From an uncultured archaeon (GTDB taxonomy: Archaea > Thermoproteota > Bathyarchaeia > 40CM-2-53-6 > CALIRQ01): a stretch of DNA of 64,000 nt. A program made the position numbers and the translations under genes. This document shows, in pieces, positions 1 through 64,000 of the stretch. The DNA lies in contig CALIRQ010000006.1 of the NCBI GenBank assembly GCA_938042195.1, positions 46,868 through 110,867 of the forward strand, given 5' to 3'. The notes under the pieces were generated by a model. That model was not told the DNA's origin. It worked only from the letters and a program-made list of their open reading frames with translations, and ran no database searches. Within the stretch, counting starts at the first letter, position 1; every line of letters begins with the position of its first letter.

Positions 1-1212
1 ATCCGCCCTCGTCATCGGGTTCTTGGGATAGCCCTTTGGCACATCGATCCGGCTCGAGTATGTTCTCCCACCCCTGAGGATCAGTTCCACCTTCGCGGAG
101 CCCAATCGGACATCCGCGAACTCCGGATCGACGTGGACCTTCACCTTGCTCGAGAGCTCGCGTATCTTCGGGTCGGAGAGCCTCTCGCTTGAGAACTCCT
201 CAAGGCCCGCCCTCCCGTGGATCAACGCGACCGCTATGCAATAGGGCAAGCTGAATTTGGCCTCGGAGGGGGTTTTGGGGGCGTAATTCCCGCCCACCAA
301 TTCCGCGGCTATCGGATAAGTCCCCACCCTCACCTCCTCCACATTCTCCGCCTTTACGCCATATCTCTCGGCCATCTCCAGCACGGCGTCCAGTGGGGCG
401 TGGGTATGGCCGCACGAGGCATGGCGCTTGAATATCGTCTCCATTATCTGGTAACCCTTCCCGAGGCCCTCAACTATCTTACTAGGATCGGCTTCCCTCG
501 AGGCCGCCCTGAAATATCCCCTCTCCGCCTCCAATATCGAGGTTGGGGCGGTGAAGCCCCTTTGGGCCAATAGCGCCGCGATCACGCCGTTCATCGCGGC
601 CTTGCCCGGGTTCAGGGGTTTGCTCATGGTCCCGAAGGCCTCGATCAGGCCAGCGGCTTGGGTCCCCGCGATGCCGAATGCCCGCGCCATCCCTTCCCCA
701 TCTAAACCCAACAGCCTTCCGGCCGCCGCGGCGGCCCCGAAGGTCCCGCAGGTGCCAGTCGCGTGCCAATATCGATAATGGGACGGGTTCATGGCCCTAC
801 CGATCCTGTTCTCGACCTCGTATCCAACTACGATGGCTACGAGCAAATCCCTCCCGCTCAAGCCATCTCGCTCTGCGATCGCCAAGGCGGCCGGCATGAC
901 GGGCGCGGCCGGGTGGACTATCGATTCCTCGTTTATATCATCCAACTCTACCGCATGGCCGGCCACGCCATTGGCCAATGAGGCATTGATGCTCGTCGCT
1001 CTGATATCGGTGCCTATAACGGTCGATTCTTCCCTCCCGCCCATATCCCTCACGATCGATGCGAGGATCCTCGAGGGCAGTTCCAGCGAGCCCGCCAGCG
1101 CAGCGCCCAACCAATCGAGGAGGCAAAGCTTGGCCTGTTCCACGACCCCCCTTGGGAGGGCTTCAAACTTCAAATCGGCGGCGAAATCCGCTAAGCGTTT
1201 CGTAACGCCCAT
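1..1212 (-). CDS. MmgE/PrpD family protein (3' end runs off the window; absent from the ORF track)
   Basis: Manual translation from ATG at 1212: MGVTKRLADFAADLKFEALPRGVVEQAKLCLLDWLGAALAG...HAVELDD...HPAAPVMPAALA...WHATGTCG...FKRHASCGHTH...PKGYPKNPMT. No stop in the stretches translated, which are all in one frame down to base 1. Confidence 0.9.
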   Translation of the reverse strand, partial: MGVTKRLADFAADLKFEALPRGVVEQAKLCLLDWLGAALAGSLELPSRILASIVRDMGGREESTVIGTDIRATSINASLANGVAGHAVELDDINEESIVHPAAPVMPAALAIAERDGLSGRDLLVAIVVGYEVENRIGRAMNPSHYRYWHATGTCGTFGAAAAAGRLLGLDGEGMARAFGIAGTQAAGLIEAFGTMSKPLNPGKAAMNGVIAALLAQRGFTAPTSILEAERGYFRAASREADPSKIVEGLGKGYQIMETIFKRHASCGHTHAPLDAVLEMAERYGVKAENVEEVRVGTYPIAAELVGGNYAPKTPSEAKFSLPYCIAVALIHGRAGLEEFSSERLSDPKIRELSSKVKVHVDPEFADVRLGSAKVELILRGGRTYSSRIDVPKGYPKNPMTRAD

Positions 1213-1314
1213 TCTAGATCCAAGCTTGGGATTGTAGGGATTAAAATAATTTCAAAATTCTTTTAATTTAAAGGATAATGCATCCCGGCATAGGGATTTC
1301 GCTGGCCGGCACGG

Positions 1315-2547
1315 TCAAGCGGCCTTGGCCATCGCCCTTATGGATAGGAGAAAATCTTGGAGGCTCAGGGGGCCCTTGAAGGATTCCACGATCACTTCCG
1401 GGTCCTTAAGGCCGTGGCCCGTTGCCACGCATACGACCTCCTCCTCCCCGGATATCTCCCCAGATTGCCTGAGCTTCATGAGGCCCGCTATGGAGGAGGC
1501 GCTCGCCGGCTCAACGAAGATGCCCTCCTCGGCGGCCAGCAACCTTTGCGCCAGGAGTATCTCCTCATCGCTTACGGCCTCCATGAGGCCTCCGGATTCC
1601 CTGACGGCCCTGAGGGCCTTCTTCCAGCTCGCCGGCCTTCCGATCCTTATGGCCGTGGCCACCGTGGCGGGCTCTTCGATTGGATCTATCGCATCGGAGC
1701 CCGACTTGAAGGCCTTCACGATCGGGGCCGCCCCCTCGGCTTGGATCCCGATCATCCTGGGTAAGGGGGGATCCAGAAGCCCGGAGGCTTCGAGCTCCCT
1801 AAAACCCTTCCATATGGCGCTTATGTTACCCGCGTTCCCCACGGGCACAACCACGCAATCCGGGACCCTTCCACCCAACTGGTCAAAGAGCTCGAACGCG
1901 AGCGTTTTCTGCCCCTCGAGCCTGTATGGGTTCACAGAGTTCATCAAATAAAGCTCCGGGATCCTAACGGCCAATTCGATAATCAGCCTCAGGGCCTCAT
2001 CGAAATTCCCCTCCACCTCAACTATCTCGGCCCCATGGGCGATCGCTTGGGCAATCTTCCCATAGGCCACGCCGCCCTTGGGCACCAGCACCGTACGTCT
2101 AATGCCGGCCTTTGCCGCATAGGCCGCGAGGGATGCGGATGTATTCCCGGTGGATGCGCAGGCGACCCATCTCTTGCCCAGTTCCAGCGCCTTCGTTATC
2201 CCGACGGCCATTCCCCTATCCTTAAAGGAGCCGGTCGGGTTCTCGCCCTCATTCTTCACCCTCAGGCGACTTATGCCGATCCTCTCGCCCAGCCTTTGGC
2301 ATCGATGAAGGGAGGTTCCCCCCTCGCCCAAGGTTATGGGCTCGATCAGCGGTCCTATAGGCAGGAATTCCCTATACCTCCAAACCGAGAGCGGCCTCGA
2401 GGTCCAATCCGATTTCCCAAGCCTCTCGCAAATCGATTCGAAGTCGTATCCGATCTCCAATAAGCCCCCGCAGTTCGGGCAACTATAAATCACTTTATTG
2501 CCCCCGAACTCCCCGCCGCAACTTATGCATTTAATGAAGTGCTCCAT
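1315..2547 (-). CDS. thrC: Threonine synthase
   Basis: N-terminal CxxC..CxxC, NPTGSFKDRG PLP-lysine motif, ASTGNTS, VEPASA; adjacent to thrB. Start set at ATG 2547. Confidence 0.93.
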   Translation of the reverse strand: MEHFIKCISCGGEFGGNKVIYSCPNCGGLLEIGYDFESICERLGKSDWTSRPLSVWRYREFLPIGPLIEPITLGEGGTSLHRCQRLGERIGISRLRVKNEGENPTGSFKDRGMAVGITKALELGKRWVACASTGNTSASLAAYAAKAGIRRTVLVPKGGVAYGKIAQAIAHGAEIVEVEGNFDEALRLIIELAVRIPELYLMNSVNPYRLEGQKTLAFELFDQLGGRVPDCVVVPVGNAGNISAIWKGFRELEASGLLDPPLPRMIGIQAEGAAPIVKAFKSGSDAIDPIEEPATVATAIRIGRPASWKKALRAVRESGGLMEAVSDEEILLAQRLLAAEEGIFVEPASASSIAGLMKLRQSGEISGEEEVVCVATGHGLKDPEVIVESFKGPLSLQDFLLSIRAMAKAA

Positions 2548-2551
2548 TCCC

Positions 2552-3529
2552 CTAACGCATCCAAACGACCTTCGCTCCACCGCAGGGCCTAGCGACGAGG
2601 GGTTCGCATTTCAGGCCCACCTCGGAGAAGCCCTCCGCCATGGCCTTCGCCACCTCGGATGCCTTGGCCGCCGTGTTATCCACGACCGCCAGCATTGTCG
2701 GTCCGGATCCGCTTATGGCGACCCCGCATGCCCCAGCCTCGTATGCCTTCTTCTTAACAATATCATAGCCGGGTATGAGCTTGGCCCTAATTGGCTCGAC
2801 TATGGCATCGACCATCCCGGATCCGATCGTGGACACATCGCCCCTGAGGATCCCCGCGACGATGCTCGATGCCCTCCCAATGTTCCGCGCCACCTCGCCC
2901 AATGGGACCTGAGCAGGGAGCATGGCCCTAGCCTCCTTCGTGCTGATCTCTATATCGGGTATGGCTATAGCGAGTTCCAGGTTAGGCGGCGGATCCATCC
3001 CTATAGCCCTCAGGGGGTCATAGGATTGTATCAGTACGAAGCCCCCCAATATCGCGGGCGCCACGTTGTCCGCATGGGGGGATCCAGCGGAACACAATTC
3101 CCCAAAGGCTGCTAGGGCTACGAGCTCATCCTTGGGAAGGCCCAAGCCCAATAGCCTATCCAGCCCCACTATGGCGCCAGCGGCCGAGGCCCCGCTGCTG
3201 CCCAAGCCCTTTCCGACCGGTATGTTCTTCTCAAGCCTTATCCTTATCCCCCGCTCTATCCCGAATTTTTCAAGGAAGTGCTTAACGGCCAAACAGGCCG
3301 AGTTGGCGTCTTGCTTCCTCGGGACGAGTTTACCATATCTACCGGAGAGCTCCAATTCCAAGTATCGCTTCCCGCATTCCTCCAACTCCTCCAGCTCCAC
3401 CGCGTCCCAAAAGGCCCCAACCGCCATGCCGAATACGTCGAACCCAGGGCCAAGGTTCGCTGTTGTGGAGGGTACCTCGACCCTGATCGCTGAATGATTA
3501 TTCCCCCGGCCTCCATTTACCGTGGCCAA
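2552..3529 (-). CDS. thrB: Homoserine kinase (GHMP family)
   Basis: PSTTANLGPGFD, PVGKGLGSSGASA, HADNVAP, ISGSGPT. Start codon uncertain. Confidence 0.93.
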   Translation of the reverse strand: MATVNGGRGNNHSAIRVEVPSTTANLGPGFDVFGMAVGAFWDAVELEELEECGKRYLELELSGRYGKLVPRKQDANSACLAVKHFLEKFGIERGIRIRLEKNIPVGKGLGSSGASAAGAIVGLDRLLGLGLPKDELVALAAFGELCSAGSPHADNVAPAILGGFVLIQSYDPLRAIGMDPPPNLELAIAIPDIEISTKEARAMLPAQVPLGEVARNIGRASSIVAGILRGDVSTIGSGMVDAIVEPIRAKLIPGYDIVKKKAYEAGACGVAISGSGPTMLAVVDNTAAKASEVAKAMAEGFSEVGLKCEPLVARPCGGAKVVWMR

Positions 3530-3538
3530 GCTGGGGAA

Positions 3539-3976
3539 TTACCTCCTCGGCTTCTCCTTCTTACCCGATATCAGGGCTTGGAGGCTTATCCCGTTGACCT
3601 TGAAGACCCTATACCTCGTCCCAGGCAGATCGCCATAGGCCTTCCCCTCGGGACCCCCTATGCCCTCTATGTGGACCTCATCGTGCTCATCGACGAAGTT
3701 TAAGGCACCATCCCCGGGCAGGAACGCCGTGACCACCTTACCGGTCTTTATCAATTGGACCCTAACGCATTTCCGCACCGCGGAGTTGGGCTGGCGGCAC
3801 TCTATTCCAACCTTCTCCAAGACTATGCCCCTGGCTTGGGGAGCCCCTTGTAAGGGATCGGCCTTTATGTCCAACATGAGTGCTCTCCTCTTAAAGGGCG
3901 CGAACTTCCATCTCATGGCCTTCCTGGATCTTCGGAGCTTCCTCCCCGCGAATAGCCCCCTTGGCGACTTGGCCAT
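3539..3976 (-). CDS. rps12: 30S ribosomal protein uS12
   Basis: [14 protein letters not shown]...[14 protein letters not shown]...GDLPG; start at ATG 3976 (145 aa). Confidence 0.97.
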
Positions 3977-4084
3977 TTTCATCATTCTCATACGGCTTGT
4001 TTGGGTCCCCCGATCCCTCAAATCATTTATATATTTTATGTGGTTGAGCAATCGCGGAAAGCCTGCATAAAAAGGGGTTTGGGG

Positions 4085-5092
4085 ATGGAAGTCGGTGGCG
4101 GTCCCGAGCGAATATCGGAGCTATTGGCCTCCGTGAGGCGAATAGTTGATCCGGTGATCGAGAGGTATATCCCCCGATCCGGACGGCCAGGGAGCCTCTT
4201 CTCACCCATATGGGACCTCTTGGATAGGGGGGGCAAGAGGTTCAGGCCCGCCCTAACGCTATTGGCTTGCGAGGCGGTTGGCGGGGATCCCATGAGGGCC
4301 GTGAACGCCGCGGCCGCCGTGGAACTCCTCCACAATATGACCTTGATCCACGACGATATCGAGGATGGGAGCCTCTTTCGAAGGGGGAAGCCATGCATCC
4401 ATATCGTATATGGCGTTCCATCGGCCATCAACGCTGGCGATGCTATGTTGATAAAGGTGTTCGAGGTTTTAAGTGATTGTCCGCTTCCCCCGGAGTTCGG
4501 GCTGAGGCTCGTCAAGAAGCTGGCGGAGAGGGCTTTCCAAGTAACGATGGGGCAAGCGATGGAATTTGAGGCGTTGGGGAGCCAGGACCCCGGTGATGTG
4601 GACGTCATCGGCATACTCAGGAACAAGACTGGGGCCCTTACGGCGCTCGCATTGGAGTTGGGGGCCATAGCCGGGGGCGCTGGCGATGGGGAGTTGGGGG
4701 CTCTGGCGAGGTTCGGGGAGGCCATAGGGATTGGGTTCCAAATAATAGACGATGTCCTGAACGTGGATGGTGAGCCGGAGAAGTATGGGAAGGAGATCGG
4801 CGGAGACATAAGGGAGGGCAAGATAACGGTCATGGTTTCGCATTTGTTGAGGGTTTCCGAACCAAGGGATAGGGAGAGGTTCTTGAGGTTGCTTGGTAAG
4901 GGCGACATAACCAAGGAGGAGGTGGGGGAGGCCATAGGCTTGTACAGGAAGTATGGGTCGATAGGCTTCGCGAGGGATTTGGCCAAGAGATTCATCGAGG
5001 ATGGGTTGCGCAACTTGGAAAATCTCCCGAAGAATGATGCTAGGGAGAATATGAGGGCTTTGGCGGAGTTTCTAATTAAAAGGGAGATGTAG
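4085..5092 (+). CDS. idsA: Polyprenyl diphosphate synthase (GGPP synthase type)
   Basis: GGKRFRP, first Asp-rich motif [15 protein letters not shown], second motif [21 protein letters not shown]. Confidence 0.9.
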
Positions 5093-5121
5093 GAGGGGGG
5101 ATTGCAGATTACATCTTACAT

Positions 5122-5559
5122 CTAGATTATTATAACGTGGTCTATTTGGAAGTACCTTTTCGCTAGCATCCTAGTCCTCTCTATGTTCCTTCCGTTCTTC
5201 CCTATCGCTATGGATTTGTCCTTCGGATCCACTTCGACGACGGCTATCTTCCTATCCGATTTCTCAGTCAGCCTTATCTCCTTTACGTTCGCTGGCGAGA
5301 GCGAGTTCCTTATCAATTTCTCTGGGGTATCAGAATATTCCACCAGCTCTACTTGTTTCCCCGTCATCTTTTTCAGTATGTTTATGTTCCTCCCTCCCTT
5401 CCCTATCGCAAGGCCCATGTCCCCCGGCTTGGTGAGGAAGATTATCCTGGTCATTTTTTCATCTATTATGCAGTCCCTCGCAGTTGCACCAGTTATGCTT
5501 TCGAATAGGGCTATGTATTTCATCTCGTCCGATGTCAGCTTTATCCTCTGAGCCGTCAA
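5122..5559 (-). CDS. nusA: Archaeal NusA (KH-domain transcription factor)
   Basis: IKLTSDEMKYIALFESITGA, AIGKGG and AIGKNG KH motifs; TTG start overlapping the L30e stop. Confidence 0.95.
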   Translation of the reverse strand: MTAQRIKLTSDEMKYIALFESITGATARDCIIDEKMTRIIFLTKPGDMGLAIGKGGRNINILKKMTGKQVELVEYSDTPEKLIRNSLSPANVKEIRLTEKSDRKIAVVEVDPKDKSIAIGKNGRNIERTRMLAKRYFQIDHVIII

Positions 5560-5858
5560 CTTTGGCCCTCCGCCGATCCGAGCATCGAATCGCCAGCATC
5601 TTTTATCGTTACCGCCAGGACCGCGAACGGCCTCCCGCAAAGGGTTCCCAAGTCCATTCCGCTCCCATTGTAGATGCGCACCGGCAAGTTGGAGAGCTTT
5701 GCGAGGCGCTCTATCTCCTTCCTCTTCTCCTTCGGCATATTTGATGCCAGTATGATCATCTTCGCCTTCCCGAAGGCCGCTGCTTCGAACGCCTTCTTTG
5801 AGCCGAACTCCACCTTCCCGGTCTTGATCGCAACGGGCAATTGTTTCTCAATATCCAC
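5556..5858 (-). CDS. rpl30e: 50S ribosomal protein L30e
   Basis: KTGKVEFGSK, AKMIILASN, DLGTLCGRPF; conserved position between rpoA and nusA. Confidence 0.95.
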   Translation of the reverse strand: MDIEKQLPVAIKTGKVEFGSKKAFEAAAFGKAKMIILASNMPKEKRKEIERLAKLSNLPVRIYNGSGMDLGTLCGRPFAVLAVTIKDAGDSMLGSAEGQS

Positions 5859-5870
5859 AGTCCACCCACC

Positions 5871-8800
5871 CTAGGAGGAGGTAAACATGTAAAGGTCTAT
5901 CAGCCCCGTGCCCATCGGTATTTGTTGTCCCACGATGACGTTCTCAGCCACGCCCTTCAAGAAGTCCTCATCCCCCCTCAGGGCGGCGTCCGCTATCGTC
6001 GGAACGGTGATCTCAAAAGCGGCCTTCGCCAGGGGGCTCGCTTTCTCTCCGGTGACGCCGTGCCTACCGACTTGGAGGACCCTGCCGGACGCCGTCATGA
6101 CGTCGGCCACTAGCATCACATGCCTTATGTCCACATCCAAACCCTGCTCCTCCAAGACGCTCATCGCCTCCTTTATTATGACGTTCCTCGCGGCCTCTAT
6201 CCCGAGGACCGCGGCCACCTCATGTATGTCATTGCTTATCGTCCTTGTGGGATCCACCCCAGGGGTCCTCAGGGCAATCGCGAGCCCGGAGCCCTCAGTC
6301 TTCAGGACCCACTCCCCGTTCTCCTCCACGACCAAAGCCCTCTTCACTGTGGGTATTCCCTTGACGTGCAAGGCCTCTATCCTGGATTGCAACTTCCTGA
6401 ACTGTGGCAACTCCATATTCCTGGCGGTTATATCTATGTTTAGGCCATGGAACTTCACGTCGCATAGCCCAAGCCTTATGGATTTTTGAAGCTCCGACAT
6501 CGCCACGCCCCTCTTCCTCATGGCGTCCGGGTCCAGCCTAACGATCACCTTCATCTCGGTTAAATCCGATTCTATGCTCGATGCGATATCCCCCAAAGTG
6601 GTATGGGTTATCCTGGACGCCACCCTCTCGGCCTTCTCCTTGCTTGACCTATGCTCCTTATCCAAATAAACGGTCATTGTTGGCGTGGAGGGCGTCTTCC
6701 TAGCATCCACTATCTCGATGAGCCTAGGGAGGCCCAAGGTGACGTTCTGCTCCCTTACGCCGGCGAAGTGGAATGTCCTTAACGTCATCTGGGTCCCGGG
6801 CTCCCCTATGGATTGGGCCGACACCATTCCCGAGGCCTCCCCGGGCTCGATTAAGGACGACTCATATTTCCTAACGACCTCCTCCACGACTTCATCGACC
6901 GCTTCCTTCGTTAACTTGGCCCCTAGGATCTTGGATCTCAGCTCATCCGCCAGCTTCGGCGTCAACCTGCTCTTATATTGCGAGAGCCTCTTGATGACGT
7001 ACTCCTTCGTGGCCTTTCTACCCTTTCCCATGGCGAGCTTGACCTTCTCAATTACCGCATCCACATTAACGGATTTCCCGCGATCGCTCTTGGACGTATC
7101 CGTCCCATCCTCGCCATATTTGAACTGTATTATATTCCCGTTTGGATCCCTAACGGTGTTGTCATACTCAACCCTTATATGTTCAAGGGCGTTCACCAAG
7201 CGCCTCTGCATGTAGCCACTCTGTTGCGTTCTAACGGCGGTATCGACCAAGCCCTCCCTCCCGCCCATGGCATGGAAGAAGAACTCTATCGGATTGAGCC
7301 CATCCCTGTAGGAAGAGTAAATGAATCCCCTCGCGGCCGCGCCAGCATCGCCCCATTCAAAGAACGAGAGGGTCCTGTCTCTGTATCCCCTCAATATCCT
7401 CTTCCCCCTTATCGATTGTTGCCCCAAGCATGCCGTCATTTGGCCTATGTTGAGCATGGATCCTCTGGCCCCCGTCCTGGTCATTACGATCCCGCTGTTC
7501 TCCATCCCGAAGTAAACCTCAGCGCACTCGCCCGCTTGATCCCTGGCCTTGGATAGCTCATTCATTATATGTATTTCCAAAGTTTCTTTCAAGGATTGGC
7601 CCGGAAGCCTTTCCAAGGTCCCGCTCCGGTAAGCCTCTATCAAGGAGGAGACGTTCCTCTCGGCCTTCTCTATGACCTTGGCGATCTTTGCCCTGACTTG
7701 ATTCGGGAGATCCAGCTCATCTATGGAATAGGTGAAACCCTTCAGGGTTAGGAACCTATCAAGGAGTTTCGATATGGAATTCAGGAACCTAGCGGCTACA
7801 TCGGTCCCATAATCCTTCACTATCCTGTGGAATAGCGTACCCGATTTCTCGGCCCCTATGGAATTTTTATCTATAACTCCCTTTATGAGTTTTCCATCTT
7901 TAACGACTACGAATGCGTCGTATTCACATTTCTCCTCTAAGCATTTCTCGCATTTATAAATGCTGCATAGGTTTGACTTGGTCGAGAAGTATAGGCCCTT
8001 TGGCAGGAATAGGCTGAATATCTGTTTCCCGCTCCATAAGCGGTTCTTGCCATCCTTTGGTGGGGGAAGCTCCCCCTCATAATTTGCCGCCGCGAGCAAG
8101 ATCCCCACCTCCTCCTTGGTCAAATAAGTCCCCTCCTTGGTCAGGAGATAAGCGGCCGTGATCAGGTCCGTTTTCGCGCCTATGATAGGGCCGCCGTACC
8201 TAGGCGAGAGTATTTGATCCCGCACCCTGGCCAGAAGGTCCGCCTCTGTTATCGCTTCCTCGCTTTGGGGAACGTGGAGGTTCATTTCATCCCCATCAAA
8301 ATCAGCGTTATAGGGAGGGCAGACGCATGGGTTTAGCCTAAAGGTCTTATATGGAAGTACCTTGACCCTATGGGCCATGATCGACATCCTATGCAGCGAT
8401 GGTTGCCTATTGAATAGAACTATATCGCCATCCCTTAGGTGCCTCTCCAAGATGAAGCCGGGTTGTATGGCCTCCGCCAATTCCTTCCTATCGGATACGA
8501 ACTCCAACCTTATCCGCCTCCCATCGCTCCTAACTATATATAGGGCGCCCGGGTATTTCTCCGGCCCATTCTCTACCAACTTCCTAGCGTATTCTATGTT
8601 CCATTCCGTTATCCGCTCCGGCACCGTAAGCTTGCTCGCAATCTCCACCGGAACGCCAACCATATCTATTTCCAAGTTCGGGTCTGGGGATATCACAGTC
8701 CTCGCGGAGAAGTCCACCCTCTTCCCGGAGAGGTTCCCCCTGAACCTCCCCTCCTTCCCCTTGAGCCTTTGGGCGATCGTCTTGAGGGCCCTCCCCGACC

Positions 8801-9692
8801 TGTGCCTAGCTGGCGGTATCCCGGAAACCTCGTTATCAAAGAAGGTCGTCACGTGATATTGTAGGAGTTCGTGGAGTTCCTCGATTATGTTCACTGGGAC
8901 TCCTGAGTCTATGGCTTCCTTCAACTTCTGATTGATCCTGATTATATCCACCAGCTTGTGGGTCAAGTCGTCCTCGGAGCGTATTCCGGATTCGAGAGTT
9001 ATCGAGGGCCTCACGCTAACCGGTGGGACGGGCAGTACTTGGAGTATCGCCCATTCCGGCCTAGCCGTTTCCGGGTTTATGCCTATGAGCCTTAGATCCT
9101 CATCGGGGATCCTTTCCAACCTCTCCCTTATCAAGCCCGGCCTTAATTTAACGGCCCCCTCATCGACTATTTCATAAAATGATGTGGGCTTCTCATGCTC
9201 TATTGGATATTGCTTAGAGCCGCAGTAGGGACAATTTGAGTTCTTCTTCGCCTCCTTCATTATCGATTCATAAAGCGAATCGGGGACCGCGTTGAGCAGA
9301 TTCCTTTCCTCCTCCATTCTCCTCCGATATTCCTCCACCCTCTCGCTTGGGAGGCGTATCCTCCCGCAATCCCTGCAGGTGATCGTAAGAAGCTTGTGGA
9401 TTAGCTTGACGAAGGATATATGCACTACCGGCTCGGCCAGCTCTATATGCCCGAAGTGCCCCGGGCATAGGGCGGCCGTGTTCCCACAGGTTTTGCATTT
9501 TTGCCTGGGCTCCAAGGTCCCAAGCCTTCCGTCCATTAGGCCGGAGGGTATCGGGACGCCATCCTCGTCGTAGGTGTCTGGGGTCGTTATCTCCGCCACG
9601 GACATCTTGCGTATCTCGCTTGGGGATAGCAAGGAGAAGAGAACCCTGTTGATCCGCTTATATGCCTCTTCGCTCAATTCCATCTCGATCAC
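5871..9692 (-). CDS. rpoA: DNA-directed RNA polymerase largest subunit, fused A'+A'' (1273 aa)
   Basis: GHFGHIEL, catalytic YNADFDGDEMN, TAVRTQQSGYMQRRL, continuing in frame into the A'' motifs AQSIGEPGTQMTL and ENVIVGQ. Confidence 0.97.
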   Translation of the reverse strand: MIEMELSEEAYKRINRVLFSLLSPSEIRKMSVAEITTPDTYDEDGVPIPSGLMDGRLGTLEPRQKCKTCGNTAALCPGHFGHIELAEPVVHISFVKLIHKLLTITCRDCGRIRLPSERVEEYRRRMEEERNLLNAVPDSLYESIMKEAKKNSNCPYCGSKQYPIEHEKPTSFYEIVDEGAVKLRPGLIRERLERIPDEDLRLIGINPETARPEWAILQVLPVPPVSVRPSITLESGIRSEDDLTHKLVDIIRINQKLKEAIDSGVPVNIIEELHELLQYHVTTFFDNEVSGIPPARHRSGRALKTIAQRLKGKEGRFRGNLSGKRVDFSARTVISPDPNLEIDMVGVPVEIASKLTVPERITEWNIEYARKLVENGPEKYPGALYIVRSDGRRIRLEFVSDRKELAEAIQPGFILERHLRDGDIVLFNRQPSLHRMSIMAHRVKVLPYKTFRLNPCVCPPYNADFDGDEMNLHVPQSEEAITEADLLARVRDQILSPRYGGPIIGAKTDLITAAYLLTKEGTYLTKEEVGILLAAANYEGELPPPKDGKNRLWSGKQIFSLFLPKGLYFSTKSNLCSIYKCEKCLEEKCEYDAFVVVKDGKLIKGVIDKNSIGAEKSGTLFHRIVKDYGTDVAARFLNSISKLLDRFLTLKGFTYSIDELDLPNQVRAKIAKVIEKAERNVSSLIEAYRSGTLERLPGQSLKETLEIHIMNELSKARDQAGECAEVYFGMENSGIVMTRTGARGSMLNIGQMTACLGQQSIRGKRILRGYRDRTLSFFEWGDAGAAARGFIYSSYRDGLNPIEFFFHAMGGREGLVDTAVRTQQSGYMQRRLVNALEHIRVEYDNTVRDPNGNIIQFKYGEDGTDTSKSDRGKSVNVDAVIEKVKLAMGKGRKATKEYVIKRLSQYKSRLTPKLADELRSKILGAKLTKEAVDEVVEEVVRKYESSLIEPGEASGMVSAQSIGEPGTQMTLRTFHFAGVREQNVTLGLPRLIEIVDARKTPSTPTMTVYLDKEHRSSKEKAERVASRITHTTLGDIASSIESDLTEMKVIVRLDPDAMRKRGVAMSELQKSIRLGLCDVKFHGLNIDITARNMELPQFRKLQSRIEALHVKGIPTVKRALVVEENGEWVLKTEGSGLAIALRTPGVDPTRTISNDIHEVAAVLGIEAARNVIIKEAMSVLEEQGLDVDIRHVMLVADVMTASGRVLQVGRHGVTGEKASPLAKAAFEITVPTIADAALRGDEDFLKGVAENVIVGQQIPMGTGLIDLYMFTSS

Positions 9693-12600
9693 GCTCTCTC
9701 CTCCAACCTCAGCCTCGGTGCGATCCCGAGCGCCAGCAACTCCTGCATAAGGAGCTTGAAGGCATAAGAAACGCTAACTGGCGATATTATCGCCCTCTCA
9801 CCGCATATCCTGCAAACATATCTATTCTGCTTTGCATCGTAATAGGCCAATAACCCACAGTTTTCGCAAACGTATATGGTAGCCTTATCGGATTCCTCCA
9901 GCAACCTATCCTTCAAGAGGGCCGAAGCCCCATATGCTATTAGGCAGTCCCTTTCCATTTCGCCAAACCTCAGGCCGCCGCCCCTAGCTCTGCCCTCGGT
10001 AGGCTGTCTAGTCAGCATCTGGACTTGGCCCCTGGCTCTTGCATGCATTTTATCGGACACCATGTGGTGGAGTTTTTGGTAATACGTGATCCCAATGAAA
10101 ACGTCCGCCATGAGCTTTTCCCCGGTGATGCCATTATACATGACCTCCCTGCCGCTGTATTGGAAGCCCATCTTCAGCAAGCCCTCCTTCAGCGAATCCA
10201 GCCCTCCGTTATCGAATGCCGTCCCGTCGATTTGCCTTCCCAAGATCGCCGCGAGCTTTCCAGCGATGTTCTCCGCGAATTGACCTATCGTCATCCTAGA
10301 GGGGATCGCGTGTGGGTTGATTATCAGATCGGGGACGATGCCATCCTCTGTGAACGGCATATCCTCCTGGGGGATCAGCAAACCTATGACCCCCTTCTGC
10401 CCATGCCTTGATGCGAATTTATCGCCGAGCTCCGGCATCCTATTGCTCCTGACCTTAACCTTGAACATCTTCCCCCCCTCCATCGACTCCGTTACGAAGA
10501 CGCTATCGATGACCCCTTCCTCGGATGGTCTCATCGTTATAGATGAATCCCTTCTAGCGGGTCCTCTCGCTTCGAATTCTCTATATTCCTCCAAGAACCT
10601 CGGGGGACTGGTCCTCCCTATTAGGACGGTATTCCCGGAAACGTCGGATTCGACGGAGATCGCGCCGTCTTCCTCGAGGAGCCTATAGTATTTTTCCCCG
10701 CGATAGCCCCTAACCCCCGGCTCTGGTATCTCGAACTTATCCTTCAATCCACCTAAATAATGCCTACACTCGGCCTCATATACCCTGAAGAAGCTGGATC
10801 GCCCAATTCCCCTATCCACGGAGGATTTGTTCACTATTATAGCATCTTCCATATTATAGCCCTGATAACAGAGCACCGCCACAACGTAGTTCTGTCCAGC
10901 AGGCCTTTTGTCATACCCTATCACCTCCATGGGTTTGGTCTTGACCAAGGGCACCTCGGGGTAGTGGAGCATATGGGCCCGGGAATCCACCCTATTGAAG
11001 AAGTTTATGGCGTATACCCCAAGGGCCTGCTTGGCCATGGCCGATTCGTAAGCATTCCTTGGAGACTGGTTATGCTCGGCATAAGGTATTATCGATGCGG
11101 AAGCGCCGAGTATGAGGTATGGGGCTAGCTCCATATGGGTTGTATTTCCCTTAATGGATCCCTCATCCAGGGCCACGAGGGCGTTTTCCTCCTCGTCGGC
11201 ATCTAGATATTCTATGATGCCATCGTTTACCAAGTCGGACCAATGGGTTTCCTTCGATGATATCCTCTCCCATAACTCAGGGGTCAATTTCGGGATGCCG
11301 CCCTCCACCACTATTAGCGGCCTCCTGATCCTCCCGGCATCGCAGTTTACGTAAACTTCCCCGGGGCCGAGGTTCTTGGGCGGGAAATAGGCTACATTGA
11401 TCTCGTGGCTTATCAATCCCTTCCTCCTCAGCGCCCTGATCTCCCTCGCCAACCCGGGGCCATCATCGACGTAGCCCGCGATGACTCCATCCACTATGAC
11501 CTTTGAGCCATGTAACCTTAGCTCGTCGCTTGCCTCGAGCGGGGGCACTACCCCCATGCTACGAATTCTCTCGATGAATTTGATTGGGTCTGTCCCGATC
11601 GATATGACGGCGTATAGCGCGAGGTTCTTGACCAACCCACAATTGGATCCTTCCGGCGTTTCGCTGGGGCAGAGCCTGCCCCAGTGGGTTGGATGCAAGT
11701 CCCTCGCCTCCAAGTTCGGCTGGCTCCTGCTAAGCGGCGATTGTAGCCTCCTCAGATGGCTGATCGTCGAGAGGAAGTTCGTCCTGTCCAAGAGCTGGGT
11801 TACGCCGACCCTGCCCCTAACCCAGTTGCCCGTCGCTATCGCGTGTTGAATCCTCTCGGTTATTATGCCAGGCCTGACGGCGCTAGATGGGGAGAACTCG
11901 AAGTATCGCCTCAATGCTATGCGCTCAAGCTGGTATTTCATATCCCTGACCAAGTTCCTGAAGGTTACCCTGAAGAGCTCCGATAACAAGGATCCGGCCA
12001 ACCTCAGCCTCTTGTTCGCGTAATGATCCTTGTCATCCGGGTCCCGCCGCCCTAGCTTCAGCTCAATCAGCCTCAGGGCCATGTCCGCCAAGAATATCGC
12101 CTTGCTCACCCTATCCTCCGGATTCCTCCCCAAGTGGGGGAGGAAGTTCTTATCCAAAACCGCCTCGGCCTTTTTGATCCTATATTCCTCCGTTTGTCCT
12201 ATCGCGACCCTATTCCCTATATAGAGCATTGCATCGCGAGCGGTGTTTATCCCTACGGATTTCTCGAAGGTTTGCTCCAGCTCGTTCTGGATCTCCGGAT
12301 CGGGGGAAACCAAGGCGGCTATCTTGGCATCGCTCTCCACCCCCAAGGCTTTCATTATTATTGTGAATGGGATCTCCGAGGGCACGCCCGGCATGGAGAC
12401 GTATATCACCCCATCGCTCTTCATCGTCGCCTCAATCCTCGCCTTGGACCCCACAGTCGTCGAGAAGACCTTGGCCTTGTATATCGGATGGGCACCCAGT
12501 TTTTCTATATCAACCAATGTTCGATTTGGAACGAGGTCCTCTAACGCGACAATTACCCTCTCGGATCCATTTATTATGAAGTAGCCGCCGGGATCCAGTG

Positions 12601-13027
12601 GATCCTCTCCGATCCTCATGAGCTCATCGGGCGATAATTTCGAGAGCGGGCATATCTTGGACTTCAACATCACCGGGAGATCCCCTATGTATACCAGCTC
12701 GGTGCCCATCTCCCGCTCCCCGACCACCGGGGTCATCTCGAGGAAGAGGGGGGCCGAATAGGTCAGGTTCCTAACTCTCGCCTCGCTCGGATAGATCAGC
12801 CTCTCTGAGCCGTCCACCTCAATGATGCGCGGGCTACCTAGCTCTATCTTCCCAAACTTTATTATTATCGGATTCCCTTCGATCTCCAACGGGATTTCCT
12901 TGACCTCATCCACAATCTCCTGCAGGCCCTTGCCCACAAAATCGTCAAAGGATGATATATGCTGCCTCACCAAGCCTTCCTCAACGAAGAACTCCTTCAT
13001 CAGTTCCCAACGCAATTGCCTTTGCAT
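9689..13027 (-). CDS. rpoB: DNA-directed RNA polymerase subunit B (unsplit)
   Basis: GDKFASRHGQKG, GGLRFGEMERDC, C-terminal zinc ribbon CENCG..CRICG. Confidence 0.97.
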   Translation of the reverse strand: MQRQLRWELMKEFFVEEGLVRQHISSFDDFVGKGLQEIVDEVKEIPLEIEGNPIIIKFGKIELGSPRIIEVDGSERLIYPSEARVRNLTYSAPLFLEMTPVVGEREMGTELVYIGDLPVMLKSKICPLSKLSPDELMRIGEDPLDPGGYFIINGSERVIVALEDLVPNRTLVDIEKLGAHPIYKAKVFSTTVGSKARIEATMKSDGVIYVSMPGVPSEIPFTIIMKALGVESDAKIAALVSPDPEIQNELEQTFEKSVGINTARDAMLYIGNRVAIGQTEEYRIKKAEAVLDKNFLPHLGRNPEDRVSKAIFLADMALRLIELKLGRRDPDDKDHYANKRLRLAGSLLSELFRVTFRNLVRDMKYQLERIALRRYFEFSPSSAVRPGIITERIQHAIATGNWVRGRVGVTQLLDRTNFLSTISHLRRLQSPLSRSQPNLEARDLHPTHWGRLCPSETPEGSNCGLVKNLALYAVISIGTDPIKFIERIRSMGVVPPLEASDELRLHGSKVIVDGVIAGYVDDGPGLAREIRALRRKGLISHEINVAYFPPKNLGPGEVYVNCDAGRIRRPLIVVEGGIPKLTPELWERISSKETHWSDLVNDGIIEYLDADEEENALVALDEGSIKGNTTHMELAPYLILGASASIIPYAEHNQSPRNAYESAMAKQALGVYAINFFNRVDSRAHMLHYPEVPLVKTKPMEVIGYDKRPAGQNYVVAVLCYQGYNMEDAIIVNKSSVDRGIGRSSFFRVYEAECRHYLGGLKDKFEIPEPGVRGYRGEKYYRLLEEDGAISVESDVSGNTVLIGRTSPPRFLEEYREFEARGPARRDSSITMRPSEEGVIDSVFVTESMEGGKMFKVKVRSNRMPELGDKFASRHGQKGVIGLLIPQEDMPFTEDGIVPDLIINPHAIPSRMTIGQFAENIAGKLAAILGRQIDGTAFDNGGLDSLKEGLLKMGFQYSGREVMYNGITGEKLMADVFIGITYYQKLHHMVSDKMHARARGQVQMLTRQPTEGRARGGGLRFGEMERDCLIAYGASALLKDRLLEESDKATIYVCENCGLLAYYDAKQNRYVCRICGERAIISPVSVSYAFKLLMQELLALGIAPRLRLEERA

Positions 13028-13038
13028 CCTACTCCCCC

Positions 13039-13296
13039 TCAATAGTCGACGACATATCTGTAAGCGACGCTCTCCCCAGCGGTTTGGCTCTTCCTTATTA
13101 TCTTTATCACATCGCCCTTCTTCGCACCGAGGGCCTTCGCCACCGGATCCGAGGCCCTAATATATGGAAGCTGATAGGGTTTTACGCGGTATTCCTCCAA
13201 GACCTTTCTCTTTTCTTCCTCGCTTAGGAGTATGTGGGTTGGGACCAAGACGTGCTTCAGTATATCGGGCCCCTCACCCTCATCGCCTTTCATCAA
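13039..13296 (-). CDS. rpoH: RNA polymerase subunit H (Rpo5)
   Basis: [32 protein letters not shown]. Confidence 0.96.
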
Positions 13297-13430
13297 ATCC
13301 CACTTCTCTCCCCCAGAATTACAATTTCTTGACGATCGCCAAGATGGCTCCTCTAGCCGGCATTGAACGGTTTAATAAATTTTTTGAATCTCCTAGGCCC
13401 GCCCACGCCAAATGATGGAGCTACATTGTG

Positions 13431-13564
13431 TGGCGGGCCCGCCGGGAATTGAACCCGGGGCCACCGGGTCTCTCCCCGGGGGTAAAAGCTTCGCCGGCGC
13501 CCCGCGACGCCACCGGTGCTCTACCTGGCTGAGCTACACGGCTCCTTTGGGAGCTTACGGGCCC
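13431..13564 (-). tRNA. tRNA-Lys(UUU) with three introns (9/10, 30/31, 37/38)
   Basis: Removing 13555-13535 (21 nt), 13512-13490 (23 nt) and 13482-13470 (13 nt) leaves a 77-nt cloverleaf: GGGCCCG UA GCUC AGCCAGGUA GAGC A CCGGG CUUUUAA CCCGG UGGCC CCGGG UUCAAUU CCCGG CGGGCCC G CCA. Each junction forms a BHB-like fold. Confidence 0.9.
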
Positions 13565-13656
13565 AGCAGGCCCGCCCGCTACGCAAAGGGGGCAATTTTC
13601 TAATTAATCTTTCCCGAGCCAAGTTTAAATGCCCTAACCGATAAATCAAAACTGGG

Positions 13657-13998
13657 TTGAGGATAGAGTTTTATGGATTCGGGAAGATAGTCATCGATGG
13701 CAAGGCCTACTATAGGGACGTTTTGATAACACCGAGCGGGGTCAAGGGGGATTGGTGGAGGAGATCCAGCCACGAGCTGCGGGCCGAGGACCTGAGGGGG
13801 TCTTTGGAGGGGGGCATCGAGGTGGCAATAGTGGGCACCGGGCGCTATGGGCTCATGAAGGTCCTGCCGGATGCCCTCCAGCTCCTAAGGGATGCCTCCT
13901 CTGAGCTTATAATCGAGAGGACCCCAAAGGCGTGCGAGGCCTATAATGAGCTCTCCGAGGCGAGAAGGGTCTTCGCGGCGCTCCATTTGACGTGCTAG
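13657..13998 (+). CDS. Mth938-like domain protein
   Basis: FGKIVIDGKAYYRDVLI, IVGTGRYG, TPKACEAYNEL, AALHLTC. Confidence 0.85.
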   Translation: MRIEFYGFGKIVIDGKAYYRDVLITPSGVKGDWWRRSSHELRAEDLRGSLEGGIEVAIVGTGRYGLMKVLPDALQLLRDASSELIIERTPKACEAYNELSEARRVFAALHLTC

Positions 13999-14071
13999 GC
14001 CTCCCCGGTTAGTTTTTAAAGGGGTCCCGACAAACCAATCGCCTCGATAGACCATTTGGAAGGGCTTTGCG

Positions 14072-15610
14072 TTGGCTTGGAGGGATTATTTGAAGGACGG
14101 TATCCAGCTCCCGGATCGAGTTTACGTCTTTGACACCACATTAAGGGATGGCGAGCAAACGCCTGAGGTATCGCTTACCCCCGAGGAGAAGTTGGCCATA
14201 GCCAAGCAATTGGATGCCTTGGGCGTCGACGTAATAGAGGCGGGCTTTCCGGTGATATCCAAGGGCGAGATGGAGGCCGTCAAGACGATATCTGAGGCGG
14301 GCCTCAAAGCCGAGATATGCGGATTGGCCAGGGCCGTTCAAAGGGACATAGATGTGGCGGTGGATTGCGGCGTGGATTGCGTTCACACGTTCATAGCCAC
14401 CTCGGAGGTGCATATGGCGAAGAAGCTCAAGATGACCAAGGAGGAGGTATTGGCCAGGGCCGTGGAGGCGGTGGAATACGCGAAGTCGAGGGGCGTAGTC
14501 GTGGAATTCTCGGCCGAGGATGCTACTAGGAGCGATTGGGACTTTTTGTTGGAGGTATACACGGCCGTTGAGAGGGCTGGGGCCGATAGGATAAACGTGC
14601 CGGATACGGTAGGATTCGCCATCCCGAGGGCCATGTTCCAGCTCATAAGGAGATTGAAGGATAGGATCCGGGTGCCGATATCAGTCCATTGCCACAACGA
14701 TATGGGGCTTGCCGTTGCCAATTCCCTCGCCAGCGTTGAGGCAGGGGCCGAGCAGGTACACGTGACCGTTAACGGCCTCGGGGAGAGGGCTGGCAACGCG
14801 AGCTTGGAGGAACTGGCCGTATGCCTCAATGTCCTCTACGGCATCCCGACGAACATAAAGCTGAGCGAAATCTATAAGACCTCCCAGATGGTCTCCTCCA
14901 TGACCGGGGTCATCGTCCAGCCGAATAAGGCGATAGTCGGCAGCAATGCCTTCGCCCACGAGAGCGGGATCCATACGCACGGCGTGATATCGTCCCCCGA
15001 TACCTATGAGCCGATAAGCCCGGAGCTCGTCGGCCGATCGAGGAGGCTTGTGGCCGGCAAGCACGCCGGGAGGCATGGAGTGGAGGAGATGTTGCGCGAG
15101 ATGGGTTTCTCGCTCACCAAGCAACAAATAGACGAGATCTTGGCAAAGGTGAAAGAGATAGGGGATAAGGGCGGCAAGGTAACGGATGCCGACTTGGCGA
15201 GCATGGCCGAGGCCCTGACCGGCTCCCTGCCCCCGGAGGAGAGGAGGATAAGACTCGAGGACTTGATCGTGGTCACCGGGAATAAGACCACGCCGGTCGC
15301 GACCGTCAGGCTGTTGATCGATGGGAAGGAGTATAGGAGTTCCCACTTCGGCGTTGGCCCAATAGATGCCGCCATAAAGGCCGTGAAGAACGTGGTCTCC
15401 GAGGTCGCGGCGTTCGACTTGGTGGAGTTCAGGCTCGATTCCATAACCGGCGGCACGGAGGCCTTGGCGAACGTCATAGTGAAGTTGGCCGACGAGAGCG
15501 GGAGGCTCGTTTCCACGAGGGCCGTTAGGGAGGACATAGTGATGGCGGGCGTGGAGGCGATCATCAATGCCGCCAATAGGTTGCTTTACCTCAGGGAGAG
15601 GAAGCCATGA
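14072..15610 (+). CDS. 2-isopropylmalate / citramalate synthase family (LeuA/CimA)
   Basis: DTTLRDGEQ, HCHNDMG, GLGERAGNA, AFAHESGIH, C-terminal regulatory domain. Substrate specificity cannot be assigned from sequence. Confidence 0.9.
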   Translation: MAWRDYLKDGIQLPDRVYVFDTTLRDGEQTPEVSLTPEEKLAIAKQLDALGVDVIEAGFPVISKGEMEAVKTISEAGLKAEICGLARAVQRDIDVAVDCGVDCVHTFIATSEVHMAKKLKMTKEEVLARAVEAVEYAKSRGVVVEFSAEDATRSDWDFLLEVYTAVERAGADRINVPDTVGFAIPRAMFQLIRRLKDRIRVPISVHCHNDMGLAVANSLASVEAGAEQVHVTVNGLGERAGNASLEELAVCLNVLYGIPTNIKLSEIYKTSQMVSSMTGVIVQPNKAIVGSNAFAHESGIHTHGVISSPDTYEPISPELVGRSRRLVAGKHAGRHGVEEMLREMGFSLTKQQIDEILAKVKEIGDKGGKVTDADLASMAEALTGSLPPEERRIRLEDLIVVTGNKTTPVATVRLLIDGKEYRSSHFGVGPIDAAIKAVKNVVSEVAAFDLVEFRLDSITGGTEALANVIVKLADESGRLVSTRAVREDIVMAGVEAIINAANRLLYLRERKP

Positions 15611-15691
15611 GGAAGCTGGGAGGATCGCTAGGGGATTCCGCAATATTTTTTAATCGAGTTGGCGGGCATCATTCTTCGCCCTGGGCGAAGG

Positions 15692-15816
15692 GCCCTGGTA
15701 GTATAGAGGTATTAAAGATACCGTAAAACCCGGCCTAGTATGTGCGGCTGTCGCCCGCACGACGCGGGTTCAAATCCCGCCCAAAAGGGACCATAATCCC
15801 TTGGCGAGGGGCGCCA
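15692..15816 (+). tRNA. tRNA-Asp(GUC) with two introns (15/16 and 68/69)
   Basis: Removing 15707-15728 (22 nt) and 15784-15808 (25 nt) gives a 78-nt cloverleaf: GCCCUGG UA GUAU AGCCCGGCCUA GUAU G UGCGG CUGUCGC CCGCA CGAC GCGGG UUCAAAU CCCGC CCAGGGC G CCA. Confidence 0.9.
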
Positions 15817-15935
15817 AACCCGCGTCGGAGGGAATCCGAATCACGGGCCTCCTCGGCCCCTAGAGCGAGCCCCGAGGGCTTGGAAACGCAAAAATTTTAT
15901 GCTCGATGTCCCCATCCATTACCGGTCCCGCGGAT

Positions 15936-16131
15936 CCCGCGGTAAGATGCCCAAGGCATCCCGCAAGCTCAGCCTGGTAGAGCTTCCGAGCCGGCCGAGG
16001 CAGGCGGCGGAGAGGCTGTAGGCGCGCGCCTTCGTCGGCGTGCGCTGCCCAAGCCTATCAGGCGACAGAAACCGGAGCGTCGCTGGTTCAAATCGGGCCG
16101 AGGGTCCGTGGAAATCCGGCCCGCGGGACCA
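15936..16131 (+). tRNA. tRNA-Tyr(GUA) with four introns (9/10, 30/31, 37/38, 59/60)
   Basis: Removing 15945-15966, 15989-16014, 16022-16070 and 16093-16114 gives a 77-nt cloverleaf: CCCGCGG UA GCUC AGCCUGGUA GAGC U UCCGG CUGUAGA CCGGA GCGUC GCUGG UUCAAAU CCGGC CCGCGGG A CCA, with the archaeal Tyr identity elements C1-G72 and A73. Confidence 0.9.
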
Positions 16132-16139
16132 CCACGGTA

Positions 16140-16147
16140 ATTTTTTT
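16140..16147 (+). terminator. Oligo-T tract after tRNA-Tyr (putative archaeal terminator)
   Basis: Run of seven T about 10 nt downstream of the CCA. Confidence 0.5.
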
Positions 16148-16185
16148 GGCGCATCCCATCCAATACGCAGGACCCGGGGATCGGT

Positions 16186-17205
16186 TTGGCCGAGAAGCGC
16201 CCAAAGGTCATCGTAACCGACCACGTCTATCCCACTATGGAATATGAGGTGGCCCTACTGGAGGGCTTCGGGGCCGAATGCGAAATCCATCAATGCAAAT
16301 CCGAAGAGGATGTCCTAAGGGCCGGGAGCGGGGCGGATGTATTGATGGTCACCTATGCCCCAATAACCCGCCGGGTCCTCTCGGGCCTCGGATCACTGAA
16401 GCTCGTCGTGAGGCATGGGGCCGGCTACGACAACGTCGATTTGAGGGCCGCGACGGAGATGGGCGTGATGGTCGCGAACGTCCCGAGATTCGGGGGGGAG
16501 GAGGTGGCGGATCATTCGATCGCCCTTTTGCTGGCCCTTTTGAGGAAGTTACCGGCCTTGGACGATTTGTCGAAGTCGGGCAAGTGGGGAGAATGGCACT
16601 CGGCCTTGCCCCTCCCCGCCTTGGATGGGCTAACCTTGGGGATACTCGGCTTCGGCAGGATTGGGCAACAAGTCGCTAGGAAGGCCAAGGCGGCCTTCGG
16701 AATGGATGTGATAACCCATCATCCCAGGAGGGATCGGGGAGAGATGCTCGCCGCCGGCGCCGAGCCCGTTGACTTCGAGGAGCTCTTCAGGAAGTCCGAT
16801 GCCCTGAGCATTCACCTTCCATTAACCGAGGAAACGTTCCATTTGGTCGGCGAGGAGGAGCTCCGCATGATGAAGCCAACGGCGGTTCTCGTGAACGCCG
16901 GGAGGGGAAAGGTCGTCGATGGGAGGGCCCTCTACAAGGCCCTCAAGGAGGGATGGATAGCCGGCGCGGGTTTGGATGTGATGGAAGAGGAGCCGCCAGA
17001 TCCCAAGGATCCTTTGTTGACGTTGCCCAATATAATAATAACTCCCCACGTGGCTTGGTATTCGGAGAGATCCCTGAGGGACCTCCAAGAGAGGGCGGCC
17101 CGGGAGGCCATCAGGGTCCTGAGCGGGGGGTTCCCCGAGAACCTCTTGAACCCAGAGGTTTTGAGGGCGAGGGGCCGAGAGGGGGCATCGAAACCAACGG
17201 TTTAG
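16186..17205 (+). CDS. D-2-hydroxyacid dehydrogenase family protein (PGDH/CtBP-like)
   Basis: RHGAGYDNVD, GILGFGRIG, NAGRG, DVMEEEP, TPHVAW. Confidence 0.9.
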   Translation: MAEKRPKVIVTDHVYPTMEYEVALLEGFGAECEIHQCKSEEDVLRAGSGADVLMVTYAPITRRVLSGLGSLKLVVRHGAGYDNVDLRAATEMGVMVANVPRFGGEEVADHSIALLLALLRKLPALDDLSKSGKWGEWHSALPLPALDGLTLGILGFGRIGQQVARKAKAAFGMDVITHHPRRDRGEMLAAGAEPVDFEELFRKSDALSIHLPLTEETFHLVGEEELRMMKPTAVLVNAGRGKVVDGRALYKALKEGWIAGAGLDVMEEEPPDPKDPLLTLPNIIITPHVAWYSERSLRDLQERAAREAIRVLSGGFPENLLNPEVLRARGREGASKPTV

Positions 17206-17304
17206 AATGGCACCATTGATGGACCCAAACGGGGTCCCGCGCCCTTAATCGCTTGACCGAAAGGTATAAAACGCCGATGTAGAATATGCCTTTTGGGATC
17301 GTGT

Positions 17305-17916
17305 ATGGGGTCCGAGAGGCTTTATTCCCTACCGCCACTGCCATACGACTATAAGGATCTAACGCCCCACATGTCCGAGGAGCAACTCCGGGTACATCAT
17401 ATGAAGCATCATCAAGCCTATGTGAACGGGGCCAACGCCATCCTACAAAGGCTTGAGAAGGCTAGGAGGGAAGGGGCCGATTTGGATATGAAGGCCACGC
17501 TGAAGGAGCTGTCCTTCAATATAGGAGGGCACGTCCTGCACTCCCTATTCTGGGGAAACCTCGCACCGCCCCGAGGGGCCAAGGAGCCGGGCGGAGCCCT
17601 GGGGAAAGCCATAGCCGATGAATTTGGGAGCTTTGAGAGGTTCAAGAAGGAATTTTCCCAAGCCGCCATAAGCGTTGAGGGCTCAGGCTGGGCCGCCCTG
17701 TCCTGGTGCCGACAAACTGGCAGGCCGATTATAATGCAGATAGAAAAGCATAACGCGAACGTCTACCCGATGTTCCGAATATTGATGGTCTTGGACGTCT
17801 TCGAGCATGCCTACTATATGGATTATAAGAACGAAAGGGCGAAGTTCGTCGAGGCATTCTGGAACTTGGTCGATTGGGAGGCGGTGAACAAAAGGCTCGA
17901 AGAAGCTATGAGATAG
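17305..17916 (+). CDS. sod: Fe/Mn superoxide dismutase
   Basis: [28 protein letters not shown] metal-ligand motifs. Confidence 0.96.
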
Positions 17917-18501
17917 CTTCGCCGGGGCTTTTTCCCATTATCTTTTCCTTTTTATGCGCCTCATAGATTCTGCGACCTACTATATCGAGCCCTCAAATTC
18001 GATCTCGAAGCCCACCGGGATCGCATGGACCCGATCCCAACCGATGGCGGCCCATGATGCCCCCGGGCCTCTTTGGGCCCGAGCGGCTCCATGCGGCCTC
18101 ATCTTCGGCAAAGACCTGAACGCTGGGGCCAAGGGCCTAGTCGATAGGGGGATCCCAAGGGGTCAATCGCGGAGAAATCCCTTCCCATAGGGATCATCGG
18201 GGGCCGAGCCAAAGCAATCCCATCGGAGGGAATAAGTCCGCGAGATCGCCTATGCCCTTTACTAAGGTCGGATTGTTGAGGGGGGCCAAGCGGCCGTTAT
18301 GATCCGTGCTCCATTCGCCCCGGAGGCTGTTGATGGCGCGGACGTTTGGGCGGGCCATGCGGACCACATGATGAATCAATGCCGTGTATATCCACCATAT
18401 GCCCAATCGAAGGGAATGGAGCGACTCTAAAATCCAGATTGCTCAGGGCCTTCGCCCGGGGCCTCGCTTGAATCCCGAGGCGATCCTCGTCAAGGATGCG
18501 A

Positions 18502-18612
18502 TGGCGGGCCCGCGGGGATTCGAACCCCGGATCCTAGGCTCCCCCCGCATCGCTCCGAAGGCCTCCACGCCCGAGCGGCGCTATGTCCTGATCCAGGCTA
18601 GACGACGGGCCC
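18502..18612 (-). tRNA. tRNA-Arg(UCG) with two introns (29/30, 37/38)
   Basis: Removing 18580-18563 (18 nt) and 18554-18541 (14 nt) restores the anticodon arm UAGGC-CUUCGGA-GCCUA; acceptor GGGCCCG/CGGGCCC, G73, CCA. Confidence 0.88.
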
Positions 18613-18678
18613 GTTCCTATAGGCGATGGAAACCCCTTTATAGGTTGCTGATGGATCCACCATCCGCGGCGCCGGGCC

Positions 18679-19128
18679 TTGGCCCTCTCGGATTCGGAGA
18701 TATTGGAGGCGATCTCGAAGGGGTTGATGAGGATAGAGCCATTCCGAAGGGAGGCGCTGAACCCGGCCGGCTACGATCTATCGGCCGAGCGGGAGGTCGA
18801 GGTCCCCCCGGGCGCCTTCAGGCTCGTGTCCACCAAGGAACGCGTCGAGCTCGGCTTGGGCCATTTGGGCATCCTGCAGATAAGGTCCTCGCTCGCCAGG
18901 GAGGGCCTCATCGCCAGCACCGCCCTCATCGACCCTGGGTTCAAGGGCCAGCTGACCATAATGGTGTTCAACGCCTCCAAGGGGCCGATCAGGATAATGG
19001 AGGGGGAGGCATTCGTGCAAATGGCCCTCCTAAGGCTTGGCGGGACCGCCGGCAGGGGCTACTCGGGCGCTTATCAAGGGAGCATTGGGGTCGTCAGCAG
19101 CCGCAGGCCCAAGCCAAAGGAAACATGA
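18679..19128 (+). CDS. dcd: dCTP deaminase
   Basis: LSDSEI, PAGYDL, RSSLAREGL, IDPGFKGQLT. Confidence 0.88.
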   Translation: MALSDSEILEAISKGLMRIEPFRREALNPAGYDLSAEREVEVPPGAFRLVSTKERVELGLGHLGILQIRSSLAREGLIASTALIDPGFKGQLTIMVFNASKGPIRIMEGEAFVQMALLRLGGTAGRGYSGAYQGSIGVVSSRRPKPKET

Positions 19129-19178
19129 TGGGGATTAATGGATTGGCTTCCAATCAAGGGGGGCGCATCGATCGGGAT

Positions 19179-20120
19179 TCATATCCGAGCGGGGATCTTG
19201 ATGCCGACCTTGCCCATGAGTTGCACGATTTGAACCAATCGCTCCACTATTCCATCCGGTATGAAGCGCATTACGAGGATTAGGGAGGCCCCCAAGATTA
19301 TGAGGTATACGTATGGGAAAGAGACCCAAAGCACCTCCATTAACAAGGTGAATACGAAGCCCCCTATTATCGGGCCCATGACGGTCCCTATGCCCCCGAA
19401 GACGGCCGAAACGATCATCATGAGGGCCAAGGTGCTATCGAAGGCCGAATACGGATCGATGTATGTCACGAACCAAGCGAAGCAGCCCCCGGCCACTCCA
19501 GCGAAGAAGGCGCTTATCGCGAAGGCCAAGATCTTATATTTGGTGGAATTTATCCCATAGGTCTCCGCCGCCGTTTCGTCGTCCCTTATCGCGAAGAGGG
19601 CATATCCCATGGAGCTGCGCTTTATGGCATAAGCGATCGCCGTCACCGCCAATAAGGTCAAAAGTATCGCGTAATAGAATTCTCGGAGTGCGTAACGGGG
19701 CGGGAGTATGAGGCCGTTCCCACCGCCGGTCAGCCACTCTTCGTTAATGGCGATCACCTTGAGGATCTCCGCCATCACCAGCGAGGATATCGCGAAATAC
19801 GGCCCCTTTATCCTCAATAGGATTAGGCCCAGGAATACGGCCGCCAAGAAAGACGCGAGGCCGCCTAAGACCGATGCCAAGTAGGCATCGAATGAAAGCT
19901 TCGTCACCAATATCCCGACCGCATAAGCGCCTATTCCGAAGAACATATAATGGCCAAAGCTCCAGTAACCGCTATACCCCGATATGATGTTCCAAGACTG
20001 GGCGAGGGCCGTGTACATGAATATGATGGCCAACAGGTTTATGTAGTATCCCTTCTCCACGATCGGCGGAATTAGGAAAAGCGTTAAGGCCAAGGCGATG
20101 AGCATCAAAGAGCGCTTCAT
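19179..20120 (-). CDS. livM: Branched-chain amino acid-type ABC permease (LivM-like)
   Basis: WNIISGYSGYWSFGH, GPYFAISSL, AIRDDETAAETYGI, GGIGTVMGP. Confidence 0.9.
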   Translation of the reverse strand: MKRSLMLIALALTLFLIPPIVEKGYYINLLAIIFMYTALAQSWNIISGYSGYWSFGHYMFFGIGAYAVGILVTKLSFDAYLASVLGGLASFLAAVFLGLILLRIKGPYFAISSLVMAEILKVIAINEEWLTGGGNGLILPPRYALREFYYAILLTLLAVTAIAYAIKRSSMGYALFAIRDDETAAETYGINSTKYKILAFAISAFFAGVAGGCFAWFVTYIDPYSAFDSTLALMMIVSAVFGGIGTVMGPIIGGFVFTLLMEVLWVSFPYVYLIILGASLILVMRFIPDGIVERLVQIVQLMGKVGIKIPARI

Positions 20121-20166
20121 CGCGCCCTCCCTCCCAACCGCCAAGCCGAGCTTGGGCATTGAGCCT

Positions 20167-21039
20167 TCACTCCTCTCCCGCGATCCCAGTGGGCTTGATC
20201 GATAATACGATAAGCAATGTGAGGAAATAAAGCAGGGGCTGGTATCTGGCGCCTAAGAAGTAGGTCCCGGAGGCCTCGGCGAACCCTATCATCAAGCCGC
20301 CTATCAAAGCGCCCGCATACGATCCCAAGCCGCCGAGGATTACGATCGTTATGGCCTTTATCCCCAATACCGATCCCATTTCTGGGGTGACCGCGAATAT
20401 TGTGGATATCAAGGAGCCGGTTACGCCGGCCATTGCTGCGCCGCTTATGACCATGAACCTCGACATCACATTGGGGTTGATGCCCACAAGCATCGCATGC
20501 TTCCTGCTCTCGCTCACGGCGCGTGCGGCCCTGCCGATTTGGGTCCTCTTGAGCATTAAATAGAACAATATGGATAAGGCGATCGCCACCAAACCCCCAT
20601 AAAGGAAGGGCCTAGATATCGATATCGCACCGATGGTCGCCGGGGGAACCCCTAAGTTCACACCCCTCAGGACATCCGTCCACATATACCTCGTTATGTT
20701 TATCAGGAGTATGGCTAGGCCGTAGGTCACAACCAAAGTTATGGCCCTGAAATAGCGCATCCCGAAGAATGGCTTCATCAGAAGCTCGTGAGTGAAAGCT
20801 CCAATCGCGGCCAGCGCGATGGCCGAGAATACGGCCGATGCGTATGGGCTTATGCCGTATAGCTCGTAAAGCCAATAGGCCGCATAGGCGCCGAGCATTA
20901 CGAATGCCCCGTGGGCCCAATTGATGGCCTTCACTACGCCGTAGATCACATTCAGCCCCACGGCCATCAATACGTATATAGATCCCAAGAGGAGGGCTTG
21001 AACGATCAATTGGAGAATCGTATCCGCGGATGGTATCAA
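20167..21039 (-). CDS. livH: Branched-chain amino acid-type ABC permease (LivH-like)
   Basis: GLNVIYGVVKAINWAHG, GRAARAVSE, ILGGLGS. Confidence 0.9.
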   Translation of the reverse strand: MIPSADTILQLIVQALLLGSIYVLMAVGLNVIYGVVKAINWAHGAFVMLGAYAAYWLYELYGISPYASAVFSAIALAAIGAFTHELLMKPFFGMRYFRAITLVVTYGLAILLINITRYMWTDVLRGVNLGVPPATIGAISISRPFLYGGLVAIALSILFYLMLKRTQIGRAARAVSESRKHAMLVGINPNVMSRFMVISGAAMAGVTGSLISTIFAVTPEMGSVLGIKAITIVILGGLGSYAGALIGGLMIGFAEASGTYFLGARYQPLLYFLTLLIVLSIKPTGIAGEE

Positions 21040-21063
21040 TCGGCAGCACCAAAAAAGGGAGGG

Positions 21064-22335
21064 TTAGGAGGCCCATCCGGGCCATGGGTATATTATGTCC
21101 ACGGAGGAATACTTCCTCGGTATCGCCACCCTCATCTCTCCCTTCTGTATTTGAAGGCCGAAGTTGATCGCTCCCAAGTTTATCTGCTTAAGCTTCTCCC
21201 CCATTGGGTTCGTCCAGTCGCCGAAGGTCACCGGACCAACGATCGTTGGGACGTCCTTTAATTCCAAGAATGCTGCTCGCAGCTTCGCGGAGTCGAGCGA
21301 GCCGGCCTTCTCTATGGCCTTCTCTATGAATTGGCCGGCCGCGTAGGGGTAGGCGGACCAGTGGCGAGGCAGCTCGTTATATCTGGCCTTGAATTTTTCA
21401 ACGAACTCCTTAACCCCTGGGAACGGCAATTCCCAATGCCAGCTCATCTGGGTGAAGACGCCCTCGGCCTCCTTCCCGAATACCTCCACGAATTTGGGAT
21501 CATTCGGCCCATCGTCGAGGAATATAAGCTTCGGCGCGAACTTTATGTCCTTCATCTGCCTCATGATAACGAAAGCATCGGCTGGATAACATACGGCGTA
21601 GAATACCTCTGGGTCCGCAGCCTTGGCCCTCAGCAATATGGCCGAGAAATCGGTCACGCCCTTCGGGTATTCCTCGTAGAAGACGCTGGTGTATCCCGCC
21701 TTCTCCCACAGGGTCTTGGTAGCCCTGGCGACCGTGAGCGGGTAAAGCTCGTTCGAGGTCAGTAGCGCGAAGGTTTTTGGCTTCGGGCTCAAGCTATCCA
21801 ATAATTCGACCCTCGAGAGGCCGAACCTGGAGGCGACTGCTAACAAGGTGAAGACGTAGTCGTAGCCTTTGGCTGGGATCGTATCCGCGGCCGCCATCTG
21901 GGAGAGCATAACCACCTTGTATTTCTCAGCTATCGGAGCGGTGGCTAGCGTGATTCCGCTCCCATAGGGCCCCAATAGGATGTCCACCTTATCCTCCGTG
22001 ATGAGCCTCTCATAAAGCCTCGTGGCCGTGGCTGAATCGCTCCTATCGTCGTAATATATGAGCGAGACCTTCAATTTCTTCCCGTACTCGGCGACATAGA
22101 TCCCTCCCCTTTCGTTGACTTCCTCGACCCACATCGTGAGGCCCCATAGCTGCCTTTGGCCTGGGGCTGCGAAGCCCCCGGAGAGGCTTAAGGAGATTCC
22201 CACCTTGATCGATTCCTTGGCTGGGGGAGCTGGTTTCATATACATATAGGCCATTCCGCCTATTGCCGCTATCACTATGATGGCGATGATAATGGCTATG
22301 TAAGTCGTTTTCACCACTCCCTTCTTATAAGACAT
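21064..22335 (-). CDS. ABC substrate-binding protein (LivK/LivJ-type), N-terminal membrane anchor
   Basis: IKVGISLSLSGGFA, YYDDRSD, LLGPYGSG; hydrophobic N-terminus. Confidence 0.88.
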   Translation of the reverse strand: MSYKKGVVKTTYIAIIIAIIVIAAIGGMAYMYMKPAPPAKESIKVGISLSLSGGFAAPGQRQLWGLTMWVEEVNERGGIYVAEYGKKLKVSLIYYDDRSDSATATRLYERLITEDKVDILLGPYGSGITLATAPIAEKYKVVMLSQMAAADTIPAKGYDYVFTLLAVASRFGLSRVELLDSLSPKPKTFALLTSNELYPLTVARATKTLWEKAGYTSVFYEEYPKGVTDFSAILLRAKAADPEVFYAVCYPADAFVIMRQMKDIKFAPKLIFLDDGPNDPKFVEVFGKEAEGVFTQMSWHWELPFPGVKEFVEKFKARYNELPRHWSAYPYAAGQFIEKAIEKAGSLDSAKLRAAFLELKDVPTIVGPVTFGDWTNPMGEKLKQINLGAINFGLQIQKGEMRVAIPRKYSSVDIIYPWPGWAS

Positions 22336-22372
22336 GATCTCCTCCCTCTCATTTTCAAGTGACCAATAAGCC

Positions 22373-23077
22373 TTATATTCCCAAATAAAGCTTTCGGAGG
22401 CGGGGATCTTGGAGGAGCTCTTCCCCCCTCCCCTGCATCGCTACTCGGCCCGTTTCCAAAAGATAGGCCCTATCGGCCAACTCCAGCGCCCTATGGGCGT
22501 TCTGCTCTATTAGAAGTATGGTGATGCCCTCCTCCTTCAAACGCCTTAATATGGAAAATATCTGTAAAACGATCTTCGGCGCCAAGCCCAAGGAGGGCTC
22601 ATCGAGCATTAAGAGCTTTGGGCGCGCCATCAAGCCCCTCCCTATGGCCAGCATCTGCTGCTCGCCGCCGCTCAAAGTCCCAGCCTTCTGATGCATTCTC
22701 TCCCGAAGAATGGGGAAGAGATTGAAGACCTCCTCGATCGTCTCATCCTTTCTCTCCTTGGCCCTCCTCGTATATGCGCTAAGCTCCAGATTCTCCAAGA
22801 CGGTTAGCCTGGAGAAGTTCCCCCTCCCCTCCGGGACGAGGACCAAGCCCTCCTCGACCACCTTGTAAGGCGGGATGCCATCGATCCTCTTCCCCATGAA
22901 CCTTATTTCGCCTCTTTTGGGAGGCAGTAAGCCCGCTATAGTGCTTAGCAAGGTCGTTTTCCCGGCGCCATTTGAGCCGATAACGGTAACGAGCTCTTTG
23001 TCCCTCACTTGAAGGGATACGCCCGATAATACTTGAAAATGCCCATAGGAAACGTCGACTTCACTGACTTGGAGCAT
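22373..23077 (-). CDS. livF: ABC ATPase (LivF-like)
   Basis: GSNGAGKTT, LSGGEQQMLAIGR, LLDEPSLGLAP. Confidence 0.92.
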   Translation of the reverse strand: MLQVSEVDVSYGHFQVLSGVSLQVRDKELVTVIGSNGAGKTTLLSTIAGLLPPKRGEIRFMGKRIDGIPPYKVVEEGLVLVPEGRGNFSRLTVLENLELSAYTRRAKERKDETIEEVFNLFPILRERMHQKAGTLSGGEQQMLAIGRGLMARPKLLMLDEPSLGLAPKIVLQIFSILRRLKEEGITILLIEQNAHRALELADRAYLLETGRVAMQGRGEELLQDPRLRKLYLGI

Positions 23078-23816
23078 AGATCCTCTCACCCAAATATGCT
23101 TCTATGACCTTCTCGTCGTTCGCGATCTCCCTAGGCTCCCCTTCGGCTATCTTAGCGCCATGGCTCAGGACGACTATCCTCTCCGCCAATTTCATTATGG
23201 CCCTCATGACGTGCTCTATTATCAAAACCGTCTTGCCCGAATCGCGGATCTTCCTGATCAATTCCACGGCCTCGTCGATCTCGACTGGGTTTAGGCCGCC
23301 GAGCGGTTCGTCCGCCAACAAGATCTCCGGATCCGTTGCCAAGGCCCTAGCCAACTCCAGCTTCTTGCTTTCCATAAGCGTCAATTTCCCGGCTAGCTCC
23401 TCCCGCCTCAATTTGGGGAAATCCACGAAGTCCAAGAGCTCCGCGGCTTTCCTCCGCATTTCGCCCAAGTCTGCTTTGCGGCCCTTCCCGAAGATCGCCC
23501 CAACGACCACGTTATCCAGCGCCGTCATGGCGCTGAAGAGTCTAGGTATTTGATAAGTCCGGCCGATCCCCATTCTGCAGATCTTATAGGGCTTTAGGCC
23601 GGTTATCTCGCCGCCATTTAATAAGACCCTTCCCCCATCTGGCCGATATATGCCCGTGATGACGTTTATCAGCGTCGTCTTCCCGGATCCATTTGGGCCT
23701 ATCAGTCCCAAGAGCTCGCCCTTATTTAAGGCAAAGCTTACATCCTTTAGAGCCACAAGCCCCCCGAACCTCTTTGTGACGTTCTCAATCCTGAGATGGA
23801 CTTCTCCCAACGCCAA
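23061..23816 (-). CDS. livG: ABC ATPase (LivG-like)
   Basis: GPNGSGKTT, RTYQIPR, LADEPLGGL, IEHVMRAIM. Confidence 0.92.
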   Translation of the reverse strand: MALGEVHLRIENVTKRFGGLVALKDVSFALNKGELLGLIGPNGSGKTTLINVITGIYRPDGGRVLLNGGEITGLKPYKICRMGIGRTYQIPRLFSAMTALDNVVVGAIFGKGRKADLGEMRRKAAELLDFVDFPKLRREELAGKLTLMESKKLELARALATDPEILLADEPLGGLNPVEIDEAVELIRKIRDSGKTVLIIEHVMRAIMKLAERIVVLSHGAKIAEGEPREIANDEKVIEAYLGERIYAPSQ

Positions 23817-23855
23817 GACCGATCCAAATTCCCCTCAGAAGTGGTCGCTTCCTCG

Positions 23856-24773
23856 TTATTTCGGTATGGCCATATCGGGCGCTGGGGAGATCGTCTGCTT
23901 GGCTTCCGGGAAGTACCTTTTCATCATATTGGCCACGAGCCAAGCCTGATGCGCCATCTTAACGCCTTCCTTTTCCCCAGGCAGGGTCCCATGCGCGGGG
24001 ACGACGGAGTTCCCGCATTTCAGATGGATCGGGGCCCCTATCCTCACCAGCTCCGGTGCTTCGTAGGTCCTTATGAATCCGCCGGATGCGGCCGGGTTGT
24101 CCGTATGGACGTCGATCGGGATCTTTATAGCAGCCCTAATGGCCGCTATCATTGGTAACTCCAAGTCCCTCACGGGGTTAAATGAATCGGCCCCCAAGGA
24201 TTCGAAGAGCTTCGCCGAAGCCGCGTTGCCATGGCCCAAGTGGGCCGATACCTTAAATTTCACCTCCTTGGGCAATTCGCCATCCCCCCTCATCCTGTTC
24301 AGGACCCAGAGCAGGCCTTCATCGTAAACCAAGAATCCCCTGCAACCCAAATCCAAGCCCCGCTTGATGTCTTCGATAGCGCGGACCACTTGCTCGATGC
24401 CTCTGAGCCTATACCCGACGTAAGCGCCCATTGGGGTCTTGGCCGTGGCGCTTGTATCATAGGTCGCCCTAGGGCCATGCGACAAATTCAATTCCACCTT
24501 GTACTCCTTCGCCAGCTCTATCATCTTAATTAGCTCGCCATCCGTATGCCTCATTATCCCGTAGGTTTCATCGATCCTATTGATTGTTATGCCCATGTCC
24601 TTCGCCGTTTCCAATATGGCCCTCATGCATTCGAAGGTGTTCACCGTGGGCACCTCGATCCTGAACTGTGCGCCATCGGGGAACCTCAGCTTTGATGTGG
24701 GCAACTCATAGAAGTCATGATCCGGGAGCTCAATCTTTCTTAAGTAAGCCCTGGTCTTTTCGCCAACTATCAT
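23856..24773 (-). CDS. Uncharacterised TIM-barrel protein resembling the 'U32 peptidase-like' family
   Basis: RFPDGAQFRIEVP, GPRATYDTSA, GCRGFLVYDEGLLW, KVSAHLGHGN, PIDVH. Family recalled from motif resemblance; function unknown. Confidence 0.6.
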   Translation of the reverse strand: MIVGEKTRAYLRKIELPDHDFYELPTSKLRFPDGAQFRIEVPTVNTFECMRAILETAKDMGITINRIDETYGIMRHTDGELIKMIELAKEYKVELNLSHGPRATYDTSATAKTPMGAYVGYRLRGIEQVVRAIEDIKRGLDLGCRGFLVYDEGLLWVLNRMRGDGELPKEVKFKVSAHLGHGNAASAKLFESLGADSFNPVRDLELPMIAAIRAAIKIPIDVHTDNPAASGGFIRTYEAPELVRIGAPIHLKCGNSVVPAHGTLPGEKEGVKMAHQAWLVANMMKRYFPEAKQTISPAPDMAIPK

Positions 24774-25036
24774 TCCAACGCTCCCTTTCCGTTTAATCCC
24801 TTTTTCCTCTATTTAATTCTTTCCATGGTTATCCAAGCAGTAGGGTGGAGCCCTTTTATTCGATAAGGCGCGGGAAGATGATGGAAGGTCCCATGGAACC
24901 CCATTTTGAGGATGGGATTTCGTTTTTATGATAAATAGTTGCGAATCTAGCACATAAAATTATTCCCTTCCCTCCTCAAGGGGGTTGCAAACTCAGCTTC
25001 AATATTCAAAAAGAAATGATTTAGGGCGCCAATCCC

Positions 25037-25810
25037 CTATGCGAGGATCGAAAGTATAGTCCTAACCTCTTGGATCGTCAATTGCCCCGGAGCGGAGGGT
25101 TGTCCGGGAAGGGAGGCATATACAAGGTCTGAGCCAAGGAGGAGACCCACCACCCTGGAGTAAGCCCCCAGGGAGCCCATGGAGGCCGAAATTATCGGGC
25201 GCTTAACCTTACCCCTAGATTCCAAGAGCGCTTGAAGTTGCGTTAGAACGTCCCCGTGAGTCCTTGGCATCGTAACGAATTTGATTACATCGGCGCGGGC
25301 TTTTTCCTCATCTTCAACGATCTTTAACAACTCCTCCTTGGGAGGCGTGTATTCAAAGTTATGGTAGGAAATTATTACATAGACTCCATGTCCTTTTGCG
25401 GAGTCGATCACCCAATCTCTGGCCTCGGGTTTCACGCTCAATTCCACATCGATTAGGCTAACGCCTTCGATTGACGTAGCCTCGGCGAGCATCCTAATGC
25501 GATCCTCTTCGTCTTGCTCCTTGAAACCCCCCTCATATTTCGGCCTATTGGTGATTATTATCGGGACTTCTTTCATGACCCCGGCCTCATGGATCAGATC
25601 CCGGATCTCGCCTTCGTCAAAGGCGTTTAGGGAGTCGATCCTAAATTCTAACATGTCTACCCCTTCGCTCAGCGCTTTTATAGCGTTAGCCCTCATCCGA
25701 TCCACCGTGTGGCCCAAAATCGGAGCGCATATCACGGGCCTCTCTCCTCCCAAGATCACGCCTTTGATCCTTATTGGCTCCGGAGCCGTCAGCCTAATTC
25801 TCTCGAGCAA
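25037..25810 (-). CDS. aroD: Type I 3-dehydroquinate dehydratase
   Basis: DMLEFRID, IIITNRPKYEGG, IISYHNF, VIKFVTMP (Schiff-base Lys), SMGSLGAYSR, SAPGQ. Confidence 0.92.
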   Translation of the reverse strand: MLERIRLTAPEPIRIKGVILGGERPVICAPILGHTVDRMRANAIKALSEGVDMLEFRIDSLNAFDEGEIRDLIHEAGVMKEVPIIITNRPKYEGGFKEQDEEDRIRMLAEATSIEGVSLIDVELSVKPEARDWVIDSAKGHGVYVIISYHNFEYTPPKEELLKIVEDEEKARADVIKFVTMPRTHGDVLTQLQALLESRGKVKRPIISASMGSLGAYSRVVGLLLGSDLVYASLPGQPSAPGQLTIQEVRTILSILA

Positions 25811-25902
25811 ATTGAGCGCCTCGCATTAATGGCTTTTCTAGGCAGGAAATATATTAATATTAAGTCGCTCCCATCCCATGAAGAGATTCAACCCTTTGGG
25901 CG

Positions 25903-26916
25903 GTGATGATGAGAGCCGCGATCTTGGTTGAACCGGGGATAATTGAGTTTAAGGAGGTTGAAACGCCTCAAATCAATGCCAATGAAGTCCTGATAAGGAT
26001 AAGGGCGGCTTCGATATGCGGCACCGATGTCCACATATTCGAGGGTCGATGGAAAGTATTCACCCCAAGGATCATGGGGCATGAGGGCTCCGGGGAAGTC
26101 GTCGATTTGGGGGAGGGCGTTACAAAAGTTGATGTAGGCGATAGGGTGGTTGTGGCCCCGCTGATCCATTGCGGGAGCTGCCGCATGTGCAGGGTTGGGC
26201 GCTATAATATTTGCGAGAGAAGGAAGTTCGTTGGAATAGAGGCAGACGGCGTATTCGCCGAATACATAAAGGTCGATCAAACCAATGTGGAGCCCCTCCC
26301 CTACGAGTTGAGTTTTGAGGAAGGGGCCCTAGTGGAGCCCTTCTCCGTAGCGGTTCACGCCGTGAGGCGTGGGGGAATACCCATGAATGGCACGGTCGCA
26401 ATCTTGGGGGCCGGGCCAATAGGGCTTTGCGCCATTCGAGCGGCCAAGGCGGCCGGCGCCGGGGAGGTTTTATCGATCGACCCTCTCGAGGATAGGCTCC
26501 TCCTCGCGAGCGAGCTTGGGGCGGAGGTGGTCATCAATCCCAAGAGGGCGGACGTTCGCGATCTCGTCCTGAAGCATACCGGCGGAAGGGGGGCCGATGT
26601 GATAATAGAGGCGTCTGGCTCGCCGGAGGCCTATAAGGGCATCGCGGATCTCGCGGGCAGGGGCGGTAAAATAATTCAAATCGGGCTCCCGCTCGCTCAG
26701 GTATGCTTCGACATGCTCCCCTTCAGCAGGAAGGAGTTGGAACTCATAGGGTGTAATGGTCACATGATGGATTTGGAGGGGGCCCTAGACCTAATGAGAA
26801 AGGAGGGGGGCCTCCTTTCGAAGATGATCACCCACCGCCTCCCCCTCCGAGATGTGGTAAAGGGAATGGAGATGGTGATGGAGGGGAGGGGCATAAAAAT
26901 CATGTTGTTGCCTTGA
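25903..26916 (+). CDS. Zinc-dependent alcohol/polyol dehydrogenase (MDR family)
   Basis: ICGTD, GHEGSG, CGSCRMC..C, EPFSVAVHA, GAGPIG. Confidence 0.92.
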   Translation: MMMRAAILVEPGIIEFKEVETPQINANEVLIRIRAASICGTDVHIFEGRWKVFTPRIMGHEGSGEVVDLGEGVTKVDVGDRVVVAPLIHCGSCRMCRVGRYNICERRKFVGIEADGVFAEYIKVDQTNVEPLPYELSFEEGALVEPFSVAVHAVRRGGIPMNGTVAILGAGPIGLCAIRAAKAAGAGEVLSIDPLEDRLLLASELGAEVVINPKRADVRDLVLKHTGGRGADVIIEASGSPEAYKGIADLAGRGGKIIQIGLPLAQVCFDMLPFSRKELELIGCNGHMMDLEGALDLMRKEGGLLSKMITHRLPLRDVVKGMEMVMEGRGIKIMLLP

Positions 26917-27466
26917 ACAACTCCCATATGTAAAAGTCCTCGAGAGCAAGCATTGCATCTCCCGCATTCCATTTAAAATTTCTCATTAATTTTTAAAGGC
27001 ATTATATATAAATAGAAAAGGTCGCCGCCGATGGATATTAACAAACCTATATTAAACCCAAGGGATGGACCAAGGATTTAATCCATCACGATATTAAGGC
27101 TGCCTGCGAATAGCCCGGTCCATTATGCGTACCCCCTGAACTAGGAAATGCTTGAATGTGCCGACGCAACGGCCTTCCCCCATTACGTTAAGGGCATATC
27201 AACCAACCCATCAACTTATCTTTTCCACCCTTCACACGATAGTAGCAAAATACGCTTCCCAGGAAAAAGGTTTGACCTTTGAGGGCGCTCTGGGAGGCGA
27301 TAAGCATTCAGTCGAAATCCAGCAACCGTTTTCATGCCAGCCGGTTTGAAGAATATCCTTCGAATGCTGAAAGGATCTGGGGATTGAAGTCTCATAATGC
27401 GCAGAGCAAGATGTGGATGCTCATTAATTTTGATAACGATCCCTTGCCCACTTCTCTCCAAATCAG

Positions 27467-28468
27467 TCATAAGTCGATTAAAACCTTCAGCCCCTCCTGT
27501 TTTAAGCTCACCATGAAACCCTCCTGAATTTTTGTTAGTGGAAATCTATGAGTTATGAGCCGTTTTACCGGAATTATGCCCTTATCTATAATCTTTATGG
27601 CCTCCCGAAAATTATCAACGTAAATGATCGATCCCATGAGCCTTATTTCCTGTCTGACTATTTGTTGCAGATCCACTTTCGCTTCGGCATCGCCCAGGCC
27701 TATGGCCAATATTTTTCCGCCGGGCCTTATCGACTTCAAAGCTTGTAAAAGGCTGGCCCCCGTTCCAACCGTATCTATCACTACATCGGCTTTTTCGCCA
27801 TCGAAGAATTTAATTAGATCCTCAGTTTCCCTTGGCGATGTCCCCAAAACCCTCTCCAACCCAATACCCCTTAAAAGAGATGCCCTAAGGGGGGAGGCCT
27901 CCTGGATGGCCACATTCGCATTCATTGATTGAAGCATTAATGCAGCCAAGGCGCCTATTGGGCCACCGCCGATCGTTAATGCATTATCGCTCGGCAAGAT
28001 GTTAACGAACCTCATCGCATGTAAAACGACCGATAAGGGCTCTATGAAAACCGCCTCATCGAAGCTCATTTTTTCAGGGACTTTCCATAGATAGTTCCTC
28101 GGAACCTTGACGAACTCCGCGAATGCCCCATCGGCATTGACCCCTAAGGAGACCTTGCTCGGGCAGATATTCGAATGGCCGGTTCGGCAGTAGGCGCAAT
28201 CGCCGCATCCGAAATTCGGCTCGATGACGACCCGATCCCCCACCTCGATGCCCCTCGCCCCATCGCCGACTTTTGAAACGATTCCCGCAGCCTCGTGCCC
28301 CATGATCAAAGGAGTCTTGACCGCCTTTTTACCCCTATATATATCCAGATCGCTACCGCAAATCCCCGCGACCTTTACCTCTACGAGGATTTCGCCCGGG
28401 CCTACTTTTGGCGTGGGGACATCTCCGATCTCTATCGAGCCGGGTCCCCTGAACAAGGCCGCTCTCAT
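27467..28468 (-). CDS. Zinc-dependent alcohol/polyol dehydrogenase (MDR family)
   Basis: ICGSD, GHEAAG, CGDCAYC..C, EPLSVVLHA, GGGPIG. Confidence 0.92.
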   Translation of the reverse strand: MRAALFRGPGSIEIGDVPTPKVGPGEILVEVKVAGICGSDLDIYRGKKAVKTPLIMGHEAAGIVSKVGDGARGIEVGDRVVIEPNFGCGDCAYCRTGHSNICPSKVSLGVNADGAFAEFVKVPRNYLWKVPEKMSFDEAVFIEPLSVVLHAMRFVNILPSDNALTIGGGPIGALAALMLQSMNANVAIQEASPLRASLLRGIGLERVLGTSPRETEDLIKFFDGEKADVVIDTVGTGASLLQALKSIRPGGKILAIGLGDAEAKVDLQQIVRQEIRLMGSIIYVDNFREAIKIIDKGIIPVKRLITHRFPLTKIQEGFMVSLKQEGLKVLIDL

Positions 28469-28574
28469 ATGGTGCACCGATGAGGGTTTGCATCTCCAAA
28501 AGTTTTTAAGCATTTTCTACGGCAGTTCGGAGAGCGCCCTAGCCTCCCGCTAGGGCTTTCAGGAGGGACCCGCT

Positions 28575-29160
28575 CACTTTGATTAGAACCTTGACTGCAA
28601 TTTGCCCTGCGACAGCTCGAGGCCATTCGCTATTTCATCTAACGAGAATTTATGGTGTTATCGTCGGTTCTTTTATCCTCCAGGAATTTATCAGATAGGT
28701 GCTCTTCTTGAAGCCCGAAGCCACATAAGCGAGCGATCCGAAGATTTCTCTTCTCACGATCGTCATTGGCTCGCTGGAACCGGCGAGGCCGCTAGCCCTA
28801 TCCAAACTACCCTCCCGCCCGGCGTAACTAAGCCCGCGGATTGGACCAAGGCTTGAGGCGGTCCCGAGGCGTCTATGGGTATGTCTGCGCCAATTCCTTA
28901 GGTGAGCTCCTTAACGCTTTCCGAAGATCTTCCAGGGTATTGGTTGTGGCCCCTGAGCTCGGCTCCTTCGACAGCTTCAGTCGGCTCTCGATTAGATCGA
29001 TTGCAACCGTATGAGCACTGGCGATGTTAGCTGCTTGTAGAGCGAAAAGTCCGATGGCTTCAACTCCAGAGATCGCCACAAAATCCCCCGACCTTTACGC
29101 TCTATCGATTGCATGAATCCCGATCGCCGCTGGCTCGACTTAAATGACCTTATCCGCGCC
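28575..29160 (-). pseudogene. Degraded third MDR dehydrogenase
   Basis: Fragments in shifting frames with stops: EPAAIGIHAIDRA*, GDFVAISGVEAIGLFALQAA..VAIDLIESRLKLSKE, HKFSLDEIANGLEL, AVKVLIK. Boundaries approximate. Confidence 0.75.
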
Positions 29161-29390
29161 GAGTTCCTCCGCGATCTAAGCCTCTTGCGATTTCCTATGC
29201 GACGACGACCCGAGTTGCATTAAACATTTCACCATTAAGGCTTAGAGTACGTCAAACCCAGCCGCGCTTTCCAATCGATGGGGGTTGCAAAGGCGAGGGG
29301 GTTGCGCATTAAGTTTAGCTCGGGTAAAAATGTTTCGCGCTTAACGGGCATCGAGCCATCCGTATAATCATAGTTCTGGAGGGGACTCGC

Positions 29391-29774
29391 TCAGGGCTTA
29401 GCGACGGCTTTCCCCCTCTCCCTGATCGCTTTCTCATCGCCGGGCGGCGTATAGGCCCATAGGAATTGCAATTCCTCCTCCCCAGCATTTTCGATGATGT
29501 GCCGTTCGCCGATGGGCACATAAATGAGGTCCCCCGCCTCCACTATTTGCTCCTTCCCGCTGGCATCGAGCACTCTGGCCTTCCCCCGGATTATGAAGAT
29601 CGACTCCTCGCCGGTATGGGAATGGGGAGCCCCCTTCTCGCCTATCCCGTACGTGGTGAACCCTATGGCCACATGCTTGGATCCGGAAGCTGGATCCACC
29701 AGTATCTTGGTAATCTTCTTGGATGGGGGAGGGGCCGGGAAAACCGGCGCCTCCTTCAACCTTATTATCTTCAA
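29391..29774 (-). CDS. Cupin domain protein
   Basis: PHSHTGEESIFIIRGKA, GDLIYVPIGERHIIEN; TTG start after GGAGGTG. Confidence 0.88.
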   Translation of the reverse strand: MKIIRLKEAPVFPAPPPSKKITKILVDPASGSKHVAIGFTTYGIGEKGAPHSHTGEESIFIIRGKARVLDASGKEQIVEAGDLIYVPIGERHIIENAGEEELQFLWAYTPPGDEKAIRERGKAVAKP

Positions 29775-29801
29775 GGCCCATACACCTCCCATCGAAGCCC
29801 T

Positions 29802-30626
29802 CTATTTGGCCTGAACGCTGGATTCCAGCGGAGATCTGCCGGGCGGGTATCTGGATTTCAGCTCCTCTATGAAGTCGCAAAGCTTCTTAACGACCGCATC
29901 AACTATCTTCATCCCCTTCTCCCTGCTGGCCTTGGTAGCATCCCCAAGTATTCCGAGCTTATAGGTTTCCCTCTGGAAGTAGAACGCAGTGATATTGTGG
30001 CCCGGGAATCCCCCGTCCTCGGGCATATGGGCGGGGCCCCCGAAGAACCTCCTGTCCACTATTGTCGGGGCCGACTCCTTCCCGGCCTTGCTCATATCCA
30101 CCAGCTCAGGATAAAGGGCTAGGGATACCGAGGTTTCGCATTCATCCGCGTGCACGAATTTGGTTTCGCATACCTCGTTCACGGCTTCCCTGGCCAACTC
30201 CCACCAAGTCGCGATCGCAATGAACGCCTTCGTTTCCAAGGCCAATTCGTGGAGGGCCCCGATCAGCGCCCATTGCTGCCCATGCCCATTCAGTATTATG
30301 ACCTTTTTGAAGCCATTGTTGACGAGGCCCCTGACCACATCCTTCACGAATTCCTTGATCAAATCCGATCTTATCGGGATCGTCCCTGGGAAGCCGTATT
30401 GGTGATACATATGGGCCCCATACCAGATCGGAGGCGCGATTATCGTTCCGGTCTTCTCGGCTACCAGCTCGGCTATCTTCTGAGCGTTCAATGAATCGAC
30501 CCCGACCGGGCAATGGGGACCGTGTTGCTCTATGGAGCCTATAGGCAGGAGGATTATGTCGCAATCCTTCGCCTTCTCAACTATTTCAGGCCACTTCATC
30601 TCCTGATACCATAAGCTTTGCTTCAT
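29802..30626 (-). CDS. Creatininase family amidohydrolase
   Basis: PIGSIEQHGPHCPVGVD, ILNGHG, HADECETS. Confidence 0.9.
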   Translation of the reverse strand: MKQSLWYQEMKWPEIVEKAKDCDIILLPIGSIEQHGPHCPVGVDSLNAQKIAELVAEKTGTIIAPPIWYGAHMYHQYGFPGTIPIRSDLIKEFVKDVVRGLVNNGFKKVIILNGHGQQWALIGALHELALETKAFIAIATWWELAREAVNEVCETKFVHADECETSVSLALYPELVDMSKAGKESAPTIVDRRFFGGPAHMPEDGGFPGHNITAFYFQRETYKLGILGDATKASREKGMKIVDAVVKKLCDFIEELKSRYPPGRSPLESSVQAK

Positions 30627-30760
30627 ATGCGATTCCTCCAAATTTTTATTGTGGACAGCGATTTAAATAGCTTTTCCCACGAGGATCTCGACAATTCGCT
30701 CCCCCAACGGACCTTTTTAATGGGATTGGGGCGATCCTTCGAATTTTTATTCCAATTAAA

Positions 30761-31660
30761 TCATTTCCGATGGAGCATCGAGAGGTAATCCTCGACGCCC
30801 TTTTCGAAATCATAAATTGGCCTAAAGGACAATTCCATTTGAGCCCTTTCCGAATTCAAAAGGCCCCTAGTACAATACGAAAGGTCTTCGCCCGCCTCCA
30901 TTCTTATTGATGCCGTTGGGATGAACTTCCTTATTATATCGAGGATCTCCCAAATGCTCAGCAGCTGGCCGCTTCCTATGTTAAAGGCTTTGTGCTTAAC
31001 GCCATACGCCCGAAGCGCTGAGAACAAGGCCCTCGCCGCATCCTTCACATACAGTGGCTCATATCGCTGCTCCCCGCGGGCGGTAGCGCTGCCGGTTTCT
31101 ATGAGTCGCTCTATGAGATTGAATCCCCTACTCTTGCCCATGCCGTATACGAGCGGGAATCTGAGGGCTATGAAGCCGATCCCATATAGCTCATTATAGT
31201 TCATGCCGAGTAGCTCGGAGGCCAGCTTGAAAATGCCATATATCGTACATGGCTTCTTCGGATAATCTTCATCTATTAATCGCTCGGCTGTGCGCCCATA
31301 AACTGCCTGAGAGCTGGCAAAGATTATTCTATTTATGTCGAATAGGCGGGAGGCCTCCAAAATGTTTATGGTCCCTTTGATATTGACGTCAACTGCCGCG
31401 ATCGGATCCCTTTGCGATTGCATCGTTAGGAGGGAGGCGAGATGGACTATCTCCTTTACATCGTGGTTCTTGATCGTTTCAACGATTCTCCCCGATTCGA
31501 GGACGCTACCCCTCACCGCATTCAATCCATCGATGGGGCCAACCAACCTGGGATCCGGGAGGTTTATGTCATAAGCTATGACGCCCTCGCCCCTTCCCAA
31601 TGCCTCCCTTAGGAAGTACGACCCTATGAAGCCCGATGCCCCAGTAACCAATATCGCCAA
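30761..31660 (-). CDS. NAD-dependent epimerase/dehydratase (extended SDR)
   Basis: VTGASGFIG, ASSQAVYG, YGIFK catalytic motif. Confidence 0.9.
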   Translation of the reverse strand: MAILVTGASGFIGSYFLREALGRGEGVIAYDINLPDPRLVGPIDGLNAVRGSVLESGRIVETIKNHDVKEIVHLASLLTMQSQRDPIAAVDVNIKGTINILEASRLFDINRIIFASSQAVYGRTAERLIDEDYPKKPCTIYGIFKLASELLGMNYNELYGIGFIALRFPLVYGMGKSRGFNLIERLIETGSATARGEQRYEPLYVKDAARALFSALRAYGVKHKAFNIGSGQLLSIWEILDIIRKFIPTASIRMEAGEDLSYCTRGLLNSERAQMELSFRPIYDFEKGVEDYLSMLHRK

Positions 31661-31703
31661 ATACCATTCGCCATCCTTTGCCTATTTCAGGGCCCGCTGT
31701 AAT

Positions 31704-32495
31704 TTACTTCAGTCCAATGGCATTCATCAAATTGCTCAAATATTCTATGCTCTCGAAGGCGGCCCTATCCGGCTCATCAAAATATGGATATATCTCGACC
31801 GACAAGAACCCTTTATAGCCTATCGCATCCAGCATCTTCAAAAGGGCCTCGAAGTTTATATCACCCATGCCTGGAATGAAGTGGTAGTTTCGCCTATCGA
31901 TTACGTCACTGATGTGAACCATCAGTATCCTCTTTCCAAAAGTTCCTATCACTCGCGAAAGATTTTCCCTGGAGACTTTCGCATGGATGACGTCGAGGAG
32001 GAGCCCAAGGTCCTTTTCAATTTCGCTCAAAAATTTCCTGGCATCGCGATAGGTGGTTATGAGGGGGCTCTTCGCAGAAAGCGGGAGGCGTGGCTCCGGC
32101 TCTATCATGCAGGAGACCCCCCGATCCCTGGCGTAATCGATCAGTTCCGAAATGAGGCCCATCGATTCCCTCCAAGCATTTTCCTTGGAGCCCTGCGTTT
32201 CGAAGCCGAGTCCTGGGCCAAGGTTGACGAGGGGGCATCCCATCTCATGGGCGAGATCGATCCTCTTCCTCCCGTATTCAAGATCCGTATAGGGGGTGCC
32301 CCCTTGAATGCAGTAAACCTCAATGCCATATTCCGACAACGCCCTCTGGAGCTTCTTTAGCTCCTCCCTGTCCCACTCATGTATTGGATGCGTGCGGGCT
32401 ATTTCGATCCCTTCGTATCCCATTTCGCTTATGCGAGGGATGAAGGAGCTTATCGGATGATCTGAATACACATTCGTATTTATCCCCAGCCTCAA
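31704..32495 (-). CDS. Sugar-phosphate isomerase/epimerase (xylose-isomerase-like TIM barrel)
   Basis: GYEGIEI, IEPE, LLDVIH, VHISD, PGMGDINF, GYKGFLSVE. Confidence 0.88.
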   Translation of the reverse strand: MRLGINTNVYSDHPISSFIPRISEMGYEGIEIARTHPIHEWDREELKKLQRALSEYGIEVYCIQGGTPYTDLEYGRKRIDLAHEMGCPLVNLGPGLGFETQGSKENAWRESMGLISELIDYARDRGVSCMIEPEPRLPLSAKSPLITTYRDARKFLSEIEKDLGLLLDVIHAKVSRENLSRVIGTFGKRILMVHISDVIDRRNYHFIPGMGDINFEALLKMLDAIGYKGFLSVEIYPYFDEPDRAAFESIEYLSNLMNAIGLK

Positions 32496-32606
32496 AGTCG
32501 GCCACCGGCCATTTGTTCGAATACTCCTAATATAAATTTTTCGAAAGGAATTGCGTTAAAAAAAAAGGCGTTGTTATGTCTTTGAAATCAGCTTAATCAT
32601 AGAACA

Positions 32607-33107
32607 TCAGAACTTATCCAATCCACCATGCTTCTTGACATAGTTCACTATTCCCCCTTCCGACAGTATCCTGACGATCTCCTCCGGCAATGGTTTGAAC
32701 TTCACCTCCGCCTTATTGCTCAAATTTTTGACGATTCCTTCTTGAAGGTCAAGCTCCACAAGGTCCCCATCATTTATGGTCGATGTGTCGCATATCACGG
32801 GCGGTAGCCCAATATTTATAGCATTTCTATAAAATATCCTCGCGAAGCTCTTAGCTATGACGGCCGATACGCCAAGCGTTTTTATGACTATCGGGGCATG
32901 CTCCCTACTGCTACCAGCCCCAAAGTTCCTCCCAGCTACGATTATATCGCCTGGCTTGACCGAAGATGAAAATTCCGGCCTTATATCCTCAAAAGCGTGT
33001 TTCGACAGCTCGAATAAATTTGATCTAAGATGCATATATCGGCTTGGAGTTATATGATCCGTGGTTATGTTATCCCCAAATTTCCAAGCCCTCCCCTTTG
33101 AGCCCAT
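32607..33107 (-). CDS. leuD: 3-isopropylmalate dehydratase / homoaconitase family small subunit
   Basis: GDNITTDHITP, NFGAGSSREHA, SFARIFYRNAINIGLP. Gene symbol denotes family only. Confidence 0.9.
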   Translation of the reverse strand: MGSKGRAWKFGDNITTDHITPSRYMHLRSNLFELSKHAFEDIRPEFSSSVKPGDIIVAGRNFGAGSSREHAPIVIKTLGVSAVIAKSFARIFYRNAINIGLPPVICDTSTINDGDLVELDLQEGIVKNLSNKAEVKFKPLPEEIVRILSEGGIVNYVKKHGGLDKF

Positions 33108-33108
33108 T

Positions 33109-34365
33109 CTACATAGCCTCCCTTGGATCGGTTATGGCGCCATAGAGGGCGGAGGCCGCAGCCGTGGCGGGGGAGGATAGGTATATATGCGCCTTGGGGT
33201 TCCCAGCTCTGCCCAAGAAGTTCCTATTGGCGGTGCTCAATACGACCTCATCATCCGCCGGGATCCCCCCGACGACGCCTATGCATAAGCCGCAACCGGG
33301 CGGCGTGATAACGACCCCAGCGGACGCTAACCTTTCAATTATCCCAGCCTTCAAGGCTTGTAGATATACATTTCTCGAGGCGGGGGTCGCTATCGCCCTT
33401 ACGCCCCTGTCGATCCTCTCCCCTCCGATTATCTTGTCTATCACTTTGAAATCCTCCATCCTACCGTTGGTACAGCTGCCAAAGAAGACCACATCTACCC
33501 TCTTGCCCAATACTTCTTCCACGGGGACCACGTTGTCCACATTATGCGGCAATGCAATCATCGGCTCCAAGTCGCTGGCTTCAATTGAAATCTCATCACT
33601 ATATATAGCATCGCCATCCGGTTCGATCTTGAAGTATTTATCCCCCCTCCCCCTCTCCTCCAAGTACTTCCTCGTTTCCTCATCGGGCGGAATGAGCCCG
33701 CATTTCGCCCCGGCCTCCACGGCCATGTTCGTAATGGTCATCCTCTCCTCCATATTCATTCTCCGAATCGCGCTCCCGTGGAATTCCATGGATTTGTAAT
33801 TGGCGCCCTCGGCCCCTATCATGCCTATTATCTTCAATATGACGTCCTTGCTGAATACGCCCTTCGGCAGCCTCCCCTCAACGCTTATCCTCATGGATTC
33901 GGGTACGCGAAGCCATGTCATCCCGGTTTTCAACGCTATAGCCACATCGGAGGCGCCCATGCCGGTGGCGAAGGCCCCGAAGGCCCCGGCCATGGTGGTA
34001 TGGGAATCGCTGCCGATTATTATATCTCCGGGGGAGGCGTAATATTCGGCTATGAGTTGATGGCAAACCCCGCAGCCCTGGTCATGGAATCTAACGCCTT
34101 TTTCGAGCGCGAACCCCTTCAGGGCCTTATAGTCGTTGCTTATGCTGGCGCTCGGGCTGGGTACGACATGATCGATGAAGACGCATACGCGGCTCGGGTC
34201 GAGCCCAATCCCGCCGCCGAGCTCGTTCAACCTGGAAATGACCAATGGGCCGCTGGCATCGTGCGTGAATACACAATCCAAGCCGCCGACTATTATGATT
34301 TCACCAGCGCCGATATACCTCCCGCATTTCCTCGACAGTATCTTTTCAACCAAGGTCTGGCCCAT
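33109..34365 (-). CDS. leuC: 3-isopropylmalate dehydratase / homoaconitase family large subunit
   Basis: DHVVP, GVCHQ, GSDSHT, GSCTNGR, CGLCIG, NRNFLGR. Gene symbol denotes family only. Confidence 0.9.
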   Translation of the reverse strand: MGQTLVEKILSRKCGRYIGAGEIIIVGGLDCVFTHDASGPLVISRLNELGGGIGLDPSRVCVFIDHVVPSPSASISNDYKALKGFALEKGVRFHDQGCGVCHQLIAEYYASPGDIIIGSDSHTTMAGAFGAFATGMGASDVAIALKTGMTWLRVPESMRISVEGRLPKGVFSKDVILKIIGMIGAEGANYKSMEFHGSAIRRMNMEERMTITNMAVEAGAKCGLIPPDEETRKYLEERGRGDKYFKIEPDGDAIYSDEISIEASDLEPMIALPHNVDNVVPVEEVLGKRVDVVFFGSCTNGRMEDFKVIDKIIGGERIDRGVRAIATPASRNVYLQALKAGIIERLASAGVVITPPGCGLCIGVVGGIPADDEVVLSTANRNFLGRAGNPKAHIYLSSPATAAASALYGAITDPREAM

Positions 34366-34663
34366 TGCCGACCCCAATCTGCCTTCCTTAACTCTTCTTC
34401 CGTAAAAAGGGTTCGTCGAAATGCTGAAAGGATTCCTCCGATCGCTAGATCCCCGATCGTGGTGCCGGGACCGGGCCGATTTATGGCCCCGAGATATTGG
34501 CAAAGCTTTGAGGCACCGATATTTTAAAAGCCCAAAGGCTTATCGCCCAGCTGGTTCCATCCTTTTAAAGGAGGAGGGGCGGGCATTGGTTCAAGAACTT
34601 GGCCAGAGGTGGAGCGTCATCCTTAAAATATAAGCAAGAACATGTAAAGCCGGGGGGGAGGGG

Positions 34664-35401
34664 ATGGACCCGAAGAGCAGCTCGAGGCTGGCGGACCTGA
34701 AGTATAAGCTGATGACGGTCGAGCTCCTCAACCTAGCCAAGAATTACTATACCTACCGCGAGCTATCCCAGCTCACCGAGCTGCCGGAAACGGTCCTGAG
34801 CAGATATGTGAAGGGCCACGTGATGCCCACCATAGAAAGGGCCAGGAAGCTGAACAGGATCTTGGAGAAGAACCTGAGGCTGGAGGTGGAGCTCCAGAAG
34901 AGGATAAAGATGGATGATTATGGATTCTTCGATAATACCAAGATCATCTCCGATACCCTCCTCCTCGATAGGGCCGTCAACTGGGCCATCAATAGGTTCG
35001 CGGGAAAGCGGGTAACGAAGGTCCTCAGCGCCGCCGTCGACGGGATACCATTGGCCACCCTGCTGGCCCATAGGCTCGGGGTTGGCCTAGTAATAGCCAA
35101 GAAGGCGAAGGAGGTGGGCATAAAGGAGTTCATAGAGGAGGTTTACATCCCCTCTAAAGCCGCCATAATGGTCAGCCTATACATCCCCAGGGATGCCATA
35201 AAAAGGGGCGATGCCGTTCTGATAGCGGATGACGTCATCGATAGCGGCGAAACCCAAAGGGCCCTCATCAGGATGATCCATAAGGCCAAGGCGGAGGTGA
35301 GCGGCATCTTCTCCCTGATAGCCATAGGGGATGAATGGAGGAAGGGCATAGAGGAGGAGGTCAAATGCCCCATAGAGGTCGTGCTCACCATCAAGAAATG
35401 A
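34664..35401 (+). CDS. HTH-containing phosphoribosyltransferase-like protein (archaeal PurR/Apt-like regulator)
   Basis: N-terminal HTH ([23 protein letters not shown]) plus PRPP-binding loop [13 protein letters not shown]. Confidence 0.8.
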
Positions 35402-36450
35402 ATCGGGCGAGGCCGGCCAGATCCCAAGGTTCGTAAACGCCCCTATCTGTTATTATAGCGCTTATCAGGTCCGGCGGCGTCAAATCGAAGGCCGGGTTGA
35501 GGGCGCCGACGCCCTTCGGGGCTATGCGGCGGCCGGCGAAGCTCAGGACCTCCTCCGGGTCCCTCTCCTCGATCGCTACCTCCTCGGGCTTGGAGGAGAA
35601 ATCGAACGTCGATAGCGGCGCGGCCACGTAGAACGGGATGGAGAACCTCTTAGCGGCTATCGCCAAGCCCAAGGTCCCTATCTTGTTGGCGACATGGCCC
35701 GTCGCAAGGACCCTATCGGCGCCGACGATCGCCTTGGAAACGAGGCCCTTGCTCATCAAATGCGCGGCCATCCCATCAGTTATCAAGGTCACCGGTATGC
35801 CGCCCCGGCTCAGCTCGAAGGCCGTTAGCCTAGCGCCTTGGAGGAGTGGCCTCGTCTCGGTGGCTATGACCTCGATCCGCTTCCCGGCCTCAACGGCGGC
35901 CCTTATCACGCCCAAGGCCGTCCCATAGCCGGCGGTGGCCAGGGCCCCCGCATTCCGCTGGCCCTCGGGGCCAATTGCAGTGCGTTAGGACCCTATCGCC
36001 ATCCTCCAGCAGGGCGGCCCCGAATGCCCCGAGCCTCCTATTCGCCTCCATATCCTCCTCGGCTATCCGCTTCGCCTCCTCCACGACGGCTCCAACGATA
36101 TCGCCCGGGCCCGCCTCCCTCGCCTTCGATAGGATCCTGGAGATGGCCCATTGAAGATTGGCGCCGGTCGGCCTCGTGGCCCTCAAGGCCTCAGCGGCCC
36201 TTTCAAGATCGGATAGGATCCTCTCGCCCTTCCCCTTGGATCTGAGGGCCGCGAGAGCCATCCCGGCCGCGGCCGCAACCCCGATCGCCGGCGCGCCCCT
36301 AACCGCCATGTCCCTTATCGCCTCAGCCACATCGCGAGGAGTCCTGCAACGGATGCGGCGCAACCTCCAAGGCAGGGCCCTTTGATCTATTATGACGACC
36401 TCCCTGCCCCTTAGCTCGACCGGTCTTAGGTCAAATGCCCTCGATCCCAA
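35391..36450 (-). CDS. mtnA: S-methyl-5-thioribose-1-phosphate isomerase (MtnA / eIF-2B family), interrupted by a 22-nt intron
   Basis: Exon 1 (36450-35975) encodes [24 protein letters not shown] and LTHC-N. Exon 2 (35952-35391) encodes [36 protein letters not shown] and NPAFDLTP. Joined length is 1038 nt = 345 aa + stop. Start is TTG 36450 or ATG 36465. The ORF track shows two ORFs in different frames. Confidence 0.88.
35953..35974 (-). other. Putative pre-mRNA BHB/BHL intron in mtnA (UUGGCCCCGAGGGCCAGCGGAA)
   Basis: Fold: CUGC / AA|U bulge / UGGCCC-CGA-GGGCCA hairpin / GCGG / AA|U, closed by CGC/GCG. Excision at the two AA|U sites restores frame and the THCNAG motif. Confidence 0.85.
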
Positions 36451-36483
36451 AGCGGAACCTCCCATTGTTGAGCGGTCCGATCG

Positions 36484-36568
36484 CGATAAAAACCTTGGCC
36501 CAAGATCCGGTTCGGATGTTTGGGGAACGAATCGCTTAAGCGGAAGCGGCGATCGAATGGTTAAATAT
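36484..36568. promoter_or_regulatory. Back-to-back TATA-like boxes between mtnA and the splicing endonuclease gene
   Basis: TTTTAT on the minus strand (about 36486-36491) and TTAAATAT on the plus strand (36561-36568), each roughly 25-40 nt upstream of a start codon. Confidence 0.5.
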
Positions 36569-36592
36569 GACTTGGGATGAGGTAGGGCGGCC

Positions 36593-37105
36593 TTGGAAGG
36601 GGAAGCCCAAAGGTTCGATGGCCGCATCCGCGGGAGGGCGGCGGTGATACCTAACGGCGGGGCCATAGGGGAGCTCAGGGAGAGGGGGTTCGGTGAGCCG
36701 AGGAATGGCGATCTCATACTCTCCCCGTACGAGGCGTTCTACCTCATCGAGAAGGGAAAGCTCAGGATATTGGATCCTAAGGGGGGAAGGGAGCTATCGC
36801 TCGAGGAGATCGTCGGGAGGCTATCGAGGGGCAGGGCCGAGGTTTGGCTGAAGTATTTGGTCTTCAAGGACCTCAGGGATCGCGGCTACATAGTGAGGGA
36901 CTTCAAGGGGATGAACTTGGAGGTCTATGGGAAGGGGCCCCAGAGGAGGATCGCGAGGATCATTTACGAGGGCGGGGAGGCGAGCTTGGATGAGCTCAGG
37001 AGGGCGCTCAGGGCATCAGCGAGGGCCGGAAGGGAGCTCATATTGGCGGTCGTGGATAGGAGGACCGACATAGTGTATTATTCCCTGGGCGAGCTGAAGC
37101 TGTGA
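36593..37105 (+). CDS. endA: tRNA splicing endonuclease, structural (beta) subunit
   Basis: LSPYEAFYLIEKG, KYLVFKDLRDRGYIV and LILAVVDRRTDIVYYSL (L10 loop/beta9). The catalytic Tyr position is kept (LEVY), but there is no His after it and the catalytic Lys segment reads RAGRE. Confidence 0.87.
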   Translation: MEGEAQRFDGRIRGRAAVIPNGGAIGELRERGFGEPRNGDLILSPYEAFYLIEKGKLRILDPKGGRELSLEEIVGRLSRGRAEVWLKYLVFKDLRDRGYIVRDFKGMNLEVYGKGPQRRIARIIYEGGEASLDELRRALRASARAGRELILAVVDRRTDIVYYSLGELKL

Positions 37106-37117
37106 GGGGCCGAGGGG

Positions 37118-38437
37118 TTGACGAGGTTCGCGGTTCCGAGGGGAATGAGGGACCTATGGCCCGAGGATTGGGCCAAGATGGATTGGATGGGGAGGAGGAT
37201 ACTCGACGTCCTGATTGGCTATGGCTTCAAGCCCGTTGAGCCCTCGAAGATCGAGCTGTTGGAGACTCTGGAGGCGAAGAGCGGCCCATCGATAAAGGAG
37301 GAGATCTATTGGTTCGAGGACAAGGCCGGCAGGCCCTTGGGCCTTAGGTTCGATCTCACGGTGGGGCTGGCCCGAATGGTCGCCGGGAGGCCCGACCTCC
37401 CATTGCCGGCCAAGTTCTGCGCGATATCGGATATGTGGCGCTACGATGAGCCCCAATTCGCCAGGTATAGGCATTTTTGGCAATGGGATGCGGAGATCTT
37501 CGGATCCGAGCTCGCTGAGGCGGATGCGGAGGTCATCTCGGCTGGGATCGATGTCCTAAGGGCCGTTGGGATAGTGAACTTCGAGGTGAGGATAAGCGAT
37601 AGGAAGCTGGCCGAGGGGTTCCTGAGGGGGATGGGCATCGGGGATCCAGCGCGGCTCGGGGAGGCCATAAGGATCTTGGATAAGCGAGGGAAGCTATCCC
37701 GAGGGGAGTTCCTAGGGGAGCTGAGGTCCCTCGGCCTAGACGATAGGCAGATCGAGGGGATATTGGATTTCGTCTCCATAAAGGCGCCCCTGGAGGAGGG
37801 GCTGAGCAGGGCGAGGGGCTTGGGCCTCGAGCGCGGTATGGCCGAGGAGGGGTTGAAGGAGCTCGAGGGCTTGGCCGATGCCCTGAGGGGCTTCGGGATC
37901 GGCCAAGAGGCCGTCTTGGACCTGAGCGTGGTGAGGGGATTGGATTATTACGACGGCATCGTATTCGAGGCTTATGATCGGGGCGGGGAGGATATAGGCG
38001 CCATCTTCGGGGGCGGGAGATACGATGGGCTCTGCGGCATTTACGGGCGGAATGTCCCCGGGACCGGATTGGCCGGCGGGATGGAGCGCATGATGCTCTC
38101 CTTAGAGCGCTCGGCCCTCTTCCCGAAGCTCAGGAGCGGGCCGCTAGTCTTCGTGGCATCCGCCAACGAGGCCGTTAGGAAGGAGGCGATCCGGATGGCC
38201 CAAAGGCTCAGGGCTAAGGGGATACCCGCTGAGTTCGATCTGAAGGGGAGGTCCCTCAGGGGCCAGATGGAGTATGCGGCCGGATCGGGCATGCCCTACG
38301 CCTTGATAATTGGGCCCAGGGAATTGGAGAAGGGGGTAGTTAAGTTGAGGGATTTGGGCGCGAGGTCCGAGGAGGAGCTGAGCGCGGAGGATTGCCTCAA
38401 GAAGCTCTCGGACTTAGCCAGATCCTTCGCCCGCTGA
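37118..38437 (+). CDS. hisS: Histidyl-tRNA synthetase
   Basis: PRGMRD, LRFDLT, WRYDEPQFARYRHFWQ, RGLDYYDG, GGGRYDGL, anticodon-binding domain. Confidence 0.96.
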   Translation: MTRFAVPRGMRDLWPEDWAKMDWMGRRILDVLIGYGFKPVEPSKIELLETLEAKSGPSIKEEIYWFEDKAGRPLGLRFDLTVGLARMVAGRPDLPLPAKFCAISDMWRYDEPQFARYRHFWQWDAEIFGSELAEADAEVISAGIDVLRAVGIVNFEVRISDRKLAEGFLRGMGIGDPARLGEAIRILDKRGKLSRGEFLGELRSLGLDDRQIEGILDFVSIKAPLEEGLSRARGLGLERGMAEEGLKELEGLADALRGFGIGQEAVLDLSVVRGLDYYDGIVFEAYDRGGEDIGAIFGGGRYDGLCGIYGRNVPGTGLAGGMERMMLSLERSALFPKLRSGPLVFVASANEAVRKEAIRMAQRLRAKGIPAEFDLKGRSLRGQMEYAAGSGMPYALIIGPRELEKGVVKLRDLGARSEEELSAEDCLKKLSDLARSFAR

Positions 38438-38526
38438 GCCTTCGGGCAAGGCCCATGGGATTATCCCTCAGGCCTCTCCAATCCCGATAATATTAAATAG
38501 GCGGGTTTTCCCTTCCAACGTTCAAG

Positions 38527-38624
38527 GCATCCGGGGGAGCTGGGGGAACCCGGCTGAGAGGGTGGCAGATCCGCCACCGACCCTTGGAACCTGATCCGGG
38601 TAATGCCGGCGAAGGGAGGGATGC
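38527..38624 (+). promoter_or_regulatory. TPP (THI-box) riboswitch
   Basis: P1 GCAUCC/GGAUGC; conserved GCUGAGA, GACCC, GAACCUGAUC and GGGUAAUGCCGGCGAAGGGA; TATA-like ATTAAATA about 30 nt upstream; directly upstream of thiW. Confidence 0.93.
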
Positions 38625-38724
38625 GGTGGATGGGCTATCCGCCGAAGCCCAGCCGAGCGCTGGGGCTCCTTCTCCGATCCGGATCCGTTCCCCCGGGTGC
38701 ATCGAAGCTCGGAGGTGAATGCAT

Positions 38725-39294
38725 ATGAAGGCTGGCGAAAGGGGGTTGACCCTGAATTTGATCCTCGCGGCTTGCCTAACGGCCTTGGGGGTGGCCATAG
38801 CGCCCTTCTTCTATTTCCCGTTTCTGGGAACGAGGGCTTTCCCAGGGCAGCATTTGATCAACGCGCTAACGGGCGTCATCCTCGGGCCTTGGTGGGGCGC
38901 CCTGGTCGCCGTCCTGATAGGCATCGTTAGGAACCTGCTCGGCGTGGGGACCATATTCGCCTTCCCGGGCGGGATCCCCGGCGCCATCGTGGTCGGCTTG
39001 GCCTATGGGGCAATGCGGCGCTTCAAGGGGAGGCGCTTCCGCTACGCGGCGGCCCTGTTCGAGCCCCTTGGGACCGTTCTGATAGGAGCGACTTTCTCGC
39101 TCTTCTTGGTTGCGCCCATAATAGGCTGGAGGCCCCTCTTGAGCTTGATTGAGGGATTGGGCCCGCTCCCAGCGCTCCTAACGCTCTGGTTCGGCTGGTC
39201 GATAAGCTCCGTGACCGGCAGCGCGATGGGCTATATTGTCCTCCTAATCCTTGATAGGGTGGGCCTCATGGGCAAATTGTCCAAATCGCCTTGA
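38725..39294 (+). CDS. thiW: ECF-type thiazole/thiamine precursor transporter S component ThiW
   Basis: TRAFPGQHLINAL, LGVGTIFAFPGGIPGA, EPLGT; fully hydrophobic. Confidence 0.9.
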   Translation: MKAGERGLTLNLILAACLTALGVAIAPFFYFPFLGTRAFPGQHLINALTGVILGPWWGALVAVLIGIVRNLLGVGTIFAFPGGIPGAIVVGLAYGAMRRFKGRRFRYAAALFEPLGTVLIGATFSLFLVAPIIGWRPLLSLIEGLGPLPALLTLWFGWSISSVTGSAMGYIVLLILDRVGLMGKLSKSP

Positions 39295-39312
39295 ATACGG
39301 GGCGCGGGGCAG

Positions 39313-39942
39313 GTGAAGGGATCGACGCTGGCTCGCAGGAGGATTGGCCCGGAGGAGGGCATCCCCTTTCGAGAATTGCTGGGCAGGAGGGTCCTGATCC
39401 TAGGGGAGGTCGGGAGCGGGAAGAGCAGGCTCACCGCCAAATTGCTCGGGGAGGCTGTCCGCCTAGGCTATTCGAATAGGATTGCCGTGATCGATCTATC
39501 TCCGGAGATAAGGCTTCCCTCCGGGGAGGTCGTGGGGGCCCCCCTCACCCGCTATATGGAGATAGGGCCGCCGATCAAATACATGAGGCCCTCTGGGATC
39601 AGGGCCCCGAGGCTCGAGGGGAGGGATCGAGAGGAGGTATTGAGGTTTGCCGAGGAGAACGCGAGGGCCATAGAGGCCGTTTTCGACGAGTACCTGAGGG
39701 AGGCGCGGGAAATCCTTTTCATGAACGACGTCAGCATATACCTCCATAGAGGCGGACTGGACCGTTTGCTCTCGGTCCTCTCCGAGGCGGATACCTCTAT
39801 ATTAAATGGATACCACGGGGCCCGCCTCAGCGAGGATAGGGGTTCGGGCATCTCGAAGAGAGAGAGGGCCCTGATGGAGGATTTGGCCGATAGGATGGAT
39901 TTGCTCATCGAGATGGATCGCTCTTCCACGGAAGGCCTTTAG
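39313..39942 (+). CDS. P-loop NTPase of unknown function (HerA/DUF87-like N-terminus)
   Basis: VLILGEVGSGKS Walker A followed by IAVIDLSPE. Confidence 0.7.
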   Translation: MKGSTLARRRIGPEEGIPFRELLGRRVLILGEVGSGKSRLTAKLLGEAVRLGYSNRIAVIDLSPEIRLPSGEVVGAPLTRYMEIGPPIKYMRPSGIRAPRLEGRDREEVLRFAEENARAIEAVFDEYLREAREILFMNDVSIYLHRGGLDRLLSVLSEADTSILNGYHGARLSEDRGSGISKRERALMEDLADRMDLLIEMDRSSTEGL

Positions 39943-39957
39943 CTATAGACCGAGGTT

Positions 39958-40081
39958 TGGTGCGGGGGGTGGGATTCGAACCCACGAAGGCCTGCGCCAC
40001 AGGATATCGCATCCTGCGACGGATCTTAAGTCTGGCACCCCGTTGGGCCCTGCCCCTTTGGCCTGACTCGGGAACCCCCGC
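39958..40081 (-). tRNA. tRNA-Leu(UAA) with two introns (30/31, 37/38)
   Basis: Removing 40048-40032 (17 nt) and 40024-40006 (19 nt) gives an 88-nt tRNA with anticodon arm CAGGA-CUUAAGA-UCCUG, a long variable arm, A73 and CCA. Confidence 0.88.
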
Positions 40082-40138
40082 CGTTGGACGGCATCTAAAG
40101 ATATAAAGGGCTGGAGAAAAATATTCCCAGTCAGCGGA

Positions 40139-40232
40139 GGGCCCGTGGCTCAGCCTGGATAGGGTTAAGGGCGTCCAAAGCGGCGGCCTCCTAAGTCGTA
40201 GGTCGTGGGTTCGAATCCCACCGGGCCCGCCA
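40139..40232 (+). tRNA. tRNA-Arg(CCU) with one intron (22/23)
   Basis: Removing 40163-40178 (16 nt; central helix GGAU/GUCC) restores the D-stem GCUC/GAGC; anticodon CCU; CCA encoded. Confidence 0.9.
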
Positions 40233-40416
40233 ACCCCCCATTCCAACGCCCTTTCGCTTCGATGAAAGGCCGAGGCGGCCCCTTCCAGCCGCCCCGGGCT
40301 AAGACCGGGGAAAATCCTTTCCTCAATTGCCCACCAGCTTCCCCCAGTGGCAGGATCCGGAGGGGCTCGGAAATGCTAAAAGCCAAAATGGACCCTTGGA
40401 TTCGGCGGGAGGGAGA

Positions 40417-41553
40417 ATGGCCCGATATAAGATAGCCAAGCTCCCCGGCGATGGTATAGGCCGCGATGTCATGGAGGCTGCCGACATCGTGCTCGAGGCC
40501 CTGCAGCTGGATGCGGAGTATATCGAGGGGGATATAGGATGGGAGTTTTGGAAGAGGGAGGGCAATGCGCTACCGGATCGAACGATAGAGCTGCTGAAGG
40601 AAACGGACTGCGCATTGCTTGGGGCGATAACCTCGAAGCCGAGGGAGGAGGCCGAGAGGGAGCTCGATCCAGCATTGAAAGGGATGGGCTACTCCTACGT
40701 CAGCCCGGTCGTAAAGATGCGCCAGATCCTCAACCTCCATACGAACATGCGGCCCTGCAAGGCCTATCCGGGGAACCCGTTGAATTATAGGGATGGCATC
40801 GATATAGTGATCTTCCGGGAGAACACCGAATGCCTCTATTCCGGGGTGGAGTTCCATCCCCTCCCGAGGGAGGTCTTCGATGCCCTATCCATCAACCCGG
40901 CCATGAGGAGGTTCGAGAAATACGGGTTGGAGAACATAGCCCTAACGGCTCGCATTATAACGCGCCAAGCCTGCGAGAACATAGCCCGGCAGGCATTCGA
41001 ATACGCGAGGAGGTACAAGAGGAGGTCCGTCACCGTGGTCGATAAGCCGAACGTCCTCAGGGAGACCGGCTGGATGATGGTGAGCTCCGCCAGGAGGGTG
41101 GCCAAGGATTATCCGGAGATTCCCCTCCGAGAAGCGAACATAGACTCCCAATGCATGTGGCTGCTGAAGAACCCCTTAGATTATGATGTCATAGTGGCGT
41201 CGAACATGTTTGGGGACATATTGTCGGATCTGGCGGCCCAGCTGGTTGGGGGGCTCGGCTTCTCCCCTTCGGCGAACATAGGCGATGATTACGCCGTATT
41301 CGAGCCAACGCACGGCTCGGCGCCGAAATACGCCGGCCAATATAGGGCGAATCCGATAGCGATGATCCTCTCCGTTAAGCTCATGTTGGATTGGCTCGGG
41401 GAGGCCGAGATGGCCAATCGCTTGGAGGGCGCGGTGGCAAGGGTAATCCGCGAGGGGCGGGTGAGGACCTATGATATGGGCGGGAACAATACGACGCTCG
41501 AGGTAGCCCGCGAGATAGCAAAATATGTTCGGAATGAAGGGGGCTGCGCCTAG
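40417..41553 (+). CDS. Isocitrate/isopropylmalate dehydrogenase family
   Basis: PGDGIG, RENTECLY, KPNV, NMFGDILSD, FEPTHGSAPKYAG, ANPIA. Confidence 0.92.
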   Translation: MARYKIAKLPGDGIGRDVMEAADIVLEALQLDAEYIEGDIGWEFWKREGNALPDRTIELLKETDCALLGAITSKPREEAERELDPALKGMGYSYVSPVVKMRQILNLHTNMRPCKAYPGNPLNYRDGIDIVIFRENTECLYSGVEFHPLPREVFDALSINPAMRRFEKYGLENIALTARIITRQACENIARQAFEYARRYKRRSVTVVDKPNVLRETGWMMVSSARRVAKDYPEIPLREANIDSQCMWLLKNPLDYDVIVASNMFGDILSDLAAQLVGGLGFSPSANIGDDYAVFEPTHGSAPKYAGQYRANPIAMILSVKLMLDWLGEAEMANRLEGAVARVIREGRVRTYDMGGNNTTLEVAREIAKYVRNEGGCA

Positions 41554-41570
41554 AGCAGTCTGAGCCCTCG

Positions 41571-42413
41571 CTAAACATTCGCGAAGAGGAGTACCGAAAA
41601 AGCGGCCGTCGAGATCCCGAAGATCTTCGAGGCCTTCACCTCCTCGCGCCAAATCAGGATGGCCAAGGCGCTCGTGAATACGAAGCTCAATTGGACGATG
41701 GAGAAGCTCACGCTGACATCCCCGTATTTTAGGGATTCCAGGAGGAGCAGGAACGCGGATGCGAGGAGGATCCCGCAAAATGGCGCATGGGTTAGGATTT
41801 GGCGATCGATCCTTAAGGATCGCTTAGAAATCGCCACGGCGAAGGCGCAGGTTATGAAGGTGGCGCCTTGGGCCGTTATGACCCCTATCGGGGTCGATCC
41901 GCCCGAGATCGCGATTTTATAGAGGAGGCCGAATAGGCTGTAGAGGAGCGTGGCCAAGATCAAATGAAGGGGCATGTTCCCCCGCCGGGGATTCGCCCAC
42001 GAGTCCTTGGATAGGGACAATATGCTTATGGCGGAGAAGAGGATCGCGAGGGCCTTCCCCGGGGTCACGGCCTCCCGAAGCATCAAGAAGGCCATGATGG
42101 CCGTTGGTATAAAACTCAACCTGAATATCGGGACGTTCACGCTCGCTTGGCCCTCCCCCAAACTCTTGAAAAAGAGATGGGTCGATAGGTAAAGGAGGAG
42201 GCCACACCCAGCCCCAAACAAAACCGTTCGGCCAGGAATATCGAGGCGGCCGAAGTGGGCGAAGAGCGATAGGCTGGTGGCGTTGAAAAAAGCGGCCTGT
42301 ATGGGGAGGAAGGAGCTCGGGGCGACTCCCTTGGAGCGAGCCCTTTTATATATGAGATCCGATGTCCCCGTGGAAACCATGCTCAAAACCGCCAATAGGA
42401 CCGGATCCATCAT
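41571..42413 (-). CDS. EamA/DMT family transporter
   Basis: About ten hydrophobic segments in two repeats; LREAVTPGKALAI and WREEVKASKIFG. Confidence 0.8.
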   Translation of the reverse strand: MMDPVLLAVLSMVSTGTSDLIYKRARSKGVAPSSFLPIQAAFFNATSLSLFAHFGRLDIPGRTVLFGAGCGLLLYLSTHLFFKSLGEGQASVNVPIFRLSFIPTAIMAFLMLREAVTPGKALAILFSAISILSLSKDSWANPRRGNMPLHLILATLLYSLFGLLYKIAISGGSTPIGVITAQGATFITCAFAVAISKRSLRIDRQILTHAPFCGILLASAFLLLLESLKYGDVSVSFSIVQLSFVFTSALAILIWREEVKASKIFGISTAAFSVLLFANV

Positions 42414-42683
42414 TATCCTCCCATCCCGCTTGCCAGGGGGGGATGGAGGGCCATCGCCCAAAGGCGAGTAAGCCTTCGCTTCGCGATCCCTTCGAGGCCC
42501 CTTGATGAGGGGGATGCGCCCTATAAATCGTTTTCCATAAGATGCTCCCCCCCCACTTGAGAAATTTCGCTTCCCTTATCCAAAATTCGCGTCCATTGCC
42601 CTTCCGCGCAATCTCCATTGCTCGATGATCCGAGCTAAATTTTAAATAGGAAATCCGGGAAGAAATGCCAGCAGTGATCGCAA

Positions 42684-43850
42684 ATGTTGGTCTTCCCAAA
42701 GGAGGAACTCGTTTCCAGGAACCAAAAGTGCATAGAGCTTATGCGGGAAAGGGGCCTGGATGCCATACTGGCCTTCACGGATTATTTCAAGCACGCTTCG
42801 ATCCGCTATCTCACCGGGTATACCTATCAACCCGTATGGCTCGCCTCCTCCACCTATGTTCTCCCACGTGAGGGTGAGCCCACGCTGCTTGTCGACCGTT
42901 TCATGGATGCGGTGAAGGAACAGGTTTGGGTGAGCGACGTCAGGACCATAAGCGGCTGGCTCGAAAGGCCCGGGCCGGCCGGAACTCTGTTGGCGGTGGC
43001 TGAGGCGACAGCGGAGATCCTGCGGGAGAAGGGGCTGGAAAGGTCCAAGATAGGACTGATAGGATACGACATAATGCCGGCCATGTGCCTCGATAGGATA
43101 AAGCACAAACTCCCCGAGGCCCAGTTCGTGGACGTAAGCGAGGAGTTCGAGAGGCTGAGGATGGTCAAAAGCGAGAATGAAATAGCGCTCATCAAGAGGG
43201 CGAACTCGATAATCAGCAAGGGATATGAGGCGGCCATAGAGGCCATAAGGCCCGGAAGGACCGAGGCAGACGTTGGATCTGCGATGATGAAGGCGCTTCT
43301 CGATGCCGGGGCCGATTTCATCCTAGCGCTATGGGTCGTTTCCGGGAAGGCGGCCGAGAGGGTCTATAGGACCCCGCTGATAACGAATAGGGAATTGAAG
43401 AAGGGCGACATGGTTTGGATGGATTGCGGGATGGCGTATAAGGGATATTTCGCGGACGTCGGCAGGACTACGGTCGTCGGCAAGGCCACGGAGAAGCAAA
43501 GGAGGCTTTGCGATGCCGTCCTGAGGATGCATAAGAACGCGGCTGGCATCATGAGGCCCGGCGTGAGGGCTGGCGATATCTACGAGGAGATGAGGCGCAC
43601 GGCTGTGGAGGCGGGATACGGGGACTACTTCAAGCCAGGAGGCTTCGTTGGCCATAACATAGGCGTAACCCTGGACGATTACCCGCTGATAAAGCCCGAT
43701 GAACCGACTCCATTAGAGAAGAACATGGTCATGAACATAGACCCGAAGCTTTTCGTCCCGGGGGTCGGCGGGGCGAGGGTGGAGGACTCCTATCTAATAA
43801 CCGAGGATGGAGCGAAGAGGCTGACCAAGGTCCCGCAGAAGCTTTGGTGA
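42684..43850 (+). CDS. Xaa-Pro aminopeptidase (M24) family
   Basis: RMVKSENEI, DCGMAYKGYFADVGRT, GHNIG, GGARVEDSYLIT. Confidence 0.9.
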   Translation: MLVFPKEELVSRNQKCIELMRERGLDAILAFTDYFKHASIRYLTGYTYQPVWLASSTYVLPREGEPTLLVDRFMDAVKEQVWVSDVRTISGWLERPGPAGTLLAVAEATAEILREKGLERSKIGLIGYDIMPAMCLDRIKHKLPEAQFVDVSEEFERLRMVKSENEIALIKRANSIISKGYEAAIEAIRPGRTEADVGSAMMKALLDAGADFILALWVVSGKAAERVYRTPLITNRELKKGDMVWMDCGMAYKGYFADVGRTTVVGKATEKQRRLCDAVLRMHKNAAGIMRPGVRAGDIYEEMRRTAVEAGYGDYFKPGGFVGHNIGVTLDDYPLIKPDEPTPLEKNMVMNIDPKLFVPGVGGARVEDSYLITEDGAKRLTKVPQKLW

Positions 43851-43937
43851 GCTCGCCGCAACGATTGGATCCAACCTTCCAATATTTTTAAAAAATGTTG
43901 CGCATCTCCGACCTAGTGCGATGATTCAAGCCGAACT

Positions 43938-45257
43938 TCAAATCTCCTCGGCCTTTCCGATCTCCGGGACCCTAGCTTCGGCGATCCCGGATAGGAACTT
44001 CGCCAAAAGCCCCGGATGCTCCGTGTGGATGGGGTATACCCGCCTCGGGCCCACCTTCTCGACCGAGCGCCTTATCTCGTTCGGCATCGCGTGCCCGGAG
44101 CAATGGACCCTGTACATGGGCACTCCGAAATGATCGAGCCAGTTGATCAGCCTCTCCCTCTCGAGCTCCATCTCCTCATTGAACGGCTCGGATGTGGATA
44201 GGAGATAGCAGCTGCCCGGCTCCGGGCCTATGCGGATTATCTCCCTGAGGTCCTGGAACGGGCACGCCAATATCAGCTTCTCTTGGGATCGCTTCACTTC
44301 CTCCGCCCCGATGGCCCGGCATCGGTCCAGCAGCTCTTCCTCCCAGTCATAATAGGATCTCTTGGAGCGCTTGTAAACGAGGATCCGATCGTCGGCCTCG
44401 GGGTCGGGCGGCCTTAAGCCCCTATCCCCCTTCAGGGCCCTCAGGAGATGGGCCTGCCTCATGGGTATGGCCATCCTCCTGCCGCTCTCCTCGGCCACCT
44501 CCAAGAACGTATTCAGCCTATCCAAATCGGCCATCGAGAAGTCCGCCAGCACCAACCCCTTGGATCCGAGGACTATCCTATTGAGCTTATCGCGGACGTC
44601 CAGCTCCCCGATCGCTTCCCCATCCAGGGCGTTCGTCCCCTCGGTGATCATCGCTTCCGGATCCGAGGCCGATGCCCCCTCGATGAAGTCGACGGTCATC
44701 TCGGGTTTGTTGCCATGGAGCCTATAATCCCCCGTATAAACCAAGGATCCATTAGGGGTCCCGATCAAGAAGCCATATGATCCGGGGACGGAATGGTCGA
44801 CATGTATCGGCTCGACTTCGATCGGGCCTACCCTTATCCTCGAGCCCGTCCTGAAGGCGATCAGGGATAGTCCCTCCAAATCGTTCTCCAACCCCCTCGG
44901 CCTGACCACCGAAAGGGCTTCGAGTATGGTCTTGGTTGTTTCGCCGCAATACACGGGAACGTCCCTCCGCAGCAGCGATAGGCAACCGGAGTGATCCGCA
45001 TGGGAATGTGATATGAAAACGGCATCCAATGGCTCGGCCTCCTCGGGCTGGAACCTATAGGCGCCCTCGATCTCTGGGACTATCCCAAGGCCGGCGAGGT
45101 CCTCCCAAGCCCTCGGCGAAAGCCAAGGCTCGGAGTAAAATTTCCTCTTCTCCGAAAAGCTCATGCCGAAATCCAGCAATACTCTGTATCCCTTGCACTC
45201 CAAAAGGACCTTGTTGCCGCCGACCTCACCAACTCCTCCGAGAAACCTCAGGATCAC
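43938..45257 (-). CDS. MBL/beta-CASP ribonuclease (RNase J-like)
   Basis: GGVGEVGGN, SHSHADH, VDHSVPGS, YTGDYRLHG, HCSGHA, PIHTEHP. Confidence 0.85.
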   Translation of the reverse strand: MILRFLGGVGEVGGNKVLLECKGYRVLLDFGMSFSEKRKFYSEPWLSPRAWEDLAGLGIVPEIEGAYRFQPEEAEPLDAVFISHSHADHSGCLSLLRRDVPVYCGETTKTILEALSVVRPRGLENDLEGLSLIAFRTGSRIRVGPIEVEPIHVDHSVPGSYGFLIGTPNGSLVYTGDYRLHGNKPEMTVDFIEGASASDPEAMITEGTNALDGEAIGELDVRDKLNRIVLGSKGLVLADFSMADLDRLNTFLEVAEESGRRMAIPMRQAHLLRALKGDRGLRPPDPEADDRILVYKRSKRSYYDWEEELLDRCRAIGAEEVKRSQEKLILACPFQDLREIIRIGPEPGSCYLLSTSEPFNEEMELERERLINWLDHFGVPMYRVHCSGHAMPNEIRRSVEKVGPRRVYPIHTEHPGLLAKFLSGIAEARVPEIGKAEEI

Positions 45258-45672
45258 GCCAACAGTTCCCCCCGATCCGTCTTTAGGATCCTTCGAATTC
45301 GCCCCCAGCGGGAGTGGCCGCGCGAACGCCCGCCGTTATGCCCAAATCGGATCGGCATTGTAAATCCGCTTTTCCCTCTAGCGCCGTTCCCTTGGGCGCG
45401 GGGGGTTTTATAAAGGGTTCTGAGCGCCCGTGCGCCCCGACGCCCTCCGAAGCTCGAGGTATTCCGCTCGCGTATATAGCGCCGTCGATACCCTATTGGA
45501 TTCTCCCAATGGTCCGTTTGAAATCTTTCAAAATCTGGCCAAAAAGGTCCAAAACGAGCCTTGGAAGATCGTCGAGGAATCGAAATCCCCAGCGGAGACG
45601 GGCCGAGGGAGCGGAGGCCCCAGCGCGGATGGCGGCGATCCCCATCGGCATGGTCGAGCCATAAGCTCGGGC

Positions 45673-46383
45673 CTAATGGCTGATCCTCTGATAGCGCGGC
45701 AGGGGCAGGCCGAAGAGGTATCTGATCCAGTTGAGCGTCCAGTAAAGGTAGCTCCTGAGGTAACCGTAAACCCTATACCTCCTCGGCGACTCCCTCACGG
45801 CGAACCCCTTCGGCAGGAAGGTCACCTTCCCAAGCCTGCTGATCCTCATTATCATATCGCAATCCTCCACCGATTCCAAGTCCTCCCTATAGCCGCCAAC
45901 GCGCTCGAAGGCCCACCTCCTAAAGGCTTGGAACTCCCCCTTTCCGTTCGGCATTATCCTAAGGGAAAACCTCATCCTAAGGTTCATGAAGACGTGCCAG
46001 AATATGTCCAGGAACGTTTCTTCCTCTGGATAGACCCTGACATCCGCTAGGACGGCCACGACCCCTTTATCCGAGAATGCCTCCAAAAGCTTCCTCCTAG
46101 TGTCTAGCGGCAATACGACGTCGGGATCCATCGATACGATTATGTCGCCGCTCGCCACCCTAGCGCCGATGTTCCTCGCCTTCCCGAATGTTTCGACCTT
46201 GGACATGCGTATTAGCTTATCGGCGTATTTTTCGGCTATGCCCAATGACCCATCCCAGCTCCCCTCATCGACGACTATCAGCTCATCCCCTTCCTCGAGT
46301 ACGGCCCTCAGGCTCTTTAGGCACCTCTCCAAGACCCTCTCCTCGTTGAAGACGTGGACGATGTAGCTTATCCTACTTTCCAT
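45673..46383 (-). CDS. Glycosyltransferase family 2
   Basis: FNEERVL, VVDEGSWD, ARNIGA, MDPD, GGYREDLESVED. Confidence 0.88.
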   Translation of the reverse strand: MESRISYIVHVFNEERVLERCLKSLRAVLEEGDELIVVDEGSWDGSLGIAEKYADKLIRMSKVETFGKARNIGARVASGDIIVSMDPDVVLPLDTRRKLLEAFSDKGVVAVLADVRVYPEEETFLDIFWHVFMNLRMRFSLRIMPNGKGEFQAFRRWAFERVGGYREDLESVEDCDMIMRISRLGKVTFLPKGFAVRESPRRYRVYGYLRSYLYWTLNWIRYLFGLPLPRYQRISH

Positions 46384-46536
46384 TTCGACGCACGGCCCGA
46401 GTCAGATAAAGAGGGGCCATGCGTCCCTTTAGCCTTAACGGCCGAGGGCATCGTTTCAAAAGGCATCGAGGGGCTCATCCGGCGCAATATTAATTGAGGA
46501 GGGGGCTCGAAGATTGATTCGAGGACCGATTCGGAA

Positions 46537-47049
46537 ATGGATTTGGAACAAGCGAAGTCGCTGATCCAAGCGACCCTAGCCCCGGTTGTGATGATATCCG
46601 GATGCGGCCTAATCGCTTTAGTTGTCCAAACTCGATATGGCAGGATAATCGATAGGATAAGGGCTCTGAGCGAAGAAAGGAGGGGGCTATTGGAGAGGTC
46701 CGGCGGCCTCGCCCATCAGGGCGCATTGGACGATCGCTTGAGGAGCATAGAAGCCCAGATGGAGAAGCTCATAAGGAGGGGTTTGTTGGTTAAGCGCGCC
46801 CTATTCTTTATAACCTCCTCGGTCTTCTCCTTCGTCCTCACGTCATTCCTCCTATACTTGGCCTATATCGCGGGCGCCCCCTTTGATCGCCTTTTCGCCT
46901 TCCTCACGCCAATGGCCTTCTTGGCTGGGATGGCGTTCCTCTTGATCGGCATGATCGCAATGGTTTTAGAGGTCGCGGCATCCTATACCTCTACCTTGGC
47001 CGAGGTTGGCATGGGGGCGGAGGGCGGAGGCGTTGGTTTGAGGAGCTAA
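46537..47049 (+). CDS. DUF2721-like membrane protein
   Basis: LAPVVMISGCGL, RYGRIIDRIRAL, RRGLLVKRALF and two C-terminal TM helices; family recalled from motifs. Confidence 0.65.
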   Translation: MDLEQAKSLIQATLAPVVMISGCGLIALVVQTRYGRIIDRIRALSEERRGLLERSGGLAHQGALDDRLRSIEAQMEKLIRRGLLVKRALFFITSSVFSFVLTSFLLYLAYIAGAPFDRLFAFLTPMAFLAGMAFLLIGMIAMVLEVAASYTSTLAEVGMGAEGGGVGLRS

Positions 47050-47103
47050 AAGGGTTCAGCGTGGGCCAGGTCCTCGCGATCGATGCGGAGCTGGTGGATC
47101 GGA

Positions 47104-47253
47104 ATGGGGAGGGCGTGCGTTTGTCCTAAATGCGGTTTCAGATTCGACATAAGCTATGGTAGGGCTTTCGCATGCTCCGGTTGCCGATCGGCGACAATGG
47201 GGAGCTGCGGCTATGCAAAATGCCCCAAATGCGGCCACGAATTTCCGCTTTAG
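47104..47253 (+). CDS. Small Cys-rich zinc-finger-like protein (49 aa; below ORF-track cutoff)
   Basis: MGRACVCPKCGFRFDISYGRAFACSGCRSATMGSCGYAKCPKCGHEFPL*: 8 Cys in CxCPKC, CxxC and CPKC; GGAG upstream. Confidence 0.7.
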   Translation: MGRACVCPKCGFRFDISYGRAFACSGCRSATMGSCGYAKCPKCGHEFPL

Positions 47254-47280
47254 CCCGCGGGATTTGAATCGCTCCCTTGA

Positions 47281-48663
47281 ATGTCCGCGATCCCGGCGCG
47301 AGTTCGCCAATGGGGATCCTTCATGATCCGTGGGCCGGAGGGGGTCCCGGAGATCGATGCCCTCGTTGGGATGCTCCGCTATGCCACGGGATCCAAGGGA
47401 ATTGGCGGCAAACTCAGGGCGGATCCGAAGGACTTCATCGTCAGGGAGCGCCTTTTGGACGGATCGATCGCCAGCGAGTCATTCGAGGGGGGGCAGCTAT
47501 CCGGGAAGGGCGACTTCCTTCGATGCGTCCTGGTGAAGTTGAATGTGGATCATTTCTCCGCGATCGAGCTCGCGGCCAAGGCCATGGGGTGCAGGCCGAG
47601 GGATGTGGGATTCGCCGGCATAAAGGACAAGAGGGCTCTTACGGCCCAATTCGTTACGTTTCCAGTAAGCAAGATCCGGGCTGGGGGGAGTAAGGCGAGG
47701 GGGATAGGCGATATCAAGTTAATCCCGGATGGGTTTGTGAATGAGGGATTACACCCAGGGAGCTCTGTTGGAAATCTCTTCGAGATAAGGGTTAGGGGAG
47801 CCCGCTCGGATCCGACTAGCCTCATGAGGGGCTTGGCGGAAATCGGCGCTTTGGGAGGGGTCCCAAACTTTTACGGATATCAAAGGTTCGGCACGGTGAG
47901 GCCCATAACGCATATCGTCGGAGGGGCCCTCGCGAGGGGCGATTTACGGGGGGCCCTCATGGAGTTCCTGGCGAGGGCCTTCAAATACGAGCCCCAAGAT
48001 GCGATCATGGCCAGAGAGGAGCTTTATGAAAGCGGGGATTTCGCAAAGGCTCTATCGGATTATCCGAAGCGCCTGCGCTTGGAGAGGATCGTGTTGAAGG
48101 CCCTGAAGCGCAATCCCTCGGATCCCCTTGGGGCCTTCAGGAGGTTGCCCCATGGCCTAAGGAGGCTCTTCGTCGAGGCCTATCAATCCTACTTATTCAA
48201 CAAGGTATTGAGCGGGCGCATGCTAAGGGGCCTTGATCTCAAATTGGTCGAAGAGGGGGATCTCATATCCCCCATTGCCGCCGATGGCTCGCCCCAAGGG
48301 GAGCCTAAGCCCGTCAAGGATCCCGAGGCGGCGAATATAGATGTAAGCGAGGGGAGGGCGTGTTTAGTGATTCCGGTCTTCGGCTACGGCGTAAGGCTTT
48401 CAGAGGGGGCCCAAGGGGAGATCGAAAGGGAGATCCTAGAAGGGGAGGGGATTTCGCCGAGGGCTTTCTACATAGGCGTTATGCCTGAGGCGAGTTGCGC
48501 GGGCAAATACAGGAGGGCTTTAATGCCCATTGAGGGCCTGCGTTTCGAGAGGATTGGGGAGGGCGAGCTCAAGTTCCAATTCTCCCTCCCAAGGGAGGGC
48601 TACGCCACGGTGGTCATGAGGGAGCTCATCAAGCCCGAGGATCCGGCGGGTCAGGGTTTCTGA
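47281..48663 (+). CDS. truD: tRNA pseudouridine(13) synthase
   Basis: PKDFIVRE, FAGIKDKRALTAQ, PNFYGYQRFG, AYQSYLFN, FSLPREGYATVVMREL. Start uncertain. Confidence 0.93.
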   Translation: MSAIPARVRQWGSFMIRGPEGVPEIDALVGMLRYATGSKGIGGKLRADPKDFIVRERLLDGSIASESFEGGQLSGKGDFLRCVLVKLNVDHFSAIELAAKAMGCRPRDVGFAGIKDKRALTAQFVTFPVSKIRAGGSKARGIGDIKLIPDGFVNEGLHPGSSVGNLFEIRVRGARSDPTSLMRGLAEIGALGGVPNFYGYQRFGTVRPITHIVGGALARGDLRGALMEFLARAFKYEPQDAIMAREELYESGDFAKALSDYPKRLRLERIVLKALKRNPSDPLGAFRRLPHGLRRLFVEAYQSYLFNKVLSGRMLRGLDLKLVEEGDLISPIAADGSPQGEPKPVKDPEAANIDVSEGRACLVIPVFGYGVRLSEGAQGEIEREILEGEGISPRAFYIGVMPEASCAGKYRRALMPIEGLRFERIGEGELKFQFSLPREGYATVVMRELIKPEDPAGQGF

Positions 48664-48688
48664 GTTTTGGAGGGGGCTCCAAATGGGC

Positions 48689-49702
48689 TTAGGGGCGGAG
48701 ATGGCAGGCAACGTAATGGAGGCGTTCCGCTTCGGTTAACCTCGGCTCCTCCTTATCGCATAAGGGCATGGCAATCGGGCATCGGGGATGGAGCCTGCAA
48801 CCGCTTGGGAGATTCGCGGGATCCGGCGGTTCCCCCTTAATACCTATCGGGATCCTCCTATGCCTATTCCCAGGGGCCGGCTCCAGGATGGCCCTCATCA
48901 GGGCCTCGGTGTAAGGGCTGAGGGGGTTTCCCAATACCGCATCGATTGGCCCGAGCTCGAGGATCTTCCCGAGGTACATCACGGCCAAGGTATCGGCGAA
49001 ATACGCCGCCGTTGACAAATCGTGCGTTATATAAACGTAGGCCATGCCGTATCTTTCCTTGAGCGATATCAAAAGATCCAGTATCTCCGCCCTTATCGAG
49101 AGATCCAGCATTGAAACGGGCTCATCGGCTACTATGAGCTTCGGCCTCAGGATCAGAGCCCTAGCGATCGCCAACCTCTGCCTCTGCCCACCAGATAGGG
49201 CATGGGGATGCCTCCCGAAGAACTCCTCCGGCGGCTCGAGCCTCACCTCCCTCAGCGCCTCGGCGACGAGCCCGATCCTCTCACCTCTCCCGCTGCCCAA
49301 TCCATGGATGGCCAAAGGCTCCATTAGGGTGTCGAGGACCGTGAACCTTGGATCGAGCGAGGAGTAGGGATCTTGGAAGATCATCTGAGCCCGGCGCCTA
49401 AACTCCTTCAGGCCCTTTCGATCGAGCTTTGCCAAATCCTTTCCTTCGAAAAGGATTTCCCCGCCATCCGGCTTGATCGCCCCGACCAGGAGCCTGCCCG
49501 TCGTGGTCTTGCCGCATCCCGATTCCCCAACCAACGCGAGCGTTTCCCCCTTCTCCAAATCCAGGGATACCCCATCGACCGCCCTGACGACCCTGGGCGG
49601 GCGCCCCCTCAGGAGGTCGAGGGGGGCCCTCCGAAGGGGGAAGGTTTTCGTGAGGTCCCTAGCGGCCAAGAGCGGTCCCTTGCCAGAGCTCCATCCGCGC
49701 AT
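48689..49702 (-). CDS. oppF: Oligopeptide ABC ATPase (OppF-like)
   Basis: GESGCGKTT, LSGGQRQR, DEPVSMLD, C-terminal CRLHPRC. Confidence 0.9.
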   Translation of the reverse strand: MRGWSSGKGPLLAARDLTKTFPLRRAPLDLLRGRPPRVVRAVDGVSLDLEKGETLALVGESGCGKTTTGRLLVGAIKPDGGEILFEGKDLAKLDRKGLKEFRRRAQMIFQDPYSSLDPRFTVLDTLMEPLAIHGLGSGRGERIGLVAEALREVRLEPPEEFFGRHPHALSGGQRQRLAIARALILRPKLIVADEPVSMLDLSIRAEILDLLISLKERYGMAYVYITHDLSTAAYFADTLAVMYLGKILELGPIDAVLGNPLSPYTEALMRAILEPAPGNRHRRIPIGIKGEPPDPANLPSGCRLHPRCPIAMPLCDKEEPRLTEAERLHYVACHLRP

Positions 49703-49721
49703 ATTCGATCGCCAAGCGTAT

Positions 49722-50678
49722 TCAACCGTAAAGCCAGCATCGAACCATGCGATTGCTCCCTAGCTCAACCGTCGGCGGGGCGCGTTCGCAGGAGGGGATC
49801 GCCGTTAAGCACCTCGGGCGGAACCTACAACCCTTCGGCGGGTTGGCCAAATCCGGTGGGGAGCCGAGTATTGGGGTGGGCTTCGATTTGCCCCCTCGGA
49901 TCCTCGGCGCGGCCGCCAGGAGGCCCCTCGTATAAGGGTGTTTTGGGTCGGAAAATATCAGATCAGAGGGGCCGAGCTCCACTATCTCTCCTGCGTACAT
50001 CACGGCGATGGCATCTGCTATCTCAGACACCACCCCCAAGTCATGCGTAAGGAGCATTATGGAGATACTCAGCCTCTCCCTCAAGTCCTTGAGCAGATTG
50101 AGTATCTGGGCCTGAACTACCACGTCAAGGGCGGTTGTTGGCTCATCGGCGATCAATATATCGGGCCTCAAGGCCAAGGCCATGGCTATCATCACCCTTT
50201 GCTTCATCCCCCCGCTGAGCTCATGGGGGTATCGATCCATAATCCCTTCGTCCAAGCCGACCTCCCATAGGGCCTTTATGGAGAGCTCCCTCGCATCCCT
50301 TTTCGGGAGTCCCAAGCGATAGACGAGCGGTTCCGAAAGCTGATGACCAATGGTGTAAACGGGGCTGAGGGCGTTCATTGCCCCTTGGAAGATCATCGAT
50401 ATCCTTTTCCATCGCACAATCCGGTCGAACTCGCCTTCGGAAAGGCTCATCAAATCGACCCCGTTGAGCCTAACGGCTCCGGAGATTATTCTCCCCGGGG
50501 ATGGGAGGAGCCTCAGCAGCGCGAGGCCAAGGGTCGATTTCCCGCAACCCGACTCCCCGACGAACCCCATCGATAAGCCCCCCTTGAGTTCGAAGGATAC
50601 CCCATCTACTGCCCTGAGGGGGGGCTTATCGGCCGGGAAGTAGTAAGCCCTCAATTCCTCCACCGCGAGCGCCTCCAT
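49722..50678 (-). CDS. oppD: Oligopeptide ABC ATPase (OppD-like)
   Basis: GESGCGKST, LSGGMKQRV, DEPTTALD, CRFRPRC. Confidence 0.9.
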   Translation of the reverse strand: MEALAVEELRAYYFPADKPPLRAVDGVSFELKGGLSMGFVGESGCGKSTLGLALLRLLPSPGRIISGAVRLNGVDLMSLSEGEFDRIVRWKRISMIFQGAMNALSPVYTIGHQLSEPLVYRLGLPKRDARELSIKALWEVGLDEGIMDRYPHELSGGMKQRVMIAMALALRPDILIADEPTTALDVVVQAQILNLLKDLRERLSISIMLLTHDLGVVSEIADAIAVMYAGEIVELGPSDLIFSDPKHPYTRGLLAAAPRIRGGKSKPTPILGSPPDLANPPKGCRFRPRCLTAIPSCERAPPTVELGSNRMVRCWLYG

Positions 50679-50681
50679 GGA

Positions 50682-52097
50682 TTAGGCCCCCCTCATCTTG
50701 GGATTCAAGGCCCTGTCCAATGCATAACCCATCATAACGAAGGCCAAGCTGGATAGGGCCAACATTACGCCCGGCGATAGGGCCCACCACCAGAGGCCCC
50801 TGATCGCCGCGCCGTGGATTTGGGCATCGTGAAGGATTTGCCCCCAAGTGGGCATCGTGGGATCCCCCAACCCGATGAAGCTTAGGCCGGCCTCCGCGAG
50901 GATTGCCGCCGGCACCGAAAGGGCGATGTTGGCCATGGCGTAAGGGATCAACTGGGGCGCTATATGCCTGAAGATTATCCTCCGGCTCGGGGCCCCCAAG
51001 AGCTCGACAGCCTCAATATACGGCGCGGCTTTGATTTGCAAAGCGACGCTCCTCGCCACTTTCGCTACCCCGACCCATCCGAATAGGACCAAATAGGCCA
51101 TCATATACAATAAGCTCCTGCCCAACGAGAGCGCGAGTAGGATCAGGAAGGGAAGGGCGGGAATCGCGTAAGCTACGTCGTTGAGCCTCATCATGAGCTC
51201 ATCCAAGCGCCCCCCGCAATACCCGCTTATCACGCCGTAAGCTATACCGATCGATACAGAGAGGATGGCGACCGATACGCCTATGGATAGCGCTATGGGC
51301 GTGCCCCATAATATCCCAACCGATAGATCCCTCCTTAGGTCATCGGTGCCGAATGGCCCGAAGACCTTCCCGCCAATCACCAATCTGCTAGATAGGACGT
51401 CATCCCCTTCCCCAAAGAGGAAGAACCGGGCTTGGAAGGCATAATCGCCCTTCAGAACCCCGGTCCCCCCTTCGGCCATTGAGGGCCCCTCCTTAGCAAA
51501 TATCATCCGCTCCGGGGATATCCCATCGGGGCTCACTATCACCCCGACCCTATCGGCCAAGCAATTCGCCAAGTTAACCTTCAGGCTCACATCGGTGGAG
51601 AATATCGCCGAATTATAAGCGCGAGCTTCCGATCCCTCGGGCCTCGGGGGCGCGGCGATCCTCGCCAAGAGCATGCGAAGGCCGTCCGGCCTCTCCGCCG
51701 AGAGTTCCACCAGCGGGGGCGATCCCCCATAAATCAGGGAGAATTTGAAGAGGAAATCATCCGGAAAGGCCTCATATAGGAAAGAGAAGTAGTAGGTATG
51801 CGTTACTACCCTAACCCAGCCGGCCGCGGATTGGCGTACCGTTGGATTCCTGAGCACCATGTGCTCGGGCAATTTTAAACCGGTCACGTAGTTCGCCCAT
51901 GCCGGCGGCGCCGCCCTGGGATATTCTGTCCAGTGGGATGGATTGTTCCATTGCCTATAGGAATCGAGCGGAACCGAAGCGATCGCGATCACGGAGAGCG
52001 CCAAGAGCATTGCGAAAAGCGCTAGGCCCGCTAAACCCACCTTGCATCTCTTATACTCCGCCCATAGGGATCTGGGGGACCACGCGCTCAACCCCAA
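50682..52097 (-). CDS. oppC: Oligopeptide ABC permease (OppC-like)
   Basis: FGTDDLRRD, YIEAVELLGAPSRRIIFRHIAP, LSFIGLGDP. Confidence 0.88.
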   Translation of the reverse strand: MGLSAWSPRSLWAEYKRCKVGLAGLALFAMLLALSVIAIASVPLDSYRQWNNPSHWTEYPRAAPPAWANYVTGLKLPEHMVLRNPTVRQSAAGWVRVVTHTYYFSFLYEAFPDDFLFKFSLIYGGSPPLVELSAERPDGLRMLLARIAAPPRPEGSEARAYNSAIFSTDVSLKVNLANCLADRVGVIVSPDGISPERMIFAKEGPSMAEGGTGVLKGDYAFQARFFLFGEGDDVLSSRLVIGGKVFGPFGTDDLRRDLSVGILWGTPIALSIGVSVAILSVSIGIAYGVISGYCGGRLDELMMRLNDVAYAIPALPFLILLALSLGRSLLYMMAYLVLFGWVGVAKVARSVALQIKAAPYIEAVELLGAPSRRIIFRHIAPQLIPYAMANIALSVPAAILAEAGLSFIGLGDPTMPTWGQILHDAQIHGAAIRGLWWWALSPGVMLALSSLAFVMMGYALDRALNPKMRGA

Positions 52098-52106
52098 TCA
52101 CCGGCC

Positions 52107-53162
52107 CTATCCAACCCTTACCCTTGGATCGAAGACGCCGTAGAGGACGTCCGCGATGAATACGCTGAGGAGGAATATGAGCGTCGAAACATAGGTCAGG
52201 CCGACTATCACGGGCACGTCGAGTAGGCCAATCGCCTCCCAGTAGAGCCTTCCGAGGCCGGGCCAATCGAAGACGGCTTCGGTTATCATCGCCCCGCCAA
52301 AGGATCCGGATAGCGCCAAGGCGATTATGGTTACTATCGGCGGAGCCGCGCTCCTGAGCGCATGGCCATAGACGATCTTCCTCTCCGGAACCCCCCTCGC
52401 CTTAGCGACGGTTATGAAATCCTCTTGGAGGATGCCAGCCACGAGGTTCCTTACTATGTAGGCCCACCCCCCAAAGCCAATGAGCGCGATCGTGAGCAGT
52501 GGCAACGCCATATGGTATAGGAGGGCCATGGGATAGGCTGGATCGCTCGGGAGGATCGGGGGGGTCGCTCTAGCCGGAAATATCCTGAGCGTATAGGAGA
52601 AGACGAGTATGGCGAGCATTCCAATCCACCAAAGCGGGAAGCTGTTGCTGAGAACCGCGTAGCCCAGCACCGCCTTGTCTAAAATCGAGCCGGCCCTCCT
52701 GGCGGCAGCGGCCCCGACGAGGATCCCCAAAACGGCGATCAGGAGCGTGGCCGTCCCGAAGAGCAAAACGGTCCTCGGGAGGCTCTCCAAAATTATGTCC
52801 TTGACGTTTGAGGATCCCCCATAGCCCCGGATGTAATAGGATTGGCCGAAGTCCAATGTCATAACCTTCATCGCGATCGCCCAGAGCCTCCTAGGGGAAT
52901 ACCAAGGATCGTTTAAGCCCATCGAGGCCACCTTTCCTTGGATCTGGGATTTGACGTAGTCCTCCAATTCCCTCGGATCCTTGAACTTCCCGACCAGCTC
53001 CTTGTTTTGGAGTATCTCGGCTCTAGTTTCTTGTTCGATGGCCCTCTTCAGGATCGCATCGGCCGATGGCCCAAGTATGGCGATCGTAAGCAGCACCGTG
53101 ACCAATAGGACCGCCGCCATGTTTAGGACCCTGCGGATCAGGAACCCCATTAGCCCCATCAT
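52107..53162 (-). CDS. oppB: Oligopeptide ABC permease (OppB-like)
   Basis: DFGQSY, EDFITVAKARG, ITEAVFDWPGLG. Confidence 0.88.
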   Translation of the reverse strand: MMGLMGFLIRRVLNMAAVLLVTVLLTIAILGPSADAILKRAIEQETRAEILQNKELVGKFKDPRELEDYVKSQIQGKVASMGLNDPWYSPRRLWAIAMKVMTLDFGQSYYIRGYGGSSNVKDIILESLPRTVLLFGTATLLIAVLGILVGAAAARRAGSILDKAVLGYAVLSNSFPLWWIGMLAILVFSYTLRIFPARATPPILPSDPAYPMALLYHMALPLLTIALIGFGGWAYIVRNLVAGILQEDFITVAKARGVPERKIVYGHALRSAAPPIVTIIALALSGSFGGAMITEAVFDWPGLGRLYWEAIGLLDVPVIVGLTYVSTLIFLLSVFIADVLYGVFDPRVRVG

Positions 53163-55757
53163 TCATCGCCCATTTTCGATCGGGGTCGACGGCGCTTGTA
53201 CCTTGGATCGCCTGAGCAAGAGCGCCATTAGCGCCGCGATCAAGGCTGAGGCGAGCGCGATCGCGGCGAAGGCCATGACCCCTCCCAGAGCCTCGGCGGA
53301 TTGAGGCGCGGGCTCGGTCCAGCCCCGCGCCTCCGGGATGGGCCCCTTCGATACCAAGAAGGCCGTTTCGAAGATCGATGGCTTTATCGCCTCGCGAGTT
53401 ATGGCGAAAACCTTGAGGGCGTAGGACCCGGGCTCAAGCGCGGAGGTCTCTTCCCCGCTCAGCCTTATCTCGAATGCCCCCGGGGGTTCAACGGGCTTCG
53501 CGGATCCCTTCGCGATCGTGAGGCCCCTCGGGTTCATTATCCTATATCCCACGGTCGCTCCCCAGCTCGGCTTGCCCCCCACCAAGACCCTTACCCTAAT
53601 TATAGCCTCCTCGCCCTTCGCCAGGGCCAAGGGCACCTCGGCGCCGATAACCTCCGCGGCCTTAAGGGTCTCGAGATCCCTCCATTGACCGAGCGGTATC
53701 GGATAGCTCGGATCCTTGAATGCCTTTATCGTGATCGTCCTAGCTTCCGGGTTATAACCATCCAGGTAGAATGGCCCATTGCTGACCACCGCGTGTCCAC
53801 GGCGCTCGATCCACTCGATCGCGGCATCGTATCGTTTGATGGCTTCGTCTAGCGATACATAGCCGCGGAGCGGTTTCGGGATCACCCGCTCAGATCTCAG
53901 CCAAGCCAAGGCCTCCTTGATCATATTCGCATCATGCCTTATTATGAGTGAGAGCCACCCCACTCCGCGCGTCTTGCTGGCGCTCTTCGAGAAGGCCGCC
54001 CTCCCCTCCACCACGAGCCTCTCCATGGCGGCGCCGATCTCCCAAGGGGTCGAGGCCCATAAGCTCGCGTAACTCGCTATGTGAGCATCGTCGAAGAACC
54101 AATAGTCAACATAGACCTCCACGCGGTTCCCCCCTGGGAACCTAACCCCCTTCAGCGTTTTCACGAATGGCCCAGCGCGCGGAGTATATTCCGGATCGAA
54201 CGTCGGGTCGCCCGAGCCCTCTTCGGTCCCCCATTCGAAGAGGAAATACAGCCAATAGAGGAGGTCCGCTTGGCTCATCGGGATCCCGTGATGCCAATTC
54301 CCATATTTGAGGCTGAGGGAGACCTTGCTGATGGCCTTGACCCCCTCGCCGACCGGCTTCCACTCCTCGGAGCCGGGATCCCAAACCTTTGCGTCGGGCG
54401 GCACGCCGAGCCTCCCGGTGGGCCCAGCGCTTTCGACCTTCCAATCCGCCCTCACGGGGAGGGGCTTCCCGGTATGGGGATGGTTCCACATGTCCGGATC
54501 GGCAACGGCCTGCCAGACCATCCTAGAGTATACGTCGTTAAGTCCTCCAATGGGGTTCCAAGATGCCTGATATATTTGTTTCATCCCTATGCGTATCGTC
54601 CCGCCAGCCCCTCCCTTGAGCCTAGCGTTCAAAAGCGTCCACCTGCTGGTTATCCCGGCCCCGAAATCCTCCACCACACCCTCGATCTCCCTGCTCACGA
54701 TGTATGGCTCCGTGGTGGATGCCAAGAATATCCTCACGGATTCCCTGATGCCCAATATGGCGGCTTCCCTGAGGAGCCCCTCCCTCTCCTCCCTAGATAT
54801 GAAGCCCCCCATGGTTATCCTCTTAGTGATCTCGTCCAATCTCTCATGTTTGTAATTCCAATACCTGGGCTCCCCGAAGCCTGGCATGTAACCGTACCAA
54901 GGGGAGTACATCTGTGATAAAATGACGTTGTCATATTCCGAAAAGCCCGACCGCCCCCACCCCTCCGTGTATAAATGCCATCGCTGGTCCTTCGGATCGG
55001 ATCCATAAACCAAATCGTAAGCCTTTATCAAGTCGCCGAATATCCTATCAATGAGGAAACCCGCCCTTTCGAGCTCAAATGCCAGAGTTTCCCCTATGGC
55101 CTTCCTGACAGGGTCATCGCTCCTGATGAATAGCTTGAGCTCGATCGGCTTGCCTTTGAAGGTCCATTTGCCATCGAGCCTCTCCGCCCCCGCGAGCCTC
55201 ATGGCCCCCGATATGGATTCCTCGGCTGAGCCGGGATCGTAGGCGATCCCCAAGGCCTCTAGCTCATCCGCCACTATCCAGTAATCCGGATCGTATGGGC
55301 CGAATGGGCTTATAATGGGGGCGCCATATCCCTTAATGATTTCATTGACTATATATCCCCTATCGATTAAGCGATTTATCGAATATCTAACCTCCCTTAT
55401 TGAGAGGGGGTTCAATCCGCCATCGGGCGCGGGGGCCGGATTGAGGAGCAGGCTCAGGATCCCGCCGGGCGTCTTGTGGACATTAACGCTAGGATCCCCC
55501 CTTAACTGGGCCGCCATCTCCAAGGGCACCCTCCAAAAGTAGGCGTGAAGGATGCCCGATTGGACCTCCTTCACGGCAACGCTCTCATCCAGATAGTGAA
55601 TGAAGACTATCTCGTCTGCATAAGCGCCCTTCGGTTCCATGCCTTGGCCATGCGCCGTGGGGGGAGCCGAGTTCATCAGGATCATGGCCGATAATGCGAT
55701 GAAAGTTATCCAAGCCCTTGGGGAACGCTGCTTCCCAGGCTTCTCCGCCTTCCCCAT
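53163..55757 (-). CDS. oppA: Oligopeptide ABC substrate-binding protein (family 5), C-terminal TM anchor
   Basis: N-terminal signal-like segment, REVRYSINRLIDR, VVSNGPFYL, extra C-terminal domain and TM helix. Confidence 0.85.
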   Translation of the reverse strand: MGKAEKPGKQRSPRAWITFIALSAMILMNSAPPTAHGQGMEPKGAYADEIVFIHYLDESVAVKEVQSGILHAYFWRVPLEMAAQLRGDPSVNVHKTPGGILSLLLNPAPAPDGGLNPLSIREVRYSINRLIDRGYIVNEIIKGYGAPIISPFGPYDPDYWIVADELEALGIAYDPGSAEESISGAMRLAGAERLDGKWTFKGKPIELKLFIRSDDPVRKAIGETLAFELERAGFLIDRIFGDLIKAYDLVYGSDPKDQRWHLYTEGWGRSGFSEYDNVILSQMYSPWYGYMPGFGEPRYWNYKHERLDEITKRITMGGFISREEREGLLREAAILGIRESVRIFLASTTEPYIVSREIEGVVEDFGAGITSRWTLLNARLKGGAGGTIRIGMKQIYQASWNPIGGLNDVYSRMVWQAVADPDMWNHPHTGKPLPVRADWKVESAGPTGRLGVPPDAKVWDPGSEEWKPVGEGVKAISKVSLSLKYGNWHHGIPMSQADLLYWLYFLFEWGTEEGSGDPTFDPEYTPRAGPFVKTLKGVRFPGGNRVEVYVDYWFFDDAHIASYASLWASTPWEIGAAMERLVVEGRAAFSKSASKTRGVGWLSLIIRHDANMIKEALAWLRSERVIPKPLRGYVSLDEAIKRYDAAIEWIERRGHAVVSNGPFYLDGYNPEARTITIKAFKDPSYPIPLGQWRDLETLKAAEVIGAEVPLALAKGEEAIIRVRVLVGGKPSWGATVGYRIMNPRGLTIAKGSAKPVEPPGAFEIRLSGEETSALEPGSYALKVFAITREAIKPSIFETAFLVSKGPIPEARGWTEPAPQSAEALGGVMAFAAIALASALIAALMALLLRRSKVQAPSTPIENGR

Positions 55758-55769
55758 CTCCAGCCCCCT

Positions 55770-56423
55770 TCATTTTAGGAATATGGACTTTAGTTTGTCG
55801 GAATCTTTGGCTGGCGTCAGGATCAGGACCTTTTGGCCCCCGGAGAGCTCCATGTTTCCATTGGGGAACTCTAGGGAATCCCCCTTGTATATGGCAATTA
55901 TCGATGATTCCTTCGGGATCTCCAGCTCGCTCAACTTCTTGCCATCGGCCTTGGAACCCTCCTCCACGGTGACTGACAAGAGGATCGTATCACCCGTCTT
56001 AGAGGAGAGGATCCGCGCGACCGTATGGTATCCGGAGATGGCGCCCTCGATGAGGTTCGCGGCTATCGTCTCCGGGCATACGGCTTCCTCTATCCCAAGC
56101 CTCTCGAACGTGCTGGCGAGGGTTGGGTCCGATATCCTCGCAATCAACCTGGGGACGCCCATCTCCTTCGCCAAGACACAGGCCAAGAGGTTTGTTTCAT
56201 CGTGATCGGTCAGGGCCACGAAGACGTCAGCCTTATCCACCTCGGCATCGCGAAACGTTTCGATCCGGGTGGCATCCCCTATTATAACGAGGGCATCCGT
56301 TTCCGACGAGAGGGCCCTCCCGCGTTTCTCATCCGATTCTATGACCACGACTTCATGTTTGACCGACATGGATTTGGCCAAGTGCCGCCCTATCCTGCCA
56401 GCGCCCACTATGACGATCCTCAA
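55770..56423 (-). CDS. trkA: Trk K+ uptake NAD-binding subunit
   Basis: IVGAGRIG, GDAT, ALTDHDETN, RCK-C domain. Confidence 0.92.
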   Translation of the reverse strand: MRIVIVGAGRIGRHLAKSMSVKHEVVVIESDEKRGRALSSETDALVIIGDATRIETFRDAEVDKADVFVALTDHDETNLLACVLAKEMGVPRLIARISDPTLASTFERLGIEEAVCPETIAANLIEGAISGYHTVARILSSKTGDTILLSVTVEEGSKADGKKLSELEIPKESSIIAIYKGDSLEFPNGNMELSGGQKVLILTPAKDSDKLKSIFLK

Positions 56424-56470
56424 ACCCCTTACCTTCGGGTTCGGGTCGGGATGCCCATATATTTTAGCTT

Positions 56471-57931
56471 TTAGGGCATTGGGAGGGTTTCCCTCCTAAG
56501 GGCATCCCGGAGGCCCCTCATAAACCCCAATACCGGCATTATCTCCAACCTCCCGATCCACATCTCCAGTACCAATACGAGTTTGGGGATGGGGTGGAGA
56601 GATGCGGAGGTTATCCCGACTGAGAGGCCCACGTTCCCTTGGGCGGATGCGCATTCGAAAAGGGAGTCCCCTATATCGAACCCGAAAGCGGTCAGGATCG
56701 CGGTGCAGATCGCCAAGGAGCCAATATAAATGATGATGAATCTGAAGGCTTCTAGTATTTCCTCGCCCCCGATCTCCCTATCCCTAAACTTGAGGGGAAA
56801 TACTAGGGAGGGGAAAAGCTCCTTCCTGAAGGCCCATCGGATGTATTTGAGCACCAATACCAGCCTGAACAGCTTTATGGCGCTTGAAGTGGAGCCATAG
56901 CCTCCCCCGATGGTCATAAGAATCGTCAGGAGGAATTTCATGAACCCGCCATAAGGCTTATTTTCTCCATAGAGCGGCGCTATCGTAAAGCCGGTTCCGG
57001 ATAGGGCGGAAACGCTTTCGAAGAGGCCGAACCTGATGGCGTCAGGGGCCCCTATTGAGGGCGATGCCAAAAGGAATGCCGCGATCGATGGAACGGAAAG
57101 GGCCAATATTGCCAGCATCGCCTTGACTTCCGGGTTATGGAAGGGGTTCTCTCCCCTAACAAGCAACCCATAATGGACGCCGAAGCTTGTTGCCCCAAGG
57201 GCCATCATTAATATGGCAACGGCCTCCATGAGCGGATTTCCATAGAACGCCAAGCTGCGGTTCCTCGTGGAGAACCCGCCGGTCGCTATGGCCGTCATGG
57301 AATGGTTTATGGCATCGAAGAGGGGCATCCCGGATAGGTGGAATAGGATGATCCCGAGCGCGGTATAGGAGGCATAGATCCACCAAATCCTTCGGACGGT
57401 CCCCGCCACGCTCGGCCTGATCTTCTCCCTCCGGGCCTCCGAGATGTAGAGCCTTGCCGCTAACACGCCCGGCCTCGCCAGAACCGATAGGAAGAGCACT
57501 ACGACCCCAACCCCGCCGAACCATTCCAACAGGCTCCTCCAGAGGAGGAGGGATTTTGGCAAGGCCTCGACATCGGGGAATATCGTAAGGCCGGTCGCTG
57601 TGAGGCCGGACATCGCCTCAAAATATGCGTTTAACCAAGATGTGCCGCCGGCCAGCTTCATCGGCACCATGGCCAGCAAGGGCAACGTGACCCAAGAGAT
57701 GGCTGATAATCTCATCGCTCGATATAGAGTCGGTTCCCCCGAGGGGGTGAGCCTATGGAGGGAATAGCCCAACGCCAATCCAAGCATCGCCGGAGCCAAG
57801 AAGGAGGGGATCAGATCCGCTTCGCCGAGGAGGAGGCAGGAGGCAGCCGGGAAGAAGAACAAAATAGAGAAGATGGCGAGTAAGAGGCCGAGAACGTGGA
57901 GATCCTCCAGAAAGGATGGCTTGCTGAACAT
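56471..57931 (-). CDS. trkH: Trk K+ uptake membrane subunit
   Basis: FEAMSGLTATG, EWFGGVG, IATGGFS, GGGYGSTSSAIK, QGNVG, GRLE. Confidence 0.92.
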   Translation of the reverse strand: MFSKPSFLEDLHVLGLLLAIFSILFFFPAASCLLLGEADLIPSFLAPAMLGLALGYSLHRLTPSGEPTLYRAMRLSAISWVTLPLLAMVPMKLAGGTSWLNAYFEAMSGLTATGLTIFPDVEALPKSLLLWRSLLEWFGGVGVVVLFLSVLARPGVLAARLYISEARREKIRPSVAGTVRRIWWIYASYTALGIILFHLSGMPLFDAINHSMTAIATGGFSTRNRSLAFYGNPLMEAVAILMMALGATSFGVHYGLLVRGENPFHNPEVKAMLAILALSVPSIAAFLLASPSIGAPDAIRFGLFESVSALSGTGFTIAPLYGENKPYGGFMKFLLTILMTIGGGYGSTSSAIKLFRLVLVLKYIRWAFRKELFPSLVFPLKFRDREIGGEEILEAFRFIIIYIGSLAICTAILTAFGFDIGDSLFECASAQGNVGLSVGITSASLHPIPKLVLVLEMWIGRLEIMPVLGFMRGLRDALRRETLPMP

Positions 57932-58121
57932 GTCCCCGACTCGCCATCCATCGGGCTCCTGAGCTCCCATAAGGGGGGATTTAAGGCTTCCCATAGGCTG
58001 GAGTTGGGCCATTGCCAAAGCCGTTTGAGGCGGGGCCATGGGAACTGGAAAAGATATATTTAGCCATTACTCGGCCACATACCGGCCTATTGGCTACAAT
58101 CCACGGGGTGGGCGATCGAGA

Positions 58122-58367
58122 ATGGGAAAGGTCAGGACGGAGATCGTGAAGAGGATGGCGAGGGACCTCCTGAGCCGGTATCCGGATAGGTTCACGACGG
58201 ATTTCGAGGAGAACAAGAGGGCCGCATCGGAAGTGATTATATTCAAAACCAAGAGGCTCAGGAACAGGGTTGCGGGTTATATAACGAGCTTGAAAAGGAT
58301 GGAGGTTAAAAGAGCGGCGAAGGCAGCGGAGGTCTCGATGGAGACGGCGCCACAACCGGCCGCTTGA
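58122..58367 (+). CDS. rps17e: 30S ribosomal protein S17e
   Basis: MGKVRTEIVKR...FEENK...LRNRVAGYIT. Confidence 0.95.
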   Translation: MGKVRTEIVKRMARDLLSRYPDRFTTDFEENKRAASEVIIFKTKRLRNRVAGYITSLKRMEVKRAAKAAEVSMETAPQPAA

Positions 58368-58386
58368 TCGGCGAACGTTACGGCGA

Positions 58387-58695
58387 TCACATGAGCTCTA
58401 TTTCTATATAAACGTCCTCCGGAGTCCTGACTCGCATCAATCTCTTCAGGAACCTCTCGTTTGGGTCCACATCTATCAGCCTCTTATGGATCCTCATCTC
58501 CCATTTATCCCAAGTATGGGTGCCCTCGCCACAAGGAGATTTCCTAGTCGGTACGACCAAGCGCTTGGTGGGCAACGGGATCGGCCCCCTCAACCTTACT
58601 CCAGTCTTTTCGGCTATCTTCTTTATCTCCTCGCATATCTGGTTCAGGTCGCCCGGCTTGGTACTGGATAGCCTTATCCTTGCCTTCTCGACCAT
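58387..58695 (-). CDS. rps10: 30S ribosomal protein uS10
   Basis: [27 protein letters not shown]. Confidence 0.97.
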
Positions 58696-58755
58696 TCAGC
58701 CTCGCCTTTGACGATCGAGTCCGTTCGCTCTAGAGCGCCTCCTCCGAAACGCCGC

Positions 58756-60060
58756 TTAACCCTTCTCCGTGACCTCCTTAACCACGCCAACTGCAACCGT
58801 GATGCCCATATCCCTTATGGCGAAGCGGCCCAGCTGCGGGAACTGCTGGAACGGCTCTATCACTATCGGCCTGACGGGCCTAAGCCTCACGATTGCGCCA
58901 TCGCCCGTTTTGAGGAAGGATGGCTTCTCTTCGGTGACTTGCCCGGTCCTGGGGTCTATCTTGCTGATCAGCTCGACGAAAGTCGTAGCCATCGTGGTCG
59001 TATGCGCATGGAGGACCGGCGTATAGCCCGCGGCTATCGCCGTGGGGTGGTTTATCACTATTATTTGGCCTATGAACTCCTTGGCCACCGTCGGCGGGTT
59101 ATCCGGATGGCCCGCGACATCCCCTCTATGGATCTGGTCCTTGGAAACGCCCCTGACGTTGAAGCCTATGTTGTCGCCCGGCTCGGCCTTCGGGATCCTC
59201 ACATGATGGGTCTCTATGGATTTCACCTCGCCCTCGACCCCCGCGGGCATGAACACCACCTTGTCCCCCTCCTTGAGGACGCCGGTTTCAACCCTTCCGA
59301 CGGGCACCGTTCCAACCCCCGTTATGCTGTAGACGTCCTGAATGGGTAGCCTTAGCGGCTTATCCAAGGGCTTCGGCGGGATCGTGAACTCGTCTAAGGC
59401 CTTCACTAGGGTGGGGCCCTTATACCAAGGCGTCTTAGGACTCGGCTCGACGAGGTTGTCTCCAACCCATCCCGAGGTCGGTATGAAGTTTATCTTCGAT
59501 ACATCGTAGCCGACCACCTTCAACAGCCCCTGGAGCTCCTTCTTGCACTCCTCGTATCGCTCCTGGCTATAATTGACTGAGGGGTCATCGATCTTATTTA
59601 TGCTCACTACGAGCTGGCCTACACCCAAGGTCCTAGCCAAGTAAGCGTGCTCCCTTGTCTGGCCGCCGGGACCTATGCCGACCTCGAATTCGCCCTTCTT
59701 TGCGGAAGCGACCAAGATAGCGCAATCGGCTTGGCTCGTCCCGGTTATCATGTTCTTTATGAAGTCCTTGTGGCCGGGGCAGTCGATGATCGTGAAGAAG
59801 TACTTCGGTGTCTCGAACTTTTGGAATGAGAGGTCTATCGTGACCCCCCTCTCCCTCTCCTCCTTCAGCCTATCGAGGACCCAAGCGAATTTGAATGTTT
59901 CCCCGGCCCCCAGCTTCTCCGACTCCTTTGCGTAGGTGTCTATCGTCTTTTGATCGATTACGCCGGATTTATAGAGCAGGTGCCCCATCAGGGTGCTCTT
60001 GCCGTGGTCAACGTGGCCTATGACCACCACATTGAGGTGCGGCTTCGATATCGCGCTCAT
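58756..60060 (-). CDS. tuf: Translation elongation factor EF-1 alpha
   Basis: [37 protein letters not shown]. Confidence 0.98.
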
Positions 60061-60144
60061 GCCTATTTCCTTCCCTCCCGAATTGAACTAACGATCTAAT
60101 TTGAACATGGGATATATAAGCATTAGATCCGGCCCCACCCCGGC

Positions 60145-60735
60145 TCACCTGCTGGAGAGGGCTATCCTCTCAATCTCCTCCTTGCGCCTTATGGCGAAGC
60201 TCCTGCTATCCCCGCCATAGGCGTTGAGTATTTCCTCGGCGAGGCATTCGTCTATGGTCCTGAAATTGTTGAAGGCCGCCTCCCTAGCGCCCTCAGCTAT
60301 ATGCCTAAGGGCCAAGTCCAGCCTCCTCTGCGGCGCGATATCCACGGCTATGGGGTACACTATACCGCCGTAAGCTACCCTCGTCACCTCCTCCTTGGGC
60401 GCCGCGTTCTCCAAAGCCTTTACGAGGACCGCTACTGGGTTCTTCCCGGTCCTCATATGGATCAATTCCAAGGCGTTCTTCACAATTCCCATGGCCTTCG
60501 CCTTCTTCCCCCCGCATCGGCCGTGGCGCATCATATTGTTTATGAGCCTTTCGACTATGTTCACAGAGGCTTTCCCGAATTTCTTATGCTCATGCCTCCC
60601 GCCGCTATGCGGGAGGAATTTTGGCTCGAGGCATATGTATCGTTTGAGCCCTGGATCCTCTACCTCGGCCTCGAAATCCCATTTCCCGAAGAGCTTTATA
60701 TCGAGATGCGCCCGCTTTTTCGAATCCTTGCTCAA
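60145..60735 (-). CDS. rps7: 30S ribosomal protein uS7
   Basis: IKLFGKWD, IVERLIN, NPVAVLVKALEN, IAPQRRLD. TTG 60735 gives 196 aa; the longer ORF runs into the SRP RNA. Confidence 0.95.
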   Translation of the reverse strand: MSKDSKKRAHLDIKLFGKWDFEAEVEDPGLKRYICLEPKFLPHSGGRHEHKKFGKASVNIVERLINNMMRHGRCGGKKAKAMGIVKNALELIHMRTGKNPVAVLVKALENAAPKEEVTRVAYGGIVYPIAVDIAPQRRLDLALRHIAEGAREAAFNNFRTIDECLAEEILNAYGGDSRSFAIRRKEEIERIALSSR

Positions 60736-60842
60736 TCCGGCCTCTCCGCTTGATTGTTGAAGGGGGTCAGGGCCAACGCCAATAAATAAGTCTTTGGGGC
60801 CCGGGGGAATCTTTATTCGATCCCCCATCCAAAGACAACCTT

Positions 60843-61176
60843 GGCGGCGGGGCTTAGGCGGGGGGCTCGGTCTCCCCTGAGGGAACCCAGTCCCGACCAC
60901 AAATGACCGATACGGTGGGCCGAGAGTCGCGGCGAGGCATCAACGACCTCGCTCTGCCTCCTGAGCCCGGCTGGGAGGGTTCGTCCCCCGGGGACGGCGT
61001 AGGGCGACGACCCCTTCTCGGAGGGGAGGGGGGCCGCCCGCGCGGGCCGAACCGGGGGAGGCTTGGGAAAGAGCACCCCTAAGGCCCGGCGTCGGCGCTC
61101 GGGGGGGAGCGGGCCTGAGTTGGGCAAGGGTCGGCGCGCGGGGCACCGAGGTGCCCAACCGCGATGTCCCGCCGCC
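60843..61176 (+). ncRNA. ffs: SRP (7S) RNA
   Basis: Helix 1 GGCGGCGGGGC/GUCCCGCCGCC; Alu loops UCGGUC and GACCGA complementary; helix 6 with a GGAG tetraloop; helix 8 GGGG-AGG-CUU-GGGA-AAG-AGCA-CCCC SRP54 motif. Confidence 0.9.
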
Positions 61177-62083
61177 TAATCAAGCCCATCAGGGCACAGG
61201 CTTTGCAAACCTCCCCGGATGAGGGCCCTCCGCATATCTTGCAAATCCCCTCACCAGCTTCGGATGAGCATTTGGCGAGGCTCCTCAGCGATTGCGCGGA
61301 TCTCAATATCGAGTATTTGGCACCCGGATGCCTAAGCTCCAAAATATTCAGCGCGGCCCTCACATCGTTCCTGATCGCCCCCTTCCCATATGGGCAGGCG
61401 GAGCTGACTATCGGGATCCCATTCAAGTAGGCATAAAGGGCGATCTCCTTCTCCGGGATCCTGAAGAAAGGCTTTATCCTGGGCGCGATACCTTGGCGAG
61501 GAGGGGAAACGGGCGATAGGGCCCTGAGGGCCCTCCCCGGATCTCCCCGGATTAGGTTGATGAGGAAGGTTTGCACCACGTCATCCAGATTATGCGCGAG
61601 GGCTAACTTATTCGCGCCCAAGATCTCCGCCAGATGATTCAGGGCCTTCCGCCTGAGCACCCCGCAATAGGAGCATGGATTTCCCTCGGGCTGGGAGGCG
61701 ATCATCTCGTCCAATGGGGAGCCGTAGAGCTCTTTGAATGAGGTCGCGATCCAAGGGATCCCCAGGACTTCGCAAAACCCCTTGGCGATGGAGAGGGCCC
61801 CATCCCTATAGCCCCCTATCCCCTCATCCACCATAACGGCCACGAGTTCGCAACTCGGGAACCTAGCTGTAAGCTTAGATAGGATATTCAGGAGGGATAA
61901 GCTATCCTTGCCCCCCGAAACCGCGACGGCGATCTTATCGTTAGGCTTAAGCATATCGTATTTGGATATCGTACGGCGGACCTTGTCCTCCAAGTTCCCA
62001 ATCAGGCAGCCGGCGCATAGGGCGACGCCCTCGTTCCTCCTCAAATATATTGCGGCGGAGGATTTGCAGATTGAGCAGTTCAT
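61079..62083 (-). CDS. tRNA 2-thiolation protein (Ncs6/TtuA family)
   Basis: N- and C-terminal zinc fingers, PP-loop SGGKDS, CSYCGVLRR, AHNLDD, CPY. Confidence 0.9.
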   Translation of the reverse strand: MNCSICKSSAAIYLRRNEGVALCAGCLIGNLEDKVRRTISKYDMLKPNDKIAVAVSGGKDSLSLLNILSKLTARFPSCELVAVMVDEGIGGYRDGALSIAKGFCEVLGIPWIATSFKELYGSPLDEMIASQPEGNPCSYCGVLRRKALNHLAEILGANKLALAHNLDDVVQTFLINLIRGDPGRALRALSPVSPPRQGIAPRIKPFFRIPEKEIALYAYLNGIPIVSSACPYGKGAIRNDVRAALNILELRHPGAKYSILRSAQSLRSLAKCSSEAGEGICKICGGPSSGEVCKACALMGLIRRRDIAVGHLGAPRADPCPTQARSPPSADAGP

Positions 62084-62093
62084 GAAACACCCC

Positions 62094-63254
62094 TCAGAAC
62101 TTGAATGGCCCAAAATTTATGTAGGAAAGCGCCAAGTTAGCGAAGAGAAGGCCCGCGCATGCTATGCTCGCAGCGATCCTTATCCCCCTTCTCCTCCTGA
62201 TGCCCATCGCATCGAGGAGGGCATCCAAATATCTATCCCCATCGAGGGGATATAGGGGCAACATGTTGATTAGGGCGACGTTCAGGAGGACCATGAAGAG
62301 CCAATTCTCGGCCATTAATAGTCTATAAGGAAGCTCCTTGGGGGCGAAGGGAACCCTTGGCTCGAAGAAGGGGAATGGATAAATTCCCATCGTGGCCCTG
62401 CTAGAGTTGAGCGGATGGGCCTTTGCTACGATTGGAAAGTCCCCCCTATCGGTCCTTGTGACGAGCACGGATCCAGGCTTTGCCATTGATAGGTAGGACC
62501 TTAGCGCGCTAGGATCCCAAACCCTCGTGCCGTTTATGGAGAATATCACATCCCAGCTCCTTATCCCGGCCTCCTTCGCCGGCCCCCCCTCCACGATTCC
62601 AGTTACCAAAACGCCCGATGGCTCGGTCGAGTACAATGGGTAGATCGTGGCGGGGAAATTCGACAATAGGATTAGAAACACAAGGGCCAGACATACGTTC
62701 ATTGAGGATCCGGCGGCGAATATCCTGAGCTTGGGGCGCCAGCTTAAGCCGCTCAGCTCCTTTTCATCGAGCTCCACGAATGCGCCAGGTATTAGATAGG
62801 CCAAGAATGCGCCCACCGATTTAGGCTTGACCCCCTCCAGGAGGCTGGCTATCCCATGAGACGCTTCATGGCTTACGACGAGGACGGCGATCGCCAACAA
62901 TAAGTAGGGCAGGCTCTCGAACCCAACGGTGATCCCTGGGACCAATATCGTGACCCTATCTGCCCCCTCGGCTCGATGCGCCAAAAGCCTAGCGTTCATC
63001 GCTAAGCGATAGATTATGAACGCCATCATGCCGATCCCGAGGGCCGCGCCAGAGTTGAAGAATGCCCTCCAGAGTTTGCTCCCCCTCCTAGAGATCGCCT
63101 CCAGAAGGCTGTTGAATGCCTTCGTTCTATAGGATAGATAGAAAAGGCCCACGGATATCCCCCTCTCCTTAAGCCTAAAGGCACGCGAAAGCGCGAAGAG
63201 CGCCAACCAACCGATCGAATAGACCGCTAGAGATTGGATCAGATCGAAGCCCAT
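62094..63254 (-). CDS. Site-2 protease (M50) with PDZ domain
   Basis: HEASH zinc motif, GAFVE, PDZ segment, NMLPLYPLDG. Confidence 0.92.
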   Translation of the reverse strand: MGFDLIQSLAVYSIGWLALFALSRAFRLKERGISVGLFYLSYRTKAFNSLLEAISRRGSKLWRAFFNSGAALGIGMMAFIIYRLAMNARLLAHRAEGADRVTILVPGITVGFESLPYLLLAIAVLVVSHEASHGIASLLEGVKPKSVGAFLAYLIPGAFVELDEKELSGLSWRPKLRIFAAGSSMNVCLALVFLILLSNFPATIYPLYSTEPSGVLVTGIVEGGPAKEAGIRSWDVIFSINGTRVWDPSALRSYLSMAKPGSVLVTRTDRGDFPIVAKAHPLNSSRATMGIYPFPFFEPRVPFAPKELPYRLLMAENWLFMVLLNVALINMLPLYPLDGDRYLDALLDAMGIRRRRGIRIAASIACAGLLFANLALSYINFGPFKF

Positions 63255-63330
63255 GTGAAACGCAAGGAAGGTGGAGGGTAAAGTAATAATTAAACATTTA
63301 TCGTAATCTTTGCCGGGATTGGTCCCGAAA

Positions 63331-64000
63331 ATGCGATCTGGACAAAAAGCGGAGTTCAGGGAGGTCGTCTACGAGCGAGGGAGGTGGGAGTTATTGGAGC
63401 GGATGAGGGGGAAGGCCCTAGGGATAATGCGGGCTCTGCAATCCTCCAACTTGGCTCCGGTAATTTATGGCAGCATAGCCAGGGGGGATGTCGATAAGGA
63501 TAGCGATCTGGACGTCTTCATTCCGAATCCTATCTCCTCCACCGAGGTCGAGCTCGCCGTGGAGATGGCTGGCTTTAGGCCCCTCAGGAGGGTTTTGGTT
63601 CAGGCGACGCCCTCCTATGCCCCGAAGGGCTATTTATTCCTGGAGGAGGACGTATCGATTTCCTTTCCTTTGGTGAAGCTCCGAACTGTGGAGAGGGAAT
63701 TCTACAAATTCGCTGGCGAGCTCGATCTCAGCGGCGCGAGTGAAGGAATCAGGAGGGCAGGCGTTAACAAGCAATTGCTCCTGATCGAACCGAAGGAGTT
63801 TGGGCATGTGGAAAGCCCAGTGGTTGGCAGGGAATCCTATGTGGCCGGGCTGCTCGGGATAAGCCTGAGAACGGTCATGGATAGGGTGAGGGCGCTGGAT
63901 AAACGCAGCAGGGTGGGAAGGACGGGGCTATTCATTGAGAGAGATCTGGGACCTGAAGAAAATTTTGAGTCCGTACTCGCAAAAATGGAGGCGGGGAATC
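63331..64000 (+). CDS. Conserved archaeal nucleotidyltransferase-domain protein (3' end runs off the window; absent from the ORF track)
   Basis: Manual translation: MRSGQKAEFREVVYERGRW...IYGSIARGDVDKDSDLDVFIP...QATPSYAPKG...GVNKQLL...RVGRTGLF; open to base 64000. Confidence 0.85.
   Translation, partial: MRSGQKAEFREVVYERGRWELLERMRGKALGIMRALQSSNLAPVIYGSIARGDVDKDSDLDVFIPNPISSTEVELAVEMAGFRPLRRVLVQATPSYAPKGYLFLEEDVSISFPLVKLRTVEREFYKFAGELDLSGASEGIRRAGVNKQLLLIEPKEFGHVESPVVGRESYVAGLLGISLRTVMDRVRALDKRSRVGRTGLFIERDLGPEENFESVLAKMEAGN

Follow-up and report, generated by a model that had tools for sequence, protein, structure and literature searches.

The window analysed here, meaning the whole 64-kb stretch of DNA, carries a 134-nt pre-tRNA gene on its minus strand (13564→13431), a span that equals exactly the coordinates given in the preliminary description, which named no strand. 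Read from 13564 to 13431, with slashes at the borders between exons and introns, the pre-tRNA is GGGCCCGUA / AGCUCCCAAAGGAGCCGUGUA / GCUCAGCCAGGUAGAGCACCGG / UGGCGUCGCGGGGCGCCGGCGAA / GCUUUUA / CCCCCGGGGAGAG / ACCCGGUGGCCCCGGGUUCAAUUCCCGGCGGGCCCGCCA. The gene sits just upstream of rpoH (13296–13039), which together with rpoB is on the same strand; the neighbouring DUF498 and LeuA/citramalate-synthase genes are on the opposite strand. The following features were assigned to the locus:

13596–13610, minus strand: TATA-like, AT-rich candidate promoter element (AGATTAATTAGAAAA), centred ∼40 nt upstream of the mature 5′-end
13565–13580, minus strand: predicted 5′ leader, with GGCGGGCCUGCU (13576–13565) as its conserved part
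13556–13564, minus strand: exon 1, tRNA positions 1–9 (GGGCCCGUA)
13535–13555, minus strand: intron 1, 21 nt, at 9/10, the only register with a BHB fit
13513–13534, minus strand: exon 2, tRNA positions 10–30
13490–13512, minus strand: intron 2, 23 nt, at 30/31, placed by BHB geometry and covariation
13483–13489, minus strand: exon 3, the anticodon micro-exon G31–A37 (GCUUUUA), a micro-exon that many metagenomic homologues share, flanked there by introns at 30/31 and 37/38
13470–13482, minus strand: intron 3, 13 nt, at the canonical 37/38 position, a relaxed bulge-helix-loop
13431–13469, minus strand: exon 4, tRNA positions 38–76, with discriminator G73 and an encoded CCA at 13433–13431

When the 21 nt at 9/10, the 23 nt at 30/31 and the 13 nt at 37/38 were taken out, the four remaining exons (9, 22, 7 and 39 nt) gave a 77-nt tRNA-Lys(UUU), CCA included. 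ARAGORN called this spliced sequence as tRNA-Lys(ttt), with Watson-Crick pairs at all seven positions of the acceptor stem and a complete cloverleaf; a canonical cloverleaf is therefore obtained once the introns are removed. The D, anticodon and T arms are normal, and U8, G18G19, U33, the UUCAAUU T-loop, G73 and CCA are all present. The four exons are collinear within 134 nt of one strand, so the gene is not of the split or permuted kind. The tRNA-Lys identity, the UUU anticodon and the introns at 9/10, 30/31 and 37/38 proposed in the preliminary description were thus reproduced, in agreement with the orthologues and the covariation described below, and the 7-nt anticodon exon GCUUUUA is present as claimed. 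A GUA repeat makes four placements of intron 1 (6/7 to 9/10) equivalent in sequence; those at 6/7, 7/8 and 8/9 yield the identical product but have no BHB geometry, and were rejected.

Nothing was called at the unspliced tRNA-Lys locus when ARAGORN was run on the raw window. The Rfam tRNA model found the unspliced gene at 30.5 bits (threshold, 29 bits) with a mis-paired acceptor stem; the cmscan fit spans 13543–13434, placing the 5′-end at AGCCGUG (13543) and a single insertion of ∼45 nt in the anticodon arm. That the gene has these boundaries and fewer introns is scarcely credible, since the fit requires three non-standard acceptor pairs and leaves no anticodon loop, whereas removal of the three introns gives the full acceptor stem and cloverleaf. 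Moreover, GGGCCCGUA, which lies 21 nt upstream of 13543, is conserved in all orthologues, and in intron-less homologues GGGCCCGUAGCUCAG...GGGCUUUUAA runs uninterrupted.

The splice motifs of the three-intron gene were compared with a BHB template that consists, on the 5′ side, of the 5′ exon strand h, H (4 nt), two bulge nucleotides, the cut, one bulge nucleotide and the h′ hairpin and, on the 3′ side, of H′ (4 nt), two bulge nucleotides, the cut, one bulge nucleotide and h. The elements found were:

Intron 1 (9/10), central helix H: C4–G7 with CGUG (C4-G, C5.U, C6-G, G7-C; 3/4), one C.U mismatch
Intron 1, h′: 5 bp, GCUCC/GGAGC
Intron 1, h: 6 bp, G1–G3 plus leader positions −1 to −3 with C11–C16
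Intron 1, bulges: UAA and UAG
Intron 2 (30/31), central helix H: C25–C28 with GGCG (C25-G, A26.C, C27-G, C28-G; 3/4), one A26.C mismatch
Intron 2, h′: 6 bp
Intron 2, h: 4 bp, A21–G24 with C32–U35
Intron 2, bulges: GGU and AAG
Intron 3 (37/38), central helix H: C32–U35 with GGAG (C32-G, U33-A, U34.G, U35.G; 4/4)
Intron 3, h′: none usable
Intron 3, h: G31-C39 only (1 bp), becoming 5 bp once intron 2 is removed
Intron 3, 3′ bulge: AGA

None of the three introns forms a strict canonical BHB, and all three fall within the relaxed definition (HBh′, hBH, BHL): introns 1 and 2 are hBHBh′ motifs with one mismatch each in H, and intron 3 is a BHL. The canonical 13-nt intron had been described as having almost no internal helix, and indeed only 1 bp is possible within it. 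An alternative pairing of C27–G30 with CCGG of intron 2, judged by hand, was rejected, as it would shift the cuts 2 nt into the intron and the product would not be a tRNA. Since H is mismatched in introns 1 and 2 and h′ is absent from intron 3, an enzyme of relaxed specificity would be needed to process all three motifs. The (αβ)2 form of EndA has been assigned mainly to TACK archaea, Bathyarchaeota included (PMC7714728), and in TACK archaea this enzyme tolerates relaxed motifs (PMC4090602, PMC7714728). Neither EndA nor RtcB was found by Pfam among the 58 ORFs of the window.

The closest GTDB genome is a Bathyarchaeia assembly from the JZ-2 hot-spring metagenome (JAWCOP010000211, here L002), the RpoH of which is 91% identical to that of the window; for other Bathyarchaeia in GTDB this value is 53–66%. 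An exact-protein look-up returned no match for RpoH and, for DUF498, only a 1.7-kb Logan contig. The DNA of the window occurs in a run labelled 'marine metagenome', and its near relatives in hot-spring runs; the host seems to be a hot-spring or vent lineage of Bathyarchaeia, and all its tRNA genes seem to carry introns of this kind.

All three introns are present both in L002 and in metagenome contig Ga0078972_1000332 (L083, identical to L162). The gene order rpoB-rpoH-tRNA-DUF498-IPMS (leuA) is common to the window, L002 and L083/L162, with proteins 81–93% identical (∼92% for RpoH). Across the window, L002 and L083 the exons are identical at 77 of 77 positions. In the introns, several substitutions and a 2-nt length difference were found in intron 1, three differing positions and one indel in intron 2, and differences at ∼4 of the 13 positions of intron 3; little of the 3′ flank or of the region preceding the promoter can be aligned. 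Identical exons set against drifting introns are the signature that a gene under selection would leave, its introns drifting within structural limits. The changes in intron 1 lie in the h′ loop or turn U-A into U.G inside h′, that is, they are one-sided or loop changes, with no double-sided compensatory change among these three closely related sequences.

Intron 1 starts with AGCUC, which resembles A9–C13 of the mature tRNA, and ends with GCCGUGUA, which resembles G3–A9 (GCCCGUA). It looks like an imperfect local duplication at the insertion point, which may be a hint of its origin or a matter of chance. With regard to the idea of intron transposition, intron 1 showed no similarity to any other sequence of the window.

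A single metagenome scan, anchored on exons 1–3 and allowing free gaps at both non-canonical sites, found 120 tRNA-Lys(UUU) genes. Some 40 of them are uninterrupted, and in many others a single intron lies in the 3′ part. The 30/31 intron (14–27 nt) occurs in ∼35 loci (29 distinct sequences), the combined 30/31 and 37/38 layout in at least 25 distinct genes, and the 9/10 intron is confined, among the 120 genes, to the clade of the window. As the first 38 mature nucleotides are the same as in ∼80 intron-less or differently interrupted metagenomic tRNA-Lys(UUU) genes, and two assemblies share the three-intron gene, the locus can be read as a real gene beyond chance.

Across the 29 distinct variants, the intron 2 ends GGUGAR, GAUGAR and GCUGAA track the exon sequences ACC, AUC and AGC, and an exon change of C27 to U or G is answered by an intron change of G to A or C. 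The h′ arms at 30/31 are wholly different between clades, yet paired in every one. In an end-anchored (pseudo-aligned) covariation alignment of 14 distinct homologues, 96.8% of the cells of the 30/31 BHB were paired, compared with 19–57% when the partners were slid; four pairs had changes on both sides, and none of 500 shuffles reached the observed covariation. The outer helix at 30/31 never varies among the homologues. The A.C mismatch of intron 2 was produced by a U to C change in the clade of the window, and L092 has the same change. In the canonical introns, RRRG stands opposite C32–U35 at n−5 to n−2 in all 23 distinct homologue variants, and a length of 13–15 nt with an h′ of 0–1 bp is the rule in genes that also bear the 30/31 intron.

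No introns interrupt the tRNA-Lys gene upstream of rpoH in Bathyarchaeota ex4484_205, Hadarchaeum and a Hodarchaeaceae (Asgard) genome, and L064, a low-GC relative at a greater distance (RpoH 60% identical), has a tRNA-Lys next to rpoH with introns at 30/31, 37/38 and 45/46. Since rpoH-linked orthologues lack introns and the 9/10 intron is found only in the clade of the window, the introns were gained in an orthologous gene, that at 9/10 last of all. In Hadarchaeum, Hodarchaeaceae and ex4484_205 (L013, L017, L023), an intron-less tRNA-Asp(GUC) followed by an intron-less tRNA-Lys(UUU) lies directly upstream of rpoH; in the window the Lys gene stays by rpoH and the Asp gene is 2 kb away on the other strand.

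The core of the TATA-like element (AAATTAAT) is retained in all three orthologues, and the sequence further upstream diverges. Its position agrees with that of Thermofilum tRNA promoters, located at −30 to −49 (PMC3218864). The element may act as the promoter, in which case transcription would probably start ∼14 nt upstream of the mature 5′-end. A sigma-70 promoter and terminator scan is uninformative for an archaeon. In the leader, GGCGGGCC(U)GCU is conserved in the window, L002 and L083, with no covariation. Leader positions −12 to −5 are the perfect complement of tRNA positions 68–75, positions −3 to −1 lengthen the outer helix of the intron 1 BHB, and an inverted repeat (I1; 15 nt, 87% complementary) links the leader with the 3′-end. 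The MFE fold computed with the leader combines the leader:3′-end pairing with a 7-bp helix formed by −3 to C4 with G10 to C16; without the leader, at 37°C, the conformation bearing BHB1 and BHB2 together has a nearest-neighbour energy of −27 kcal/mol, far above the −73 of the MFE fold, a point against the proposed splicing. Among 99 distinct leaders of homologues, the 8-nt perfect match between leader and 3′-end was confined to the clade with the 9/10 intron. Two exact copies of a 10-nt direct repeat (AGGCCCGCCC, plus strand) lie at 13395–13404, 27 nt past the CCA, and at 13568–13577, in the leader; the trailer copy is absent from L002, and the repeat was discarded as a meaningful element, being probably a chance occurrence.

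In a hot-spring metatranscriptome (X6), one unspliced 160-nt contig is identical to the L002 variant; it covers −37 through tRNA position 65, with all three introns still in place, and could be a precursor or DNA carry-over. Three raw-read metatranscriptomes of a related study had essentially no reads on the tRNA-Lys locus, and with coverage of the locus close to nil no spliced tRNA-Lys RNA was seen in these three data sets or in the X6 contig. This result and the mismatched H of introns 1 and 2 are what a decaying pseudogene would give, in which the extra segments are never removed and lysine AAA codons are read by another tRNA copy. Decay is nonetheless very improbable, since the identity of the 77 exon positions in three lineages, despite diverged introns and flanks, points to purifying selection on the exons, all three insertions have BHB geometry, and both the promoter-like element and the leader are conserved. 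The recurrence of the 30/31 and 37/38 layout in distinct metagenomic genes also argues against it, and no second tRNA-Lys was found within the 64-kb window, a search that included the CUUUUAA loop in a tRNA context. Judged from its sequence, the locus is very probably a functional gene for tRNA-Lys(UUU) in a thermophilic member of the Bathyarchaeia, with three predicted protein-spliced introns of the BHB type.

In the mechanism proposed for this functional gene, EndA, expected to be of the broad-specificity (αβ)2 type, would cut each intron in the 3-nt bulges that flank the 4-bp helix, and an RtcB-type ligase would join the four exons into the 77-nt tRNA. Nucleotides 32–35 are used twice, in the outer helix at 30/31 (21–24 with 32–35) and in the central helix at 37/38; likewise, C27 and C28 belong both to the central helix at 30/31 and to the outer helix at 37/38, which the anticodon stem forms. 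The sharing of nucleotides 32–35 suggests stepwise splicing in which intron 2 is most likely cut and ligated ahead of intron 3, an order also favoured because the anticodon stem that serves as the outer helix at 37/38 forms only after intron 2 has been removed, and because cutting on both sides at once would lose the 7-nt exon. It has been reported that closely spaced archaeal tRNA introns must be removed in turn (PMC4390854, PMC4033280, PMC8450103). The anticodon context had been considered hidden until two introns are removed; this is right for the anticodon stem, which is blocked until intron 2 is out, but not for loop nucleotides 32–37, which are contiguous in the micro-exon. As for intron 1, the conserved leader would hold the acceptor 3′ strand and lengthen the outer helix of the 9/10 BHB, thereby presenting this intron before the very stable acceptor stem (7 G-C pairs) forms and before trimming by RNase P. 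Such leader-assisted presentation ahead of RNase P is proposed, on the basis of three related sequences, from the conservation of the leader, its pairing with the 3′-end, the switch in the MFE fold and the clade-limited 8-nt match.

The three introns could instead be spliced independently and in any order, the leader providing promoter-proximal or RNase P context only. The probability of this is considerable, if somewhat below even, since (αβ)2 EndA cuts HBh′ and hBH half-motifs without a full BHB (PMC4090602), the leader is conserved without covarying, and the outer helix of BHB2 is invariant among homologues. It is at odds, however, with the need of two motifs for the same nucleotides 32–35 and with the fact that almost nothing would hold a 7-nt exon freed on both sides; nor would it account for a leader:3′-end match that alters the predicted fold and, among the 99 leaders, is restricted to the clade bearing the 9/10 intron.

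The window contains five tRNA genes, all of them with non-canonical introns, and ten introns in total. The four genes other than tRNA-Lys gave a full ARAGORN call only after in-silico splicing:

15692–15816, plus strand: tRNA-Asp(GUC), two introns (D-loop, 22 nt; acceptor 3′ strand, 25 nt)
18612–18502, minus strand: tRNA-Arg(UCG), two introns (29/30 and 37/38)
40081–39958, minus strand: tRNA-Leu(UAA), two introns (∼31/32 and 37/38, boundaries provisional)
40139–40232, plus strand: tRNA-Arg(CCU), one intron (D arm, 16 nt), its BHB having a perfect 4-bp central helix
13483–13489, 18562–18554 and 40030–40024, all minus strand: anticodon micro-exons of the Lys, Arg(UCG) and Leu(UAA) genes

The only ARAGORN call in the raw window, a tRNA-Leu(caa) at 40139–40232 (plus strand), was a misreading, the spliced gene being tRNA-Arg(CCU); for tRNA-Leu, introns at 25/26 and 40/41 were rejected in favour of a partition with a proper class-II variable arm. 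Both Asp introns are also present in the L083/L162 orthologue, where the hairpins show compensatory changes. In Lys(UUU), Arg(UCG) and Leu(UAA), the anticodon is carried on a micro-exon of 6–9 nt, delimited by an intron 5′ of the anticodon loop and the 37/38 intron. The load in the window is 2.0 introns per tRNA gene; to our knowledge, the record holder is Pyrobaculum calidifontis, with 1.54. It is tentatively suggested that this Bathyarchaeia clade combines the heaviest tRNA-intron load yet with a recurrent 6–9-nt anticodon micro-exon and with a recent 9/10 intron that co-evolved with the leader, the latter acting as an intramolecular chaperone that ties up the acceptor 3′ strand and lengthens the BHB; the probability of this is well below even. 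If true, leader-assisted splicing would come first and RNase P afterwards.

Among the metagenomic homologues, candidates for four-intron tRNA-Lys(UUU) genes were found in L063 and L078 (Ga0070740_10010647, Ga0209061_1000007) and in L072 and L106 (Ga0080006_1274177, Ga0209012_1000457), with introns at 30/31 (17–18 nt), 37/38 (15 nt), 48/49 (17–19 nt) and 57/58 or 58/59 (16 nt). They represent two variants that agree throughout their exons but have diverged in their introns, and the spliced product is a perfect 74-nt tRNA; their introns 1–3 are in BHB geometry, and the T-loop intron has only a relaxed form. These two variants thus appear, from their sequences, to carry four introns, one above the maximum of three BHB introns per archaeal tRNA gene given in reviews and in the tRNAscan-SE 2.0 paper (PMC8450103, PMC4390854, PMC4033280). 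A literature search for an archaeal tRNA with four introns found no case. The statement in the preliminary description that triple-intron tRNAs are rare is a fair one, but by the same papers the layout is not new in kind.

Three-intron pre-tRNAs have been described in Thermoproteales, for Pyrobaculum islandicum tRNA-Pro(UGG), interrupted at 25/26, 37/38 and 56/57, and for P. calidifontis tRNA-Glu(UUC) (Sugahara et al. 2007, as cited in PMC4390854 and PMC4090602). The Pyrobaculum genes resemble the tRNA-Lys gene in combining one canonical and two short non-canonical introns within a single cis-encoded tRNA gene, each with a BHB or relaxed BHB, and in being missed by ordinary tRNA finders until spliced in silico. 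The Lys gene differs from them in its Bathyarchaeia host, its 9/10 and 30/31 positions and its 7-nt anticodon micro-exon, as well as in a leader that joins the 9/10 motif and in the mismatches of both non-canonical central helices. In Ca. Caldiarchaeum subterraneum, 13 of 45 tRNA genes have introns, with several in three of them (PMC3293823), and tRNAscan-SE 2.0 includes a Thaumarchaeal intron model (PMC8450103). Thaumarchaeota and Aigarchaeota belong, like Bathyarchaeia, to the TACK superphylum as defined in PMC7714728, and BHB introns occur there too, in the D, anticodon, V and T arms, but their reported intron density is well below the 10 introns in five genes seen here. Split and tri-split tRNAs (Nanoarchaeum equitans; Caldivirga maquilingensis tRNA-Gly) likewise depend on the same endonuclease and ligase, which join their pieces at BHB motifs, and complementarity between leader and trailer brings these pieces together, as in the pairing of the Lys leader; those pieces, however, come from separate loci and are joined in trans, whereas the Lys exons are all on one 134-nt transcript. 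The multi-intron nuclear tRNA genes of Cyanidioschyzon merolae and those of nucleomorphs also have up to three ectopic introns with BHB-like junctions, but their host and enzyme are eukaryotic and some genes are permuted, while the Lys gene is archaeal (PMC3728597, PMC4090602). In the literature searched, neither a description of the Lys 9/10, 30/31 and 37/38 layout nor any paper on tRNA introns in Bathyarchaeia was found. The kind of gene layout is thus already known; what is new is the host class, the intron positions, the micro-exon shared by relatives and the leader pairing.

Several other genes of the window were noted. RNA polymerase subunit A is encoded by one unsplit ORF of 1273 aa (5871–9692, minus strand) with Rpb1 domains 1–5; this subunit is an A′/A″ pair in Crenarchaeota and Euryarchaeota, and the unsplit form is that of Thaumarchaeota and Korarchaeota. 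An IF-2B family gene (eIF-2B/ribose-1,5-bisphosphate isomerase type; 35391–36717, minus strand) appears as two overlapping ORFs, 35890–36717 matching profile positions 2–115 and 35391–35915 positions 121–280, which could reflect a frameshift, an assembly error or a real split. A TPP riboswitch (38523–38635, plus strand; 71.7 bits) lies directly upstream of a gene for the thiamine-precursor transporter ThiW (38719–39294, plus strand). Genes related to tRNA include those for histidyl-tRNA synthetase (37118–38437, plus strand) and a TruD-family pseudouridine synthase (47281–48663, plus strand), and a PP-loop ATPase (61079–62113, minus strand) is possibly a tRNA thiolation enzyme.

The known splicing mechanism is left unchanged by the tRNA-Lys gene. 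Ordinary annotation, in which ARAGORN misses the gene and Rfam barely detects it and with the wrong ends, would leave this genome without a reader of AAA codons; since ordinary tools miss or misplace the gene, intron-aware tools are needed for tRNA inventories of metagenome-assembled Bathyarchaeia. With its leader pairing, its 7-nt exon and helices that exclude one another, the gene is a compact substrate for tests of how endonuclease and ligase put several cuts in order. Finally, the rpoH-linked tRNA-Lys provides a natural series of intron gain, running from no introns in Hadarchaeota, Asgard and one Bathyarchaeon, through 30/31, 37/38 and 45/46 in a distant relative, to 9/10, 30/31 and 37/38 in the window.

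Follow-up and report, generated by a model that had tools for sequence, protein, structure and literature searches.

Six tRNA genes with one to four predicted bulge-helix-bulge introns each in a Bathyarchaeia-type archaeon

Six interrupted tRNA genes

The question raised by this 64,000-nucleotide stretch of archaeal DNA (the window) is whether its tRNA loci are functional genes interrupted by introns and, if so, how the introns arose and would be removed. The window contains six tRNA genes, Lys-UUU, Asp-GUC, Tyr-GUA, Arg-UCG, Leu-UAA and Arg-CCU, all within positions 13431-40232. In their unspliced form, one of the six is detected by ARAGORN and is wrongly named (Arg(CCU) is miscalled as Leu(CAA)), and three give partial matches to the Rfam tRNA model. 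Splicing out 14 introns of 13-49 nt in silico, one to four per gene, results in six canonical cloverleaf tRNAs; all six spliced sequences are recognized by ARAGORN as full tRNAs with the stated anticodons, and each gene encodes its 3′ CCA. The exon/intron models and the ARAGORN results thus confirm a preliminary description in which every tRNA gene in the window was interrupted, with 14 introns, ten of them non-canonical. The sites given there (9/10 twice, 15/16, 22/23, 29/30, 30/31 three times, 37/38 four times, 59/60 and 68/69) were all matched exactly. An ARAGORN scan of 3.49 million spliced variants from the whole window, allowing up to three non-canonical introns and one canonical intron per gene, gave no further credible tRNA. 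The loci are very probably six functional tRNA genes, each carrying one to four short protein-spliced bulge-helix-bulge (BHB) introns.

The genes were compared with Logan contigs L081 and L162 (99.95% identity), JGI contigs L082-L084 and ENA contigs L163-L167, which are independent assemblies with the same structures. Introns are retained in relatives with nucleotide identities of ~90% (L082-L084) and ~82-86% (L163-L167).

The tRNA-Lys(UUU) gene (13431..13564, minus strand; four exons, three introns), identified by ARAGORN on the spliced sequence, has at most one exon difference from its orthologs in L082-L084. The 21 nt intron at 9/10 (13535..13555) has a central helix with three of four pairs formed (C-U at the second pair), a 6 bp outer helix and a 5 bp inner helix, and is retained in both L082 and L084, where indels occur in its loop. 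At 30/31 (23 nt; 13490..13512) three of four central pairs are again formed (A-C at the second pair), the outer helix is 4 bp and the inner helix is 6 bp, with a U-G pair in the inner helix that is C-G in the relatives. The canonical 37/38 intron (13 nt; 13470..13482) has a complete central helix and an outer helix that increases from 1 bp in the primary transcript to 7 bp without the 30/31 intron. The tRNA-Asp(GUC) gene (15692..15816, plus strand; three exons, two introns) shows no exon differences from L082-L084. Its D-loop intron at 15/16 (22 nt; 15707..15728) has three of four central pairs (G-A at the first pair) and a 6 bp inner helix; the motif is assigned to the relaxed HBh′ form, in which the outer helix is absent, and a compensatory change from U-A to C-G is found in L082. 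The acceptor-stem intron at 68/69 (25 nt; 15784..15808) has four central pairs, which are also seen in the minimum-energy fold, a 2 bp outer helix and a 6 bp inner helix.

The tRNA-Tyr(GUA) gene (15936..16131, plus strand) comprises five exons and four introns, all with complete central helices, and its mature sequence has the archaeal C1-G72 pair and A73. The intron at 9/10 (22 nt; 15945..15966) has no outer helix and a 6 bp inner helix, and its whole motif is recovered in the local minimum-energy fold. The intron at 30/31 (26 nt; 15989..16014) has a 2 bp outer helix and a 4 bp inner helix, the latter extended to 7 bp in the relatives. The canonical intron at 37/38 (49 nt; 16022..16070) has a 3 bp inner helix and acquires a 6 bp outer helix after removal of the 30/31 intron. 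The T-loop intron at 59/60 (22 nt; 16093..16114) has outer and inner helices of 5 and 6 bp, AAU/AAU bulges and a G-U pair that is G-C in the relatives. All four introns are retained in L082-L084, with 1/77 exon differences and 17-23/119 intron differences.

The tRNA-Arg(UCG) gene (18502..18612, minus strand; three exons, two introns) is found with both introns in L167 too. The intron at 29/30 (18 nt; 18563..18580) has three of four central pairs (A-G at the first pair; a U-G pair is U-A in L082) and 3 bp outer and inner helices, and that at 37/38 (14 nt; 18541..18554) has four central pairs, a 4 bp outer helix and a 2 bp inner helix. In the tRNA-Leu(UAA) gene (39958..40081, minus strand; three exons, two introns) the 30/31 intron (17 nt; 40032..40048) has four central pairs and 3 bp outer and inner helices. 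The Leu 37/38 intron (19 nt; 40006..40024) has three central pairs (U-C at the second pair) and a 3 bp inner helix, with a 6 bp outer helix after removal of the 30/31 intron. In L163-L166 this locus is occupied by a gene for Leu(CAA), which is interrupted at 30/31, at 37/38 and in the D-loop. The tRNA-Arg(CCU) gene (40139..40232, plus strand) has two exons and a single D-stem intron at 22/23 (16 nt; 40163..40178) with four central pairs, a 1 bp outer helix and a 3 bp inner helix; no ortholog was found for comparison.

Splice motifs and the order of removal

For each of the 14 introns, exactly one of the equivalent splice registers forms a bulge-helix-bulge, and in every motif two 3-nt bulges flank a central helix of 4 bp in which no more than one pair is mismatched. 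Five central helices are mismatched, two at the first pair (Asp 15/16 and Arg(UCG) 29/30) and three at the second (Lys 9/10, Lys 30/31 and Leu 37/38, all as given in the preliminary description). Ten motifs are full, with helices on both sides, and four are relaxed, lacking the outer helix. Motifs of equal quality occur at 0.7% of random site/length pairs, and the chance of obtaining all 14 is therefore ~1e-26.

Some of the introns, for example one of those in tRNA-Tyr, might nevertheless be artefacts of a permissive search, since relaxed BHB candidates occur by chance about once every 3 nt per strand, the variant scan gives many spurious alternatives around real genes and the outer helix is absent in four motifs. 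However, the exon boundaries are dictated by the cloverleaf, and canonical tRNAs with correct identity elements result only from the 14-intron model. Further, substitutions and indels in the relatives fall within each of the 11 comparable introns, including all four of tRNA-Tyr, and hardly ever in the intervening exons, even those of 7 nt. An inflated count is therefore very improbable.

The minimum-energy fold of the whole precursor shows the central helix for two of the 14 introns; local folds yield the full motif for one, with flanking helices mostly in register. Several motifs compete with cloverleaf helices, and those at 9/10 take up acceptor-stem nucleotides. The motifs are not predictable from thermodynamic folding alone.

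The anticodon-stem introns (29/30 or 30/31) precede the 37/38 intron by 7-8 nt, and the outer helix of the latter lengthens from 1-4 bp to 5-7 bp once the neighbouring stem intron is removed. Because this removal restores the anticodon stem as the 37/38 outer helix, an ordered pathway in which the stem intron is excised before the 37/38 intron is likely. Ordered removal has been shown experimentally in the red alga Cyanidioschyzon merolae, the nuclear tRNA genes of which carry up to three ectopic BHB introns each, including in the D-loop and T-loop (PMC3728597). Some genes of this eukaryote are permuted, whereas the exons of the genes described here are all colinear. We infer that all 14 introns are spliced. 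Following the established archaeal pathway, each gene would give a single precursor transcript, a splicing endonuclease would cleave in both bulges and the exons would be joined by an RtcB-type ligase, the gene for which was not found in the window.

Conservation and origin of the introns

Between the window and L082 there are differences at 2/311 exon positions and 51/273 intron positions (Fisher P = 8e-16). All 11 comparable introns are kept in relatives that are ~90% identical, the sole comparison for the Leu introns being a Leu(CAA) gene of different structure. Changes in the relatives preserve structure, with indels confined to loops, and the central-helix mismatches are retained. These comparisons bear on the possibility that the loci are decaying tRNA pseudogenes hit by insertions, with functional intron-free copies elsewhere in the genome, as the failure of standard detectors on the six loci might suggest. 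Such decay is at odds with the strong purifying selection on the exons relative to the insertions, with the BHB register of every insertion and the compensatory changes in relatives, with the encoded CCA and intact cloverleaf after splicing in all six genes, and with the persistence of the structures in at least three diverged relatives. It is strongly disfavoured, and we consider it exceedingly improbable.

RpoB identity to Bathyarchaeia MAGs does not exceed 72%, Nitrososphaeria come next at ~57%, and the nearest named homolog is from 'Candidatus Bathyarchaeia archaeon' (GCA_038847815.1). The host is assigned to a Bathyarchaeia-type archaeon from geothermal/hydrothermal (hot-spring) habitats, and Thermoproteales are excluded. 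Bathyarchaeia-type archaea and Thaumarchaeota/Nitrososphaeria belong to the same broad archaeal group. In more distant Bathyarchaeia the Lys and Asp genes are intron-free, and Leu(CAA) has either no intron or one canonical intron. Since Lys and Asp are uninterrupted there, the introns were gained within the clade once it had diverged from the remaining Bathyarchaeia sampled, and are now inherited vertically. The earlier suggestion of a lineage-wide expansion is supported within a clade sample of seven distinct tRNA genes: relatives keep the introns, distant Bathyarchaeia have none or one in the genes compared and L163-L166 carry the three-intron Leu(CAA) gene.

An alternative origin is that a small number of intron sequence families transposed recently between tRNA genes, as proposed for Thermoproteales. 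The recurrence of the same positions across tRNAs (9/10 twice, 30/31 three times) and the common flanks and similar hairpin layout of Lys 9/10 and Tyr 9/10 are consistent with this. However, no pair among 91 in an all-against-all comparison of the 14 introns exceeded z = 3.4, a comparison of low power with so few short introns. The introns are also not recent, because all of the comparable ones are already fixed in the ~90% identical relatives. Recent transposition is thus unlikely.

The processing enzyme and a protein-gene intron

The window encodes a 170-residue EndA paralog (36593..37105, plus strand) with the Pfam domains tRNA_int_endo_N and tRNA_int_endo and without the catalytic His. Alignment with 1A79 and 5X89 shows that the His-containing loop is deleted and that Arg occupies the Lys position; the protein is probably a structural (beta-type), non-catalytic subunit, and the endonuclease would probably be heteromeric. 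Orthologs are conserved throughout Bathyarchaeia, including relatives with zero to one intron in the sampled tRNA genes near rpoB, and a second EndA paralog in other Bathyarchaeia has Ser at the His position. Having both endonuclease domains and no catalytic His is what would be expected of the structural subunit in (alpha-beta)2 endonucleases, a class that cuts non-canonical introns (PMC5829648, PMC12397907); a gene for the catalytic partner is absent from the window.

The preliminary description invoked a very permissive endonuclease. The analysis neither requires nor shows such an enzyme, because none of the 14 motifs falls outside what has been published for heteromeric (alpha-beta)2 endonucleases. 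That a novel, unusually permissive type drove the expansion could be argued from the five mismatched central helices, with mismatches conserved in relatives, the four relaxed motifs and the predicted use of an mRNA as substrate. However, the 3-4-3 geometry is kept in all motifs, ordinary crenarchaeal (alpha-beta)2 enzymes accept relaxed motifs and the cbf5 pre-mRNA (PMC5829648, PMC2738675), and orthologs of the EndA paralog also occur in Bathyarchaeia with at most one intron per sampled tRNA gene. A novel enzyme of this kind is quite unlikely.

The mRNA in question is that of an IF-2B/MtnA-family gene, predicted to be interrupted by a 22-nt BHB intron (35953..35974, minus strand) between an exon ending at 35975 and one at 35952..35391. 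The central helix is CUGC/GCGG, with AAU/AAU bulges and a 6 bp inner helix, and the intron is 23 nt long in relatives. Its removal repairs a frameshift at the junction after ...LTHCN, and the spliced protein matches Pfam IF-2B in a single stretch (positions 2-280 of 280). The expectation that more mRNA introns may exist is borne out for this one gene. As of 2009, cbf5 was the sole confirmed intron-bearing protein gene (PMC2738675), and no later reports of confirmed genes beyond it were found; relative to the crenarchaeal cbf5 intron, the present case concerns a different gene family and lineage.

Short BHB introns at canonical and many non-canonical sites, several per gene and in part so closely spaced as to need sequential removal, are described for the Thermoproteales Pyrobaculum calidifontis and Thermofilum pendens (Sugahara et al., 2008, as related in PMC4033280 and PMC8450103). 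The present genes differ in their Bathyarchaeia-type host, in having four introns in one gene and a density of 2.33 per gene (n = 6), and in that no intron sequence families were detected, at low power, among the 14 introns. Thaumarchaeota/Nitrososphaeria also have non-canonical introns, which like those described here need clade-specific models for their detection, but at far lower density (PMC8450103). The record genome average is 1.54 introns per tRNA gene, from 71 introns across 46 genes, and Thermoproteales have 0.84 on average (PMC8450103); 14 introns in six genes have P = 0.0008 at the latter density and P = 0.09 at the former. The local density of 2.3, for six genes only, exceeds this record. 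No earlier report of multi-intron tRNA genes in the host lineage was found in the literature. With its four introns, tRNA-Tyr goes beyond the three that are the highest number published for one gene (PMC8450103, PMC4033280), and the locus thus presents an extreme form of a known phenomenon.

Six interrupted tRNA genes

The tRNA genes were located by reading the sequence around T-loop motifs, and an exon model was derived for each gene from the cloverleaf. tRNA-Lys(UUU) lies on the minus strand (13564..13431), with predicted introns at 9/10 (21 nt), 30/31 (23 nt) and 37/38 (13 nt), where 37/38 is the canonical site and all others are non-canonical. Two plus-strand genes are tRNA-Asp(GUC) (15692..15816), interrupted at 15/16 (22 nt) and 68/69 (25 nt), and tRNA-Tyr(GUA) (15936..16131), interrupted four times, at 9/10 (22 nt), 30/31 (26 nt), 37/38 (49 nt) and 59/60 (22 nt). 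The minus-strand genes for tRNA-Arg(UCG) (18612..18502) and tRNA-Leu(UAA) (40081..39958) each carry a stem intron and a canonical intron (29/30, 18 nt, and 37/38, 14 nt, in the former; 30/31, 17 nt, and 37/38, 19 nt, in the latter), and tRNA-Arg(CCU) on the plus strand (40139..40232) has a single intron at 22/23 (16 nt). Five of the six genes thus hold two to four introns. The exon models together with the register test described below agree with the preliminary count of 14 introns in six genes, ten of them non-canonical. The exons are contiguous, colinear and on a single strand in all six genes, which rules out split or permuted tRNA genes.

Once spliced, all six sequences are called as complete tRNAs by ARAGORN and the canonical cloverleaf is restored; the Sprinzl numbering of the spliced tRNAs was checked by hand. 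The 3' CCA is encoded in every gene. The mature tRNA-Tyr has a C1-G72 pair and A73, as is typical of archaeal tRNA-Tyr.

All splice registers that give an identical mature sequence were tested for bulge-helix-bulge geometry, with the 5' bulge at a-1..a+1, the central 4 bp formed by a-5..a-2 with b-5..b-2, and the 3' bulge at b-1..b+1. Exactly one valid register was found for each of the 14 introns, out of one to six equivalents, and in each case two 3-nt bulges flank the 4-bp helix with the splice sites within the bulges. The central helix is fully paired in nine introns and paired at three of four positions in the other five. The second-pair mismatches that had been described at Lys 9/10 (C-U), Lys 30/31 (A-C) and Leu 37/38 (U-C) are present, and there are further first-pair mismatches at Asp 15/16 (G-A) and Arg(UCG) 29/30 (A-G). 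Ten introns have the strict motif, in which the helices on both sides reach 2 bp or more. The other four (Lys 37/38, Asp 15/16, Tyr 9/10 and Arg(CCU) 22/23) have the relaxed motif, with an outer helix of 0-1 bp, and the motif of Lys 37/38 becomes strict once the 30/31 intron is out.

Motifs of relaxed quality are common: the window has 22,797 candidates on a single strand, amounting to 0.7% of site/length pairs, so a motif alone means little. The joint chance of finding one at all 14 junctions dictated by the cloverleaf is, however, about 1e-26, and the evidence is this coincidence of motif and junction rather than the motif itself. Minimum-energy folding, of whole precursors and locally, mostly does not predict the 4-bp helix between the bulges, although the flanking helices are mostly in register. 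Such folds are mostly uninformative here: the nearest-neighbour model swaps the 4-bp helix and two bulges for an internal loop, and we take the result as neutral toward the motifs. Judged from the sequence, the preliminary observation is confirmed, and the introns are genuine.

The further claim that all tRNA genes in the window carry introns holds within the limits of one scan, in which ARAGORN was run on 3.49 million differently spliced versions of the full window with at most three non-canonical introns and one canonical intron allowed per gene: credible tRNAs were found at the six known loci only. No tRNA was found in the 7.3 kb past the end of the window on a Logan contig. T-loop-like matches at 15432, 19226, 47260 and 60459 gave no tRNA in the variant scan, and those at 47260 and 60459 were also rejected on reading.

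Among other RNA features, a TPP riboswitch (38523-38635, plus strand; Rfam score 71.7 bits, threshold 54.3) precedes a gene for the thiamine-precursor transporter ThiW in this archaeon. A match to archaeal SRP RNA (60846-61173, plus strand) scores 82.7 bits, short of the 96.5 that Rfam requires, but spans the whole model; it is a divergent SRP RNA. Three intervals of 467-877 nt (17917-18383, 26917-27466 and 28514-29390) have neither an ORF of at least 90 aa nor an Rfam match; the first, considered as an RNA gene of about 470 nt, is unsupported and is not conserved in the close relative represented by contigs L082-L084.

Conservation in relatives and origin of the introns

Two Logan contigs from run ERR9287632 match the window at 99.95-99.98% identity. 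A relative with a LeuA-like protein 90-93% identical is represented by three JGI metagenome contigs (L082, L083 and L084) and is also present in hot-spring metagenome runs. On these contigs the Lys, Asp and Tyr genes are arranged as in the window, with Arg(UCG) also present on L082 and L083, and all 11 of the 14 introns that can be compared are kept at the same positions; the four-intron tRNA-Tyr is conserved on all three. Compared with L082, the window shows 2 differences in 311 exon positions and 51 in 273 intron positions (Fisher P = 8e-16), and intron indels fall only in hairpin loops. Compensatory and wobble changes in the orthologs leave the structure intact: the inner helix of Asp 15/16 has C-G in place of U-A, Tyr 59/60 has G-C in place of G-U, Lys 30/31 has C-G in place of U-G, and the central helix of Arg 29/30 has U-A in place of U-G. 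The inner helices of Asp 68/69 and Tyr 30/31 are longer. For the 11 comparable introns it is structure rather than sequence that is conserved. The central-helix mismatches are kept in relatives and are therefore long tolerated rather than recent damage.

The ENA contig L167 has an Arg(UCG) gene with both introns kept. On four other contigs (L163-L166, about 85% identical), which represent a more distant relative, a Leu(CAA) gene on the minus strand replaces the Leu(UAA) gene of the window at the same place (9684-9836 in L163, likewise in L164-L166), with introns in the D-loop (19 nt), at 30/31 (24 nt) and at 37/38 (22 nt). The 3' exons of the two Leu genes are 96% identical. This comparison suggests an anticodon switch or gene replacement at the Leu locus, together with one intron gained or lost inside the clade. 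For the Arg(CCU) gene, species-representative genomes gave no exact 60-mer match.

Among the RpoB matches listed, the best are Bathyarchaeia MAGs (64-72% identity), followed by Nitrososphaeria (57%), and there is no Thermoprotei sequence in the top 80. The nearest named protein match (91% identical) is from 'Candidatus Bathyarchaeia archaeon' GCA_038847815.1. These matches place the host outside the order Thermoproteales. Runs holding the window sequence or its close relatives are labelled as marine and hot-spring metagenomes. The RpoB ORF itself is unsplit (1117 aa), and RNA polymerase subunit A (5871-9692, minus strand) is likewise encoded by one ORF of 1273 aa with Rpb1 domains 1-5 and no A'/A'' split.

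The tRNA genes examined in other Bathyarchaeia loci have few introns. tRNA-Lys(UUU) of loci L045 and L064 has none and is 91-95% identical to the window gene after splicing; five loci (L049, L050, L057, L058 and L064) have a tRNA-Asp(GUC) gene that is likewise uninterrupted; and Leu(CAA) has either no intron or one canonical intron. About 195 kb of the twelve closest Bathyarchaeia loci contain only four tRNA genes, all tRNA-Ser with one canonical intron each. It follows that the clade of the window itself gained the extra introns. Leu(CAA) genes of distant Bathyarchaeia (L015, L016 and others) had been considered as Tyr orthologs on a match to Tyr exon positions 48-70; they are genuine Leu(CAA) genes in which the T-arm is merely similar. 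No significant sequence similarity, as might be left by transposition, was found between the 14 introns, a small sample.

Processing and a predicted mRNA intron

In the archaeal pathway the endonuclease cuts both bulges, the exons are joined by RtcB and the intron is set free (PMC4090602, PMC12397907), and the precursors encoded here would be converted to mature tRNAs by this established route. Some of the motifs are incompatible with the cloverleaf (those at 9/10 draw on acceptor-stem nucleotides 4-7), so the precursor must pass through alternative folds. In genes with a stem intron 7-8 nt upstream of the canonical one, excising the stem intron extends the 37/38 outer helix from 1-4 to 5-7 bp. 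This points to excision in a set order, of the kind known from other tRNAs with several introns (PMC8450103, PMC3728597).

The window encodes one endonuclease paralog (36593-37105, plus strand; 170 aa) with the Pfam N- and C-terminal endonuclease domains. Compared with the enzymes of M. jannaschii (1A79) and M. kandleri (5X89), its catalytic-His loop is deleted and the Lys position is Arg. Its orthologs are conserved across Bathyarchaeia (50-58% identity) and likewise lack the Tyr-His-Lys triad, although most keep the Lys. The loss of the His loop together with this conservation is best read as marking a structural subunit of a heteromeric enzyme, and the protein fits the structural subunit of an (alpha-beta)2 enzyme in having the endonuclease fold without the triad. 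The heteromeric class is the one known to cut non-canonical introns (PMC5829648). This paralog is not specific to the intron-rich clade. A catalytic subunit with the triad and a specificity loop was absent from the window, from the 7.3 kb past its end and from all 2.2 Mb of fetched loci, whose endonuclease paralogs are limited to the window type and a second Bathyarchaeia type, neither with the canonical triad. The second paralog is encoded on the plus strand of loci from other Bathyarchaeia (L017:6173, L020:6051, L024:2696 and L068:2523; ORFs of 188-207 aa), 4-7 kb upstream of rpoB, and keeps the catalytic Tyr and Lys with Ser at the catalytic His position. RtcB was not found among the ORFs of the window. 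The very permissive endonuclease proposed in the preliminary description is not needed, since all 14 motifs keep the 3-4-3 geometry.

The paralog gene is head to head with an IF-2B/MtnA-family gene and directly upstream of a histidyl-tRNA synthetase gene. The IF-2B/MtnA-family gene, on the minus strand, shows up as two ORFs in different frames (36717..35890 and 35915..35391). Excision of a predicted 22-nt intron (35974..35953, minus strand; central helix CUGC/GCGG, AAU/AAU bulges, 6-bp inner helix) repairs the frameshift, giving the junction ...LTHCN|[19 protein letters not shown]... In the spliced protein a single match at 292 bits spans the Pfam family from one end to the other, compared with 64 and 210 bits for the separate pieces. 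The segment has 23 nt in L163-L167 and in a further locus, L169, with the additional base in the hairpin loop and no change to the spliced frame. This 22/23-nt pattern would be compatible only with removal of the segment from the RNA. The confirmed archaeal pre-mRNA introns that we found in the literature are those of cbf5 only.

Intron density and its implications

Standard tools perform poorly on such genes. In the unspliced window ARAGORN found a single tRNA, labelled Leu(CAA), and the Rfam tRNA model gave three hits that reached threshold, all of them partial and with large insertions. Standard tRNA finders miss or misname five of the six genes. Genomes of the clade will therefore appear tRNA-poor. 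The usual MAG quality standards count tRNAs, and these genomes may fail them. Intron-bearing protein genes of the clade end up as two annotated fragments. The IF-2B/MtnA-family gene shows this in all relatives examined; gene callers split it in L163-L167, L169 and L170.

The published maximum is three introns per tRNA gene, and the mean number per gene is 0.21 in archaea, 0.84 in Thermoproteales and 1.54 in Pyrobaculum calidifontis (71 introns in 46 genes; PMC8450103, PMC4033280). Three introns per tRNA gene are also reached in C. merolae (PMC3728597). The Poisson probability of 14 introns in six genes is 9e-11 at the archaeal mean, 8e-4 at the Thermoproteales mean and 0.09 at the mean of Pyrobaculum calidifontis. 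The window shares with the multi-intron genes of Thermoproteales the presence of at least two introns per gene, but differs in host lineage. Full-text searches of incomplete coverage returned nothing relevant on four-intron archaeal tRNAs or Bathyarchaeia tRNA introns. The kind of element and the mechanism are already known; what is new is the host lineage, the four-intron tRNA-Tyr and the local intron density.

A broader reading, to which we give slightly less than even credence, is that the tRNA set of this hot-spring and hydrothermal clade is the most intron-dense known in any organism (exceeding, genome-wide, the 1.54 per gene of Pyrobaculum calidifontis) and includes the first four-intron genes, that the expansion occurred independently of Thermoproteales, and that the same kind of intron is starting to invade protein genes, the IF-2B/MtnA-family gene first. 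Multi-intron tRNA genes have hitherto been regarded as a speciality of Thermoproteales, with a ceiling of three per gene. A second, unrelated uncultured clade that has reached four would establish that runaway gain of introns took place more than once, and would offer a second system for asking what drives it.

Follow-up and report, generated by a model that had tools for sequence, protein, structure and literature searches.

How can an intron be spliced from a tRNA precursor when its splice motif calls for a strand that the folded tRNA already uses? The question arises in the window (the whole 64,000-nucleotide stretch of DNA analysed here) at a tRNA-Lys(UUU) gene with an intron between nucleotides 9 and 10, the 9/10 intron, and a short near-copy of its own 5' acceptor strand in the leader. 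The features of this locus are as follows.

13431..13564, minus strand: tRNA-Lys(UUU) gene with three introns and encoded CCA; the spliced form is a perfect cloverleaf.
13567..13576 (read 13576-13567), minus strand: leader copy ("decoy") GGCGGGCCUG, which pairs with the 3' end in the MFE fold.
13565..13566, minus strand: spacer CU, 2 nt (MFE fold).
13556..13564, minus strand: 5' exon, nucleotides 1-9, GGGCCCGUA (GGGCCCG-U8-A9).
13535..13555, minus strand: 9/10 intron, 21 nt; G10 is at 13534.
13432..13441, minus strand: target of the leader, CGGGCCCGCC, comprising nucleotides 66-72, G73, C74 and C75; A76 is at 13431.
13596..13609, minus strand: TATA-like box GAUUAAUUAGAAAA, the presumed promoter, placed by its spacing only.

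The leader can form 10 bp with nucleotides 66-75, including a single G-U pair (U 13568 opposite G67); this had been claimed in the first-pass annotation, and our reading of the minus strand confirmed it. The GGC at one end of the copy complements G73-C74-C75, and the remaining GGGCCUG is a wobble copy of acceptor nucleotides 1-7; the 3' end of the gene reads CGGGCCC-G73-C74-C75-A76 (13441-13431). Removal of the three introns, two of which lie in the anticodon arm, leaves a 77-nt tRNA-Lys(UUU) with a perfect cloverleaf. The TATA-like box ends approximately 17-19 nt upstream of the leader copy.

We considered whether the copy might have arisen by chance. About 2.2 occurrences of the motif GGCGGGCYYG are expected across the whole window, and we estimate that its landing by chance 2 nt upstream of its matching tRNA is a ~1e-4 event. 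The leader decamer motifs are scarce in the window; elsewhere they form part of tRNA 3' ends or are found at a distance from recognisable tRNAs. Because the motif is rare, and because none of the 82 control tRNAs described below has an anchored pairing of at least 8 nt, the tRNA-Lys leader copy is not a chance match. Of the other GGCGGGCYYG matches (1087, 4243 and 36106), the two inspected, 4243 and 36106, adjoin no recognisable tRNA. A second GGGCGGGCCU (13395-13404, minus strand), 27 nt downstream of tRNA-Lys, could likewise pair with the tRNA-Lys 3' end; it is absent from sister species and is probably a chance occurrence.

The layout of tRNA-Lys, with leader copy, 2-nt spacer, 9-nt exon and 9/10 intron, is repeated at a tRNA-Tyr gene in the window.

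15924..15935, plus strand: tRNA-Tyr leader copy GGUCCCGCGG (15924-15933) and spacer AU; the copy pairs with 16121-16130 in the MFE folds at 37 and 70 °C.
15936..15966, plus strand: 5' exon CCCGCGG-UA (15936-15944) and 22-nt 9/10 intron (15945-15966).
16121..16131, plus strand: 3' acceptor strand, A73 and CCA (CCGCGGG-A-CCA), the target of the Tyr leader; CCGCGGGACC is 16121-16130.

That the Lys and Tyr copies match in length, register and spacer therefore stands within the window, but this part of the earlier claim does not extend to related loci, where copies of 8-10 nt are followed by spacers of 0-3 nt and no register is fixed. Three other tRNAs had been described as having leaders free of a copy, and we reached the same result. 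Anchored pairing does not exceed 4 nt in tRNA-Arg(UCG) (~18500-18615, minus strand) and tRNA-Arg(CCU) (40141-40232), and there is no leader copy at tRNA-Leu(UAA) (~39960-40085, minus strand), where the leader was read by eye. All three are multi-intron genes with encoded CCA and yet have no copy, and the two tRNA-Arg genes have the acceptor stem GGGCCCG and G73 in common with tRNA-Lys.

The 9/10 introns themselves have a regular structure. In tRNA-Lys, an inner hairpin can form between GCUCC (13554-13550) and GGAGC (13545-13541), and the intron sequence CGUG (13540-13537), which ends 2 nt before G10, faces exon nucleotides 4-7 (CCCG, 13561-13558) with three of four pairs and one C-U mismatch. 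An outer helix of 6-7 bp is present in the MFE fold, in which CU and G 13567 (leader nucleotides -3 to -1) together with G1-C4 pair with G10-C16. The corresponding tRNA-Tyr sequence, CCGC (15961-15964), pairs with GCGG (15939-15942). In all 24 distinct introns that we compiled, a 4-nt complement of exon nucleotides 4-7 is located exactly 2 nt before G10; all four pairs can form in 20 introns, and three of four in the three tRNA-Lys introns of the window genus and in locus L023. This complement abuts a hairpin of 3-8 bp, the sequence of which varies widely between genes while its ends stay complementary. The hairpin has 5-6 bp in the tRNA-Lys and tRNA-Tyr of the window, leaving U8-A9-A as a 3-nt bulge; the UAA bulge in related loci was imposed by our search pattern.

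We compared these introns with the relaxed class of archaeal bulge-helix-bulge (BHB) motifs, using published motif classes (PMC5829648). The 3-nt bulge carrying the 5' splice site and the 4-bp helix are present in 24 of 24 distinct introns, and excision restores a canonical cloverleaf, as in the spliced 77-nt tRNA-Lys(UUU). The 3' splice site always falls 2 nt past the central helix; in the MFE fold of tRNA-Tyr it lies in a junction loop, making the motif BHL-like. As judged from pairing and predicted folds, the 9/10 intron is thus made up of the bulge, 4-bp helix and inner helix of the archaeal bulge-helix-bulge motif, with its 3' site in a relaxed context. The splice motif uses the 5' strand of the acceptor stem, and therefore the motif and the stem cannot coexist.

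A lineage-wide test of association between intron and copy had been named beforehand, and we carried it out. Species-representative genomes were scanned with a pattern consisting of six G/C bases, G7-U8-A9-A, 13-26 nt and the D-arm GCUCAGCCNGGUAGAGC, with the leader sequence left unconstrained. The scan returned 61 loci, of which ~40 were bacterial false positives in which the pattern occurs in the leader of an intron-less tRNA; the viral-contig match L011 was rejected on the same grounds. The archaeal matches are tRNA-Tyr, tRNA-Lys(CUU or UUU) and tRNA-Met(CAU) genes with a 9/10 intron, and the carriers belong to the Bathyarchaeia, Nitrososphaeria (Thaumarchaeota) and Conexivisphaerales. We scored a copy when at least 8 nt of leader pairing started at C75 or C74 and ended no more than 4 nt before +1. 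With duplicates removed, 21 of 22 distinct archaeal 9/10-intron tRNAs carry a leader copy, and in these 21 an unbroken run of 8-10 leader nucleotides is paired to the 3' strand; its first partner is C75 (C74 in one), and 0-3 nt separate the run from +1. As controls, we collected 82 distinct genes from metagenome contigs that share the D-arm and have comparable acceptor stems, but lack a 9/10 intron. None of the 82 has a leader copy with at least 8 nt of anchored pairing, and the control maximum is 5 nt. The difference is significant (Fisher p = 4e-21), although this value overstates independence because many of the 22 genes are orthologous tRNA-Tyr; the independent events amount to roughly three to four tRNA families and at least two joint gains or losses. 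The test spans Tyr, Lys and Met tRNAs with G7-U8-A9-A and one D-arm type.

Close tRNA-Tyr homologues that have no intron also have no copy. Two matched sets illustrate this. Locus L033, which has both intron and copy, shares an unusual T-arm intron with L140, which has neither; L021 (intron and copy) and L118/L148 (neither) have another T-arm intron in common. Therefore, on at least two occasions a gene acquired or lost intron and copy jointly. The one exception is L071 (~3100-3195, minus strand; Bathyarchaeota S4B2_HD70), a tRNA-Lys(CUU) with a well-formed 9/10 intron and no copy, and the copy is therefore not strictly required. A possible TATA-like element lies so near to L071 that this gene may be leaderless. 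L048, a tRNA-Met gene of that contig, carries a perfect copy. When we scanned 1.3 Mb of collected DNA starting from the copy itself, no further tRNA with a leader copy was found.

We then asked whether copy and target change in concert. The third nucleotide of the copy is U opposite A73 in tRNA-Tyr and tRNA-Met and C opposite G73 in tRNA-Lys, and the rest follows the acceptor sequence: GGU-CCCGCGG accompanies Tyr (A73), GGC-GGGCCYG accompanies Lys (G73) and GGU-GGGCCCG accompanies Met (A73). At 6 of the 10 pairs between leader and 3' strand, both sides change, and 90% of cells are paired; none of 500 shuffles reached this level of pairing, and registers slid to either side came nowhere near it. 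Within the contiguous paired stretch, the only deviations from Watson-Crick complementarity are C-to-U substitutions facing G. Thus, the proposal that each leader tracks its own acceptor stem and discriminator base is upheld by covariation across Tyr, Lys and Met. Since the end of the copy nearest the spacer (opposite C66/C67) is variable, the core consists of 8 bp with nucleotides 68-75.

Sister species were sampled from nine syntenic contigs; the neighbouring LeuA protein is 94% identical to proteins of Bathyarchaeia metagenome-assembled genomes. A LeuA locus with 70% identity (L010) is not syntenic, and look-ups of Cdc6 neighbours in the L070 lineage found no tRNA-Tyr. The Lys copy of sister species is GGCGGGCUUG or GGCGGGCCUG, and the C-to-U change in GGCGGGCUUG preserves G-U pairing. 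In sister species, the Tyr copy, GGUCCCGCGGAU, has stayed the same, while the leader just upstream has acquired several substitutions and an indel. The trait is old, as it is common to Bathyarchaeia and deep-branching Nitrososphaeria.

These data bear on the idea that the copy is a functionless evolutionary leftover, either of a small duplication at intron insertion or of a partial tRNA repeat left by an integrating element. The copy is indeed a near-direct repeat of nucleotides 1-7 adjoining the gene, and partial tRNA repeats at archaeal integration borders are known (PMC3293823). However, its GG-N portion copies nothing adjacent, instead complementing N73-CC and covarying with it, and substitutions within the paired stretch are exclusively of the kind that preserves wobble pairing. 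The copy has been kept across Bathyarchaeia, Nitrososphaeria and Conexivisphaerales while the flanking leader diverged, and it is missing from close homologues that have no intron. Moreover, it is only 7-10 nt long, and the called neighbours in the window are housekeeping genes (rpoH/rpoB, a DUF498 gene and leuA), for which no integrase-type Pfam domain was recorded. We therefore regard a leftover as very improbable. An att repeat at an integration border was rejected as well, given a repeat of 7 nt that lies 0-3 nt from the gene and is conserved across classes.

Could the upstream copy instead be the true 5' acceptor strand, with the downstream strand being part of an intron that is larger or nested? 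There is precedent for nested tRNA introns in archaea (PMC8450103), and the two 7-mers of the window tRNA-Tyr are interchangeable in sequence. U8-A9 follows the downstream copy only, however, and use of the upstream one would leave GG-N as a paired leader and provide no U8. Several lineages have a copy shortened to GGUCCCGC or placed directly against the real strand (L025, L042 and L052), the 0-3 nt spacer is variable in sequence, and splicing from the downstream copy yields a perfect cloverleaf. This arrangement is hardly credible, even less so than a leftover. It is also unlikely that the mature tRNA has a longer acceptor stem (cf. tRNA-Sec and the G-1 of tRNA-His), since it would have to be extended by 10-13 nt that are out of register.

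The position of the copy relative to the promoter is informative. In the intron-containing genes, the median distance from the end of the TATA-like box to the copy is 22 nt, and in intron-less tRNA-Tyr genes this box ends ~22-28 nt before +1 as judged by eye; our crude TATA finder is uninformative for AT-rich control leaders, which were likewise judged by eye. From this spacing, the copy is probably the very 5' end of the primary transcript, on the supposition that the leader is transcribed.

To examine how the leader might influence folding, we used nearest-neighbour partition-function calculations averaged over 22 decoy-bearing precursors; L071 was folded and excluded from the means. With the leader present, nucleotides 4-7 pair with the intron with a probability of 0.79 at 37 °C (0.56 at 70 °C) and with the 3' strand with a probability of 0.00 at 37 °C (0.04 at 70 °C). 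When the leader is removed, pairing of nucleotides 4-7 with the intron falls to ~0.00 and pairing with the 3' strand rises to 0.96-0.99. The 3' strand is paired to the leader, when present, with a probability of 0.86-0.89, and the MFE folds of the window tRNA-Tyr (37 and 70 °C) and tRNA-Lys contain the leader helix. These calculations predict no splice-site helix unless the 3' acceptor strand is taken up by the leader. For the window tRNA-Lys, the central helix with its C-U mismatch has a predicted probability of just 0.11, and the fold is dominated by the leader and outer helices. The first-pass annotation had described a rule-like device that accompanies 9/10 introns, and this description is supported by the association, the covariation, the absence of copies from intron-less homologues and the predicted fold switch; its function we infer.

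Together, the complementarity, conservation, covariation, association with the intron, position at the predicted transcript start and predicted switch, all drawn from sequence and computation, suggest that the leader is probably a surrogate 5' acceptor strand, which would expose the splice motif and tether the 9-nt exon. The leader of 10-13 nt would consist of GG, the complement of N73 and a copy of nucleotides 1-7 that is wobble-substituted or truncated at times. In the primary transcript, it would pair with the 3' acceptor strand and N73-C74-C75 over 8-10 bp, compared to 7 bp for the real stem. The freed 5' strand could then form, through nucleotides 4-7 and the 3' end of the intron, the 4-bp central helix of a relaxed bulge-helix-bulge, with U8-A9 and the first intron nucleotide as a 3-nt bulge containing the 5' splice site. 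The rest of the molecule would keep its cloverleaf-like frame, and the 5' strand and intron would become an extra hairpin that presents the splice sites.

The leader helix may also hold the 9-nt 5' exon on the tRNA body near G10 while the endonuclease cuts and the ends are ligated; without this helix, the cut exon would be held solely by 4 bp to the excised intron. RNase P and use of the 3' end would be blocked until splicing is done. After ligation, the real strand would displace the leader, which RNase P would then remove. We infer that the leader is transcribed, that it affects the endonuclease, that it tethers the exon, that processing follows this order and that RNase P removes the leader. 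A leader copy exists, as the term "decoy" in the first-pass annotation implies, but the word is probably too narrow, since the copy should also tether the 9-nt exon.

The predicted energetics complicate the last step. After splicing, the leader helix still surpasses the native acceptor stem (-44.6 versus -37.5 kcal/mol at 37 °C), and at 85 °C the values are -7.8 and -5.2 kcal/mol in the secondary-structure model. Strand exchange would therefore require tertiary folding, RNase P or another factor. The same persistence gives the helix a lock-like quality that would suit another explanation, in which the leader mainly masks the 3' end as a timing device and any help to the splice motif is secondary. 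Up to the completion of splicing, the mask would hide N73-C74-C75 from RNase Z, exonucleases, the CCA-adding enzyme and aminoacyl-tRNA synthetases, and would keep the acceptor stem out of reach of RNase P. Specific pairing of the GG-N extension with N73-C74-C75 fits this explanation, as does the presence of an encoded C74-C75, with which the GG of the leader pairs, in every one of the 22 intron genes, compared to 35 of 82 controls (8 of 22 Tyr-like controls). On the other hand, the multi-intron, CCA-encoding tRNA-Arg(UCG), tRNA-Arg(CCU) and tRNA-Leu of the window do without a copy, and the copy goes with a single intron position, the one at which the splice helix draws on the acceptor strand, a confinement not expected of a general mask. 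We consider a mask unlikely as the main function, and favor the surrogate acceptor strand.

Two observations concern the encoded 3' ends. The window tRNA-Tyr ends in ACCACCA (16128-16134, plus strand), and an encoded CCA followed by CCA or CCAC also occurs in L059, L065, L069 and L072. Eight AT-rich metagenome tRNA-Tyr genes without a 9/10 intron, which we take to be thaumarchaeal (L075, L078, L082, L096, L102, L122, L163 and L172), do not encode CCA and have UA after A73.

A surrogate strand of this type would explain how archaea splice introns in or near the acceptor stem, where splice motif and tRNA fold exclude each other and one of the exons has just 9 nt. It would constitute a new cis-acting element in tRNA biogenesis, a self-encoded strand mimic in the leader that acts as a natural, compact RNA switch, and it predicts an enforced order in which splicing comes first and 5' trimming second.

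We compared this arrangement with known systems. Relaxed BHB introns (hBH, HBh' and BHL) of TACK archaea, which are processed by (alpha-beta)2 endonucleases, likewise have a 3-nt bulge, a 4-bp helix and an inner hairpin, and their removal restores the cloverleaf (PMC5829648, PMC4090602, PMC8450103). For the lineages concerned here, both the broad-specificity enzyme and non-canonical introns of the Thaumarchaeota type have been reported (PMC5829648, PMC4090602, PMC8450103). Descriptions of relaxed BHB introns deal with the intron and splice motif, and we found none that names a leader element replacing the borrowed acceptor strand; position 9/10 is absent from a review's list of non-canonical intron positions. 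Our search took in reviews on archaeal tRNA introns, split and permuted tRNAs, splicing endonucleases and tRNAscan-SE 2.0. It found Thaumarchaeota non-canonical introns and flank-assisted BHB formation in split tRNAs, and no description of a leader copy of the acceptor strand within the searchable literature, in agreement with the earlier suggestion that the device is possibly undescribed; subscription-only papers lie outside this literature and could hold an earlier description. We rate the feature as a variant of flank-assisted presentation of a splice motif.

Further parallels are the split and tri-split tRNAs of Nanoarchaeum equitans and Caldivirga maquilingensis and the permuted tRNAs, in which complementary leaders and trailers hold the pieces together and build the BHB. 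In those genes, as here, discarded flanking sequence that is not part of the tRNA tethers a tRNA fragment for the splicing endonuclease. The present genes do not belong to either class, however: leader, exons and introns are contiguous and collinear in a continuous gene, and the leader pairs with exon nucleotides 66-75 rather than with a trailer or other flank. In contrast to split tRNAs, the leader mimics a tRNA strand and not a BHB helix, and its removal would presumably fall to RNase P, not to the splicing enzyme. The processing stems of archaeal rRNA operons, formed by flanking inverted repeats with a BHB, also organize a precursor for the splicing endonuclease through a long-range 5'/3' helix. 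There the flanking helix holds the cleavage motif, whereas the helix described here is away from the splice sites and would act by strand competition or replacement. As in riboswitches and attenuators of the anti-terminator type, one strand has two alternative partners and a sequence element determines the choice between the helices, and the switch predicted here is near all-or-none; it differs in using no ligand or ribosome and in residing in a transcript whose processing must reverse it. Pairing between leader and 3' end or trailer also occurs in pre-tRNAs of bacteria and yeast, where it modulates RNase P cleavage. The 5' leader thus pairs with the 3' terminal region of the precursor in these cases too, but as an in-register, usually short extension of the stem, unlike the out-of-register duplication of a whole acceptor strand at one intron position.

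The first-pass annotation overlooked another window gene, tRNA-Asp(GUC), that also has an upstream copy of its own acceptor strand.

15692..15816, plus strand: tRNA-Asp(GUC) gene with a 68/69 intron in the 3' acceptor strand (15784-15808).
15677..15698, plus strand: upstream copy C-GCCCUGG (15677-15684), 7-nt spacer and real strand GCCCUGG (15692-15698).
15817..15827, plus strand: tRNA-Asp trailer AACCCGCGUCG, a perfect 11-nt complement of 15760-15770 (variable loop and T-stem 5' strand).

The 8-nt acceptor-strand copy, 7 nt upstream of the real strand, was found in this genus only, and its layout is a looser relative of that of Lys and Tyr. A hairpin upstream of tRNA-Asp (UUCGCCC/GGGCGAA) was dismissed, as it is not conserved in sister species. 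The splice motif of the 68/69 intron uses the T-stem 3' strand in its central helix, and 8 of the 11 trailer nucleotides that complement the variable loop and T-stem are kept in two sister species of the genus. It is possible that the trailer next to this intron is a mirror-image "trailer copy"; a scan for such trailer copies found the window tRNA-Asp only.

These features can be gathered into a general rule, which we offer tentatively as something that could hold but that we would not call probable. Where a splice motif borrows an acceptor or T-stem strand and leaves a terminal mini-exon of less than 10 nt, the leader or trailer would encode a mimic of the borrowed strand, and the mimic would unmask the motif, tether the mini-exon and force splicing before end maturation. 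Both polarities would be represented in the window, by the Lys and Tyr leaders and the Asp trailer. If the rule is true, such tethers could be a stepping stone from continuous to split tRNA genes. In a metagenome contig (L178, minus strand, ~6160-6400), a tRNA-Asp has an insertion of ~52 nt directly after nucleotide 7. The insertion includes GCGCCC, which complements the 3' end GGGCGC, and may hold a copy inside an intron instead of in the leader.

The layout also affects gene annotation. Rfam and ARAGORN either missed these multi-intron tRNAs or started them inside the 9/10 intron, for example at 13434-13543 (minus strand) in the window, L048 1394-1465 and L071 3100-3173; we set gene limits by hand and with regular expressions. 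Because the finders mis-start these genes, automatic annotation likely misplaces their 5' ends, and the leader-copy rule could improve the annotation of multi-intron tRNAs. Among other structured RNAs, the window contains a candidate archaeal SRP RNA (60846-61173, plus strand; 82.7 bits, below the Rfam gathering threshold of 96.5) and a TPP riboswitch (38523-38635, plus strand; 71.7 bits).

Follow-up and report, generated by a model that had tools for sequence, protein, structure and literature searches.

A tRNA-Asp gene of an uncultured archaeon with a putative intron at position 68/69 and a 3' trailer complementary to its T-stem

[quoted passage not shown] The question is raised by a tRNA-Asp(GUC) gene that encodes its own CCA and contains two inserts, located at positions 15692-15816 (+) of a 64,000-nt stretch of DNA from an uncultured archaeon (hereafter, the window), since the second insert lies between A68 and G69, in the 3' strand of the acceptor stem. 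The reviewed positions of archaeal tRNA introns run from 20/21 to 59/60, the acceptor stem being represented by 3/4 (PMC4090602). That introns occur in the acceptor stem is stated, in general terms, in a 2025 paper (PMC12397907), and tRNAscan-SE 2.0 lengthens its candidates by 60 nt so that introns close to the termini are included (PMC8450103). Position 68/69 is not named in the literature that we searched on archaeal tRNA introns, the primary position catalogues lying outside that search. Nothing on 68/69 was found in the papers on tRNAscan-SE 2.0 and on Atabeyarchaeia, nor, within the literature searched, in those that pair Bathyarchaeota with tRNA introns.

The explanation that we favor, with high confidence, is that of a functional tRNA-Asp(GUC) gene with two protein-spliced BHB introns, of which the one at 68/69 would be presented to the endonuclease EndA in an alternative fold assisted by the 3' trailer. 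It is built on what sequence and comparison establish, namely the gene, the BHB geometry, the conservation and covariation of this geometry, and a conserved and covarying complement in the trailer.

The tRNA-Asp gene and its two inserts

Read from 5' to 3', the gene at 15692-15816 consists of GCCCTGG, TA, GTAT, AG, a 22-nt insert, CCCGGCCTA, GTAT, G, TGCGG, CTGTCGC, CCGCA and CGAC, continued by GCGGG, TTCAAAT, CCCGC, CCA, a 25-nt insert, GGGC, G and the terminal CCA. When both inserts (15707-15728 and 15784-15808) are deleted, ARAGORN recognizes a 78-nt tRNA-Asp(gtc) with a perfect cloverleaf, a 7-bp acceptor stem and an encoded CCA. The same program makes no call on the unspliced gene, and the Rfam tRNA model covers 15696-15783 only, ending at A68 with 33.7 bits. 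The spliced cloverleaf delimits exon 1 (G1-G15; 15692-15706, +), exon 2 (C16-A68; 15729-15783, +), for which the Rfam model gives additional support, and exon 3 (15809-15816, +), which comprises G69-C72, the discriminator G73 and the encoded CCA. Exon 2 contains the remainder of the D-arm, the anticodon arm (GUC), a 4-nt variable loop, the T-arm and C66-A68. Without both inserts, the tRNA carries G73, GUC, C38 and a wobble G10-U25 pair, the identity elements known for tRNA-Asp in yeast and E. coli. No second tRNA-Asp gene is found within the 64-kb window. About 40-50 nt upstream of G1, an A/T-rich box read from the sequence (AATATTTTTTAAT; 15642-15654, +) is a candidate archaeal TATA element; it is kept upstream of the orthologous genes at three related loci (L121, L139 and L216) and may be a promoter element.

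The second insert (intron 2; 15784-15808, +) has the sequence AAAGGGACCATAATCCCTTGGCGAG, which can be divided into a bulge A, a hairpin AAGGGA/UCCCUU with the loop CCAUAA, the strand H' (GGCG) and a bulge AG. Upstream of it lie the 3' strand of the T-stem (CCCGC, 15776-15780) and C66, C67 and A68 (15781-15783). The T-stem strand plus C66 (15776-15781, +) provides the 5' strands of the motif, namely those of the outer helix h (C61 C62) and of the central helix H (C63-C66). The central helix has exactly 4 bp (CGCC 15778-15781 with GGCG 15803-15806) and the inner hairpin h' has 6 bp (AAGGGA 15785-15790 with TCCCTT 15797-15802), while the outer helix consists of 2 bp that are invariant in relatives (C15776 and C15777 with G15810 and G15811, i.e., C61-G71 and C62-G70). 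Two 3-nt bulges are found on opposite strands, CA↓A at 15782-15784 and AG↓G at 15807-15809, with the splice sites (arrows) placed symmetrically within them. The hBHBh' class is defined by at least two Watson-Crick pairs in both h and h' (PMC7714728); intron 2 belongs to it in the strict sense, with the central helix, the bulges, h and h' all present and a canonical tRNA on excision.

The initial annotation, made from the letters of the window alone, had proposed that 25 nt interrupt CCA↓GGGC at 68/69 and form a textbook BHB. Both the sequence and the spliced cloverleaf bear out its coordinates, and every element (CGCC/GGCG, CA↓A, AG↓G, AAGGGA/UCCCUU and CC/GG) is where it had been placed. It had also held that the motif can form only if the T-stem and the acceptor stem melt, which is indeed the case, the central helix using nt 63-66 and the outer helix nt 61-62 and 70-71. 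The D-loop intron, the wide conservation and the 3' trailer element go beyond that first reading. Judged from its sequence, the spliced cloverleaf, its relatives, covariation and RNAalifold, the 25-nt insert is a genuine noncanonical BHB intron, whose splicing we infer; the predicted spliced junction reads CCCGCCCA↓GGGCGCCA.

The first insert (intron 1; 15707-15728, +) is a 22-nt element of the D-loop, at about 15/16, whose removal is required for the cloverleaf. Its BHB is a relaxed one, with three of the four possible pairs in H (GUAU/GUAA), an h' of GGUAU/AUACC, and bulges AG↓A and AA↓C. A U-A pair of h' is replaced by C-G in the sister species and in L139 (GGTAT/ATACC to GGTAC/GTACC in the sister species), and h' reads GAGCG/CGCTC in L219, the exons remaining unchanged. 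More generally, the hairpin of intron 1 covaries among the relatives L121, L139, L216 and L219.

Conservation and covariation of the 68/69 intron

The gene immediately upstream (14072-15610) encodes a 2-isopropylmalate/citramalate synthase, with a best match of 94% amino acid identity in 'Candidatus Bathyarchaeia archaeon' MAGs. Eight contigs of this sister species share the gene order of the window (DUF498, synthase, tRNA-Asp, 2-hydroxyacid dehydrogenase and superoxide dismutase). [quoted passage not shown] Taken together, loop-only changes in intron 2 and a compensatory pair in intron 1 are the pattern expected under selection on the fold and not on the sequence. In more distant relatives, the neighborhoods of homologues at 65-70% identity no longer show the linkage to tRNA-Asp.

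Wider relatives were sought in metagenomes using a tRNA-Asp-specific pattern that requires a gap of 16-46 nt before GGGCGCCA. Both the insert and the encoded CCA were obligatory, and the counts below hence cover insert-bearing, CCA-encoding tRNA-Asp genes only and are no measure of the frequency of intronless genes in the clade. Among the matches listed, 71 of 86 distinct metagenome sequences carry the insert exactly at 68/69, as does the window. After removal of duplicates, the scan and the window together provide at least 72 distinct versions of the 68/69 intron, with lengths of 24-32 nt and bulges that are always CA↓N and either AA↓G or AG↓G. The central helix is paired at 4/4 positions in 71 of 72 versions among the matches listed, and the length of h' ranges from 3 to 10 bp in relatives, compared with 6 bp in the window. 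Most informative is the exchange at the T-stem: among the matches listed, a CCCGC strand pairs with an H' of GGCG in 60 versions and a CCCGG strand with GCCG in 11, a Watson-Crick compensatory change (C-G to G-C) that joins nt 49, nt 65 and the intron.

One version (L153) combines G65 with the T-stem 5' strand GCGGG and the intron end GGCG. As it is mismatched in the T-stem and in the central helix alike, it probably reflects an error of sequencing or a copy in decay.

Covariation was evaluated on an alignment of ungapped 29-nt constructs, from which the hairpin interior had been removed. In the observed register, 98.4% of the cells are paired, against 32-57% in slid registers. Changes on both sides affect 6 of the 11 pairs (all five h' pairs and one H pair), and none of 500 shuffles attained the observed covariation score. 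RNAalifold, run on 18 diverse full modules with no structure supplied, recovered the central helix, a 3-nt bulge and the inner helix. Because the insert is kept in the sister species and in at least 72 versions with covariation, we take a chance match or a pseudogene to be ruled out. A separate scan of contigs with the short 3' anchor GGCG gave, among the matches listed, unrelated tRNAs and tmRNAs, none with an acceptor-stem intron, and two intronless DPANN tRNA-Asp genes that serve as controls below.

All genes with the 68/69 intron share the 5' acceptor strand GCCCTGG and vary in their other introns. Most have none; an intron at about 15/16 marks the group of the window and one at about 20/21 a second group, and a further group has three introns. 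Since the 68/69 intron is common to lineages in which the D-loop introns differ or are absent, it is, on this comparison of sequences, older than the D-loop introns and the most widely shared. The proteins encoded beside the commonest type cluster with proteins of 'Candidatus Bathyarchaeia archaeon' MAGs; an acyl-CoA synthetase was ambiguous when taken alone, and the cluster members decided. Next to one CCCGG-type gene, a protein shares 98% identity with one that bears the label 'Thaumarchaeota archaeon' (Thaumarchaeota/Nitrososphaerota subgroup), and the intron family may extend beyond Bathyarchaeia-labelled MAGs, or the labels may be loose. Neither EndA nor RtcB appears in the Pfam lists of the neighborhoods compared.

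The 3' trailer and the folding of the precursor

When the flanks were compared, an 11-nt element was found to begin directly after the CCA. This strand (AACCCGCGTCG; 15817-15827, +), which we call 'anti-T-stem', is the perfect reverse complement of 15760-15770 (+; CGACGCGGGTT), a segment that comprises the variable loop, the 5' strand of the T-stem and U54-U55, and that both sequence and folding designate as its pairing partner. Among the matches listed, a contiguous complement of 6-11 nt (mode 9) is present in 81 of 81 distinct gene-plus-trailer combinations, and the full 5-bp match to the T-stem 5' strand in 78 of the 81; shuffled trailers reach a complement of at least 9 nt in 0.4% of trials. 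Positions flanking the 5-bp core are paired in 74-91% of cases and the helix ends in 8-22%. Genes of the GCGGG type have a CCCGC trailer, never CCCGG, and genes of the CCGGG type have CCCGG or CCTGG at different distances from the CCA, a covariation that stems from few independent substitution events among related sequences. The variable offset of the trailer made alignment with MAFFT and RNAalifold unworkable, and the trailer helix was thus analyzed by a custom script.

The complement is absent from the tRNA-Asp class that has an intron in the T-arm, whose trailers are T-runs, and from two intronless DPANN tRNA-Asp genes. The four other tRNA genes of the window also lack it, their best matches being 5-7 nt long, rich in G-U pairs and found at scattered offsets.

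When the precursor is folded without its flanks, the central helix (probability of about 0.55) and the T-stem (about 0.44) are alternatives, the acceptor pairs 1-4/69-72 reach about 0.87 and the 2-bp outer helix about 0. In other lineages folded without the trailer, the T-stem is predicted to win outright (H at about 0.08). Inclusion of the trailer brings the T-stem to 0, the trailer helix to about 1.0 and H to about 0.8, with a similar outcome at 60 °C (central helix at about 0.55-0.7), and a single rod is obtained for the 68-nt module 15760-15827 (z = -4.65). In these models, the trailer abolishes the T-stem and favors the BHB helix, which would explain how the T-stem comes to be melted. The 2-bp outer helix with its 3-nt 3' bulge obtains a probability of just 0.04-0.12 in nearest-neighbor models, which favor a slipped outer helix of 3 bp whose 3' bulge is reduced to 1 nt. 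For the spliced product, the model still prefers the trailer helix to the cloverleaf (-40.7 vs about -34 kcal/mol); release or trimming of the trailer would perhaps involve enzymes, tertiary contacts or modifications that lie outside the energy model.

From the conserved elements we infer cleavage, the enzymes that perform it, splicing before 3' trimming and a causal role of the trailer, according to the following scheme. By pairing with the variable loop and with the 5' strand of the T-stem, the first 11 nt of the trailer would displace the T-stem, which would free C61-C66 and lengthen the outer side of the BHB. The 3' end of the intron (GGCG) would pair with C63-C66 to give the 4-bp central helix, C61-C62 would pair with G70-G71 to give the outer helix, and the intron's own hairpin would provide the inner helix, the 3' third of the precursor thereby becoming one rod made of the trailer helix, an internal loop and the BHB. 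With splice sites after the second base of each bulge (CA↓A and AG↓G), EndA would cleave both bulges and an RtcB-type ligase would join A68 to G69; the trailer would then be trimmed, and the T-stem and the 7-bp acceptor stem would form. As the trailer would be needed to free C61-C66, splicing should precede 3' trimming.

Extending this scheme, we put forward a more tentative proposal, to which we give somewhat less than an even chance. The 68/69 intron of tRNA-Asp would be ancient and obligatory across Bathyarchaeia and allied TACK lineages, and its BHB would be possible only via the anti-T-stem strand of the trailer, an undescribed cis-acting switch that would place splicing before 3'-end maturation. 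Some lineages would add a mirror intron at 4/5 that relies on the 5' leader, both acceptor strands being then interrupted.

The intron could also be genuine and the trailer complement do other work, such as 3'-end processing, termination or stabilization of the precursor. In that case, EndA would need no help to capture the BHB conformer, or would act on two half-motifs (HBh' at the 5' site) with the pairs 1-4/69-72 kept. Part of the folding results agree with this, since the minimum free energy structure computed without the trailer retains these acceptor pairs (about 0.87) alongside H and h', and the strict outer helix is disfavored in every model; moreover, broad-specificity EndAs cut relaxed motifs (PMC3239211), and a trailer helix would impede the final folding. 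However, we consider such a division of roles unlikely, because the complement follows the T-stem sequence across lineages at differing offsets, because it is missing from tRNA-Asp genes with an intron elsewhere or none and from the other tRNAs of the window, and because its predicted effect is to free precisely the strand needed by the BHB.

Two further readings are rejected because of the conservation and covariation described above. That the locus is a disrupted, non-functional tRNA-Asp pseudogene with a fortuitous BHB-like fold would agree with the failure of standard tRNA finders, which miss the gene or score it low, but is highly improbable in view of perfectly conserved exons that give a flawless cloverleaf, of an insert retained with compensatory changes in at least 72 versions across deep lineages, of the conserved upstream A/T box and of the absence of another tRNA-Asp gene from the 64-kb window. 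Even less credible is that the insert and the trailer repeat are att-site scars of a mobile element integrated at the tRNA 3' end: although elements commonly integrate at the 3' ends of tRNA genes, rearrangements are concentrated at tRNA-Asp loci in Desulfurococcales (PMC3218864) and GCCCTGG occurs again in the leader, the trailer element is an inverted complement and no direct repeat of tRNA sequence, the insert is just 24-32 nt long with an exact BHB geometry, insert and trailer both covary with the T-stem, and no integrase was seen beside the gene in the syntenic loci L121-L128.

Relation to known systems and further features of the loci

The trailer-assisted BHB intron that we favor belongs to a known kind of element; what appear different are its site, its lasting retention in a single isoacceptor throughout a large uncultured group, and its trailer-assisted presentation, for which no precedent was found in the literature searched. 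The noncanonical BHB introns of Crenarchaeota/Thermoproteales, the 3/4 acceptor-stem intron among them (PMC4090602), are likewise short, protein-spliced, of the 3-4-3 bulge-helix-bulge type and located outside 37/38. They too can occur several per gene and have a BHB built partly from exon bases, so that the mature fold is excluded. The tRNA-Asp intron differs from them by its location at 68/69, in the 3' acceptor strand, by its hosts, which are Bathyarchaeia-type MAGs, and by a trailer element that seems to aid the folding of the precursor. In addition, it has been kept at one site of one isoacceptor in deep lineages, in contrast to the recent transposition reported for Thermoproteales (PMC4033280).

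In the split and permuted tRNAs of Nanoarchaeum, Caldivirga and Thermofilum (PMC4090602, PMC3218864), leader and trailer pair to build the BHB. There, as proposed here for tRNA-Asp, non-mature sequences help to form the endonuclease substrate and splicing must therefore precede end trimming; however, the tRNA-Asp gene is contiguous, and its trailer would sequester a T-stem strand and extend the outer side, not form the BHB itself. A likeness also exists with the processing stems of archaeal 16S/23S rRNA (PMC7714728), where a long helix of distant flanks carries a BHB recognized by the same endonuclease. The predicted rod 15760-15827 resembles these stems, but it belongs to a tRNA precursor, its helix has just about 11 bp and one of its strands lies within the mature tRNA. 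Finally, the noncanonical tRNA introns of Thaumarchaeota, for which tRNAscan-SE 2.0 has its own BHB model (PMC8450103), come from a related TACK lineage, and one 68/69 subgroup is found on contigs with proteins labelled Thaumarchaeota/Nitrososphaerota.

The 68/69 intron indicates that a BHB intron can lie deep in the 3' acceptor strand and persist for very long in a major uncultured archaeal group, which contrasts with the view, based on Thermoproteales, of noncanonical introns as recent and mobile. One possibility for the long retention of the 68/69 intron is a role, cited in PMC3218864, in shielding the 3' end of the tRNA against integrating elements. If the trailer works as proposed, it offers a testable answer to how an endonuclease sees a BHB excluded by the mature fold, and it would fix the order of the processing steps. 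At a practical level, standard tRNA finders miss or mislabel such genes, and Bathyarchaeia genomes can thus appear to be without tRNA-Asp.

The 5' leader of the window's gene contains a perfect 7-bp hairpin (CTTCGCC-CTG-GGCGAAG; 15674-15690, +), which forms in the minimum free energy structure, stops one base before G1 and contains GCCCTGG, the sequence of the 5' acceptor strand, a second time. Its core, GCCCTGGGCGAA, is the reverse complement of mature nt 63-73. We do not retain this hairpin as part of the mechanism for now, since its stem shows no covariation and only GCCCTGGGCGAA is conserved (in L121, L139 and L216).

Other tRNA-Asp architectures were encountered in the metagenomes. Genes with three introns, at 4/5, about 20/21 and 68/69, occur in L134, L138 (about 3050-3252), L150, L196, L211, L224 and L240, and removal of all three gives a 78-nt tRNA-Asp. 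Their 4/5 intron directly faces the 68/69 site across the acceptor stem (C4-G69, U5-A68), and its BHB uses the leader bases -4 to -1 together with G1 and C2. An AT-rich lineage has an insert of about 30 nt in the 3' strand of the T-arm (TTCAAATCC-GCG...ACT-CCCGG TGTGGGCGCCA) and T-run trailers (L144, L147, L157-L159, L168, L175, L176, L198, L200, L205, L209, L226 and L248).

Elsewhere in the window, the gene at 40139-40232, labelled tRNA-Leu(caa) by ARAGORN, is a tRNA-Arg(CCU) whose D-arm is interrupted by a 16-nt intron (about 40163-40178), the removal of which leaves a clean 78-nt cloverleaf. Three further CCA-ending tRNA genes, at 13434-13543 (-), about 18420-18535 (-) and about 39870-39995 (-), also seem to be interrupted by introns; ARAGORN misses them or gives doubtful calls, and their 3' acceptor strands are intact. 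The window additionally carries, at 38523-38635 (+), a full-length match to the TPP riboswitch aptamer, which scores 71.7 bits for a gathering score of 54.3, in what is apparently a Bathyarchaeia genome.
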